Positions 1 to 64,000 are shown, numbered from the stretch's first letter. The stretch: 64,000 nt of DNA from Callorhinchus milii (GCF_018977255.1 NW_024704742.1:62001-126000); one strand, 5' to 3'. Notes: generated by a model from the sequence alone, not told the origin. Program-made: numbers and translations.

Positions 1-589
1 AGGGGGTTAGCAGATCGGAGCGGTAGGAGGGTCAAGAGCTTGAAGGTGCTGACAAGAATTTTGAACTCAATCCTCTGAGGGATGGGGAGCCAGTGGAGGC
101 GTATTATTAGGTACCGGCTCTCCCAAGTCCCTTTGCTGCTCTGATCCTTGTCACACACTGCTCTTCAATATATTCCCTCATCCTCACTCTCTCTAACAGT
201 TGTGAGTCATTAATATACATGGAAAAAGTAGTGGCTCTGGCACAGACTCCATTGCACTGGAAGAACAGCAACAACTTGCATTATAACAGAGCTCTTCACG
301 CAGGGTAGCATCTCGGGACACTCCCCCACCTAATCACCTTCTGCCTATTATCTGCCTCCCAACCTAGATAGATATTTGGGAAGGACAACTTTGCAGGGCT
401 ATGGTGAGAGAGCGGGAGAATGGGCTTAATTTGGATAAAGTTTGTGAGTTCACAGTCCAGGGGCTTGAACTTATAACCTTCAAACTCAGAGGTTACTGAC
501 TAATAACCTCAAACTCATCGAACTGTAAGCAACTTTGGGGTCAGTTTCAAACCCCAGTTATCCTTCCTACCCCACATCTGCTCCCTGAC

Positions 590-1170
590 CAGGACTGCCT
601 CCTCCTCCACCTCTGGCACATAGCCTGCCATCTCCCGTCTTACTTCAAACACTGATGAAACTCCCACCCTGATCTTTCGATTTATTTAGTTTAGTTTATA
701 AATAAGCTGGGAGCTCCTAACCCGAGCTCCCAGCTTATTTATAAACTAGGTCCAAATGAGTCAAAACTCTCACCTGTACCAGGCTCCATACATCCATCAT
801 CGCCAGGCTCCACTGATTGATTTCAAGTTCCTCATTCTCACTTTCAAATAACTTCATAGCTTGTCACCTCTCAACCATTTCAATCTGCTCACACCCCACT
901 TGACTCCTCTACACTCAGCTGACTCGGGTCTTCTTCACATCCCTTCTCTCATCTGCTCCACAATTGGCTACTGTGCTTTCAGCCACTACACTAGAATCTC
1001 TGTCACTCATTGCCTCAGTTCCTTGCCCCCTTTTTAACAGTTTTGAAATCAAACCTGAAGAGTTTCTTCTTCCACCGTGGCTTCCGTCATCTCCCCAAAC
1101 CATACTGCGTTAAGTCCTTCAAGATGCTACCCGAGTGAAGGGTGCTGAATAAATGCAAGTTGTTGTTGTA
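590..1170 (+). mobile_element. Decayed L2-clade LINE 3' fragment
   Basis: Similar to the 3' region of the copy at 60357-62093; ends AAATGCAAGTTGTTGTTG. Confidence 0.6.
692..748. repeat. Perfect 25-bp inverted repeat with 7-nt spacer
   Basis: TAGTTTATAAATAAGCTGGGAGCTC (692-716) and GAGCTCCCAGCTTATTTATAAACTA (724-748). Confidence 0.95.
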
Positions 1171-1302
1171 GAAATTAAGGGAGCAGTTGGTGAGACAGAA
1201 GTTGCCCATTTAAGCAAAAATAGAGAACAGTAGCAACAACAACAAGATTACATTTGTATAGTGCCTTTCACGTCGGGAGGATGTCCCTAGGCGCTGATCT
1301 CA

Positions 1303-2270
1303 ATCATAGAATCGTACAGCACAAAAAGAGGCCATTCGGCCCAGCGAGTCTGTGCCGGCTCTTTGAAAAGAGCAATGTAATGTCAATCCCACTCCCCAGT
1401 CCTTTCCCCATAACTCTGCAAACCCGTCCTCCTCAAATACCCATCCACCGCGTCTTTAAAAGTAATTATCTAATCGGCCTCCGCCGCCTTTTCAGGCAAT
1501 GCATTCCAGATTCGAGCTACTCACTGTGTGAAAACATTTCTTCTCACCTCCCCTCTGCTTCTTTTAGAGACTATTTTGAATCTGTGACCTCGAGTCACCG
1601 ACACATCCACCAGTGGAAACTGTTTTTCCCTTTCTAACCTATCAAATCCCCTCACGATTTTGAAAACCTCTATTAGGTTTCCTTGTAACCTTCTCTGCTC
1701 CAATGAGAATAATCCTATCCTCTCCAGCCTTTCCTCATAATCAAGGTCCCCCATTCCTGATCCCATCCTCGTAAATCTCCTCTACACCCTTTCCAATGCC
1801 TTAACATCCTTCCTATAGTGCGGTGCCCAGAACTGGGGCAGTATTCTAACTGAGGCCTAACCAGTGTTTATATGGGTTAATCATAACCTCCTGACTCTTG
1901 TACTCTATGCCCCTATTTATAAAGCCAACTATCCTATATGGCCTTTTTACAGCTTTATCTCCCTGTCCTGCACGTTCAAGGATTCATTTACCTGCACCCC
2001 CAGGTCTCTCTGTTCCTTTACTCCCCTTAAGATTGTATTACCAGCCTATATTACCTCCCTTCATTCTTTCTTCCAAAATGCATTATCCCGCATTTCTCCA
2101 CATTGAAATTAATCTGCCATGTGTCTGCCCATTTTACCATTCTGTCTATGTCTTCCTGCAGTTGGCTGCTATCCTTCTCATTGTTTACTACCCTACCTAA
2201 CTTTGTGTCATCCACAAACTTGGAAATGGTACTTGCTATATCCAAGTCCAGATCATTTACATATATTAAG
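1303..2270 (-). mobile_element. CR1 LINE 3' fragment (RT C-terminus)
   Basis: Minus-strand ORFs read IYVNDLD...SKFVDDTKLG...QEDIDRMVKWADTWQINFNVEKC and YEERLERIGLFSLEQRRLQGNLIEVFKI; ATTCTATG-type tail. Confidence 0.9.
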
Positions 2271-3059
2271 AAGAGGATATTAAAGGAGGAAATAGAAAGA
2301 AAGACTGAAAACATATAAAACTATAAAGAAAAAAGCAAAAAACTGCAAAAGAAAAGGATAACAAACAGTGAACAACACTGCAATAATGACATGAAAGCTT
2401 AATAATTAATAGTCATGTTACCTCCGATGGATCATTGGAGAGATTAATAATACTAATTGCATTTGATAGAGAGCCTTAGACGTCCCAAAATGCTTCACAG
2501 GATATCTGTAAGGTGGTTTGACTGTATTTTATGGGTAAAATGTAGCAATGTTCCACAAACGTGATTGAATGGGATTTTTTTCAGTGAAGTTCATGGAACT
2601 GGAAAATAAACAAGTCCTTGCATGAAGGCAACTGTCCTGCACAATTGTGTAATAAAGTGGCTTAAAATAAACAGGCACGTGTGTGGAACATCTGGGCACT
2701 ATTTCAGAAATACGATCCAAAACGAACCATCTTGTGATCAGCTATATCTTATCTGTTTTGTACATAGCTTTCGAAGGTATACAATATGAGCATTTTCACA
2801 GGATTTCACAGCATTTTCATTTTCACAAACTCAATATCTGCTGAAATACAGTATGTAGCTTTAATTTAATTCTCTCTTAAAGAAAGCAATTAATGCTCCA
2901 TATGTAGGATAATTTCTTGAGCTACAGAACAAAAACAATAAACAGTTTACAAAACCCCATGAGTTTAGTCTTTATGCAGCTTGGAAACTGCATAGCATGC
3001 AACTAATATTTATACAAAGTACTGGAAAATGTTTATGATCAACTAACTACACAAGTGAG

Positions 3060-3405
3060 AGTGAGAATCTCATTGGGAGCCCGTTGCATACAGCAATATC
3101 CCACAAACAGCCATGGAGTGAATGACCAATTGTATTTGGGGGATTCGTTGGCCAGGACACCAGGAGAAACTCCTTTCTCTCTTTTTGAATAGTGCCATGT
3201 TATCTTTAATGTCCACCTGAACCGGCAGTTGAGTCGGGATCTCCATTTAAAGTCCTTTATCTGAAGGATTCACCTCTGATAATGCAGCACTTCCAGCACT
3301 GTAATGATGCGTCAACTTAGAATGTGTGAGTTCAAGTCCTGACGTGGGGCTGGAACCTACAACCTTCTGACTCAAAGGCAAGAATGCTACCACTGTGCCA
3401 GGCTG
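3060..3405 (-). mobile_element. Deu-domain tRNA-derived SINE (decayed)
   Basis: The reverse strand shows a tRNA-like head and GGACATTAAAGAT...ATGGCACTATT...GGTGTCCTGGCCAAC, resembling the Deu domain as recalled from AmnSINE1-type elements. Confidence 0.6.
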
Positions 3406-5096
3406 ATACAGAGAATATGTAGGAGGAATGTTGTGACTGATTATCACAATATTGTAAATAAATATTCACAATCTGACTGTCACCAGCACACATATTATCC
3501 TGCAGCTGTTCCTGTTTTATTCCAACATCTGTTTCTTATTTAAGAAACTTATTTTATCTTGCATAAAACAGCAAGCTTTACAAATAAAAAAAGACTGGAA
3601 ATAAAAATGCAAAATGTGTGCATGTTTACCACACATTCCAACACAACAACACTGTTCCAGTGTTCAGCTACACACTGTGTTAATGATCCTGAGGTGATTG
3701 CCAAACCTTATAATCCAATACATCATAATGACCATCTTCTTACAAAACTCTACCACCCGTTGCTCAAATGCACCTAATTCCGCCCACTGGTCATCCTAGG
3801 CCTTGCCAGGTTCCATTGGCTCCCTAACCCCAAACAGATCAACTTCAAGACCCTCACTCTAGCATACAAATCCCTTCACTCCTCAGCACTTCTCAATCTC
3901 TCTGACCTGCTCATGCCCCATTCCACTGCTCACCCATTTCAATCAGCTAAAATAGGTCTCCCAACCCCTCCTCGTTACCATTGGTGGTTGTGCCTTCAGC
4001 CGTATGTACGTCCCTAACCTCTGGAACTCCCTCCATCAATTCCTTTGCCTTAGCCCCGCTTTTGTTTTAATCTTCAAATCCCACCTGAAGACCTCTACAA
4101 CCAAATCTATGGTCACCTTCCCCTCTCCTTTCTCCCTTGCTTGACATCCAACCCCATCTGCATGAAAAACACTATACAGCATGAAGAGAGTTATATAAAT
4201 GTTAGTTGTTGTAGTTGATATAAAGCCCCCTTCTGTCTGCAGGTTTGTGTCAATGACCAACTTGACATCAATTAGTCTTTGTCTTTGGCTGTGTGACTTA
4301 TCATGTCTGGCTAACAATAACTGCGATTCCTTTGTGCAAAGGACAGAAAATGAAACCTGCAGAGGAGGTCACCCTTATGTTAGCAATGTTGCAGTGTTAC
4401 ATTGATAACTGGACTAAGGAGAGGAAACCTGTCAATGAGATAGGTGTGGGGAGAGTTCTACCTCTATTTGAGCAAAGAAGCACAGTTCAAACTGAGTGTA
4501 ACTCTCCTCACTGGGTGAGGACATTCCACATTTTTTGTGAACTGTTATGAAATCTCAAACATGTGGCACTGAGTTTATACAATTACAACATAACTGCAAG
4601 ACTCATTACAAAAGAACTGCCAAAAAGAACTTGATGTACTCATTAATCAAAAAAATGTGACTAAAGTGTCCCTTCATAAAGACAAGCTCCCTCACACGCA
4701 CCTTCTTGAATTATAAACTCATTTTCCTAAGTCCCATGTAGACCTTGTTGCTTAAATTGACCTTCTTGAAAATTGTCAGATCTCTGGCTTCAGCATCCTT
4801 TGTCCCCACTAAATTGCCAAGTATTTCCTACCCTCTATCAGACCCGCAGATAGAACAGCAGCAATCTATGCAAACTCAAATCTATCAAGTCTATGGTAGA
4901 GAGCAAATTGGATAAAGCCTATATGCTCTCCATACAGTTTGAGACATTCTCCCAATGTGAAAGGCACTGTAACATTGTGAATTGTATTTTATTGTACTGT
5001 AACGTTTCTCATCAACTACAATCAGATATGGTTTGGCAATATCAAGTTTGCCACTCTTCCTTTCTGCGACCAAACCCTTCTTTTAATCTTTTAATA

Positions 5097-5410
5097 GTGG
5101 AGTCCTGCAGCTCAATGGTTAGAGCACTCGCTTTGCAAGCGAGAGACCTGAGTTCAATTCCAGGCAGAGGGCGAAACCTTGGGCAAGTTTCCTTACTCCA
5201 CACAGAGCCTAATAATAATTCCTCCAAAAAAAAACAATAATAAATTGGTCATTTTCAATGTACGACTGTTTGTGGGACATTGCTGTGCGCAATTGGCTGC
5301 CGCGTTCGCCCACAAATATGCGGTCAATTCACTTTACAGTATATTCTGTGAAGCACTTTGGGACGTCTAGAAGACGTGAAAAGCGCTATATCAAATGCAA
5401 GGATTATTAT
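5097..5410 (+). mobile_element. Young tRNA-derived SINE with L2-like tail
   Basis: A box AGCTCAATGG, B box GAGTTCAATTCC, shared body and (ATT)n tail; many near-identical copies in the window. Confidence 0.9.
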
Positions 5411-8400
5411 AATTTAGGATCATTCTAGAGAGTAAGGAATATCCCAAATTTATTTTCTCTGCCACCTACTATCTATCTCATCAGATCTCCTTCTCTTACC
5501 CTTTGCATCTCTTGATTTAAAATGGGACGAGATTATGGAATTCTTTTAGACTAATACTTGTAATAGTTTATTAGGTTAAATTTGATATATAATCAATACT
5601 TATTATACTTATTTGTTACAGCAAATTTCACATCGGTAGAATGTCTAAATGTGCTTCACAGGATACATTGTATTTTTCAATATTTATAGAAATGTGCTAT
5701 TTCATGACAATTTATCTTAATATTTTATATACCTAAACAGCATTGTCACATTATTATTTTTAATGTTTTAAACTGTTCCAAACTTTGTTTCATTTCTAAA
5801 TTTTCTATACAAATGTGGCTCTATTTTAATAAAAAGAATCTTAGTTCTATTATAGAGGTTAATGTTTATTGTTTCTATCTGTAGAGCTTGTCTAATTTGA
5901 ACATTCAGAGAGTTAATAAAGAAACATTGCATATCTCTATTATATGTGTAATCAATATTTATTATGCAATGCATATAACAATGTAGATGAACTGGCTGAA
6001 GATTGAGAAGCATCATGGAGCACACTCATAACAACAATATGATAATAATAATAGAATAAGCCAAGAATAAAACAAAGTGAATGGTTTTAACTCCTCGTCC
6101 CTCAGATCACATGAAATTATAATCTCCTCCAATGTTTCAAAGATTTGCAAAAGCAAGTTGTTAAGATCACAAAATCACAACGGAGGTTTAGATAAAGAAG
6201 GCCATTTGTCCCATTTGATCTCATCCTTCCAGAATTCCCAATCTACCATCTTTCCATCACAGCGATTTTTTAAAAATAAATCCAGCACCCTGCCCTCAAA
6301 CTTTTCCTGGTAATCTGTTCCAGTCATCAATTACCTTCTGGGCAATTCCTGGTGTGTGTCCTGAAATTGTCCTTTGTAATCATAGATCTGTGTCCTCTTG
6401 TTCTGCTGTCTGTAAATATTGTTCTAGTTTACTGTCTCAATCCCATTTATTATCTAATATCCCTTCTAGATATCCCTTCTCCTAAATTTCAATGGTATTA
6501 GTGGCCAAGACTGGAAACCAAGGCATTATGTAAGTCAACTAGATTTTCACTGTGTTACAGTCTCTCGGTACTCCAACCTTCTCCTGCTTCCAAAATCCTC
6601 CGATAAACACTTTGACCACCTCTAAACTGCTCATACTTCTTGTTCGGTGTCCACAATTCTCATTGTTACGTGCTTTGAGTTGTGAATGGTGCTATACAAA
6701 TGTATGTTCTTCATGGAAGAGGGTCATCTATTAATCTAATAGTGGGAGCATCTTTTGAAATCTCCCTAAATGATTTGATATGAGAGGTTGCTACCAGTAA
6801 CACAAATATTAATAATAATAATACTTGCATTTGATATACTGCCTTATCACATTGTTGAGACATCTCAAAGCGCTTCGCAAAATATACTGTAAAGTGAATT
6901 GACTGCATATTTTGTGGGGAAACACAGCAGCCAATTTTGCACAGCGGTGCACCAGTCGTAGATTGAGTGACCACATTTTTTTAAATGATATTATTAAACA
7001 TCTTACTCTTAAATTCTGAATTCTTTTCATAATATTTGCTTGGAGGCCACTGGCTCTCTGACAAACCATTCAACTCTAGGGATTTCAAATGCGAAGTGAA
7101 TGCCAAATAAATAATAATAATAATAATCCTTGCATTTGATATAGCACTTTTCACATCTTCCAGATGTCTCAAAGCACTTCACAGAATATTCTGCAAAGTG
7201 AATTGACTGTATTTTTGTGGGCGAAATAATCACTGTCATCCTGCATTATTTAGTGACAGACATCACTGAAAAGGCATGTATAAAGTGAGTAAGGAAAACA
7301 TATCATAACAAATTGAAATAGAAAGCTCCGCCCCTCTCTCTCCCTCCTCTCTTCACAACATTTATCTTCTGCTTTGGGGATTTCAAAAAAAAACTTTTTA
7401 TTTTTATGAAGGTGATAATCATTACTGAAGGGAGGTTAGCAGATGATTTTGAACTGGTTTACTTGTTGTTCAAGGCAGGCTAAGATGCTTCCAGTCTTAT
7501 TTCTATTGAAGGCAAATATAAACCTGAACAATTTACTCCAAGTATGGGAATTGAATAACCTGGTTTCTATTTGACTTGACATACATGCTGGATGCTGGAT
7601 GAATTGGATTCACATTAGATGAGTACTTTGACCTGTATTGTGGCACTGTCTCCAGAATGTTTGCATACACTTACAATGGGTTTTCTTTGTCAATGATCTC
7701 ATTGTGTACACAGAGCAATAGAGTGAAGCCAAACATTAAGAAGCAGTTCCGATATATCTTGGCTGGTTCCTTTGGTGATTGACGACACGAGGAGGAATTT
7801 ATATTCTGCCAGAAATTAAATTGGGTGGTTGGAATGTGCAATATTCTGCCAGAAACCGTTTTTAAGCAGAGTCCATAAATTCTCTGCAAAGTGAATTAAC
7901 TGGACGTTTGAAAAAGAGGAATGTCTGGGCTATGGGGAGTGAGCAGGAGAAGGTGATTAAACAAAGTGGCTGATGGGCCGAATAGCATGTTGCTGTTGCA
8001 TAATACCCTGGGGCACAATTTGTGGTATTTCACAAGCAGTTTCTTGTGTTAATCAGCACAAGGAAACTGGCAAATTGTTTACTCTTTCTTACTTGTTTAT
8101 TCAGAACCTACTTTAAATCAGAGCGCTGTTCCAGATTCCCTCTCCCGGGCAGCTGGCTTTTTGCCAGTAAAAGAAAGACCAGGGAATGAACTTGTATTTA
8201 TATAGCGCTCTTCATGCAGGCAGGGTGTCGGCCCGCTTAACTGCGATGTGCTTTGACTGAGCTGCAAAAGGAGAAGAGGTGGCCAAAGGCCCAGTCGAAG
8301 AGGAAAAAGTCTTCAGGTGTGATTTTAATTAACTTTACATGGTAAGCTTCCTGGTGTAGACCAGGATTGTGGTTGTAAGTCCACATCGGGAATTTTAATT

Positions 8401-9222
8401 CAGGGAAATCCATGTAAAGTCTCCAGCAACAAAAATGTCTTTACCTGAAATTACAGAATGTTTTCATAAGAAACAGATGCTAAACATGACATTTGATTTG
8501 AAGACCAACTGGCTCTCTGAATGAACCTCCCATTGCATTCAGCTTTTATGACAGTGTCAATACAGTTTCCTTGGCTTTCTTTCCTGACAAGCAGCCAGCT
8601 AACCACGAGAAACTAGCTGTGGTGCAAAAATGGAACAGCTAAAACAGCAGCACCCGGAGTTAAGTTCTTACTAATTGGCGCAATTGGCTGCCGCGTTCGC
8701 CCACAAATATACAGTCAAATCACTTTACAGTGTGTTCTGTGAAGCGCTTTGGGATATCCTCCCGACATGAAAAGCGCTATACCAAATGCAAGGATTATTA
8801 TTATTATTATTATATTACTAATTAATTAATTGGTGTGCTCTGACTGAGCTGGAAAGTGGAGAGGTATCCAAAGGCAGGGACAAAGAGAAAAGATTTCCCA
8901 CATACGCTCCCCCCCTCCCCCCAACAACACTTGACTACCCAGTCAACTGCATAAAGTGCTTTGAAATGTGTGGAAACGTTTGTCAATGAGGGAACAGTAT
9001 ATTAGCCCACAGCGATATTAGAGGGAGCACAAAGAAAGGACAAGGAATCGTGTTTCAAATGCCTAAAACAGGACAACTATCTCTCGGGACTTAGAGCTTC
9101 ACATGCTATTTTGCACATACTGTATGTGGAACCCAATAAACAGTAAAATGGAAGCACATCAACTGAAATTAATGATAAAAATGGAAAGGCTGTACGAAAA
9201 AGGTGTACAGTATTGTTAGAGT

Positions 9223-9547
9223 TATAATAATAATAATAATCCTTGCATTTGATATAGCGCTTTTCACGTCGGGAGGACGTCCCAAAGCGCTTCACAGAAC
9301 ACACTGTAAAGTGAATTGACTGTATATTTGTGGGCGAACGCGGCAGCCGATTGCGCACAACAATGTCCCACAAACAGTCATAGATTGAAAATGACCAATT
9401 TATTATTGTTTTGGTTTTGGAGGGATTAGTATTAGGCTCTGTGTGGAGTAAGGAAACTTGCCCAAGGTTTCGCCCTCTGCCTGGAATTGAACTCAGGTCT
9501 CTCGCTTGCAAAGCGAGTGCTCTAACCACTGAGCTACAGGACTCCAC
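9223..9547 (-). mobile_element. Young tRNA-derived SINE
   Basis: Full-length reverse copy of the 16372-16703 element. Confidence 0.92.
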
Positions 9548-9554
9548 ACACAGT

Positions 9555-9848
9555 TCTGTAGAGTAGTGGTTACAGCACTCGCCTTGCAAGCGAGAGGACC
9601 TGGGTTTGATTCCAAGGCACGGAGAAACCTTAGGCACGTTTCCTTACCTGGCTGTTAGTCGATTGGGGGATTACTTTCTGGCGGTAATAATCCCTTCAAA
9701 ACAAAAGATTAATAATAATATGATTATATGACACTGCTATGCACAATTGGCTGCCATATTTCACCCACAAATATATAATCAATTCACTTTACAGTGTATT
9801 TTGACGATTTGATAAGGCGCTATATTAAATGCAAGGATTATTATTATT
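9555..9848 (+). mobile_element. Older tRNA-derived SINE, head-to-head with the previous copy
   Basis: Diverged head (GTGGTTACAGCACTCGCCTTGCAAGCGAG) and (ATT)n tail. Confidence 0.8.
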
Positions 9849-10374
9849 ACAGTAACTGCAGATAATGGCCATTATTAAATTGATTTATTAATTTGCCAAA
9901 TTGTATTAACAGTAATGGTTATACTTCATTGCATTGAACCATGACAGTCCTAAAAGATAACCCATTCAGCCTAGTCATCACTGTTAGTGAAATGCATATG
10001 CTGAAAATCATCTGTCACCAGTAGTCAGAAATGAATCATGTGTGGATCATCAGTGTGGAACAGAAACAGGAAACACTGCAATGAAATTGGTGAGGCATTG
10101 CACATATCCATCTCAAACACATTTAGTACTTGAGGTAGTAAGCATCACAGACATATTCATTAATTCCAGAATAATGGTGAGACATCTTCAACCTGAGTGA
10201 GCAGTTTGCAGGTTGCAAGACTGCCATGGATACAGCAGTTAATTAGATCAAAAATAGAAGCACGAAAATCATACATATACTGTACTGCCCTTTTGCATTC
10301 CACTAAGCATGCTTTGAAATCTCCAATAAAGAAAGCTAAGTAAATGCATATTTTAATAAAATTACACATTATCG

Positions 10375-11535
10375 CAACTTCACAACTTGGATTTATAGTG
10401 TGCCCTCCACGCCGGACAGCGTCTCAGAGCACTTCACAGTAACGCTCCCACAGGTGACTGGGTGAGACCGGGAGGAGAAGCCGTTTGTGCAGATGTACTG
10501 CTGGCGGTTTGTGAGGCGAGTGCGGTCCTACTGAAGTGGATGACGGAGGAAAAGCGGTGGAGGAGGATAGTGTGATCGACTGTGTCGAACGCGGCGGAGA
10601 GGTCCAGGAGGACAAGGAGGCAGAGGGATCCCTGGTCACTGATAGAGAGTATGTCGTTTGTGACTTTCACAAGCACAGTCTCTGTACTGTGGGTGGAAAC
10701 TGGACTGGAGGGGTTCGAAGAGGGAGTGGGAGGAGAGGTGTGGTGAAGTTGGTTGGCAACAACGCATTCTAGGACTTTGGCAAGGAAGGGAGTTTGAAAT
10801 AGGGCGGTAGTGGCTGGGGTTTGAGGGATCTAGGGAGGGTTTTTTCAGGAGGGGGGTGATGACAGCAGTTTTGAAGGGGGCAGGGATTGATCCAGAGAAG
10901 AGGGACTGGTTGATGATGTCAGCTAGTAGTGGGCAGAGGAGGGGGAGCTGAGTGACTAGTAAGTTGGTGGGGAGGGGGTCGAGGCAGCAGGTGGTGGGTT
11001 TCATTGATGTGATGGTGGGTGAGAGGGAGGAGGGAGAGATGGGATGAAGGAATGTAGAATGGGGGTGGTGGTAGGAGCAGATGATGAAGAAGATGAGGGG
11101 GACAGACAGGGCATAGTGGTGGGTGACAAGGGGCAGGTGGATGTGGCTGCCTGGTGGATGTTAAGTATTTTAGATGAAAAGAAGTCCATGACCTCCTCGT
11201 ACTGGGCATTTGATACAAAGATTGAGGAGGCCTGAGGTGGGGGGGCACGGAGGTTGTGGTGGGTGGTGGAAAAAAGGATCTTAGGGTTGTGTTTAGCCTC
11301 CAAGATGATGTTGGAGTAGAAGGCCGTTTTTGCGCGTGTCAAAGAACGACGGTAGCCGTGGAGCTGCTCGAGCCACAGTTGGCGGTGAACTGTCAGGCCA
11401 GTTTTCCGCCATCTGCACATGAGCAGACGAGTTTGGGTTTTTTGGTGGCGGAGATGGTTGTTGTACCAGGTGGATCGGGTGGGTTTGGAGATGGTCCTGG
11501 ATTTTAGGGGGACGAGGGAGAAACAATTCCTTTCT
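10375..11535 (-). mobile_element. L2-clade LINE fragment (internally deleted)
   Basis: Minus-strand ORFs read LDPLPTNLL...[23 protein letters not shown] and [21 protein letters not shown], joined to an L2 tail at ~10375-10450. Confidence 0.9.
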
Positions 11536-13100
11536 TAGTCTTTGTGGTTCAGTTTCACACAGAGCAGAGGCTTCACCAACTGAGCCACTCGAGGAGCTCA
11601 TTATGATTTGGTCAGCTGATTCCAATATGTGGAAATGTGTGGAAATATTTTTCAGTTGTTAACTCACTGCTTCTTTCACTTCCTACTTATTGCACAATGT
11701 GTAGGAAGCATTGCTATCACTTCCATTAGGAAATTACATCAATGGGGTTTCCTGCACATGGAGCCCCTGCACGACATGTAGGAAGTGATGCTAGTGGCAA
11801 CCTGATGAAATGAAAGGTGGTCATGTTTTACTACAGATTTATCAGCGCAGGAAGCTGGGTGTAACATGATTGGAGTTAGTGTGGGTTCACATATTACATT
11901 GAGGGGCTCTATAACTGGATTTCCCTATAATGTAGTGCTCAGAATAGAAGGTGTCTTAATTATTCTAGGCTTTAATGGAGTAAAATCTGCAAATGTCACA
12001 ATAGATTCAATGATATAACATTGACAATCATCTCAAGTATGTTATCACACTGAATTTGCAATAAAATGCATCTCTCTCATTTTTGATCGTCTCAATCAAC
12101 TCTGAATCTGTGCTTTCTAAGGCAGTAAATATTCCATATTCTCATGACTCATTTGTAACTATTTTTACTAGGATGTGGCATTCCGCAAATAGCACACACT
12201 GTAGTCAAAGTGAATTACAACAACAACAAAATTACATTTGAAAAGTGCCTTTCATGTCGGGAGGACGTCCCAAGGTGTTGAACAGTCGGGGATCAGGACC
12301 CGTGGGGGCAGGGTTGGGATGAGGGAGGACAGAGAGGTAGGAGGGCGGCTGAAGGAATGGTCGAAAAGTCATACCTTGAAGGAGGCAAGTGGAGTGAGGC
12401 GAAGGGATTGTAGAATGGAGCTCCAAACAGAAGGGCCTCGGTCTTGCTGACATTCAGCTATAGAAAGTTAGCTCTCATCCAGGACTTGATGTTTCACAGA
12501 CAGTCTGTCAGGTGATAGTTGTCCTGGAATTGAATTAGTGAGAGAAGGAGGGTGTTTTTGGTCAGCTGGGTGGCTGACACATAGCAGCAACCCATGCTCA
12601 AGAGAATGTGAGTTCCTCAAATGTGAGCCTCATATGGAAATATTTCAACATGGAAATTTCACTGTGTCTGGAAAGAATTGTGCACAGCCTCTCTGGAGCG
12701 ACGCACCCTGCTTATCTAATTCCAGAATGTATGAGGCTAAGGTTGGCAAGAATCAAAGCTTTGGAATCCCAGAATGTGTGCTAGAGTAACTGCAGGAGTT
12801 TAACCAGATAAACCTGTACAGCTTGCCATTGAAAGCATTGCCTGGGAATCTTCCCATTGTTTGTTTAGTTAGTACCACCTGTCCATTTGGGTGTTGGCTT
12901 ACAGGACTACAGGAGCTGAGTGGGAGGAATCTCTGCCTCAGGGATTGGTCCATCCCTTCAAATCCTGCTGATGAGCCAAGCTGGCTGTGCTGTCATCAGT
13001 GGCGATCTGGTAAATTACAGACCCTCCTCGCTGAGGAACAAACTACTGAGATCGCCACTGAAGATCGACTCATTTCCAAACTTTGCATTGCCAAGCATAT

Positions 13101-13650
13101 GTCAGTCTGGCTCAGATGGTAGCGTTCTCACTTCAGAGTCAGAAGTTTGTGGGTTCAAGCCCTTGGAATTCATATAGTCTAGTGCAGGATGATCCAATCT
13201 TTTGGTTGCTGAGGGCTGGATGCCGGTTTGAGAAATGTCCGCGAGCCACATAAGGAATATTTTAATTCTGGTTGGCCAGACCCATTTGTCAGGCAGAGCC
13301 TAAGCCTCCAGTGACCATCTCCTGCTTGGCTCGGTGCCTGCTTGTCACCTGTATTTCCTCTTAGGAAATAAAATTTTAAATGGTTTGTGATAATGAAATC
13401 ATACCCTGGACCACATGCGGCCCATGTGCCACCAGTTGGATCATCCTGGTCTACACTGACACTGCAAACCGCGTTAGGTGAGCGTGCGGTGTTGGAGATG
13501 CAGTCCTTTGGATGAGCAGTTAAATCGAGGTCCCGTCTGCCTGTTCAACTGGACGTTATAGATCCCATGGCACTATTTGAAAAGAGAAGGGAATTTCACC
13601 GAGTGTCCTGGCCAACAATCCCACAAATTAAATTGGTCATTTGCTTCATG
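13101..13650 (+). mobile_element. Deu-domain SINE interrupted by a MITE and an L2
   Basis: tRNA-like head at 13101-13180 and Deu-like domain at 13500-13620; the body appears to resume at ~16209. Confidence 0.7.
13185..13448. mobile_element. hAT (Charlie/MER30-like) MITE, 264 bp
   Basis: Perfect 13-bp TIRs CAGGATGATCCAA (13185-13197) and TTGGATCATCCTG (13436-13448). Flanks GTCTAGTG and GTCTACAC resemble a decayed 8-bp NTCTAGAN TSD. Confidence 0.85.
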
Positions 13651-16210
13651 GATTCGGAGGCCAAAGCGGGGACAGCGCGGCAAGGAGCCGAGGTCTCGCC
13701 GAGTGTTTAAAGCCTGACCGGGGATAAGCAGCCTCCGCCGTGACGTCACACCCTAAAGACCAACAACTAACCACAATAAGCGCCCTCTCCACTCTGCACC
13801 ACCCCGAGCCCTCACAGCCTCCTGCAAGCTGACAATGTCCCACCAACCCGCCGCCTCCTATCTCGGCGTGCTCATCTTGGCTGCTGCCCCTGACACGAGA
13901 TAGCCCTTCCTCAAAATGCCCCCCTCCCTGCAACTCTCCCGCTCTGTCTTGCTCTCTCTCCGCCCTCCCTGCCTCCTATCTCTCTTTGACTCCCCCACTG
14001 CCTCCCTCTGTTCCAGCCTGGGAATCTTTCGCCGGCCTCATCGGAGCACTCGGCCCTGGCTGTCCAGCAGCAGCCACACCGACTGCCCCATTTCCCACTA
14101 CCGTCGCAAGTCACCCCAGACCCCGGGGGCTAACCTCTCCTCCCTCATCTTCATCCCCACCCTCCTTGCCAACCAATCCACCATCCCCTCCCATCTCACA
14201 CATCCCCTTGCCAACTATCCACCCCACATTGGCCTTCAAAACATCCACTCTATCTGCAACAAGATCTTGGCCGTCAATGAACTCATCCTCGATGAGAACA
14301 TTGACATTATGGCCCTCACTGAAATCTAGATCACTCCAGGTGACACCTTCCCCCTTGCTGAGGCCACAGACTACACCTACCACCATGCTCCCACATCTCA
14401 ACCGTTGTGGCAGTTGTGTGGCCCTCATATCCAGGGCGTCATTAGCCCTATCCCCCTACTCCACCGGTTCATTCCCCTCTTTCAAAAACCTTATCCTCTG
14501 CCATCCCTCCCACCTTGCTCTAAAAATCCTCCTAGTTTACCTCCCCCCCCAAAATCCTCCCCCACCTTCATCTCTGACATCTCCACCCTCCTAGCTTCCC
14601 TTTGCCTCTGCTCTGAATTCCTCATCATCCAACGCACCTTCAACCTCCACTTCAACCCTTCCTGCTCTACCTCCTCAGACTTCTCTCCCCTCTCAACATC
14701 TCCCTCCACATCCACTCTGCTACCCACACCCACGGCCACCCGGTCGACCTGTTGATCACCCGGGGCCTCAGCGTCTCGGATGTCACCATCACTGACAAGA
14801 TCATCTCTGACCACCATTTCATCTCCCTAACTCCCATATCCCTTTCCCCACTGCCTCCAAACCTACCACCATCTTCCAGCACCCATGGAAGAAGATCTCC
14901 CCACAAACCCTCTCCACTGCCCTAGAGTCCTCTGAACTCCTCCCCCTCTGGCTCACCTCTCGCACCAACTTACTCTTCTCCACAGCACCCTCTCCACCAC
15001 ACTCGACACCCTTGCCCCCCCCCCACCTCCCGAACTGCTCCCTATTCCTGATCCTCACCCTGGGTCATCAGCCACCTCCGCTCGCTTAAGGGCCAGAAGC
15101 GGGCTGCTGAACACACTTGGCTTGAATCTGGCCTAACTGTCCACCGCCACATCTGACTGGACCTCATCAAAACTTCAACTCCGCTTTCGCCTCGGCCAAA
15201 TCGTCCTTCTATTCCAGATTAATTCTAGAGGTGAAGGGCAACCCCAGGCTCCTGTTCCCCCCCCCCACCAACCGGTTCTTCCGCCCTCCCGGCCGCACCT
15301 AGCAGATTCTTTTCTCTGAGTCCCATTGCAAGAAAATGCTGAACTTCCTCGAGTCCAAAATTGAGGGAATCCGCTCAGTTGCCACTGCCCCCTCCAACTT
15401 CCATCCCCTCCCTTCTCCCTGCCCACACTCCGACAATTACCCATCCCTCCTTCCACACCTTTGAATCTGTCATCTCCTCTTCTGTCTTCACCACCATATC
15501 CTCCATGAAGCTCACCACCTGCTCCGTGGACCCCTCTCCTAAAATCCCAGCTCCAACTCCTTGCCCCACTACTCGCTGATATCACCAACCTCTCCCTGTC
15601 ATCTGGCACTGTTTCTACACCACTCAAAACAGCCACTATCACCCCCCACCTTGAAGAAACATTTGCTTGACCCATCACAGCTATTTAGCCACCGGCCCAT
15701 CTCAAACCTCCCTTTTCTGTCCAAGGTCCTTGAGAGAGCCGTTGCCTCCTAGCTTTGCTCTTTCCTCTCCTTCCACTCCCTCTACGAATCCTCCAATTGG
15801 GTTTCCGTGCTGCCCACAGCATGAAAACTGCTCTGGTCAAGGTCACAAACGACATCCTGACAATATGTGACCAGGGCTCCCTCTGTTTCCTCGTCCTCCT
15901 CAACCTCTCCGCTGTCTTTGACACTGTGGACCATTCAATCCTCCTCCACCACCTCTCCTCCCACCTCAACCTTCAAGATTCTGTTCATCCCATGTTCCCT
16001 TCGCCTCGCTTCCTCCCTTGCCTCCTTCAAGACCGGTCTCAAGACCCTTCTCTTCGACCGTGCCTTTGGTCTCCCTCCCACCTCTCTGCCTTCCATCACC
16101 CCTACACCACCCCTCCCCCATGCTCAGGTCCCGACTCCTGACTGTTTGGCGCTTTGGGACGTCCTGCCGACGTAAAAGGCGCTCTATAAAGGTAACTTTG
16201 TTTTTGTTGT
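13651..16210 (+). mobile_element. L2-clade LINE retaining its 5' end, with an internal RT deletion
   Basis: GC-rich 5' region, then an APE endonuclease remnant (IGLQNIHSICNK...IDIMALTEI) and the RT N-terminus ([20 protein letters not shown]...LSAVFDTVDHSILL). It then jumps at ~15990 to the 3'UTR hairpin and TTG tail. Confidence 0.9.
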
Positions 16211-16371
16211 GGGCAACTACTGTGTGCTGCAAAGCATGCATAAAATACACAATAAATTCTCTTTGAGATATCATCATGATCTGAAAATGCTATATCAAGT
16301 GTTAAGATTTTTATCATGATGTCACCTTGGGCCCAGCTCAGCTTCAAGCAGATTCCGCTTACCACCCCATT

Positions 16372-16703
16372 GTGGAGTCCTGTAGCTCAGTGGTTAGAGC
16401 ACTCGCTTTGCAAGTGAGAGACCTGAGTTCAATTCCAGGCAGAGGGCGAAACCTTGGGCAAGTTTCCTTACTCCACACAGAGCCTAATAATAATCCCTCC
16501 AAAACAAAACAATAATAAATTGGTCATTTTCCATCTACGACTGTTTGTGGGACATTGCTGTGCGCAATTGGCTGCCGCGTTCGCCCACAAATATACAGTC
16601 AATTCACTTTACAGTCTATTCTGTGAAGCGCTTTGGGACGTCCTCCCGACGTGAAAAGCGCTATATCAAATGCAAGGATTATTATTATTATTATTATTAT
16701 TAT
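16372..16703 (+). mobile_element. Young tRNA-derived SINE
   Basis: Full head, body, L2-type hairpin and (ATT)n tail. Confidence 0.92.
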
Positions 16704-16786
16704 CCCCATGAAGTTTAGTCATTGAGAAAGGAAGTGAATCTTGACATGAGTGGCTGGGGCCCCAATCAAGTGAACTGGAGAACTTC

Positions 16787-17110
16787 GTGGAGTCCTGTTG
16801 CTCAGCGGTTAGAGCACTCGCTTTGCAAGTGAGAGACCTGAGTTCAATTCCAGGCAGAGGGCGAAACCTTGGGCAAGTTTCCTTACTCCACACGCCTAAT
16901 AATAATCACTCCAAAAAACAAAACAATAATAAATTGGTCATTTTCAATCACGACTGTTTGTGGGACACTGCTGTGCGCAATTGGCCGCCGCTTTCGCCCA
17001 CAAATATACAGTCAATTCACTTTCCACTGTGTTCTGTGAAGCGCTTTGGGACGTCCTCCCGACGTGAAAAGCGCTATATCAAATGCAAGGATTATTATTA
17101 TTATTATTAT
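16787..17110 (+). mobile_element. Young tRNA-derived SINE
   Basis: Second tandem copy, with a few diagnostic differences. Confidence 0.92.
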
Positions 17111-17114
17111 AACT

Positions 17115-17545
17115 GCTTTCTATCGGAAGATGTCAAATTTTGCATGTGGTGAGTATTCCATCATCCTCCTGACTGGAGCCTTGTAGATGGAGGAGAGTTT
17201 TTGGTGAGTGAGTTGATGAGCCAGCCTTCATAGTATACATAGCCACTGCCTTGCTCTTATAGTCACACTGTTGATGTGGGCCAGTTAAGTCTCTTATCGA
17301 TGGTGACATCAGGATGTTGACGGTTAGAGATTTAGCAATGGATGTGCCTTCGAAATTTAGGGAGAGATTGCTTGGTCATTTACTGTTGTTTCTCTTTCAT
17401 TGCAGATAGTCATTTCGGCACTTATGTGGTACAAATGTTATCTACCTCTTGTTAGCCCAAGCCTGAATGTTATCCATGTATTGCTGCAGATATGACATGG
17501 ACTGCTTCATTATCAGAGGTTTTGGGAATAGAGCTAAACACTGTG
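17115..17545 (-). mobile_element. Old LINE RT fragment (CR1-group, distinct family)
   Basis: The reverse strand reads LQQYMDNIQAWANKR*ITFVPHKC, resembling the RT C-terminal QxDLDxIxxWAxxWQxxF motif. Confidence 0.6.
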
Positions 17546-17564
17546 GAATGATGTTTAGCTCCAT

Positions 17565-17992
17565 GTGGCATCCTGTAGCTCAGTGGTTAGAGTGCTCGCT
17601 TCGCAAGTAAGAAACCTGGTTTTGACTCTCGGCAGGGTGACATGTTGGACAAGTTTCCTTACTCCACATGCCTAATTAATAATCCTTCAAGAAAAAAAAT
17701 AAACAATAATTTGTCACTCAATCCACGACTGTTTGTGGGACACTGCTGTGCGCAATTGGCGGATCACTTTCCGGGATAATAATACCTTAAAAAAGTAATT
17801 TGGTCACTCAATCCACGACTGTTTGTGGGACACTGTAGCACACGGTTTTGCGCAATTGACTGCTACATTTCGTCCAGAATATACACAGTCAATTTACTTT
17901 ACAGCATATTCTGTGAAGTGCTTTTAGATGTCTCAATGACATGATAAGGCGCTATATCAAATGCAAGAATTATTATTATTGATATTATTATT
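17565..17992 (+). mobile_element. Older SINE with internal duplication, ~400 nt upstream of the gene A promoter
   Basis: GTCACTCAATCCACGACTGTTTGTGGGACACTG occurs twice (~17713 and ~17803). Confidence 0.8.
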
Positions 17993-18350
17993 TTCTCAAC
18001 CAACCTATTGAACTCTAAAACTGAACTCCCGTGTACTCAGCTTCTCATTATAATTAATTAATTTGCACAATATTTTCGTAAATGTTTATGCTTACTTTGT
18101 ACATCCACATTTACACGCAGTAATTCAATAAGTTTTATCAGTGATACACACATTTACTTATCAATGGGAATTCACAGCTGATTTGGAGCTGGACAGGAAA
18201 TTAATTTCCTAAGCACAATATGACTGAGCAAAGTGTGTTAATCTCAAGAGGAATTAAATTTCAAACAAGATTAATCATAGATTCTTTGCAATTTGTAAGC
18301 AACGTGAATAATTTAGAAGAAGTTCGTTAAAAATGTTTACAACTGTGAAA

Positions 18351-18416
18351 ACTTCCTGAAAAATTCCACTTGCATCATCTCCTCCTGATTGACTCAGTGT
18401 TCAGTTAATAAATAAA
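18351..18416 (+). promoter_or_regulatory. Gene A proximal promoter: ETS-like, kB-like, AP-1 and TATA-like elements
   Basis: ACTTCCTG (18351) runs into GAAAAATTCC, followed by TGACTCA 18390-18396 and AT-rich AATAAATAAA ~18407-18416. The order is the same as in the gene C promoter. Confidence 0.6.
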
Positions 18417-18502
18417 GCTGCTAAGCAGTGAGGAATTAGAAGCAGAGTGCAACAGCACAGCAACAGGAAGAAGATAAAGTAGTATTGTATCAGTACAACA
18501 CA

Positions 18503-19992
18503 ATGAACAGCAAAGTCACCATCTCCCTCCTTGTCCTTTATTTGGCTTCTCCACAAGGTACAGAAATATTTGTGTTTATAAGACTACAATATTACACAGA
18601 CTAACCTAGAGTGTATTGGTTAGTTTGTCAACTCAACATATTGTGTTGGCAGAAATACTGTACTTCATTCAACAATGTGTCAATATACTATATTTTGGTA
18701 TAATTCACACCTTTAAAGGTCTTAACCTAATAATTTGGATGTAATGTATATGGGGTGTGCTGGTGAACAATGATTTATTGGGTGCATGTGGCTGGCATTC
18801 AGTCATATAATAATAAGACATTTCTGTAAAGATTAATTCTGCCTCATTGGGTGTTACAGGAGCGACCCTGCGATGTCGGTGCATCAAAACAGAGCCTAAT
18901 TTTATCCATCCAAAGTTCATAGACAATATTATAATTATCCCTAGTGGTCCCCACTGCCCCAAAGCAGCAATCATGTAAGTATTAGGACTATTACATTTAA
19001 CAGGGAAATTGAGTTCTTCTGTCAGATATTATTTCACACATCATTAATTCAAAGGCTAGAAAATAACTTCATGATTTTTCAATTATTTCCAGTGCCACAC
19101 TTCAAAGCTTCAAACAAGTCTGCCTGAACCCTGATGCCGCTTCAGTGAAAAAGATCATTGGCAGGATGATTGATGGGTAAGTATGTACTTCTAGGTAGTA
19201 ATATTGTCAGGTAAAGGGAAACTAGTCACAGTATCAAACATATGTGTTGTTGAGACAATTGTAAAACATCTTCCTAAATTTCACCTAGTCTTGGGCTATA
19301 AGACAATTATGTTATAAATGGTTATTTGTGGGGCATAATTGTGTGCTAATTGGCCCATGTTCGGCCACAAACTATACACATATAGTCACACCACTTTACA
19401 GTAATTCCTGTGAAGCTCTTTGAGACATCTCAATTATGTGATAAAGCACTATAATTAAATACATTGATTATAATTGTAATGTAATATTTTAAGTTTGCAT
19501 AGATTTGTGGAAAATTCTTAGATTCAGTTTTAATTGAGAGATTTGTTTTCCATGATTCTTAAAAGAAGTCTTCCAAATTAAGAGCGAATATACAATTTTT
19601 CTCTGCAATGTTAATTTTTAAGTGAGATTTTTGCAGGTTTTGCAGGGTCCTAGATTCATCACTGTGACATTTAAATTTCTCTCTTCTGCTCTCGGTCTCC
19701 TTAAAGCTACTTAGATTGAGTTTACTGGAGTGAGAGTGTATCAAAGCCTCATTAATCTACATAAAAAGATGAACCATTCTGTCCAGGATATTCTTGATCA
19801 TACATTGCAACAAAGACCACTTTCAGCTTTTGTTGAAGTCTCTCATGGAGTACTTTTGAACAATACATCAAGATTTTTTAAAAAACTAAGTGCTTCTTTT
19901 CTTATGACACATTTCTCCATGAAATCTGTGCAATTTGTAAAAATATTTCTTGCTTTTTCCACAGATCCAAGAACCCTGAAGCAAATCAATGA
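18503..19992 (+). CDS. cxcl8: CXCL8-like CXC chemokine, gene A (4 exons; TLR-CRC; exon-2 start uncertain, may be partly degenerate)
   Basis: Exons 18503-18557, 18860-18974 (acceptor ttacag), 19093-19176 and 19965-19992, all with GT-AG boundaries. Product 93 aa: MNSKVTISLLVLYLASPQGATLRCRCIKTEPNFIHPKFIDNIIIIPSGPHCPKAAIIATLQSFKQVCLNPDAASVKKIIGRMIDGSKNPEANQ. It has four chemokine Cys, the SGPHC motif and VCLNP. The paralog-equivalent acceptor position (before 18839) reads TT rather than AG. Confidence 0.75.
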
Positions 19993-20327
19993 GGAGAAGC
20001 CACAACATCAAAGTGTTGAGATTGAAACCCAATTATGCCAGGGCCTCTATGTTTTAAATTCGGTCATATTTATGTGTTAAAAATATTTCATTTATTTGGT
20101 GGTTTATTTATGATTTCATAAAAGGATATTTTGGTGTTTCAATACCCGTATATCTATTGAAATTGTACTTTTTAAAAAATAATTTATTTACATTTTAAAT
20201 ACATCAGGAATTACTGGACTGGAATATATTTATTTAATAAATGAAATAATTACTTTGTATATTTATGGCAAAGCTTCTATTTTTAATCTCTGCTGATCTG
20301 CTTAACTCAATGAACTGTTCAAATAAA
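19993..20327 (+). promoter_or_regulatory. Gene A AU-rich 3'UTR and poly(A) signals
   Basis: Several overlapping ATTTA/TTATTTAT motifs, with AATAAA at 20236 and 20322. Confidence 0.55.
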
Positions 20328-23300
20328 TTTTAAAATTCATATGAATGATGAGAATTTTGATGGATTTGTAAGTTGAATTAACATCATCATTGGTTCATAC
20401 TACATGCAAGAGAATAAAAAGGAATCAATACCTTTCATCACACATATATATAAAAAAAATTCCACCGTGGTTACATATATCTCACAAAGACAGCATTATG
20501 AAACACTACAAATTTCATCCCATGTAAAGTCACGGCATGGAAAAATGCTACTTGGCACATCAGGCTCTTTGAAAGAGCAATCCATTCAGACATACATGCC
20601 TTTTCCCCATATCCTGTACATAACAAAAGCAACAACAACTTGGTTTATATAGTGACCTTCAATTGGGGTGGTGTCTTGGAGCACTTAGCAATGGTGGAAC
20701 TGGACACATAGCTAGGAGAGGGGGGGAGGCAACTGTGGGCACAGTTGGAAAGGAACGTCTTCAGGTGCAATCTGAAGACGGACAAGGAGGGTTCAATTAA
20801 AGAATTATAACAACCACAAGATTACATTTGTATAGCGCCTTTCACGTCGGGAGAACGTCCCAAGATGCTGATTACTCCTTTTTCGATATTTATCTCGTTC
20901 CCACTTGAAATTCAATATAGTTTCTGCCTCAAATTCTGCTCTCAGCCCCTCGTTCCACATCCCAGCAACTTTGTGTAAATAAAATCCACCTATTATCCCC
21001 ATTTGCTCCCTTGCTAACAATCTTAAATTATAGGCTATGTGCTTTAATTTAAGATAGTAAAGCACAGTTAAGATAGTTAATTTAAGATTGTTAAAGGTTA
21101 GGAGTCACTGATTCATCAACCAGGTGAAATAATTTCTATTGACTCTTTCAAAACCTTTATAATTTTAAAAACCTCTACTTGGTCTTGCATTTTCACCAAA
21201 CTCACTAATTTGTTGTACCAGAATACTTCATGGTTCATTTTGTTTGACAATACATGCAACATCCAACAACTTGCAGTTGTATAGTGCCCTTCACATAGGA
21301 TAATGCCTTGGAGTGCTTCAAAGCACCAGGGTTGGGCACTCAGTTGGGAAGAAAGTGGGGAAGGGACCATAGACAAGGTAGGTTTTAAGGTAGGGCTTGA
21401 AGATTGATAAAGACTGGGTGAGGCGGAGGTATTGAGGTTAGAGTTCCAGACATTGGGGGTGTAGTGACCGAATGCTCAGTAGTAGTGCAGAAAGTGTGGA
21501 GAATGCATTGCAGGTATGTTAGCTGAGCAGAGGGGTGGGCAGAGTAATAGGGTACAAGGAGATCAGAGAGGTAGGGAGGTGCAAGGCTGATTTATCTGTG
21601 AAGTCGAGCCATTCAATAGAGTTTGGATCAGCTGGACCTTATGAAAGGCAGAACTTGGGAGATCAGTGAAGAGTCAAGGTGGGAGGTTTTAAAAGCACAG
21701 ATGAGAGTTTTGGCAGGATTTGGTGTGAGGTAGAAGTTGAGGTAACGGAAAACAGTTTTGGCCAGTTTGGGCTTGAATATGAGTTAAGAGGACATCTGAG
21801 GATTGAACCAGATTGTGTTTGATTTGGGGGATTGTTAGCCAGGACATCGGGAACATCCTTCTCCTTTTGAACAGCGCCCTAGGATCTTTAACGTCCACTT
21901 GGTGGGAACTCGTTTTAATGTCTCATCCGAATGACCACATGGGATTTAAACCCATAAACTTCTGACTCAGAGATGACAGTGAAACCACCAAAAGCCAGGC
22001 TGACAGGTACTTTGCAATAACAAAGTGCAAAATTCATTGTAGTTTTCTGTGTCCTCCACAACGTGGTATGGAAAGGAATATGACATTGGAGGTCAATGCA
22101 GCAGGTAAAAGACTTTTCCCTTTCTCCACTCTGAGAGTTTGGCCTACATTAAAAGGCACTATCTGTATTTTAATTGTGTATGGATGTGTATTATGCACAG
22201 GAAGCCAAAAATTCCACCTCATTCTGTAAATTCCCTATGGACCACTTTGTCTTCAAGGGTAAGAGCACAGAATTAAGAAAAAAATCTTAAATTCAGTCTT
22301 AACTTGAAAAGTGGATCTTTCAATAAAGTTCAATAAATCAATTTCCAAATGAAGAATGACTTAAGAATCTTCTTTTTCTTCCCACTGGGCAATACTAAAC
22401 TTCATAGGCTACAGGTTAAGACAAGGTGGAATTTTATGTGTGAATATATACGTTCAGAGGAATTTATAGGAGCCCTTAATTATTCATTGGATATGCCCTC
22501 CATACATATCCTTGTACACATACAACAAATAACAACCTGGCCTTACACGCCTTTCACATAAAATAATGTCTTCACAGAGGTGGGTTGGGAATTTAAGCAA
22601 GAGGGGAGGATAAAAGGGAGGTGGTAAGTTTTCACAAGGATTTTGGAAGCAGAGGAGGGAAAGTGCAAGGCAGAAGGATTTTGCAAAAGAGTTTCAGATT
22701 GTGGGAGTACAATGGCTGAAAGCCTGGCAAGTCTAATGGTGGGCAGAGGTGGCAAGAAGTGGAGCAAGGCAGAGGGAGTAGCCACATCTCCCCTAATAGA
22801 ACCAAGTATCGAATTCACATAATTTGGGACAGTTACCTTTTGCTATTCTGTCTAATCATTTTAACGTTGCTTTCAAATCGTACCAATATTTAGTTTTAAT
22901 TCTTTAGCTATTTATATGCATTGAACAGCATATTTCACCTTTAATTATTTTAATTAAATAAAAAATTAAATAATTATTCTTGAATATGATATGGCTGGTA
23001 CTTTTCTCATAATGATCGAGAAGTGTAGAAATTACAAGATAGTATTTCAGAAACTTTTAGAAGATTATTTTGAGAGTTTTATCAACTTTACCTAGGTGCA
23101 ATGTCTTCCAGGCCTGTTCTCTAACCAGTAAACTTTCTTCTTACTATTCTCACAGGGTTGTTGCTCACTCTCCACTACTTCTTCTGCACCAATGGCCAAT
23201 AATAATAATAGCCTATAAAGATTATAAATTAGAATAATAATGGTTGCAGTTACGGCATCTTGTCACATCAGGAGGACATTCCATATAATTCACAGGATGT

Positions 23301-24184
23301 ATTGTTAAGTGTATGACTATGTGCTTTGTAAGTGAAGACTGAAGCCAATTTACACACAACATCACTCAAAACAGCCATGAAGTGAATGCCCAATTTAATT
23401 TGGGGGATTGTGGGGAGAAACTGGGATACTATATAGGCCAGGACACGGGGAGAAACTGCTCTTTTTGAAGACTGATGTGGAATCTTTATCATTCACCACA
23501 AGAGGCAGCCAGAAAAATGCTACATGTATGTTCTGCATTTGTAGGAACCATGTCCAGACAAATATGTTGTTCATAATTCTTCAGAAACAGAAGGAACAAT
23601 TACGTTAGTGTCCTTAGTGCCGCTTATTTAAGGGTTAATATTGGTAAACTATAAAATATTTCCCATTTTTCACAAACATTATGTAAAAATATCAGTTGCA
23701 CAACATTTCATAACAATTTATGAGTTAGAAACAGATTGGACACGACCTTTGGTCAAACTCGTTTTTTTAAAAAGTGCGAGGGTGAAAAATGCATCATGTG
23801 ATTTGAACATTTCATATTATTTAATAATTATCACCAGTTATTCTAAAAACTAATGTAATAATGCATTTTATATTGGGACTTTCATGTCAGGAAGACATCC
23901 TATAGCGCTTCACAGGATTTACTATAAGGTGTAGTGACTATTTTGTAGGTTAATGAACAGCAATTTGTACCCAGCAATGTCCCATAAACAGCCATGAAGT
24001 GAATGACCAATTTTATTTGTGGGATTGTTGGCCAAGACAGGAGGAGACATACCCTCCTCTTTTCGAGTAGTCCCATGGGATCTTTAACATCCACCTGAAC
24101 AGGCAAACAAAACTTGGTTTAACATTCCATCTGAAGGGCAGCACAGCACTAATTCTTAATGAATATCAAAGTGAAAAGACATTC

Positions 24185-24480
24185 ACTCCCAACCTTGACA
24201 AATGTTTCGGCTCAAAGCCATCTGAGGCCTCTAAATGCTACCAATATAGTTGTAGCCTCCCGATTATGGCGGTCGTTCAGTCCCACTAGACGGAATCTTA
24301 TATATAACTCAATTTGAGTTTGACTGGTATTCCATATAGCGACATAAGAAGACTCAACTCTGAATAGTTCAATTTAACAGGCAAGTTGAAGAGATCCTAA
24401 CTTTTCTACTTTTCATATTCTCTCTTAATATGTCTTCAGGTTCATAAAAAAATGATAGCGGTTTTGTATGAATATTACCA
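24185..24480 (-). mobile_element. Possible Penelope-like relic with decayed minimal hammerhead
   Basis: The reverse strand reads ...VGLNDR..., then CCTCAGATGGCTTTGAGCCGAAACATTTGTC (24195-24227). Confidence 0.4.
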
Positions 24481-25689
24481 ATCCCTAGGAAAAGGAAAAG
24501 AAAAATAAGCTAGTGTTCTCAATTCCAATCAAAGTACAGCAATTCTTGCTGTAACTGTAGATATGTGGATTTCCAGGTGAAAGGGATTGTGTTTGGGTGT
24601 GCGTGATTCCATGATCAAATAGCCCAATAGCACTCATTGGACAGACTCACACATAAAGAATGTTTACTTTGCAAGGAGATGATGATGGGAACCCAGCCAC
24701 AGCTTTGATGCCTTCAGGGGAAGAAGAGCCTGGGAAAGCTGCAGGGAAATATGAGGAGAAAAAGAAAAGAAAGAGCATTAATGAGGCTGTCCCCATCAAT
24801 GGTGTTTTCAGTATTTTCTGAAGAGGTGGCATTTTACTTTGTATTGCTGGTACATTGTACCGTTTCCCCAAGCACATCTGTAAAATGTAATCCAAAGATT
24901 AAATGCGATTCCTGTCATGCTTGTAATTCTTAATTATTGGGACATAGAAGATTATGAAATGGACATTGGCTTCATAAGATTGCAACGGATATGTGCAAAC
25001 AAAGGGGAATATTTCAATCATAGTGATTAAACATTAACCCTGAAGGATCATCAGCATACGTTGTCTCCATCACATCTTTCCTGCACCCCCACAGATGGCC
25101 AAATTTGTCCCTCCAACCAACTGTCCAACCACGTCAACACCATGGAAAAAGACATTGAAATGAGTAATGCCACTAAATGTACAGATTTGTGCAAGAACGC
25201 TCAAAGTAGGCTGTAGGCTTCATGCAACATACAGTGAGTCACAATAATCTGCAATGCACAATATGACTCAGAACCTTTTACAAACCAAATAAAATCATGC
25301 ATTAAAGGAAAAAATCAAGTAATAAATAGCAATGGATATTTTTGGCGTTTTCTCAGCTGATATAGTTTTTGTGTCTGCTCCCAGTTATCTATAATAAGAA
25401 ATATGAGTCTGTTGATAGTTCTCACTTCCCCCACAGTCTGACTGTCTGGCAACTATTACATCAACAATACATTTAAAGGTTTACTGTAAAGTCTTGTAGA
25501 CTTCATACAAAAATCTTGAAATTGCAATGGAAGGTTTTTCAGGATACTGGCAGATATGAATATAACATATTCTTAGATTTTCGCTGACAAAATATCCAGA
25601 TACAATTCTTTAAAGTAAAATCCTGTGAAGCTCTTTAAGATGTCCTCCTGACATGAAAGCCATAAATTGAATGTAATGATTATTACCCA

Positions 25690-26295
25690 ACCCATTCAAC
25701 CCATGCATTCCAGTCACAGCCAAAACACTCGTCCATGCATTCGTCACCTCTCAACTCGACTTTTTAAAATGTTCTTTTCGCCAGTCTCCCCAGCTCAACC
25801 ATACACAGGATCCAGCTGATCCAAAAGTCCGCCGCCCGCATACTCACCGATACTAAACTCTGCACCCTATCACACCAGTTCTAGCCAGGCTGCACTGGCT
25901 CCCTATCGCCAAACGGATCGATTTGAAGATCCTCACACACGTTTTCAAATTCCTTCATGCCCTGACACCTCCCTCTCTCTCTGAGCTGCTCACCCCCCAA
26001 CCCACAATATGCTGCCTCCGCTCGACTGGCTCCAGCCTCCTGCTTGTCCCCCATGCCCTCTGTTCCATCATTGGCGGCCACGCTTTCAGAAGCTATGCCC
26101 CGAAAGTCTGGAACACTCTTCCTCTATCCCTCCCTCAGCCAGCCCCTTCCTTCCCCATCGTCAGGTCGATCCTAAAGATTTTCAACCAGTCACCTCCCCC
26201 TCCCCCGGCTTAGCATCATGCTCCGCCACTGTCAAGTTCTCTGGTGCGCTACTCTGTGTGAGGGGCGCTACATAAATGCAAGTTGCTGTTGTTTT
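25690..26295 (+). mobile_element. L2 LINE 3' fragment
   Basis: Reads LHWLPI...KILTHVFKFLHALTP...GGHAFRSYAPKVWNTLP, followed by an L2 tail. Confidence 0.8.
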
Positions 26296-26731
26296 TGATA
26301 AGCACCTATTCATCCACACTGTAACCCTTTGACTCCAATTTGAAACACTCTTACATAAGTGTAAATTATATTGCACATGCATCTTAAGAAATCTGAATAA
26401 AAAAATCAAAACTCACAGAAATATAAGCGTGAAGTGGCTTTAACATGGATCACAATAGAAGTCAATTATCTAATTAGACGACAGATGTTCAAACAAAATA
26501 GTGAAGTCCTTCAATTTTATTTTAATTCAGTGGAATATTATTACTCGAAAAGAGAAGGGGGTTTCTTCCAGTGTCATGGCCATGATTTCTCCAAATAAAG
26601 AGGTCATGCAGCTCATTTTTTTGTAGGATATTGCTGTATTGCAAATTGGCTACCACTAATATTTTCAGTCAGGATTGCCATTTGCTGTCAGTCACATTTT
26701 ATTGAGTGGAAAAATCTTTATTAACTGCATT

Positions 26732-27224
26732 TTGGAGTCCTGCAGCTCAGTGGTTAGAGCACTCAGTTTGCAAGCGAGACACCTGGGTTCAATCCAGGCA
26801 GAGGGCGAAACCTTGGGCAAGTTTCCTTACTCCACACAGAGCCTAATAATAATCCTCCAAAACAAAACAATAATAAATTGGTCATTTTCAATCTACGACT
26901 GTTTGTGGGACATTGCTGTGCGCAATTGGCTGCCGCGTTCGCCCACAAATATACAGTCAATTCACTTTGCAGTGTGTTCTGTGAAGCGCTTTGGGACGTC
27001 CTCCCGACGTGAAAAGCGCTATATCAAATGCAAGGATTATTATTATTATTATTATTATTTTCAATCTATGACTGTTTTTGGGACATTGCTGAGTGCAATT
27101 GGCTGCCGCGTTCGCCCACAAATATACAGTCAATTTATTTTGCAGCATATTCTGCGAAGCGCTTTGAGATGTCTAGAAGATGTGAAAAGCGCTATATCAA
27201 ACGTAAGGATTATTATTATTATTA
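26732..27224 (+). mobile_element. Young SINE plus a tandem extra 3' half, ~200 nt upstream of the gene B TATA
   Basis: Full copy to ~27058, then a second, more diverged body and tail. Confidence 0.88.
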
Positions 27225-27525
27225 GTGTTCATACAACAATTAATTCTTATATCAATCTGATTAAACATACATTCGCTTCAGATTCCATGTGCTTCAGTGA
27301 GTCTGAACATGTTATGTCTATCATCTGACGTCTAGGTCAATTACAAATAAAAGTTTCCCAGAAAACCACAAGTTACATCACGCAAACTCCCCCCTGTCCC
27401 ATCCCCCCAACGAGTGACAAAATTCAACCTATAAATAAAGCAATGGAGAATCAGCAAGTTAGAACCAATCTGTAGCAGCACAGCAACAGGAAGAAGGTAA
27501 AGCAAGAACGAACAAGTAAAGCACA

Positions 27526-29086
27526 ATGAACAGCAAAGTTATCGTCACCACTCTCTCTCTCCTTGCATTTTATGTGGTTTCTACGCAAGGTAAGAAATTA
27601 AGAAATGATCCAAGTCTATGAAGCTGTACAGCAAAGATGCAGCTCTAAAGAACTTCACAGTATTTATACAGAATCTAACATTATATTTACAATGTATGCA
27701 TGACCGTAGTTAATAATAATCATTAGATATCATCAAGACATCTCAAAAGCACCTCACAGGATATAGTGTAACTTGCTGTGACTGAATGTGGAAGTCAGTT
27801 TCCAAACAGTATTTATTCAATAGAATTAATAATTGCAATTTACTGTTCATTTACAGTGTTTATGTTTTATAGCATCAACCATAGTGTTAGAGATATACAG
27901 ATACCAGTAGAGGTGTGTGTGTCCTTCTCTGACTGCACAGTGTATATCTAGAAATTCACTCATATAGTCTGACTTACTGAAAAGAAAGTCAATATCTTCA
28001 GCCATATTTAATTTGAAAAAAATTGTGGTGAACGGTTATCATTGGTGATCAAGTCTAAAGTAGTGTTACTTGTTCTCTCCACAGCTGCTTCTCTTCGACG
28101 TACAGAAGTAAATCTGCGCTGCAACTGCATCAGAACAAATTCCAATTTCATCCATCCAAAGTTCATGGATCATATAGATATTTTTCCCAGTGGTCCTCAC
28201 TGTCCAGTGGTGGAAATCATGTAAGTATTGCTCGTGATAATTCTGCTATTTGCGTGATTAATGAGACTTGAGCATTTTTATGAAGAGTTGATCCCTCTTT
28301 AAACTGAGGGCACACAACAGTATTTGACATCTCTCTTCATCTCTTTCAGTGCCACCCTTAAGAGCGGTAACCGTGTCTGCCTGTATCCTGAAGCTTCCTG
28401 GGTAAAGAAGATCATTGAAAAGATGATGACGAGGTAAGCATCCTTCTGGTCAGGAATAAGATAGTAAACCGATTCACTGGACATGACAGAAAGCAATATC
28501 ATGTTTAGTTCAAAGTTATAGCTGTCCGTAGCACACAAAGTTGTGGAGGCTTGTGGCTCAGTGGTTAGAGCACTTGCCTCGCAAACAAGAGGACCTGGGT
28601 TTGATTCTTGGCAGAGCAAAATATTGAGCATGTTTCCTTACTCCACTCATCCCTGTTTACCTAGCAGTAAATAAGAACCTGGTTGTTAGTCAATTGGCGA
28701 ATCGCTTTTCTGGTGGTAATAATCCTTAAAGTATATTTTAAATAATAATAATTAGGTCACCCTATTGTTTGTGGGACACTTTTGTGCACAATTGGTTGCC
28801 GCGTTTCATCCCCACAAAACATACAGTCAATTCATTTTACAGTGTATTCTGTGAAGTGCTTTGAGATGTCTAGAAGACGTGATAAGGTGCTACATCAAAT
28901 GCAAGGATTATTATTATTATTAAAGTTACTTCCTATGTGAGATGGAGGAACACGAAAAAAGAGTAACACAAAGCACTACAGCAAGGTAGAGCAGAATGCC
29001 TAATTCCTCAAATGCTTCTATCTATGTTAATGGTTGTAATATTTAATAATTATTATATTTTCTACAGTAATGATGAACGTCACTGA
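27526..29086 (+). CDS. cxcl8: CXCL8 (IL-8)-like chemokine, gene B (NLR-CNC)
   Basis: Exons 27526-27589 (64 nt), 28085-28220 (136), 28350-28433 (84) and 29068-29086, with canonical splice sites. Product 100 aa: MNSKVIVTTLSLLAFYVVSTQAASLRRTEVNLRCNCIRTNSNFIHPKFMDHIDIFPSGPHCPVVEIIATLKSGNRVCLYPEASWVKKIIEKMMTSNDERH. It has a signal peptide, CXC, GPHC, EIIATLK and CLxPxxxWV. TATAAA at 27430-27435. Confidence 0.93.
28542..28922 (+). mobile_element. Long-form SINE in gene B intron 3
   Basis: tRNA head, extra central segment CCTGTTTACCTAGCAGTAA, shared body and (ATT)n tail. Confidence 0.85.
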
Positions 29087-31326
29087 AGAGAAATACCACG
29101 TGCCTGAATGTCAAGGGAATGTAAGCCACATGTCACTGTACGACATGGGCAGTTCATATCCACTGTAGTTATCCTCAGGCTTATTTTCAGCAGTCAATAT
29201 TCGTAAATCTAGTTGAATCAGTATTACTTTATCTATACAATGCTCATTTATTTGTATAATCATATTTATTTATGTATTGATTTATTTAACTGTGTCATGA
29301 AATTAAGTTTGAAGTATAGATCTTACAATTGAGGCTCAATTGAAATATATCCTGGTAACCTTAGAAACCTTGTAACCTGAGTGCGAATATCCAATGGTTT
29401 GAATGTCAAATAGCCACTCAGATCACTTGGACCTGTGGTTCTGATTGATTTGGTGTTGCCACTTGAACCACCCAATTGCACTGTTACTGTCGACTCACTG
29501 CTGCCGGATTATGGAACTTAGAGGCTTGTCTATTTGTGTGACACATTGGGAACTAAACCACAGCTATTCATTATTAATAAGGATAATTTATTATTAATAA
29601 TGATGATTTGTTATTAGTAACAAAATCTCTATTGGGAATTATTCTTTCTGGTAACCGGAAGTACTTTGTTTAGAATTCTTTCTGGAAATAGATAACATCT
29701 GTTCAGATTATTGCTGGCAATGCGGCAATAAACTGTGAATTATTGGACGCAATTCTATTTTATTTCTTCTCAGCAATTTTGTGGTCATAAATGTCTTAAG
29801 GTATTTTGTATTAATTTATAGTTGCTGACTGTGTTGTGTATGTACCCTCACACCTCTCTGTCTTCCCCCACCTCTACACCACCCCTCCCCCATGTTCAGG
29901 CCTCCGACACCTGAGTGTTCAGCGCTTTGGGACATCCTCCCGACGTGAAAGGCGCTCTAATAAATGTAAAAATGTAAATGTAATTTGTTGTTGCTGTTAT
30001 ATTGACAATAACAATGTATGTACGTGGACAGTATCTGTTATCTTTTTAACACATTTGTATTTATAACTTTTTCTGTGAAATTATTTATTTATATATTTTA
30101 ATAAAAGGGTAAATTATTTCATATTTCAAAACGTTGAATTTGTTGTCTGTTTAAATTGTTCAGCTTGTCTACATTGAGTATTTAACAAGAGCTCACAGTT
30201 ATAACTTGCCCATCACATCTTGGAGCACTGCACAAAGACAGGATGGGCACTGAGCGAGGGAGATGGGGAGGGGGAATGGGGAGTGATCATAAGTGCAAAG
30301 TGGTAGACTTTTAGGCAGGATTTAAAGATAGACAGGTGGTGAGGAAGGGAGTCCCAGAGACTTGGGGTGTAGTAACTGAAGGTATGGCCTTGGTGCAGAG
30401 TTGGTGGGTGACACACAGAAGGCCTGAGTTTGCCAGGGAGAGGGTCAAGTGTTCAGAAGAGCATCAACAGAAAACTCAAATATTGGGATTTAGGTTGGCA
30501 TAACAAAAAAAATGCTTAACCTTTGGATTTCTAAACTTTCTCAAAAAATACTGTGCCATATAGTGCACACCCTCCTTTACAACAGTTTGCCCTCCAACTC
30601 CTTCACTATAGTTCACACCCTACCCTTTCACTGTAGTTTACCCCCACAATTCTTCACCATAATTTACCCCAGCACTCTTTCCTACAGTTTACACACACAT
30701 ACTTTCACGATTTGCATCCCCACTTGTTCACTATTGTCTAGCTCCTCCCCCTTTCAGTATATCATCCTTGGGTGGAGAGATGAGGAGGCTTCCCTAGAAG
30801 CTGAGCTGACTCCAGGATAATGTGCTTAGCAATGGAATATCAGAATCGAACCAACCCTCTGTGGCAGTCTTGGTAGTCCAGTTCCAGGTCTGCAGTACTC
30901 TAGAGTACTGATGACAAACCAGACAGACTGGCACATTGGCAGGACTTGGAAGGGCAAACCAATCTCTGAGAATAGTGATTCTTCCCACTCAGCACCTAAA
31001 AACTCTACAAACCAATGCTCTAATGGGTAGTGTAGAACGAGTTGAATAATTAGTAGGAAGCTTGCTTAATAGTGATCTTAATGCAAACTATATGATTTTA
31101 GTGAGTTAAGCTCCAGCAGCACCCCCAGGCCTTGGCTCTTGCCAACCTGCACCTTATATAGGTAAGCAGGATGTGTTCCTCCAGGGAGAGAGGGTGCACT
31201 CTATTCAAAACGTAAGGAACTTTCCATGTGTGGCTGACATAAATTTGTGGAAAGCTTAGTCCGGTTTCAGTACTCTTAAGCATGGTGGTGGGTTTCAACG
31301 TGCCAGTCACCTGGTCAACAAAAAAA

Positions 31327-31715
31327 TCTCCTCAAGAAAGAGATAAAATGGAGGGTGAGGTGGGGGCGGTGACCATAAGCATGGTTGAAGAGGAAGGTTT
31401 TCAAGCGGGCTTGAAAGAGGGGAAAGAGGGGGCAAGACAGAGGGATCGAGGGAAAGTGTTCCAGAGTTTTGGGTCATAATGGCTGAAAGCACGATCCCCG
31501 ATGGTGGGGCGGAGGTGACGGACAAGCAGGAGCCAGTGCCAGTCAAGCGGAGGCACCGGGTGGTGGACTGGGGAGTGAGGAGGTCGGAGAGGGAAGGAGG
31601 TGCCAGAGAGTGAAGGGATTTGAACACGAGTGAGAGGAACTTGAAGTCGATCCTTTCGGTGATGGGGAACCAATGGAGCCTGGGCCAGAACTGGTGAGAT
31701 GGGCAGTCCCGCCCA
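31327..31715 (-). mobile_element. L2 LINE 3' fragment
   Basis: Reverse ORFs read FKSLHSLAPPSLSDLL and IGDRAFSHYDPKLWN. Confidence 0.8.
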
Positions 31716-31969
31716 TCTCAGATCCAAGAACATATAGCAGGTACTGGGAGCTGAAAAGAAAAAAAGCTCTTGCGCATCCCACTATTCCAGTTGGTGGACC
31801 ACAGTTTAAACCAGCATTAAATATGAAATTCTAACCCTAAATTCTTACCATGAAATTCAGGATTCCATTCACCTTGTTGCTTTTGCTCTGTCTTTGTAGA
31901 AATAGTTAGGGTTATTAGGAGGAAGATGGATTTTTTTCTTTGAATATTTATAATCTCTTTCTTTGGTTT

Positions 31970-32700
31970 TGTGTCAGCCTAGCTCAGTTGGTAGCAATCT
32001 CCCCTCTCAGTCGGAAGATTGTAGGTTCAAGACCTTTGAGCTCACAGTCTAAGATGACACTGAAGTGTAGTATTAGGGGAGCAGTAAAGTGTTCGAGGTG
32101 TCGTCTGGACAAGCTGTGAAACTAAGGCCCCGTCAGCCTGTTCATGTGAACATTAAAGATATCATGACTCTTCAAAAAGAGGTGGGCGTTTCTCCCTGTG
32201 TCCTGGTCAACAATCTCTCAAACTTCATGACTGTTTATGCAACATTGCTGTTTAGGAGTCCTGTAGCTCAGTGGTTAGAGCACTCGGCTCGCAAGCGAGA
32301 GACCTGGGTTCGATTCCCAGCAGGGTGAAACATTGGGCAAGTTTCCTTACTCCACACGCCTGTAAATAATCCCTCAAGAAAAAAAACCAATAACAATTTG
32401 GTCACTTCAATCCACAACTGTGGGTCACTGCTGTGCGCAATTCACTGCCGCATTTCGCCCACAAATATATAATCAATTCACCTTACAGTATATTCTGTGA
32501 AGCTCTTTGAGACGTCTAGAAGACGTGAAAACACTAAATCAAATGCAAGGATTATTATTATTATTAGTGCTGTGTACAATTTGGCTGCATGTTCACCTAC
32601 AAATACACAGTCACTACACTTTGCAGTAAATCCTGTGAAGCACCTTGAGGTGTTTCAATGACATGAGAAGGCGCTATATTAATTGCAAAGAGTATTATTA
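31970..32700 (+). mobile_element. Deu-domain SINE with a younger SINE (32256-32566) nested in its body
   Basis: The host body ends ...ACATTGCTG at ~32250 and resumes TGCTGTGTACAAT... at ~32568. Confidence 0.7.
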
Positions 32701-34885
32701 TGAAAATTGGCTTCAGTCCTCTCTGATTCACAGGGAATGACTCAATCTATTATTGCCAAAAGAATTCAATGTGCTGAGTCTCGGGAAGCGTTCTGCCTGT
32801 TAATCTGCCTGTAAATGGATAATCAACAGAAAAGTCTGATGACTCCTTCCGTACTGTCTATCTTCGCAGGGAAGGAATTTTTGATTGATTCCTTTGGAAA
32901 CCCCATAATCTGAAAGTTACCACATCATTGCTGTGTAAACTATAAACTGTAAACTCTACATTCTTAGATGTTGCTTGCTGTGAGGAAATATTTTCTTTCT
33001 CTGTGTTCTGACATTTCCAATGGATAGTTTAGCAAAGTCACAATCTATACATCAGTAACAAAGCAGCCGAGTAGAGATAGCCCAAGATATAGAGGCAGGT
33101 CAGCACATGCCACTCCACTGGCTCTGTTTAGTCTCTTTCTTTCCTTCATCTCTTTCTCTCTCTTTCTCTTTCTCAAAGCACTGCACAGGATATAGTGTAA
33201 AATGAACTGACTATGTATTTTGAGTGCGAAATGAGGCAGCCAGTTGAACACAGTACTCCTGCAGTACCCCAACGCACACTCTGGGGTCCGTCCCCAAGCC
33301 TGGGCTCTTGCCAACCTGCGCCTAATACTTTCCAGAATTAGATAAGCACAATGTCTTTCCAGGGAAAGAGTGCATTGTGTTCCAACAATCTATCACTGGG
33401 ATTTCCATGTGTAGGTGGGATGAATGGAAATCTCAGCTGGATTTAGATACTCTTCAGCATGGTTATGGTTTTCTGCATGTGTCAGACACCTGGCTGACCA
33501 AAAAAAAGCACCCAGCCCACCCGCTCCACCTATGTCTTAAAATAGAAGAGCCTGAGAATCATCTACTGCCATCCAGACCTCAGCACTCCAACACACATGG
33601 TTATTCTACAATCTACAATATTGGCACAACATTCTGTAACTAGTGTATAAAATCTTAGAAACCCACTGAATACAGGTAAAATCAAAGCCATCTCAGCTGC
33701 CTGCGTGCTTCAGAGACACATCACAGGTAACTTTCAGCCTTGTGGCAGTGAAGTTTAGTATTTCTATATGAAGCAGAGGCAGACAAAGATTTTATCAAAT
33801 AGGTGTGGTGTGAATGCCATATGAGGGTGTGGAGGAGGAAGAAAGATAGACTTATTTCAGTAAATGTATGACTGAAAGCACATTCCCACTCACAATACAG
33901 CTGGAGGCAATATTCTCACGTGAAACAAATTAAAGAAGCTTGCTGATATAAATTATGCACAAAGCATTTAGCAATGGGTTTTTCCAGGTGTTTTCCTAGA
34001 ACTTTCAATTATGATTTGTTAGGAGGAAAGAAAAATGAAAAATTGAGAGGTGCAGTTCAAATCTTTTCCAGGGGTAATAAAATCTTTTTTTTAAAAATAT
34101 GTGGTCACTCAATCTACCACTGTTTCAAGGAAACTTTCTGTGCGCAACTGGAAATCATACAAAAAGATTTCACAAAACAATCTTTTAAATGTGTAAAACC
34201 AAAACACATTGAACAATGTCTGTTAACAGGGACACATTAGGATATAACAGAAGAAGTTAAAAGTAAGTAAATATNAAAAAATCATGAGGTCTGAAATAAA
34301 TTGAAATTCAACATAATCTACGATCAATTTAATATAATGTAACATAAACTCATCTTTCATTTAAAGTTTTCTAATTCTATTCTAAACTGTTCCTTCATAG
34401 GTAAATATATCCTTCTGGCACTTTAGGTAACAAATTATTTTAACTCATTGCAGTTGTTCTATGAATGATTTAATTTCCTGTTCTCAATTGCCACAAGCTC
34501 AGCAATATAATAATTCACATAGTCTGTTCATTCATTACGTTATGTATTGTGTAGGTCAAGTCGTGTTGCAGAAAGTGCAGTCACCCCCAAAAATGTTTAT
34601 CGGTCATTAAATAGCTAAAATTTACTGATTTTTAGGGAAAATATACATTGACATTCTATTCATTGTCAAATCGTTTTATTCATTCAATGGGGTGAAAACT
34701 GCAGCATGAGATCGATTACAAACTGTTTGAGGCACACGGCAGGGCTGGGTATAGAGCTAATGACAAATGTGAGGTGGAAATAGGACTTGTTAAGGCTTCA
34801 AGTTTAATAAAGACCACGTTAAACTGGCAGTGCAGGTTGTTAAAGCTAATCTCTGATCTGACACTTCACAGGAGTGGACTTCTTT

Positions 34886-34895
34886 GGGAAATTCC
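34886..34895 (+). promoter_or_regulatory. Upstream consensus NF-kB site of gene C
   Basis: GGGAAATTCC, ~590 nt upstream of the TATA box and outside the duplicated block. Confidence 0.5.
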
Positions 34896-35429
34896 ATGTC
34901 TTGATTAAAAATACCTGAACCAGAAAGGACTGTCCATCAATTGGACTTTATTACCAAATTAATGACAAACCACGACAAAGGCAGCAATGAGCATTGTCGG
35001 GGAATGTTTGGCCTTTTTCCCATTCATTTTCCTTTTGCTATAATACAAGTGAAAAACCTCTCCGGGACAATACAGGACTGACAGTGGGAGTATCCGATTT
35101 AGTTACAGAACAACTGCGTGCGATCGAGTTTGAGGTAATGGGCCATTGACACAATTAATCCCTTACAGTTAGTATCGCCTGATTTAGACAGCAGTTTCAA
35201 TCTGGTTTAAGTTAGTATAATACTAGTCCTCCTGATGTTCCTGACGTGATATGTTTCATTGGCAAATTCCCAGCAAAGCTGTGGTAAGACTTTGGAGCTG
35301 AAAAAAAAGGGTTTTGTAACAGTAATAAACCTGAGAGAATCGCGTGAAACCACAAGAATGGACAAATGTGACCTTAAGTCATTGCTGACCTGGTTTCCGT
35401 TGACGAATGATGTTGTAAGGAACACCTCA

Positions 35430-35484
35430 ACTTCCTGGGAAACTCCAAGATTTGGAATGACTCACAGCCTTTTCAGGATATAAA
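35430..35484 (+). promoter_or_regulatory. Gene C proximal promoter: ETS-like, NF-kB, AP-1, TATA
   Basis: ACTTCCTG, GGGAAACTCC 35437-35446 (fits GGGRNNYYCC), TGACTCA 35458-35464 and TATAAA 35479-35484. NF-kB/AP-1 control of CXCL8 is established in mammals. Confidence 0.75.
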
Positions 35485-35575
35485 GCGGCAGTTGAGCGGT
35501 GAGGAGTCAGAAACAAACTGCAGCCGCACAGCACAGCACAGGGCAGAGACACAGCAAACACCACGTACAGCAAAG

Positions 35576-36577
35576 ATGGACAGCAAACTGACCGTCACCG
35601 TCCTCGCTCTCCTCGCACTATATGTGGCTTCTACACGAGGTAAGAAATCATCTGCCGGAATGTACGGTGTTTAATTATAATGTACCACCAGCCCTCAGGA
35701 TTCCAGTGTGAGGGACACTGACTCCAACAGAGAGATGTGATGGGACTTTGATTCCCAAACCTGTAAATCTGTATGAGAATGAGAACCTTTTGATGGCATT
35801 TTACTCTGAAGCCTAAACCTCTGCACTGGGTTTATTTCACAGCTGCATCTATCGGAAGCGCGGGAGGAAGTCTGCGTTGTCAGTGCGTTAAAACAATGTC
35901 TGAGTTCATCAATCCGAAGTTCATGAAGAACATTGAGATTGTTCCAAGTGGTCCTCACTGCAGCAATGCAGAGATCATGTAAGTGTCATTAATGTGGAGC
36001 ATTAATACCGTCCCGTTTCTTTCAGTCGCGATATTTTTAAACAGTTTCAGCAGAGATTTGAGGCTGACCATTTGACACGTCTTGTTCTTCTCTTGCAGTG
36101 TCACTCTGAAAAGCACAAACCGAGTCTGTCTGGACCCACAAGCTCCCTGGGTGAAAAGGATCATTAACAGGGTGATGAATGGGTAAGTGCCCATTCCTGT
36201 GTCAGGGTGGGATCAGGGAAAGGGAACCAGTTCACCTCTGTGCCAAGTGACAGCCACAAATGCTCCTGAGTCAAGTGAAGCATCAGACAATGACATAAAG
36301 AGCTTCTCCACATGCAGTTTCACCCACAAAATACACAGTCAATCAGTCAATTCACTTTACCTTATATTCTGTGACACACTTTGAGAAGTCTCAAAGACGT
36401 GATTAGGAGCTATATCAAATTCAAGCATTATTATTATTATCTGAAAAGTCACAGACTCAACATATTTAACCTCCTTTCTGAAGTACCTGCATTCTTAAAA
36501 ACGACTTTATGTGTATTAGAATTGGTAACTCATGAATTGTTTCATCTTTCTGCAGTGCCAATGCTGAAGGTCACTAA
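35576..36577 (+). CDS. cxcl8: CXCL8 (IL-8)-like chemokine, gene C (SLR-CQC)
   Basis: Exons 35576-35639, 35843-35978, 36099-36182 and 36556-36577, with canonical splice sites. Product 101 aa: MDSKLTVTVLALLALYVASTRAASIGSAGGSLRCQCVKTMSEFINPKFMKNIEIVPSGPHCSNAEIIVTLKSTNRVCLDPQAPWVKRIINRVMNGANAEGH. Confidence 0.94.
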
Positions 36578-37251
36578 GAATGTCTAAGGATGGAGAGAGA
36601 GCCTGAAAGCCTCTTGTCACAGTCTCGTTACTACCTCAGCTGTCTTCGTGTTCAGACTTCTTCTCAGCAGGCAGCAAATGTTAACCTGGTTTAAAGCAGT
36701 CTTCACTGAAGTTTATATCCATTGCATGTATGTTCTTACTGAACAATGTAATTATCTTGAAATGCGTTTATTTTCTCAACTGAGACTAAACTGTGGCCAG
36801 CACTTAGGACTGAGAGCAACCGAGGGACTGGATGCAAAGTAATAAGCCAACAGCTGGATCTGTGATCCTGCTGTTTGCTAGGATTTTTGTTGTTGTTATT
36901 CAATGAGATTTTGTCCCATATGTTGTCAGGTTATGGTGTGACATGCACAGTTAGTTACTCAGTGGAAATGTCACTCAGTATGACAAATTGTCAGTATTAT
37001 GATATTGGTTCGGTCTTTTGATTTATTTGGGCTTTTATTTGCTTCGGTATTTATATTATGTATTTATTCTCTTACATTGAGAGTGCTAAAATGTCTACAG
37101 AAAATAATTTGTTGAAAACTAATTTATGTTTCAAAGTAATTTATTAAGACAATAAATGGATTAATTACTATTTATTTATAGTATTTCAAATTTGATATAA
37201 CTGTCTGTTATATTTGTTACATCTTGTTTAAAAGGAACATTGCAGATTAAA
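36578..37251 (+). promoter_or_regulatory. Gene C 3'UTR with AU-rich elements and poly(A) signals (duplicated for gene D)
   Basis: ATTTA clusters at 37020-37180, AATAAA 37151-37156 and ATTAAA 37246-37251. Confidence 0.55.
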
Positions 37252-37399
37252 AGTTATTCATCAAATAATCCCTGCACTTGATTTCTATTTGTACATTGAT
37301 TGCATTTGACTTTTCACAATGAACCATCATAGCTCATTCCTCTAACCCTGGAGATGATCTTTGATCTTTGATCATCTCCTCTCAATAACCTGTGAGGCC

Positions 37400-39790
37400 T
37401 GAGCGTGCAGCTGCAGCCTGTCCAGACCACTTGTCAGCTTGAGCTGCTTTTTCCCTCTCACCAACCAGGTAAATCGATATTAGATGTGGAGAGTACAGGA
37501 ACAAGAAGCTGAGAAACAGAAAGAGCCTGATAGCTTCAACGTCAATTTCATGTTTGCATTCAAAGTACCCGAAGGGAGAGAGGTCCATGTTTACCTCCAG
37601 CACTTTGCATTTCACTTTGCGGGGAGGAAGGCCAAAGTGCTAACCAAGACACCGTGGAGCAGGATGCAGTTCAAGAGGTCGGAGGAACAGAATAGAAATG
37701 TTGCAGGTATAGGGGATTCAATAATAGGATAGATATACAACACTCCATAGGTTCCAGATCATCCAGAACTCTGCAGCCCATATCCTCTCCCGCACCAGGC
37801 TCCGTGACCCCCATCCTCACCCGACTCCACTGGCTTCCCATCACACAGAGGATACCGTTCAAGGTACCGGCCCTCACCTTCAAAGCCCTCCATGGCCTTG
37901 CTCCTCCCTACTGGCCCTCACCTTCAAAGCCCTCCATGGCCTTGCTCCCCCTACCCCTGAGTCCTCCTAACTCCCTACCAACCTGCCCACTCCCTGCCCG
38001 GCTCTGGCCTGCTTCACGATTGGGGGCAGACCTTCAGCCATTCTGTCCCCACCCTCTGAAAATCCATCCTCCACCTCGCCGCCTCCCTTGCTTCCATCAA
38101 GACCCATCTCAAGACCTTCCACTTTGACAGTTCTTTCGCTTCCCCCCGTCCTCCACCGTCCCCAATACCGAACCCCAGCTCAGGTCCGAAACACTGACTG
38201 TCCAGTGCCTTGGGACGTTCTCCTGACGTGAAAGGCGGGAAAAAAACAAATGTAATTTTGTTGTTGCTGTAGAGGGCTTGCTCTGTAGTCGCGATTGAGT
38301 GTCCAAGAGGCTGTGTTGTCTACTGGGTGCCAGAGTAACAGATGTTTGCAAGTGGCTGGAAAGAAACTTGGAAAGGGAGGGGAGAGAACCAGTTGTCATG
38401 GTCTGGTCCAAGTCGGAATCAATGACATAAGAAACAACAGCAATTTCCTGCTGAGAGAGTATCAGAAGCTAGGAGTTAAATTAAAAAATAGGACCCAGAG
38501 AGTGTTGACCTTCAGATTACTATCTGAGCCACGTGCAAATTGGCATAAGGATAAACACATCAGAAAAGTGAATGTGTGGGAAGGAGCGGCTCCATTTCAT
38601 GGGTCACTGTCACCAGTATTGGGACAGGAAGGAGCTGATGGGCAGGGCTGCACCTGCACCGGGCTGGGAGCAAAGTCCTTGTGGGAAGGATTAATAGGAC
38701 TGTAGAAAGGACTTTTAACCAGTAAAGGGAGGGTTCGGGTGGAAATAATAGTAACCTAAAGATAAGAATAAGAAAGGATGGATCACATGTCAGAGAACAA
38801 AAAAGTGATAAAGATAATATAAATACTCCAGGAAGAATAAAGGTTATAGGAAGTAATCACAAAAAGTGTATCAAGTGAAAAAGTGTCAGGAAAACACCAT
38901 CAGGGCAGGGCAGGGACACTTACCCAAATAAGTCTTCTATACACGAATACATGTAGGATAAGAAATAAGAAATGAAACAAGGAAGTTACAAGCACAAAAT
39001 CAGCTTAAAGAGTATGATGCTGTTGCCATTACAGAGACCTGGCTACAAGCTGGGCAGCACTGGGAGCCAAATATTCCAGGCTACAAAATCTTTTGAAAGA
39101 CCATGGAAATTTGGAAGGAGGAGTAGCAATATTGATAAAAGGCACAATTACAGCAGTGGAAAGAAAGGTTTTCAGTAAGGGTGATCAGGCCATGGAAGCA
39201 CTATGAGCAGAATTAAGAAACAGCAAAGGACGGAAGACTGGTGGGAGTTGGCTACACACCTCTTGATAGTAGTGATGTAGTGGGGGCTATGTAAATATGT
39301 AAATATGGAGATCAGGGAAACATGTAGCAAAAGTCCTGTGGAGTCCTGTAGCTCAGTGGTTGGAGCACTCGCTTTGCAAGTGAGAGACCTGAGTTCAATT
39401 CCAGGCAGAGGGCGAAACCTTGGGCAAGTTTCCTTACTCCACACAGAGCCTAATAATAATCCCTCCAAAACCAAAAACAATAATAAATTGGTCATTTTCA
39501 ATCTACGACTGTTTGTGGGACATTGCTGTGCGCAATTGGCTGCCGCGTTCGCCCACAAATATACAGTCAATTCACTTTACAGTGTGTTCTGTGAAGCGCT
39601 TTGGGACGTCCTCCCGACGTGAAAAGCGCTATATCAAATGCAAGGATTATTATTATTATTAAAAGCAATATGGTTATAATGGGAGATTTCACATAGATTT
39701 TGAGAAACAGAAAAGCTCAAGTATTCAAGGCAACCAATTTCTAGATTGCATTTGTGACAGTTTTCTGGAATAATATGTTTTATGTTAATA
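37400..39790 (+). mobile_element. Decayed CR1 5' part (ORF1 esterase, ORF2 endonuclease) with nested L2 (~37745-38270) and SINE (39338-39660)
   Basis: GIGDSII at ~37705, CC-LGARV and VQVGINDI SGNH-like blocks at ~38310-38430, then AITETWL and IMGDF endonuclease motifs. Confidence 0.75.
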
Positions 39791-39844
39791 TGCCATACAA
39801 TGAAGACATTCAAAGTAATTCTCATCATTACCCTCTTCATTGAA

Positions 39845-40520
39845 TTATACAGCACAGAAGGAGGCCATTCGACCCATCGTGTCTGTGCCGCTCTTTGAAA
39901 AGAGCTTCCAAATCAACCCCATTCCTCCCGCTCTCCCCATAGCCCTGATCAACCCCACTCCCCCACTCTCTCCCCATAGCCCTGATCAACCCCAATCCCT
40001 GCACTCTCCCCATAACCCTGATCAACCCACTCCCCTGCTCTCTCCCCATAACCCTGCAAACTTGTCCTCCACAAATAATTATCCATTTCTCTATAAAAAA
40101 TTGTTACCGCTTCCACCAGCCTTTCAGGCAATACATTCCAGGTCCCAACAACTCTGTGAAAAAAATTCTCCTCACCTCCCCTCTGTCTTTTTTAACAACT
40201 ATTTTAAATCGGTGTCCTCGGGTTACTGACACATCAGCCAGTAGAAATAGCTTCTCCTTATTTACCAATCGAATCCCCTCATCATTTTGGAAACTTCTAT
40301 TAAGTCTCCTCTTAACCTTCTCTGCTGCAAGGAGAATTATCCTAGCTTCTCTAGCCTCTCCTGATGACTGAAGTCCCTCATTCCTGGTACCGTCCTAGTA
40401 AATCTCCTTTACACCCTGTCAAATGCCTTGACAATCTTCTGAAAGTGTGGGGCCCAAAATTGAACACAGTCTCTAGCTGAGGCCTAACCAATGTTTTATA
40501 AAGGTTCATCATAACTTCCA
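39845..40520 (-). mobile_element. CR1 3' fragment with internal ~36-39-nt tandem repeat
   Basis: Similar to 1303-1900; about four units of CTCTCCCCATAGCCCTGATCAACCC at 39914-40058. Confidence 0.85.
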
Positions 40521-40789
40521 AAGGTTGTCAGCCACAACCCTTGTGGTTGTTTCATTTGGTTACGAGTAATGTTTACATAAATGTGTACTGAATATTCCTG
40601 CTTAATAACAGGGATAGCAAACTCTTTGACATCTAAACTTTCATTACTTTACTGTTATAACTGTGATAAACGCTGGTTCCCCATCCATTGGTGGTTGGTT
40701 CCCAGTCCCATTCAGCTTCTGTTAACACTGAAAGCCAAAGCTCTGATGGATAGTGTGGTCATAGTCAGACAAGAAGCGAAAATAACAAA

Positions 40790-41530
40790 ATGACAATGCG
40801 GAGTAACATCTCGGAGCTCTTAACAGTGGCTCGAGCCGGTCTGGGGTGGGGAGGTAACAGTCGACACAGTTCACCAGGAAGGTCTTCAGGTGTGAACTGA
40901 AAACTAGGATTTTTTTTGTTGTTATTCAATGAAATTTTGTCCCATATGTTGTCAGGTTATGGTGTTACATGCACAGTTAGTTACTCAATGGAAATGTCAC
41001 TCAGTATGACAAATTGTCAGTATTATGATATTGGTGTGAACTGAAAACTTTAAGAAGGAGGGATTGAATCAGAGTTCCAAATTTTCAGCATGTAGTGCAG
41101 GAAACCAATGGAGAAATTCACAAATGTAATCTTCTAAGTCATTGCTGACCTGGTTTCCATTGATGAATGATTTTGTAAGGAACACCTCAACTTCCTGGAA
41201 ACTCCAAGATTTTGAATGAGTCACAGCATTTTTACGACATAAGAGCCAGTTGAGCAGCGAGACCCACCTCTGACTGTAAGTTGGGCTTAGCGTACAGTCA
41301 GAGGTGGGTAATGTGACGGAGGTGGAGGAAAGCAGTCCTGGTCAGGGACCGGATATGGGATACAAAGGGCAGCTGAGGATTGAACCTAATGCCGAGGTTA
41401 CGCACAGGTTCAGTAAGTCTGAGGGATAGGCCAGGGAGGATGAGGAGTTCAGAGTCGCAGGAGAGAAGACGTTGTCTGGCACTGAGGAGTAGGACTTCCA
41501 ATAAGTGGGGAAGACTGTCCAAGATAGCCA
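40790..41530 (-). mobile_element. Decayed L2 fragment hosting two chemokine-derived insertions
   Basis: Reverse ORF reads LTEPVRNLGIRFNPQLPFVSHIRSLTRTAFLHLRHI; interrupted at 40906-41032 and ~41120-41255. Confidence 0.65.
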
Positions 41531-42069
41531 TCAAGTCAGTTATTACAAAGACTCATTTATGTAAGTAAGCGAAGCAGACCGAAGACTAACAAATTATCAT
41601 TCACTGTCACAGCCCATCCACCACCTGCCTGTCTGTAGGTCCCGAGCACTGAGCCATAATAAAGCTTGAAAATCCCTTGTTGTCTGCAAGATTATGGCTA
41701 AAAGTGACATCACCCTGATAGCAGCACTGCACTATCATGTGGATAACACACATGGTTTATGCGCCCAGACAGGAAATACCACAATGGTCATGACGTGTGA
41801 TTGTGTGGGCTTTCTCAAATTACACTTTAAAATTTATGTTAGTTCGCTACAGGGTCCTCAGTAAATCAGCTTTGGGATCTATTATGAACCATTTGTAAAC
41901 CATGTCTAACACATGGGTACAGTGCGAGATACAGATGCCCTTAATTCTTTTAAGTGCTGCCCACCTGAAAGGCGCTACACATATTGCAAATTGCTGCTAT
42001 TGTAATGAACAACCCATAAAAGAATTTACAACTAAGCAATAAGCAATTAAATTTAAAAAAACCTAGCTT

Positions 42070-43384
42070 TGCAGGTATGAGGGAAGAATTAGCTAAAATA
42101 GACTGGGGAATTAGATTAATGGATATGACAATAGACCAACAGTGGCAAACGTTTAAAGAGGTAGTGCATAATTCTCAGTTATCCGTGGCTAACTAGAGCA
42201 GTTAGAGAAAGTATAAAACTAAAAGAAAAGGCCTATAAAACGGCCAAAAAGAGTAGCAAACCTGAGGACTGGGAGAGTTTTAGGGACCAACAAAGGAAAA
42301 CCAAAAAGCTCATTAAGAGTAAGAAAATGGATTATGAGGGCAAGCTCGCTAGGAATATTAAGACAGATTGTAAGAGTTTTTATAAATACATTAAGAGCAA
42401 TAGGCTAGCAAAAGTAAATGTGGGTCCATTATAGGCAGAGACAGAGGAATTATAATGGGGGATAAGGATATGGCAGAGTCCCTAAATAAATACTTTGCTT
42501 CTGTCTTCATGTTAGAAGACACAAGATGTTTACCAGAAATAGAGATAAACCAAGGGGCTAATGACAGGGAGCAACTTAGGGAAATTTACATTAGCAAAGA
42601 ATTGGTGCTAGGGAAATTGTTGGCATTAAAAGTGACAAGTCCCCTGGACCTGATGGTTTGCATCCTAGGGTTTTAAAAGAGGTAACTCATGAGATAGTGG
42701 AGGCCTTGTGTCTGATCTTCCAAAACTCTTTGGATTCTGGAATGGTTCCCATTGATTGGAAGATCGCAAACGTCATATCACTATTTAAGAAGGGTGAGAG
42801 AGAAAAGATGGGGAACTATAGACAGTTAGTCTGACTTCAGTGGTAGGGAAAATTCTAGAATCCATAATTAACGATGTCGTACTGGAATACTCAGAGGATC
42901 ACAATATGATTAGACAGAGTCAACATGGCTTTACAAAACAGAAGTCATGCTTAACAAATCTTTTACATTTTTTTGAAGACATATTAAGTAGTCAGATAGG
43001 GGGGAATCAGTGGATGTAGTGTATTTAGATTTCCAAAAGGCATTCGAGAAGCTGCGCATAAAAAGTTGATCCACAAGATTAGGGCCGATGGAATTAAGGG
43101 GAATACATTAGCATGGATTGAAGAATGGCTAACGGGAAGAAAACAAAGAGTAGGGATAAACGGGTCCTTCTCAGATTGGCGGGATGTAACTAGTCGAGTG
43201 CTTGGGCCTCAACTATTTACAATCTACATCAACGATCTAGATGAGGACATCGAACTTAATATATCCAAATTCGCGGATGACACTAAACTAGGAGGGAGAG
43301 TAAACACTGAGGATGACATTACAAAAATGGAACGAGATATAGATAGGCCAGGGGAGTGGGCAAATAGGTGGCAGATTAAATATA
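42070..43384 (+). mobile_element. CR1 ORF2 RT region, truncated at the gene D duplication breakpoint
   Basis: Reads MAESLNKYFASVF, QHGF, VYLDFQKAF and VLGPQLFTIYINDLDE...SKFADDTKLGG...WANRWQIKY, then switches abruptly to the duplicated block. Confidence 0.92.
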
Positions 43385-43697
43385 CGTGCGATCGAGTTTG
43401 AGGTAATGGGCCATTGACACAATTAATCCCTTACAGTTAGTATCGCCTGATTTAGACAGCAGTTTCAATCTGGTTTAAGTTAGTATAATACTAGTCCTCC
43501 TGATGTTCCTGACGTGATATGTTTCATTGGCAAATTCCCAGCAAAGCTGTGGTAAGACTTTGGAGCTGAAAAAAAAGGGTTTTGTAACAGTAATAAACCT
43601 GAGAGAATCGCGTGAAACCACAAGAATGGACAAATGTGACCTTAAGTCATTGCTGACCTGGTTTCCGTTGACGAATGATGTTGTAAGGAACACCTCA

Positions 43698-43752
43698 ACT
43701 TCCTGGGAAACTCCAAGATTTGGAATGACTCACAGCCTTTTCAGGATATAAA
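43698..43752 (+). promoter_or_regulatory. Gene D proximal promoter (copy of gene C promoter)
   Basis: GGGAAACTCC 43705-43714, TGACTCA 43726-43732, TATAAA 43747-43752. Confidence 0.72.
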
Positions 43753-43843
43753 GCGGCAGTTGAGCGGTGAGGAGTCAGAAACAAACTGCAGCCGCACAGC
43801 ACAGCACAGGGCAGAGACACAGCAAACACCACGTACAGCAAAG

Positions 43844-44845
43844 ATGGACAGCAAACTGACCGTCACCGTCCTCGCTCTCCTCGCACTATATGTGGCTTCT
43901 ACACGAGGTAAGAAATCATCTGCCGGAATGTACGGTGTTTAATTATAATGTACCACCAGCCCTCAGGATTCCAGTGTGAGGGACACTGACTCCAACAGAG
44001 AGATGTGATGGGACTTTGATTCCCAAACCTGTAAATCTGTATGAGAATGAGAACCTTTTGATGGCATTTTACTCTGAAGCCTAAACCTCTGCACTGGGTT
44101 TATTTCACAGCTGCATCTATCGGAAGCGCGGGAGGAAGTCTGCGTTGTCAGTGCGTTAAAACAATGTCTGAGTTCATCAATCCGAAGTTCATGAAGAACA
44201 TTGAGATTGTTCCAAGTGGTCCTCACTGCAGCAATGCAGAGATCATGTAAGTGTCATTAATGTGGAGCATTAATACCGTCCCGTTTCTTTCAGTCGCGAT
44301 ATTTTTAAACAGTTTCAGCAGAGATTTGAGGCTGACCATTTGACACGTCTTGTTCTTCTCTTGCAGTGTCACTCTGAAAAGCACAAACCGAGTCTGTCTG
44401 GACCCACAAGCTCCCTGGGTGAAAAGGATCATTAACAGGGTGATGAATGGGTAAGTGCCCATTCCTGTGTCAGGGTGGGATCAGGGAAAGGGAACCAGTT
44501 CACCTCTGTACCAAGTGACAGCCACAAATGCTCCTGAGTCAAGTGAAGCATCAGACAATGACATAAAGAGCTTCTCCACATGCAGTTTCACCCACAAAAT
44601 ACACAGTCAATCAGTCAATTCACTTTACCTTATATTCTGTGACACACTTTGAGAAGTCTCAAAGACGTGATTAGGAGCTATATCAAATTCAAGCATTATT
44701 ATTATTATCTGAAAAGTCACAGACTCAACATATTTAACCTCCTTTCTGAAGTACCTGCTTTCTTAAAAACGACTTTATGTGTATTAGAATTGGTAACTCA
44801 TGAATTGTTTCATCTTTCTGCAGTGCCAATGCTGAAGGTCACTAA
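43844..44845 (+). CDS. cxcl8: CXCL8 (IL-8)-like chemokine, gene D (coding-identical duplicate of gene C)
   Basis: Exons 43844-43907, 44111-44246, 44367-44450 and 44824-44845, offset 8268 nt from gene C. No coding differences were seen by eye. Confidence 0.9.
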
Positions 44846-47544
44846 GAATGTCTAAGGATGGAGAGAGAGCCTGAAAGCCTCTTGTCACAGTCTCGTTACT
44901 ACCTCAGCTGTCTTCGTGTTCAGACTTCTTCTCAGCAGGCAGCAAATGTTAACCTGGTTTAAAGCAGTCTTCACTGAAGTTTATATCCATTGCATGTATG
45001 TTCTTACTGAACAATGTAATTATCTTGAAATGTGTTTATTTTCTCAACTGAGACTAAACTGTGGCCAGCACTTAGGACTGAGAGCAACCGAGGGACTGGA
45101 TGCAAAGTAATAAGCCAACAGCTGGATCTGTGATCCTGCTGTTTGCTAGGATTTTTGTTGTTGTTATTCAATGAGATTTTGTCCCATATGTTGTCAGGTT
45201 ATGGTGTGACATGCACAGTTAGTTACTCAGTGGAAATGTCACTCAGTATGACAAATTGTCAGTATTATGATATTGGTTCGGTCTTTTGATTTATTTGGGC
45301 TTTTATTTGCTTCGGTATTTATATTATGTATTTATTCCCTTACATTGAGAGTGCTAAAATGTCTACAGAAAATAATTTGTTGAAAACTAATTTATGTTTC
45401 AAAGTAATTTATTAAGACAATAAATGGATTAATTACTATTTATTTATAGTATTTCAAATTTGATATAACTGTCTGTTATATTTGTTACATCTTGTTTAAA
45501 AGGAACATTGCAGATTAAAAGTTATTCATCAAATAATCCCTGCACTTGATTTCTATTTGTACATTGATTGCATTTGACTTTTCACAATGAACCATCATAG
45601 CTCATTCCTCTAACCCTGGAGATGATCTTTGATCTTTGATCATCTCCTCTCAATAACCTGTGAGGCCTGAGCGTGCAGCTGCAGCCTGTCCAGACCACTT
45701 GTCAGCTTGAGCTGCTTTTTCCCTCTCACCAACCAGGTAAATCGATATTAGATGTGGAGAGTACAGGAACAAGAAGCTGAGAAACAGAAAGAGCCTGATA
45801 GCTTCAACGTCAATTTCATGTTTGCATTCAAAGTACCCGAAGGGAGAGAGGTCCATGTTTACCTCCAGCACTTTGCATTTCACTTTGCGGGGAGGAAGGC
45901 CAAAGTACTAACCAAGACACCGTGGAGCAGGATGCAGTTCAAGAGGTCGGAGGAACAGAATAGAAATGTTGCAGGTATAGGGGATTCAATAATAGGATAG
46001 ATATACAACACTCCATAGGTTCCAGATCATCCAGAACTCTGCAGCCCATATCCTCTCCCGCACCAGGCTCCGTGACCCCCATCCTCACCCGACTCCACTG
46101 GCTTCCCATCACACAGAGGATACCGTTCAAGGTACTGGCCCTCACCTTCAAAGCCCTCCATGGCCTTGCTCCCCCTACCCCTGAGTCCTCCTAACTCCCT
46201 ACCAACCTGCCCACTCCCTGCCCGGCTCTGGCCTGCTTCACGATTGGGGGCAGACTTTCAGCCATTCTGTCCCCACCCTCTGAAAATCCATCCTCCACCT
46301 CGCCGCCTCCCTTGCTTCCATCAAGACCCATCTCAAGACCTTCCACTTTGACAGTTCTTTCGCTTCCCCCCGTCCTCCACCGTCCCCAATACCGAACCCC
46401 AGCTCAGGTCCGAAACACTGACTGTCCAGTGCCTTGGGACGTTCTCCTGACGTGAAAGGCGGGAAAAAAACAAATGTAATTTTGTTGTTGCTGTAGAGGG
46501 CTTGCTCTGTAGTCGCAATTGAGTGTCCAAGAGGCTGTGTTGTCTACTGGGTGTCAGAGTAACAGATGTGTGCAAGTGGCTGGAAAGAAACTTGGAAAGG
46601 GAGGGGAGAGAACCAGTTGTCATGGTCTGGTCCAAGTCGGAATCAATGACATAAGAAACAACAGCAATTTCCTGCTGAGAGAGTATCAGGAGCTAGGAGT
46701 TAAATTAAAAAATAGGACCCAGAGAGTGTTGACCTTCAGATTACTATCTGAGCCACGTGCAAATTGGCATAAGGATAAACACATCAGAAAAGTGAATGTG
46801 TGGGAAGGAGCGGCTCCATTTCATGGGTCACTGTCACCAGTATTGGGACAGGAAGGAGCTGATGGGCAGGGCTGCACCTGCACCGGGCTGGGAGCAAAGT
46901 CCTTGTGGGAAGGATTAATAGGACTGTAGAAAGGACTTTTAACCAGTAAAGGGAGGGTTCGGGTGGAAATAATAGTAACCTAAAGATAAGAATAAGAAAG
47001 GATGGAACACATGTCAGAGAACAAAAAAGTGATAAAGATAATATAAATACTCCAGGAAGAATAAAGGTTATAGGAAGTAATCACAAAAAGTGTATCAAGT
47101 GAAAAAGTGTCAGGAAAACACCATCAGGGCAGGGCAGGGACACTTACCCAAATAAGTCTTCTATACACGAATACATGTAGGATAAGAAATAAGAAATGAA
47201 ACAAGGAAGTTACAAGCACAAAATCAGCTTAAAGAGTATGATGCTGTTGCCATTACAGAGACCTGGCTACAAGCTGGGCAGCACTGGGAGCCAAATATTC
47301 CAGGCTACAAAATCTTTTGAAAGACCATGGAAATTTGGAAGGAGGAGTAGCAATATTGATAAAAGGCACAATTACAGCAGATTAAAAGTTATTCATCAAA
47401 TAATCCCTGCACTTGATTTCTATTTGTACATTGATTGATTTGACTTTTCACAATGAACCATCATTTCCTCCTATTTAAGAAGCAAGAAACACAATGAAGC
47501 CGCACATATCTCAAGAAAGCCAAATCACACTGAAAGCTCCCACA

Positions 47545-48198
47545 CATAAACAACGCCTGTAACATTGCCCGACTCCGCCACTACCTCACCCCTCTGAGAC
47601 TCTTGTTCATGCCTTCATCATCTCCAGGCTCGACTATGCAAACGCCTGCGTGTCGCCCTTCCCAACTCCTCCCTCCATAGACTGCAGATAATCCAGAACT
47701 TTTCAGCCTATGTCCTCTCCCGCACCAAACTCCGTGACCCCATCTCCCCCATTCTCGCCCGACTCCATTGGCTCCCTATCCTTCAGAGGATCTAGTTCAA
47801 GATCCTGGTCCTCACATACAAACCCCTCCATGGCCTCGCCCCACCCTACCTCTGCGACCTCCTAACTCCTACCAACCTACCCGTTCCCTCCACTCAGCCG
47901 GCTCAGGCTGCTCCACATCCCGAGAACCACCCGCTCCACCATAGGCGGGAGAGCCTTCAGCCACTCTTCCCAACCTCTGGAACTCCATCCGCCAGTCACT
48001 CCGCCTCGCCCCCTCCTTAGCCTCCTTCAAGTCCCATCTCAAAAGCCTCATCGTCGACCGTGCCATTGGTCACCCCCCTTCCCCTCCCCTCTCCCCTCCC
48101 CCCAGACCCCAGCTTGGGTCTGAATGCTGTACACTGTCCAGCACCTTGGGATGTCCTCCCGACGTGAAAGGCACTACACAAATGTAATGTTGTTGTTT
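47545..48198 (+). mobile_element. L2 LINE 3' fragment
   Basis: Reads HAFIISRLDYAN...LHWLPI...IGGRAFSH, followed by the hairpin and TTG tail. Confidence 0.88.
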
Positions 48199-49024
48199 TC
48201 CAATCCAAGTTCAATTCAGTTAATTTTTTTCCCGTCAAAAATAAGAACTTGCATTTGTTTACCGCCTTCATATTTCTCGGAGCGCTTCAATTTATGGTAA
48301 CTTTGTATTTTCTGTCATGAATAATGTGAGTAAATCTGCAGTTGGAATCTGGAAAAAATTAAACATTCCCATCCTCAGTGACTCAACGGCTTTAACCACT
48401 AAGTGGCCAGTGAGGGCATCCAGCCGTTCGCACAAACCATAATCATTCCCTGCTCTTTTTGTCAGGGGTTGTATCCCTTACTTGCTGTCTCCATTTGCTT
48501 GTCTAAAATGTAAATCCAAGTAGATCGTCTCGAAGGGATACTTTTGTTATGTTATAGTATTTAAAATTGCTATTACTAGCTGCAGCAGTAAAAGGATTAA
48601 AGGTCTTTCTTTAATCGCAGGTTACTTCCAATGAAAAATAAATATTGTCATATATTTGTTCAATTTTTTTTCACAGACTCCATGCTCTGGTTCTGTTTGT
48701 AGGTGAGGGCTCTTATCGACGTTTTCAATGGGGTTATTGATCAGGTTAAGTTGCCTTAAGCTTTAAATCGATCGAACATTTGGCCTCATCCACTTCAACA
48801 GAAATAGAGCTTTTTATTGCTCTCTCTTGCACACTGCACATTGATATTTTGTTAAAGTATTTAAGGAATTAAATAAAATAACTGAGGCGTACATTTCAAA
48901 ACGATTTTCAGCCTGTCATAAACAAATTTATTTGGTGGATTCAGTTTCCAGTTGTGTAACCATCAGTAAAACAACAACAACAACAAAATGACATTTGTTT
49001 GGCGTCTTTCACATCAGGAGGACG

Positions 49025-49810
49025 TCAACAAGACTGAGGCTCTCCTGATTGGCTCCCGTCAGCGCCTCCTCACCTCAGGCGCTGACAGCATCACCATCCA
49101 CAATTGCACACTTCACCTCACTGAGCCAGTCCGGACCCTTGCGGTCTTGTTTGACCCTCAACTTTCCTTTCTACCCCACACCTGCAACATTGTGCGCATC
49201 CGCCACTGTCTCACACCACAGGCCGCCGAAACCCTCTTACACGCCTTCATTGCATCGAGGCTCGACTACGCAAACTCCATGCTTGTCGGCATCCCCAACT
49301 CCTCCCTCCACAGGCTGCAGCTCATCCAGAACTAACTCTGCAGCCCGTGTCCTCTCCTGCACCAGGTTCTGTGACCCTATCACCCCATCCTCGCTCAACT
49401 CTACTGGCTTCCCATCACACAGAGGATACAGTTCAAGATCCTGGTCCTCACCTTCTTGTTCCCCCCGACCTCTGCCACCTCCTAACCCCCTACCATCCTG
49501 CTCGCTCCCTCCGCTCAGCGAGCTCCGGCCTGCTTCACGTCCCCCGCTTCACTCGCCCCTCTATTGGCAGGTGGGTCTTCTGCCACTCTGCCCCCACCCT
49601 CTGGAACTCCATCCCACAGTCCCTACGCCTCGCCCCTCCCTCGCCTCCTTCAAGACCCATCTCAAGAACCTCCTCTTCGACAGTGCTTTCGATCTTCCTG
49701 CTTCCCCTCCTGCCCGCCACCCTCCCCAACCCCAACACTGTCTGTGCAGCACCGTGGGAGGTCCTCCCAATGTGAAAGGCGCTATACAAACTTTGTTGGT
49801 GTTGTTGTTA
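49025..49810 (+). mobile_element. L2 LINE 3' fragment
   Basis: Reads [15 protein letters not shown]...HAFIASRLDYANSML...LQLIQN, followed by the tail. Confidence 0.9.
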
Positions 49811-50858
49811 TCTTACTCTGTGATTCGGTGCGGACTAAATATCCAAATGGCCTCCTCCTGTGCTGTAAATTTCTATGTTTCTCTGAATAGGAAATTCACA
49901 TAAAGACTTTTAGCAATGTATCTTAACTTCATATTTTGGTTGTTTAATGTTAATATTCTTGTAATAAAGTTGCCTCTGACATTCAAATGATTTCATAATT
50001 ACAGTATTACAATAATCATTATATTAGATACAGTACCTTTCATGTCAAGAAAGACCTCCCTTCCTGTCACTTCGTAGGATTCACTTTAAAGTGTAGGGAC
50101 TAAATCTTGTTGGTAAACATAGCAGCCAATTTGTGCAGAGCAATATTCCATTAAACAGCCATGAAGTGAATGACCAATTTTATCTGTCGGATTGTTGGCC
50201 AGAAAATGGAAGAAAATCGTTTTTTCAAATAGTGCCATGGGGTCTTTAACATCTATCTGAAGAGGCAGCAACGACCTTGGTTTTACATCTCGTTTGAAAG
50301 AGGACATCTCTAAGAATGCAGTATTAATCGACTCTGAGCCAGGCTAACCACTGGCACCATTAGTAATAATACTATAAATACAATTGTCTTCAACGTACTT
50401 TCCATGCTCTGAACTCCATTCCGGAGTCCCTCCAGCTTGCTCTCTCTCTCCCCTTCTTCAAAGCCCACCTTAAAACCTATTGACTGCACTTTCCCTCCCC
50501 TTTCCCTTTGTAGCTTGTCCCCATCCCCAAGTTCGAGCTCCCTGAGTTATGTCCAGCATTTGGCAGGTTATTCCAGATATTAATGTCGATTCTTGTACTT
50601 ATTGTAAACCACTTTCCACTAAAAGCTCTGATTGCATAATGAAGAACACATCAATCAGGATAGGCTTAGAACTGTGGCTCAATTGTGTAAATATATGCTG
50701 TATTTGTCCTCACTGTCATTGCGCTTTCCAGAAATTACTTGTGAACCACTTGAGGTACTTGAATATGATAAGACATTATACAATGGCAAGTTTTTTTCTT
50801 TCATACAGCAGCTCATGTGGCCCAACAACAACAAACTTGTACTTATTTGGCACCCTCC

Positions 50859-51235
50859 ATAATAATAATAATCCTTGCATTTGATACAGCGCCTTATCAC
50901 GTCTTCGAGACGTCTCAAAGCACTTCACAGAATATACTGTAAAGTGAATTGACTGTATATTTGTGGGCAGTCAATTGTGCACAGCAGCGTCCCATAAACA
51001 GTCATGGATTGACAGATCAAATTATTATTTAATAAAAAAAATGTTTTTGAAGGAATGATTACCCCCAGAAAAGCGATCTGTCAATTGACTAACAATTGAG
51101 TTCCTACTTACTGCTAGGTAAATAGAGGTGTGTGGTGTAAGGAAACTTGTCTAATGTTTTGCCCTGCCTGGGAATCAAATCAGGTCCTCTCACTTATGAA
51201 GTGAGTACTCTAACCAATATGATACATGACTCCAC
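50859..51235 (-). mobile_element. Long-form SINE
   Basis: Reverse copy that includes the TTACTGCTAGGTAAA segment. Confidence 0.85.
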
Positions 51236-51835
51236 TAGTCAATGAATGTTATATGCTGATTAAAAAATAAAAATCAGCATGTGCTGGAATTCTGAAATAA
51301 AACATAAAATGATGGAAACACACAACATGTCAATCAGCATCTGAAAACCAATAGGTTATAATTGAGCCCTTTGCCTCCCCTTCTAGAATCCTATTCCTGC
51401 TGCATCAATTATCATAATTAACTAAGATATTTCTATATCTCAGACTAAATGTTACTCCTGAGTCATTACATTATTTCAGGCTGTTCATGGGAACATTGTG
51501 CTTGTCAAAATTGAATGCCACATTCACCCACAAATATATAGTCATTCCACTTTACTGTATATTTCTGAATATTTTAATACTGCTGTTATTTCAGTTCTAA
51601 GAAGTACCGAAGCAACAGGATCGTAACAGCAATACCATGCTTACTTTTGATGTTTTCCATTTGCTTTATTATAATTTAACCATGTACTGGCTCAACAAAC
51701 AGTCACCATTCAGCCATGAAACACAAATCTTCCTTCGGAGAATCACAGAATATTACAAAACAACATATGCATGAAAAGTAATTACTGCCAGCTCATTTAA
51801 TTAGTTGAACGCTAGATCAAAAACACACGGTGGGC

Positions 51836-52095
51836 AATAATAATAATAATAATCATCCCTGCAGTTGATATAGTGCTTTTCACGTCGGGAGGACGTCTCA
51901 AAGCGTTTCACAGAATATGCTGTAAAGTGAATTGACTGTACATTTGTGGGCGAACGCGGCAGCCAATTGTGCACAGCAGTGTCCCACAAACAGTCGTGGA
52001 TTGAAAATGACCAATTTATTATTGTTTTGTTTTTTTGAGGGATTATTATTAGGCGTGTGGAATAAGGAAACTTGCCCAAAGTTTCGCTCTGCCTA
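51836..52095 (-). mobile_element. 5'-truncated young SINE
   Basis: Body and tail are present; most of the tRNA head is missing. Confidence 0.85.
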
Positions 52096-52606
52096 GAAGT
52101 ATTCTCTGCTTTATGATTTTCCTGATTTCAGTACGATTTGGTTGCGTATCTCATATGATTTATTTAAGATTTTTAAAATCTTAAACAATAAATATTAAAG
52201 TCATATGCAAAAGAAAATCTTTCACTTGTCCAACAATTATTTTTTCATCAACAGCTTCCCAATCTAGTTGACTCATTATAATGATGCCATGTGGCATGAT
52301 GCAACCTGGCTCAGAAGGTTGTGGGTTCTACTACTATTGGCACTATACAGATTGACTAATTTGCAAACAAAACACGCACTCACGCACCATCTCAATAACA
52401 ATGTGGACAAACATGTGGGAAGATTGATACTTAGCTCATATTCCTAACAATCATGTGTTTTAGATCACTGTGTTCTTGGAAATGTGCTAAATTTTCCTCT
52501 CTTGAGCCAAGGAAATTTACTATAAATACTGAGCAGTCACCAGAACAGAGGCCAGTAAGCACACAGTACCAGAAAGAAGGAAAACAAATTGCACAAGTGA
52601 AGCACA

Positions 52607-55600
52607 ATGAACATCAAAGTCACCGTCAATGTCCTTGCTCTTGTTTTACTTTGTGTAACTTCCACACAAGGTATGAAATTAACTGAATCTTTTGTATTTG
52701 TAAAATGATTATGGTGACTAATTACAGATTTATACAGTTAGAGTTAAGAATGGAGAGTGGAGTTAGATTTAAGTAATTATGTAATAATAGTAAGAATTTT
52801 TGTTGTAATGTCTTTCATATTGGGAGGATGTCCCAAAGTGCTTCACAGGATAAAGCGCAGAGACTGTGTATTTTATAAACAGCAGCCAATTTAAGCACAA
52901 TAATGTCTCACAAACAGCCATGAAGTGATTGTGTATTTTAACTTGGAGGATTATTGTCCAAGACACTTGGAGAAACTCCCTTATCTTTTCAAATAGTGAC
53001 TGTTTGTGGGACACTGCTGTGCGAATATGGCCCACAAATTATGCAGTCAATTCACTTTACATTTTGTTCTGTGAAGCGCTTTGAGATGTCTCGAAGATGT
53101 GATATCAAATGCAAGGATTATTATTATTATGGGAACTTTAACTTCTACCTTGATAAACAAATGGGACCAAAGGATGAACCTCTAATAATGCAGCATACCT
53201 CGAAGGCTCTATTGACTAATTTGACTAAGTCAGCCTGGACTATGAGTTCAAATCCCGATGTGAAGCTTGTACCCACAAGTTTCTGACTCAGAGCCGAGAA
53301 TGTTACCAGTTGAGGCGGGCTGACACAAAACAAGAGTTAATGTCAACAATCGTGTTTACTCCTGTTATGCACATTTAACTTTTAGTGAACTTTTTATCAA
53401 TTAAGATCAGGAATGTTAATGCTGGGAAACATTTGCCAGTCTTACAGCTCCAGTGTCAGCAACAAACATGCACAGATAAGGCACTGCAAAGCTATTCCAG
53501 AATTAAAGGCAGTTTTGCACAGTGGACACATACTGGAAGGGTAAGGAATTGATGAATTGATGTCGGGTTGAGAGAGTTTTGGTGAGTGCTGAAAGTGCTC
53601 AGATGAGTGTTTTACTTTACTCTGGGAGCCAGCATTAATACAGATGGAAAAATGAGCATAATGTTAATTTTGGAAGCACTTCTTGCTTGATTTTAATTAT
53701 TTCTACATATATAGGGAGAAGACTAAGACAGGTGGGGGGAAGCAGGATATGGGCTGATCAGATGGCACAGTGTACAGTATTTGTGCATTCATGTATAGTT
53801 CTGCGAAGGCAACGATTAAGGTGAAATCTCCCAGGTCCTTGAGTTCCTGATTTCCTGTTGGAGATGGGGAATTAGATTGGATCAGGCAATGAACTGAATT
53901 CATATGCAATTTAGCAGTGTGTGTGAGATTAGACAGAAATGCAGGGAGATCAGGTGAAATCCTCCGTTTCATATCTGAGGATGACTGTGTACTGATGAAT
54001 ACAACAGATAATCAATATGGAAAAAACATAAGAACAGATTCATGCTATATCAATAGATGCAAATGTTACAACCATTTTCTTGAAAAAAATGTAATCAATA
54101 AAAATAATTGTGATTATGTATGTTTCTCTTAGTGTTGCTGCTTATTCGAATCTTCTCAAAGGGCAGTGGTTATTTTGAACAGTAAATTACAGAACTACTT
54201 TTTAAAATTGATTTGGCACTTTATGTAGAATATTGGAGGAGAGAAGTGACTGGCTTGAAACATGAAACAGAGTAAAGTCTTGTCTGACTGGTTGAGTGAT
54301 ACTGGATCAGTGCTTGCAGGACAACTGATCATACCATTGCAATATAATACAATTTTCATTCATATAGTGCCTTTTCACATTGGTAGGAGATCTCAAAGTG
54401 TTTCAAATACCAGTGAGATAAATTGACAATTTCAATCCCATGATATTAAAAAAATGTGAAAAACATAAATAGTATTTTACTCTTCAGTCTTAAAAGTAGA
54501 TGTCTCAGAGAGGATCTTATTGAAATAGACAAGATTTTGAATGAGATTGAGAAGGTAAACTCTAAACAATACTTTCAGTTGTAACAGGACAACAGAACAA
54601 GAGGACACAGATTTAGGGTTGCAAAGGGCAATTTCAGGACAGACACCACAAGACATTTCCTTACCCAGAAGGCAACAAACGATGGGAACGTAATCAGAAA
54701 TGATGGTTGAGACAGGACATTGACTCAATTAAGAAACAACTTGATGCTGGAATCGGAAGATGGTATTCTAGAAGAGATCAAATGGGTCAAAAGCCCTTCT
54801 TCATATGAACCTCTCTTGTTAACTTCTGCAACAAGTATTTAGTGTTTAGAGATAATTATCTTGTGAATGAAAGAGGAGTTCCGGCAGGGGAGTTCCGTTC
54901 AATCAATGGATAATTATCCTTTAAATCATAACCAAATAACTAGAGTGTATGGAAGGTGAGAGTCAAATTAGTTGTGATAGTAGAAATCTTCCACAATTTG
55001 TTGAGATAAGACAGATTTTCTGTGTTGTTGTCGGGTTGAGAGAGTTTTGGTGAGTGCTGAGTCCCAGCTCTAAACTCCAGTAAATTTAATATTGTGAACC
55101 AATATAACTTGGTTCTGTAGCTCAGTGGTTAGAGCACTCGCCTCGCAAGCAAGAGACCTGGGTTTGATTCCCGCCAGGGCGAAACCTTGGGCCAGTTTCC
55201 TTACTGCACATGCCTGATAATAATCCCTCAAGAAAAAAACAGTAATAATTTGGTCACTCAATCCACAACTGTTTGTGGGACGCTGCTGTGCGCAATTGGC
55301 TGCCGCGTTTCGCCCACAAATATACAGTTAATTCACTTTACAGTCAATTCTGTGAAGCGCTTTGAGACGTCGAGAAGACGTGAAAAGCGCTATATCGAAT
55401 GCTAGGATTATTATTATTATGACTTCAGCCACCAAGAAAAGAAACAAATATCTTATGGTTATTGTAAAATGGAAATAAGAATTATAAATATGTCTTGCAA
55501 AAAAAATTCCTTTAAAAGTAAGATCTGTAACCTTTTCATTATACAGCTTTTCCCATGATGTACCTACGCTGTAAGTGCATCAATATCCGTTCTGGATTCG

Positions 55601-56292
55601 TCAAACCATTGAGATTATTCTAAGTAGTCCCGAATGTGCAAGTAAACAAATCATGTAAGTGTTAACAGTATCCATTATTGACTTAACTTGCTATTTGTGT
55701 GTGTATATTATTTAATTGCTAAGAAAGACTGAAAATTCAAAGTAACTCAATTGTTCTTCATTGATTCCAGTCTTACCCTTCAAAATCAGCGGGTCTGCGT
55801 CAAACCTGAGGAATGGTCGGTGAAGATTTTGTTCCAAAAATTTAAGCCTGGGTAAGTTTCCATTTCCATGCATTTGGAAAGAATGAACCTTCAGACTAAC
55901 AAAAGGCTATAGCTGCACAGGACAAATATCACCATGCACAACAATTAGCAAACCATTATGTCGAACATTGTATTTGGATTTCTTTTCTCAATATATTTCA
56001 AAATCTATTTGTGACCAAAACTATTGCACTACCTTGTACTTTAATCCTCTCCTAAATTAAAAGAGCTTTCCTCATATTGTCTACTACTGTTTCCGAACAA
56101 CTAAGAATATTGAGGTGTAAAAGAACACTTGGATGCAACTGTTGGATTAGAACAAACTCATATTTATGTTACTGTTTTGAAGGAATTAGACAGAAAATGT
56201 ATTGTCAATTCTGAAGACCTATAACTTTCTAAATTAATGTTTTCTTTTTCCACAGTTTGACCAAGATTAAACATCCCAGAAAAAAAGCATAA
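52607..56292 (+). pseudogene. Frameshifted CXCL8-like chemokine, locus E (YLR-CKC, basic C-terminal tail)
   Basis: Exon 1 52607-52670 (MNIKVTVNVLALVLLCVTSTQ). Exon 2 55547-55654 reads AFPMMYLRCKCINIRSGFVKP, then shifts frame to TAA at 55621-55623; the alternate frame reads IEIILSSPECASKQII. Exon 3 55771-55851 (LTLQNQRVCVKPEEWSVKILFQKFKPG). Exon 4 56256-56292 (LTKIKHPRKKA*). All splice sites are intact. TATAAA at 52521-52526. Confidence 0.82.
55113..55420 (+). mobile_element. SINE in locus E intron 1
   Basis: Head, body and (ATT)n tail. Confidence 0.88.
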
Positions 56293-56984
56293 TGTAATTT
56301 GAGGATTATTATTACAACAATACCTCATTGGTAGGGTAAATCTAACAACACTATGAACTCACACTTGCCTTAGTCCTGGTCAGGAGTTTCAGTTGACCAA
56401 GTATCACATAATGGCCTTTACGTTTATCCATTGTTGTATTTGTTCACTTAATAATATAACTAACTGCAAGATTGAAACTGGATATTTCTCCTTTTGAATT
56501 TGAGAATCTTCTCAATGCTAATTTGACAATGGATAACATTATAACATACCAATAGTCTGGGCCAATAGAAAAATGCAAGAATATTTGCCAAAATTGCAGG
56601 GAAACTTTTGCAGGCAAATTTTGTGGGAATATTTCACAATTTTTGCAGGAAATTGCGTTGATTGGTGCTATTGAGGTACATTTTACTACCAACCTACATT
56701 TTTTCACTTTATTGATAACAACAACAACAAGATTACATTTGTATAGCGCTTTTCACGTCAAAAACTAAACATGAGGATAAACATATATTGCAAAAAGGTA
56801 TATATTTGCTAATTTCTTCTTTAACAAAAACTTAGTGGCCCATGGGGAGTGTGGGGTGGGTGGGACAGGGACACCAACACCAGCACGGACCCAAAGGGCC
56901 TGGTGATCTGCCAGGACCAGTGAACTGATTACAGGGCCAAAGGAGCTCATCACCTCCTGCCTCTCAGGACCTAGCACCCCACTA

Positions 56985-57058
56985 ACACAGAAACAGAGAG
57001 AGACACACACACACACAGACACATACACACTCAGACACGCGCACACTCAGAAACACAA
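56985..57058. repeat. Imperfect (CA)/(GA) microsatellite
   Basis: ACAGAGAGAGACACACACACACAGACACATACACAC... Confidence 0.8.
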
Positions 57059-57454
57059 AGAAAGATGACCAAAAGCACGGTCAAAGAGGTACATTTTGAA
57101 AATTGAAAGAGGGAAGGGGAGCGAGAAAGTTGCAATGGGGGTCAGGTTGGGCGTTGGGACTTGAAGCAAAGGGAGCAACTAGGTCGATAGGGGTGAAGGA
57201 AGCCTCTAAGGTATGGATGGGGCAAGACTATGGAGGGATTTAAAGGTGAGACACAGTTTATTTTGCTAAGTCACAAATATCCAATAAAATGATATTACTT
57301 TAGCACACTGACGGAATGTCTCAAAGCCTTTCACAGCCTTTTTTACTGTAGAGTGTATAAACATTTATTTTGCTGCTGAACTATTTGGACTGTTCCAACA
57401 TTTTACATCTAGTCAAAGAACATTCTGATCATAGGCCGGTTCCAAACTGAATGA

Positions 57455-58300
57455 AATCATAGAATCATATCATAGAATCATAGAATCGTACAGAACAGGC
57501 CCATCGCGTCTGCGCTGGCTCCTAAAAGAGCAATCTAACTCAATCCTACTGGCCCGCTTCACCCAACAGCTCGCTGGGTGAAATATTTTTTCCTAACCTC
57601 CCCTCTGTCTCTTTTAACAATGATCTTAAATCGGTGTCCTCGGGTTACTGACCCACATGCCAGTGGAAACAGTTTTTCCCGGTTCAACGTATCAAATCCT
57701 CTCATGATCTTGAAAACTTCTATTAAATCCCCTCTTAATCTTCTTTTCGCTAGGGAGAATAATCCTAGTTTCACTAACCTCTCCTCATAACTAAGGTCCT
57801 TCATTCCTGGTACCATCCTGGTAAACCTCCTTTGTATCCTCTCCAATGCCCCAACATCTTTCCTAAAGTGCGGTGCCCAGAACTGAACGCAGTCTCCAAC
57901 TGAGGCCTAACCAGCATTTTATAAATATTCAGCATTACCTCCTGACATGTACTCTATGCCCTATTTATAAAGCCTAGTATCCTGGATGCTTTTTTAACAG
58001 CTTTATCTACCTGTCCTGCCACCTTCAGAGATTTGCTGATGTGGACCCCCAGGTCTCTCTGTTCATTTCCCCTCTTTAAGATTGTACCATCAGCTTATAT
58101 TGTCTCTCCTCATTCTTCCTACCAAAATGCCACACTTCGCATTTCTCCACATTAAACCTCATCTGCCAAGTTTCTGCCCATTTTACCATTCTGTCTAAGT
58201 CCTCTTGGAGCCTGGTGCTATTCTCCTCACCATTAACTACTTTTCTTAGCTTAGTATCGTCTGCAAATTTGGAAATTGTGCTCTGTATACCTAAATAATG
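57455..58300 (-). mobile_element. CR1 LINE 3' fragment
   Basis: Reads SKFADDTKL...QEDLDRMVKWAETWQMRFNVEKC and ERIQRRFTRMVPGMKDLSYEERL; (ATTCTATG)n tail. Confidence 0.92.
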
Positions 58301-59454
58301 CAACTTTCCTGTAATGCAAATGCTACTCCACCTCCTGGCTGAAAACTTAATAGCTTTTTGTAAATGACTTGAATTAAGAAGTTTCTGGATATCTAAACTA
58401 GTGAGACAAGATGACTCAGCTAAGAGACATGGGTGATTGCATGTATCAGTTGTGACTCCACAACAATTTATTTAATTTAGACCCCTGTCATTCTAACACC
58501 ATGGGTAGTTTAGAAATCAGAGACAGTCACATTATGTGGCAGCTGAGCAATAATAACAATTTACACTTGTATGGCAGCTTTTATGTAGGGTGAAAGACTC
58601 AACGACTGAAAGGGAGCTTAACCTCGAAGGATTAACTCAGGACTCAGTTTTACCCGCATTTCAGAGTTTCCATTGATCTTCGTATTTTTGGCAAGCTACA
58701 GGCTAGAGAAGCACATGTCATCCTATAATTGGTAGCACTCTCACCTCTGAGTCACAATGTTGTGGATTCGTGCCCCACATCAGGACTTACAATACCTCAT
58801 ATACTCTGAGATGACACTCTAATGCAGTCCTGGGGATGCGCTGCATTGTTGGAGATGCTTTCCTTTGGATGAGACATTAAACTGACACCCTATCTGCCTG
58901 CTCAGGTGGGCCTTAAAAATCTTATGGCACTATTTGAAAACAAAAACTTAGTTGCTCCTCTCCGTCCCAAATTCAGATTGATGACTCCCAGGGTGCCAGC
59001 TTCCCCTGTACTTGTGTACAGAGTGTCGGCACTACTAGCGATACAAAGTGCTGGTGACCACAAGGAGTGCTGGCACAGTGTGCCCCATACACTGTGCAGC
59101 CGGTACTCTGTGCTGCTGACATGTACAGGGCAGAGTGATGGCACCCCTCCCTGTGCCAGAAGTACGGTCTCACCAAAGATTTATGCAGTGGCAGGGTTGC
59201 CTCACTATTTTGGCTTGCTATTCATCTTTTGATACAGCCCAACATCTGATTTGTTTTGCTCGCTGCCACAGAGCATTGTTGCATCTTATTCTAGATCCCT
59301 GACCACGTCTGGTTTAGATTTTCGATCCCATTTTAAATTTTATAGAACTTTGTAAAGTCCCTCTGAGATGCCTCAACTTGAACTCTAACTTGGGACATCC
59401 TCCCGACGTGAAAGGCGCTATGCAAATGTAATTTTGTTGTTATTGTTGTTGCAC

Positions 59455-59765
59455 GATAACATTTTTTCTCCCCAGTTTTGTTTCAACCCACCCCCCCTTT
59501 TGTTTTACGCCACTATCACCTCTTTAACCCATCAACTAATGCATTCTCTCCTTTGTCTTTTTTTTGTCTTCTTTGTCGTCCTTGTCCTACATCCTCCCCT
59601 CAACTTGTCCTTAAAAACCTCTCCCTCCCAACATGCGCCAGTTCTGACGAAGGACCCAAAACGTTGACTCACTTTCCTTTCTCCATAGATGCTGCCTGAC
59701 CTACTGAATTTTCCGAGCTCTCTCTGTTTTTGTTTCAGATTCCCAGCATCTGCAGTATTTTGTGT
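59455..59765 (+). mobile_element. Penelope-like terminal-repeat fragment with decayed hammerhead core
   Basis: Pyrimidine-rich stretch, then CTGACGAAGGACCCAAAACGTTGAC...CAGATGCTGCCTGACCT-like sequence; a related reverse fragment lies at ~51270-51345. Confidence 0.55.
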
Positions 59766-60061
59766 TCTGTTCAAATAAAAATTTAGTTCAGCCCCTGACA
59801 AACTAACATTCTTAAACTTATTACATTATGACAGCTCAGTAGATTGGAAACTGGATTTGGATGCAGAAGCATCTGTGTTTGAATCCCTGTGGATCTTGTC
59901 AGCCTTTCCTCCCTTTTTAATGGTGCTTAAAGAGAATGAAAAAAAATCCTTTCAAGTGAGAGGAAAGAGTGTCAGCTTTGGCATAAATTTTCAGCCCAAA
60001 CAAGAGATAAGAAATAGGATGCCTTCTTAAAACCCCAGTGTCCTGTAAAAGTGGTTCTGGG

Positions 60062-62192
60062 ATAATAAAAATAATAATAATAACAATAATCCTTGCATTT
60101 AATATAGTGCCTTATCACGTCTTCGAGATGTCTCAAAGCACTTCACGGAATATACTGTAAAGTGAATTGACTGTATATTTTGTAGGCAAAACGCTGCAGC
60201 CAATTGGGCACAGCAATGTCCCACAAACAGTCATAGATTGAGTGACAATTTATTTTATTAATCAAAACAATTTCTGAAGGGATTATTACTTCCAGAAAAG
60301 TGATCTGCCAATCGACTGACAACTGGGTTATTGCTTACTGCTAGGTAAACAGAGGCAATGCAAGAAAATGCTGCACTTCCTCAAGTCCAAAATCGAGAGG
60401 ATCTACTCAACTGCCACAGCCCTCCCAACTTCCACCCCCTCCCTACGCCCCAACCACATTCTGATAACTATCCATCGTTCCTTCCACACCTTTGAACCTG
60501 TCAACCCCTCCTTTGTCTTCACCACCATATCCTCCATGAAGCCCACCAGCTGCTCCCTGGACCCCATCCCCACGTCTCTCCTTAAATCCCAGCTCCTACT
60601 CCTCGCCGCCGACATCATCAATCTCTCCCTGTCAACTGGCACTGTTCCTACATCCCTCAAAACAGTCACTATCATCCCACCTTGAAGAAAACTTTGCTTG
60701 ACCATCACAGCTATCCAGCTACCGGTCCATCTCCAACCTCCCTTTTCTGTCCAAGGTCCTTGAGAGAGCCATTGCCTCCTAGCTTTGCTCTTTCCTCTCC
60801 TCCCACTCCCTCTATGAACCCCTCCAATTGGGTTTCCATGCTGCCCACAGCACGGAAATTGCTCTGGTCAAGGTCAAGCTTCCTCTGCCTCCTCGTCCTC
60901 CTTGACCTCTCTGCCACCTTTGACACCATGGACCATTCAATCCTCCTCCACCGCCTCTCCTCCCACCTCAACCTTCAAGGTTCTGTCCTTGACTGGTTTA
61001 GGTCCTACCTTTCACACCGCCTCCATTTCGTCACGGCAAACGGCTTCTCCTCCAGCCACCACACCGTCTTGTGCGGTGTACCTCAGGGCTCTGTCCTCGG
61101 GCCCCTTCTCTTCACCCTCTACATGCTCCCTCTTGGTAACATCATCCACAGACATGGGGTAAATTTCCACATGTATGCAGATGACACTCAACTCCAGGAC
61201 TACTGGTGTCCTGACCGACTGCCTGTCCAACATCAAGTCCTGGACGAGGGACAACTTTCTCCAAATGAACGTCAGCAAGACCGAGGCCCTCCTGATTGGC
61301 TCGCGCCAGCACCTCCGTACCTCGGGCGCTGGCAGCATCAGCCTCCACGGCTGCACATTCAACCTCACGAAGCCAGTCAGGAACCTGGGTATCTTGTTTG
61401 ACCCTGAACTGACCTTTCTCCCCCACATCCGCACGTTGACCAGCCCTGCCTCCCACCACCTCCACAACATTGCCAGACTCCGCCACTGCCTCACCCCTCA
61501 GGCTGCCCAAACCCTCACCCACGCATTCGTCACATCAAGGCTCGATTACGGAAACTCCCTCCTCATCGGCCTTCCCAACTCTTCCCTTCACAAGCTGCAG
61601 ATCATCCAGAACTCTGCAGCTCGTGTACTCTCGCGCACCAGGGTCCGCGACGCCATCACTCCCACCCTCGCCCGACTCCACTGCTTCCCCATCCCTCAGA
61701 GGATCGAATTCAAGACCCTGGTCCTCACCTACAAAGCCCTCCATGGCCTTGCCTCACCCTACTCTGCAACCTCCTAATCCCCTACCAACCCGCCTGTTTC
61801 CTCCGCTTAGCCGGCTCCACGTTCCCCAACCCACCCACCCCACCATTGGCGGGAGAGCCTTTAGCCATTCTGCCCCCAATCTCTGGAACTCCATCCCCCA
61901 ATTACTCTGCCTCACCCCCTCCTTAGCCTCCTTCAAGTCCTGCCATCAGCCACTCCCCTTCTCCTCTCCCCCCTTCTCCCTCCCTGACCCCAGCTCGGGT
62001 CTGAAATGCTGTACGCTGTCCAGCGCCCTGAGACGTCCTCCCAGCGCGAAAGACGCTATACAAATGTAATTTGTTGTTGTTGTTGTTGTTGTTGTAAGGA
62101 AACTTGCCTTACATTTCGCCCTGTCCTGGAATCAAACCCAGGTCCTCTCGCTTGGGAGGCGAGTGCTCTAACCAATATGCTGCAGAACTCCA
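60062..62192 (-). mobile_element. Long-form SINE split by the L2 (3' part 60062-60356, head 62094-62192)
   Basis: The two halves rejoin to match the intact copy at 63092-63476. Confidence 0.85.
60357..62093 (+). mobile_element. 5'-truncated L2 LINE with RT domain, inserted in a SINE
   Basis: Reads [13 protein letters not shown]...[17 protein letters not shown]...HMYADDTQL...SRLDYGN with frameshifts; (TTG)n tail. Confidence 0.93.
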
Positions 62193-63091
62193 CAGACTGA
62201 TTGCAAAAAAGTATTTGTACTCCGCTAACTCTGAATGCCAATCCAAGATGATTACTGAATTAATTTTGAAATATCCTTGATCATTTGTGTCAAAGTCTTG
62301 AAAATAGTCAATAATTATCTACTAAAATAGTTTTGTGAAAATCACCTGAAATCTGATCCAAGATCTTGCATTTTTTATCCCATTGTTTCAAACTGTAACC
62401 AGTTTGCAAATGAAGACTAAATTTAAGATTTTTCCATAATTCTGTATGACCTTAAATTTTAAGACAAAACAGTCTTACAGGGTGAAACTTGTTGGGCCAG
62501 TTTGAAGTTAAATGTAAAAAAAAAGTCTGATGAAATGGTGACAATAGTATTTGCTCATCACGTGAACATTGGAAACTGAGTAGCCCAGGGGAAACTGGTG
62601 ATTAGCATAAGGGTTTCATTTTTAATACAAAATTTAAATTTACAGGAACTCTCCACTTGAAACTAAGACACCGCGCAAAGGTGACTGGATTCATAGAAGG
62701 CTTTTTTAGAATAAATGCTATGTAGGTATTAAGTTTCACTTCCTCAATGTAATTGAGGCAGTCAAGAAAAGAAGCCCTATTGCAAATAACCAGCAGCTCA
62801 AAGCCGGGGCTAAAATACCCATTTCAGTAAATATTAAATTTCCAACATCACAATCTGTGGGTGGGTTGAATACTGAAAAGCATGTTTCTTGGAAGTTGTG
62901 CTTTTTTGTAAGGTTACATATAATTCCACAGACTGTACAGTGTCAAAATAAGTCAAAGTCTCCCTATGCACTTCACATACATCCCTATGCAATCCTCTTC
63001 TACCTTGTGTACAGATTAGTTCAGATGGGTTGGGTAATGTTGCTCATTATTCGGTGAAAATTCCCAAATGTCACAGTGTCTGAAATGAAAG

Positions 63092-63476
63092 AATAATAAT
63101 AATCCTTGGATTTTATACAGCGCCTTATTACATCTTCAAGACGTCTCAAAGCGCTTCACAGAATATACTGTAAAGTGAATTGACTGTATATTTTGTGGGT
63201 GAAACATGACAGCCAATTGCATACAGCAGCGTCCCACAAATAGTCGTGGATTGAAGTGACCGATTTATTATTACAGTATTATATTTTTTTGAAGGAATTA
63301 TTACCCCTGAAAAAGCAATCTGCCAATCAACTAACAACTGGGTTCCTACTTACTGCTAGGTAAACAGAGGCGTGTGGAGTAAGGAAACTTGCCCAACGTT
63401 TCACCCTGCTGGGAGTCTAACCCAGGTCCTCTCGCTTGCAAGGCGAGTGCTCTAACCAGTAAGCTACAGGATCTCA
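63092..63476 (-). mobile_element. Long-form SINE, intact
   Basis: Head, central TTACTGCTAGGTAAACAGAGG segment, body and tail. Confidence 0.88.
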
Positions 63477-64000
63477 CAATAAATTCAGGCTTCGATGTGA
63501 TTATTCATCTCGGATCACACACAGCGTTTACTCATCAGCCCAGTGTGAATTTCTATTTCAGATCTCCATTAGTGCAAATGTTATTTTTGAATCTTAATGC
63601 CCAGTTTATTTCATTAGCATTTTTTGATACCTTCCCTTGTGTCATTTTCAATGTTAATACTGGCAGAGCTGATTGAATGTAGTTAATTGGTATGATTTGT
63701 TGGTGCGTGCTACGTTCTGCAGTGAAAAGGTACTCTGTGAACCACATGATAACAACTGGACTGTCGCCACACTATTGTGACAAAGTCTTGGGAGTGGGGG
63801 AGTAGCCTAGTACCTGACAAGTGCTTACATGTATCCAAACCAGATTGAGCTCCACATATATATGCATTCTACACATGGAAATTTCCCTGTGAAGGTACAT
63901 AATATTCAGGAAGATTTGGGCAGGATAGATTTTGAAGTAGATGAAAGTAATGCAATGATTGTCAGAACATGGAATAGTAAAACATAAAGGGTTGCCCATT

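Follow-up and report, generated by a model that had tools for sequence, protein, structure and literature searches.

An elephant shark interleukin-8-like gene cluster comprising four intact genes, two of them recent copies, and one broken copy

A row of chemokine loci that differ at the very residue preceding a shared LR dipeptide raises the question of what such a cluster is made of, and of whether the differences between its members matter. We addressed this question in a window of 64,000 nt from the genome of Callorhinchus milii (GCF_018977255.1, NW_024704742.1:62001-126000), with all positions counted from its first letter. A six-frame scan of the whole window for xLRCxC returned five matches on the plus strand (TLRCRC at 18865, NLRCNC at 28111, SLRCQC at 35869 and 44137, and YLRCKC at 55561) and a single, unrelated match on the minus strand. 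The five matches mark five CXC chemokine loci of four exons each, designated A to E, which lie on one strand from the ATG of gene A (18503) to the stop codon of locus E (56292), a pattern far beyond chance. The set consists of four intact interleukin-8-like genes, of which C and D are near-identical recent copies, and one broken copy. The elephant shark interleukin-8-like cluster was previously annotated and published; what is added to the published table is the pseudogene at locus E, the anatomy of the C/D duplication, a spliced C/D contig, a Chimaera counterpart of A, and the finding of ELR in 0/46 chondrichthyan relatives.

A known cluster of CXCL8-group genes

Dataset S1 of Kawasaki et al. 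(PNAS 2024; PMC10801876) lists genes A to D as LOC103191143, LOC103191142, LOC121849590 and LOC103172510, respectively, at coordinates that agree with ours once 62,000, the offset of the window, is added; exon sizes, intron phases (1-2-2) and motif entries (TLR, NLR, SLR, SLR) are likewise the same. In this table A to D are followed by a YLR gene, then by jchain (155751-162101) and anxa5 (163442-181746) on the same scaffold. The window very probably holds most of the elephant shark CXCL8-like "cluster A", which precedes the gene for the immunoglobulin J chain. Both the adjacency to jchain and anxa5 that characterizes cluster A, read from the scaffold coordinates of Dataset S1, and its four coding exons with phases 1-2-2, seen in A to D, are present. 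The ELR-type motifs counted in that study are ELR, SLR, DLR and NLR (Dataset S1, footnote 4), which include those of B (NLR) and of C and D (SLR); TLR (A) and YLR (E) are not on this list, yet the ELR column of Dataset S1 still records TLR and YLR entries.

The gene models of A to D have canonical GT-AG introns in phases 1-2-2, and their spliced translations show the CXC chemokine layout, with a hydrophobic N-terminal exon, CxC and two further cysteines in one open frame. Together, motif scan and gene models confirmed what had been described from the raw sequence: five same-strand, four-exon loci with shared splice phases, the series TLR, NLR, SLR, SLR and YLR, and coding exons of 64/136/84 nt in B to D. 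Single exon pieces were scored against the Pfam IL8 profile (PF00048; gathering cut-off 21.3 bits). The chemokine superfamily profile was matched above this value by exon 2 of A (26.8 bits), B (24.8 bits) and C (24.1 bits) and by exon 3 of B (23.8 bits) and C (25.8 bits), and exon 3 of A alone reached 17.3 bits (E 0.0057). The protein encoded by C and D is 100% identical to an NCBI interleukin-8-like protein of C. milii (P0004), annotated with PF00048 in the precomputed domain table, and the UniRef Interleukin-8 entry V9LK62 (C. milii; P0046) equals B through the end of exon 3, then runs into intron 3.

In phmmer searches of solved structures, human IL-8 came first for C/D (96 residues, E 3e-23), B (E 5.7e-20) and exon 2 of A (E 1.4e-8), ahead of CXCL1-7, CXCL13, CXCL9/10 and CXCL12. 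CXCL13, CXCL10, CXCL9 and CXCL12 were far below IL-8, and mammalian CXCL1-7, which are mammal-only groups in Table 1 of Nomiyama et al. (2012; PMC3568907), trailed by just 8-12 bits. Judged by sequence, all cluster members are CXCL8-group chemokines; a scatter of the peptides over different CXC subfamilies, named at the outset as evidence against a single cluster, was not what these rankings gave, IL-8 being top for C/D, B and exon 2 of A.

Four intact genes and a recent duplication

Gene A (TLR type; plus strand, 18503-19992; exons 18503-18557, 18860-18974, 19093-19176 and 19965-19992) encodes an interleukin-8-like protein of 93 aa in coding exons of 55/115/84/28 nt, the stop codon being counted in the last (55/115/84/25 plus stop in Dataset S1). 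B, C and D retain the conserved Glu that follows the third Cys as well as the WV motif ahead of the helix; in A these read Ala and SV, with loss of the Trp, and signal cleavage is predicted 8 nt into exon 2, leaving a mature N-terminus that begins at LR (Dataset S1, PMC10801876). Because of these two losses and of the predicted maturation at LR, gene A may work differently or poorly. Nevertheless, A groups with interleukin-8 of Chimaera phantasma with a support of 98/97, a placement that marks A as an old paralogue, apparently predating the Callorhinchus-Chimaera split and not obviously decaying. The suggestion that an intact member might be degenerating was thus not upheld for A, which has an open frame, splice sites that fit the consensus, a promoter with AP-1 and TATA elements, a 3' UTR containing AUUUA nine times, and a counterpart in Chimaera. 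The promoter (18390-18414) comprises an AP-1 site (18390-18396) and a TATA-like box (18408-18414), with a degenerate kB-like site upstream of AP-1, embedded in the flanking context seen in C, and the AU-rich 3' UTR (20068-20265) holds 8 ATTTA within 200 nt.

Gene B (NLR type; plus strand, 27526-29086; exons 27526-27589, 28085-28220, 28350-28433 and 29068-29086) encodes an interleukin-8-like protein of 100 aa in coding exons of 64/136/84/19 nt including the stop (64/136/84/16 plus stop in Dataset S1). Both kB and AP-1 consensus sites are absent within 400 nt of its ATG, and an ATTTA cluster lies 3' of the gene (29246-29288). Two contigs span the intron 1/exon 2 boundary of A (X6 record 17 and X7 record 25), both unspliced, and no spliced contig over A or B was found among the sequencing-run contigs placed on 18400-38399.

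Genes C (plus strand, 35576-36577; exons 35576-35639, 35843-35978, 36099-36182 and 36556-36577) and D (plus strand, 43844-44845; exons 43844-43907, 44111-44246, 44367-44450 and 44824-44845) are interleukin-8-like genes of SLR type with coding exons of 64/136/84/22 nt including the stop, and encode 101 aa each; D is identical to C in coding sequence and protein. The promoter module of C (35437-35484) is made of an NF-kB consensus (35437-35446), an AP-1 site (35458-35464) and a TATA box (35479-35484), and the same module precedes D (43705-43752). Among the 6 kB-consensus and 22 AP-1 sites present on both strands of the whole window, only these two modules pair a kB with an AP-1 site no more than 40 nt apart. 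ATTTA clusters lie 3' of C (37021-37178) and of D (45289-45446); in the 900 nt past the stop, ATTTA occurs 9 times in A and 7 times in each of B, C and D, compared with a window-wide 2.24 per 900 nt. An 881-nt contig of run X7 maps in four pieces precisely onto the C/D exons. A spliced C/D transcript therefore exists, the kinds of the X runs being guessed and none recorded as RNA; a lack of spliced transcripts, which the initial annotation held to count against its reading, was accordingly not observed for this pair.

The two SLR genes lie in a block duplicated on the plus strand, delimited by self-comparison. Copy 1 (35117-39156, 4040 nt) spans gene C together with 459 nt of its promoter and about 1.9 kb of downstream sequence, and copy 2 (43385-47380, 3996 nt) contains gene D. 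The copies differ by 11 substitutions and one 44-nt indel, a divergence of 0.28% that leaves the coding sequence unaffected and supports the earlier view of C and D as a fresh duplicate pair. They are separated by a non-duplicated spacer of 4228 nt (39157-43384), for which self-comparison found no second copy, and which carries a SINE copy (tRNA-like match at 39346-39408) and a decayed LINE fragment (42047-43384), with reverse-transcriptase pieces at 42822-43398 (RVT_1, E 2e-4 and 1.1e-3). The left edge of copy 2 adjoins this LINE fragment, which is 3'-truncated; in five further copies elsewhere in the genome, the LINE extends about 800 nt beyond the position equal to 43384. To the right of copy 2 lies a relic of about 105 nt, 93% identical to the end of the C 3' UTR (47360-47464 versus 37229-37330).

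A divergence of 11 substitutions and one indel in 4 kb also falls within the allelic range, and C and D could in principle be two alleles of one gene placed side by side by the assembly. Two 3' UTR sites distinguish C from D (36765/45033 and 37070/45338), and at both of them the spliced contigs from X7 and X6 match D; all four runs compared show D's letter alone at these two sites, and X4 has it at 5/5 listed diagnostic sites. Contigs, however, drop minor variants, and the sight of a single allele is therefore uninformative. An assembly artefact is very unlikely in view of the 4228 nt of unique, gap-free sequence that part the copies, of four flanks that all differ, and of the truncated LINE at D's left junction and the older 93% relic at the right, features unlike those of a haplotig duplicate. 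Moreover, C and D are separate RefSeq loci in Dataset S1 (PMC10801876), and in X4 one contig stops 30 nt into the block and a second begins exactly at 35117, as a repeat edge predicts. A weak hint in the same direction comes from the in-block contig of X1, with a depth of 19.2 versus 6-13 in seven other listed contigs, depth not being equal to copy number. We therefore retain a genuine recent duplication.

A decayed fifth locus and the residue before LR

Locus E (YLR type; plus strand, 52607-56292; exons 52607-52670, 55547-55654, 55771-55851 and 56256-56292) has lost its reading frame. Its first three exons measure 64, 108 and 81 nt. Compared with B to D, exon 2 lacks 28 nt, about 12 nt of them close to the 5' end and about 16 nt inside the exon; the reading frame is thereby disrupted, and translation from exon 1 meets a stop shortly past the CXC motif. 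Using tblastn, the signal-peptide exon and both halves of exon 2 were recovered, the halves in two different frames, so that cysteines 1-2 and 3-4 are not joined in one CXC frame. The frameshifted 108-nt exon 2 and the early stop bear out the initial description of E as a pseudogene.

Could E still be a working gene, its frameshift escaped through other splice sites or created by an assembly error in exon 2? Exons 1, 3 and 4 are open, and the ATG, the GT-AG sites and the stop codon are intact. Against this, an exon 2 of 108 nt cannot follow a phase 1 intron and at the same time precede a phase 2 one, the stop soon after the CXC motif lies in the exon-1 frame, and the conserved PSGPHC now reads LSSPEC, in the other frame. 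The 3' UTR is devoid of AU-rich motifs (zero ATTTA in the 900 nt past the stop, versus 7-9 in A to D), the branch of E measures 1.78 versus a median end branch of 0.17, about tenfold, and no elephant shark row corresponds to E in Dataset S1 (PMC10801876), a table that flags pseudogenes in other species. A functional E is exceedingly improbable, and the locus is best regarded as a pseudogene.

The YLR gene of the published table was considered as a candidate for E and rejected. This gene, LOC103188309, is intact and lies outside the window, about 7 kb past its end and before jchain; it has exons of 79/139/81/166, a signal peptide unlike that of E and a 55-residue tail. Locus E is 38% identical to it and 42-43% identical to A to C. 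The cluster consequently exceeds the five members first counted: LOC103188309 is a sixth, and E is a separate, broken locus.

The tree, built on about 103 columns with one non-CXCL8 outgroup, left most forks without resolution. The idea of a local birth-and-death expansion stands as regards the fresh C/D copy and the decayed E; A, B and C, which are mutually 55-61% identical, may also have arisen locally, as they form a polytomy in the tree and the AU test is compatible with a clade restricted to holocephalans (p-AU 0.74).

As initially proposed, the first motif residue differs between paralogue types: TLR in A, NLR in B, SLR in C/D and YLR in E. With T, N, S, S and Y at the Glu position, none is ELR+ in the mammalian sense. 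Among other chondrichthyan relatives, ELR occurs in 0/46, SLR in 18/46 and NLR in 14/46, whereas ELR was present in 11/11 sampled matches from bony vertebrates, top-scoring ones that include no teleost. Because of this 0/46, and because passages of PMC6145007 describe the DLR/XLR motifs of fish as dispensable for neutrophil chemotaxis, the variable x of xLR is, as far as sequences tell, a general condition in cartilaginous fish and not special to this cluster.

The differences in the x residue and in N-terminal length might instead be adaptive, suiting the paralogues to distinct receptors or cell types in a ligand specialisation that preceded ELR. In mammals, the chemokine N-terminus determines receptor activation. 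In addition, the paralogue types appear old (A with Chimaera IL-8; A, B and C only 55-61% identical), N-terminal length varies (exon 2 of 115 nt in A versus 136 nt) with the short form common to Chimaera, and Table 1 of Nomiyama et al. (2012; PMC3568907) gives the species two CXCR1/2-group receptors, along with four CXCL8-group genes. Nonetheless, S or N is the ordinary state in sharks and rays (32/46), and the dispensability of fish motifs for chemotaxis weighs on the same side, which makes adaptive tuning unlikely. Quite unlikely, too, is the proposal that the A-type gene, with its very short N-terminus, its lost Glu and its retention in holocephalans since before the Callorhinchus-Chimaera split, encodes a CXCL8-like ligand of distinct function, such as a different receptor preference or a dampening role; the cluster would then encode specialised ligands that evolved in the absence of ELR, and C/D would in addition be a copy-number polymorphism. 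We favor a weakly constrained residue before LR in cartilaginous fish; TLR, NLR, SLR and YLR would therefore owe more to drift among old paralogues than to any targeted diversification.

Proposed function and comparison with known systems

The predicted products of genes A to D are secreted CXC chemokines, about 70-80 residues long once the signal peptide is removed, and the exon plan is that of human CXCL8: exon 1 provides the signal peptide, exon 2 the xLR-CXC N-terminus and first strands, exon 3 the last Cys and the helix, and exon 4 a short tail and the AU-rich 3' UTR. AUUUA-rich 3' UTRs are typical of short-lived cytokine mRNAs. Since C and D keep NF-kB, AP-1 and TATA, A keeps AP-1 and TATA, and the 3' UTRs of A to D are AUUUA-rich, the four genes are likely inducible by inflammation. 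Their products probably attract granulocytes via elephant shark CXCR1/2-type receptors. The family shows birth-and-death turnover, with an old A type, D as a 4-kb copy 0.28% away from C, and E decayed.

Tandem CXCL8 arrays are known elsewhere: passages of Nomiyama et al. (2012; PMC3568907) report three CXCL8b genes on zebrafish chromosome 7 and 2-5 CXCL8-group genes in birds, lizard and Xenopus, and regard such copies, possible pseudogenes included, as typical of fast birth-and-death evolution. These arrays resemble the present cluster in their local copies and differ from it as independent expansions, with no orthology claimed. Sharks and rays have several interleukin-8-like paralogues per species on one chromosome, and their proteins (e.g., Q8UW91 of Triakis scyllium, P0024) are 56-68% identical to C; the tree does not pair B or C with any one of the elasmobranch paralogues. 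Closer to the elephant shark, interleukin-8 of Chimaera phantasma (UniRef Q8AXP4, P0088) is 69% identical to A and shares its short N-terminus, but carries SLQ and retains the Trp of WV, where A has TLR and SV.

Human CXCL8 has coding exon lengths of 64/136/84, a proximal promoter with AP-1, NF-kB and TATA, and AUUUA motifs in its 3' UTR. Its four exons and 64/136/84 coding lengths are those of B to D, and it has in common with the cluster genes phases 1-2-2, four cysteines, LRCxC, the SGPHC box and, except in A, the WV motif. The kB site lies upstream of AP-1 in the shark promoter and downstream of it in human CXCL8. Finally, human CXCL8 is a single gene whereas the shark has several paralogues, none with Glu before LR.

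Gene models, family placement and transcripts

A six-frame scan of the window (G000:C1:62001-126000) for xLRCxC, in which xLR stands for the three residues before CXC, returned five matches on the plus strand, at 18865 (TLRCRC), 28111 (NLRCNC), 35869 and 44137 (both SLRCQC) and 55561 (YLRCKC), and one unrelated match on the minus strand. Complete four-exon genes, whose introns have consensus GT-AG ends and phases 1-2-2, were modelled around the first four: A (18503..19992; coding exons of 55, 115, 84 and 28 nt; 93 aa), B (27526..29086; 64, 136, 84 and 19 nt; 100 aa), and the near-identical pair C (35576..36577) and D (43844..44845), both with exons of 64, 136, 84 and 22 nt and encoding identical proteins of 101 aa. 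In every case, the scan and the models agreed with the initial annotation on coordinates and motif residues as well as on exon sizes and phases. Single exons scored above the Pfam IL8 cut-off, save exon 3 of A (17.3 bits vs 21.3). No sixth chemokine locus was detected in the window by tblastn with 12 chemokines, and Pfam searches of 17 and then 19 long frames, one of them repeated, revealed no other gene in the window, only reverse-transcriptase fragments.

Among solved structures, human IL-8 was the best match of C/D (E 3e-23, 96 residues), of B as represented by P0046, the UniRef entry Interleukin-8 of Callorhinchus milii (V9LK62), which lacks the last six residues of B and takes its own last residue from intron 3 (E 5.7e-20), and of A, for which exon pieces only were submitted (exon 2, E 1.4e-8). 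For all three queries, IL-8 was followed by CXCL1-7, and then by CXCL13, CXCL10, CXCL9 and CXCL12. Database relatives bear interleukin-8 or interleukin-8-like names throughout, and C shares 56-68% identity with shark and ray proteins, several of these species having 2-6 paralogues on a single chromosome. Within the limits of these queries, the members thus group with IL-8 and are not distributed among different CXC subfamilies, as expected from their initial description as CXCL8-like.

Contigs from four sequencing runs, whose kinds were guessed and none of which is recorded as RNA, were aligned to positions 18400-38399. An 881-nt contig of run X7 aligns in four abutting pieces (35540-35637, 35841-35978, 36099-36181 and 36555-37095) that coincide with the modelled C/D exons, save one or two letters fitting either side of a joint. 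Since a genome search yielded exon-by-exon matches only and no processed C/D copy, this contig establishes the existence of a spliced C/D-type mRNA, so that the cluster is not devoid of spliced transcripts. The contig reads as D at each of the two diagnostic positions of the 3' UTR, and a similar contig end was found in run X6. None of the contigs listed for 18400-38399 shows splicing of A or B: record 17 of X6 and record 25 of X7 run unspliced across the intron 1/exon 2 boundary of A, and record 13 of run X4 starts 2 nt before the exon-4 acceptor of B, with 28 unaligned letters that could, but need not, belong to exon 3. P0046 (95 aa) follows B through exon 3 and then adds one residue and a stop from intron 3 (28434-28440), an ending that suggests a transcript in which the intron was kept or which stopped early. 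UniRef entries such as P0046 presumably derive from transcript data.

Upstream of both C and D, a consensus NF-kB site is followed by AP-1 and TATA elements, all three within 50 nt. Nowhere else in the window, with its total of 6 kB and 22 AP-1 sites, do a kB and an AP-1 site lie within 40 nt of each other. In the promoter of A, an AP-1 site is accompanied by a TATA-like box and by a degenerate kB-like site that is flanked as in C; that of B has a TATA box only, with no kB or AP-1 consensus within 400 nt of the ATG. Just upstream of the B promoter, at 26884-27224, a 173-nt unit related to a SINE body occurs twice in tandem, with 88% similarity between the copies. ATTTA occurs 7-9 times within 900 nt past the stop codon in A-D, against 2.24 expected from the window density, and not once in the fifth locus, E, which is devoid of an AUUUA-rich 3' UTR. 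Promoter sites and ATTTA counts would fit inducible, short-lived cytokine mRNAs; the former resemble those of the human IL8 promoter, and the latter recall ARE function.

Locus E and the YLR gene beyond the window

The YLR-type locus E (52607..56292) retains all four exons (64, 108, 81 and 37 nt), one of which, the signal-peptide exon at 52607-52670, escaped the motif scan and was recovered by tblastn. Exon 2 of E lacks 28 nt relative to those of B-D, approximately 12 nt near the start and approximately 16 nt internally. The two halves of this exon lie in different frames, and the exon-1 frame meets a stop soon after the CXC motif. The branch leading to E is very long in both trees.

The available part of Dataset S1 of Kawasaki et al. 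(PNAS 2024, PMC10801876), a table that flags pseudogenes in other species, does not contain E. The YLR gene that it lists is not E: it is LOC103188309, placed at C1:132820-138570, outside the window. Our model of this gene, built from genome stretch L013, spans G000:C1:132849-138531 (L013:2849-8531), approximately 7 kb past the window end, and encodes 155 aa in exons of 79, 139, 81 and 166 nt plus stop, with a signal peptide unlike that of E and, behind the chemokine domain, a tail of 55 residues. The idea that E is a recent copy of LOC103188309 was rejected, as DNA-level matches between the two are restricted to SINE and LINE stretches. The protein identity of 38% also argues against recent copying, as does exon 3: at 81 nt, it lacks one codon in both loci, at a position that according to the translations differs between the two.

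Because E is frameshifted and distinct from the outside YLR gene, the true cluster consists of five intact genes plus E. Five loci are indeed present in the window, as initially described, but the fifth of them is dead and the fifth intact gene is LOC103188309.

Duplication of C and D

The blocks containing C and D (35117-39156 and 43385-47380) differ by 11 substitutions and one 44-nt indel, none of which touches the coding sequence, and 4228 nt of unique sequence lie between them. A LINE fragment (42047-43384) is cut exactly at 43384, the left edge of the D block, and five other genomic copies of this LINE extend approximately 800 nt beyond the equivalent point. A clean insertion of D into this LINE would fit the left edge, but the remainder of the element was not found after 47380. 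To the right of the D block (47360-47464) lies instead a relic of approximately 105 nt, 93% identical to the end of the C 3' UTR. Simple gene conversion between older copies was likewise rejected: the relic matches C at 37229-37330 and not the sequence after 39156, and is thus not colinear. Taken together, the LINE cut at the left edge and the relic at the right edge argue for real non-homologous or microhomology-mediated copying, and against an allelic assembly artefact. A similarity of approximately 20 nt was observed at the break of the D block, and a single N at 34275, in otherwise continuous sequence, is located 842 nt upstream of the duplicated block.

Contigs of X4 break exactly at 35117, and a contig of run X1 inside the block is approximately twice as deep as the other contigs listed, a weak hint given that depth is not copy number. 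At the two 3' UTR sites that distinguish C from D (36765/45033 and 37070/45338), only the D letter is found in the contigs of all four runs; the C letters are either private to the assembled individual or were dropped by the contigs.

Ten tRNA-like Rfam matches (34-60 bits), starting at 5105, 9477, 16380, 16795, 17569, 28549, 32257, 39346, 55111 and 63401, are copies of a tRNA-derived SINE, one lying within intron 3 of B and one within intron 1 of E; SINE repeats dominate contig depth in the aligned runs. A decayed LINE reverse-transcriptase fragment is found on the plus strand at 60586-61398 (RVT_1, E 5e-15), with related stretches, including several LINE 3' fragments, at 13.8-16.2 kb, 47.6-48.2 kb and 49.0-49.8 kb. 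The LINE stretches are GC-rich, with a strong GC skew.

Paralogue history and the published cluster

A, B and C share 55-61% pairwise identity. A grouped with the IL-8 of Chimaera phantasma (Q8AXP4) in both trees, with SH-aLRT support of 95 in the quick tree and 98/97 in the careful one, and the two proteins have in common a short N-terminus. Given this grouping and this N-terminus, the A type is older than the split of the two chimaera lineages. A has Ala at a conserved Glu position and SV for WV, and no disabling lesion was found in it; it does not look degenerating, as one of the genes was initially suspected to be. B, C, E and the outside genes have no resolved placement in either tree (approximately 103 alignment columns), and the AU test (p 0.74) allows the Chimaera IL-8 to form a clade with A, B and C, the constrained tree being 8.3 log units above the quick free search; A, B and C may therefore have arisen locally. 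Other CXCL8-like loci lie outside the cluster, at G000:C1:13201618-13203857 (NLQ before CXC), G000:C1:4752790-4755179 (minus strand) and G000:C7:9475649-9475780 (minus strand). The first of these is annotated as P0053 (125 aa), whose 18-residue insert comes from the sequence just after exon 2 and looks like a doubtful extra exon.

The first residue of xLR does vary within the cluster (T, N, S, S and Y), as initially proposed, but such diversification is not particular to it. Among the 46 other chondrichthyan proteins used for the tree, selected from the best 120 of 638 matches, we counted SLR in 18, NLR in 14, DLR in four, SLH, KLR and GLR in two each, and HPR, NMR, TLR and SLQ in one each; ELR was found in none of the 46. 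Y before LR was restricted to E and the outside YLR gene among the proteins sampled. All 11 bony-vertebrate proteins sampled, which are top matches and comprise no teleosts, have ELR. The consulted part of PMC6145007 states that the CXCL8 of teleosts and cartilaginous fish lacks ELR, and that neutrophil chemotaxis does not need the fish DLR/XLR motifs. Based on these statements and on our tally, the xLR variety of the cluster is the normal state of cartilaginous fish.

The cluster reported in the initial annotation is real and was described correctly. It had also been annotated before: the C/D protein is 100% identical to P0004, the NCBI interleukin-8-like protein of C. milii, and the accessible entries of Dataset S1 (PMC10801876) include A-D, after correction for the window offset, as LOC103191143, LOC103191142, LOC121849590 and LOC103172510, with the same coding exon sizes (without the stop codon), 1-2-2 phases and TLR, NLR, SLR and SLR motifs. 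In the portion available, Kawasaki et al. assign these genes to 'cluster A', with another YLR gene, jchain and anxa5 located downstream, and the available text of Nomiyama et al. (2012, PMC3568907) credits the elephant shark with four genes of the CXCL8 group and two receptor genes of the CXCR1/2 group. Cluster, gene structures and xLR residues are thus already in print, and our additions are of annotation grade, namely the pseudogene E, the anatomy of the duplicate, the spliced C/D transcript and a wider xLR tally. According to the parts of these two reports at hand (PMC10801876, PMC3568907), the cluster informs the inflammatory CXCL8/CXCR1-2 axis in the jawed-vertebrate ancestor and the origin of the ELR motif, and is the genomic setting proposed as the source of the immunoglobulin J chain.
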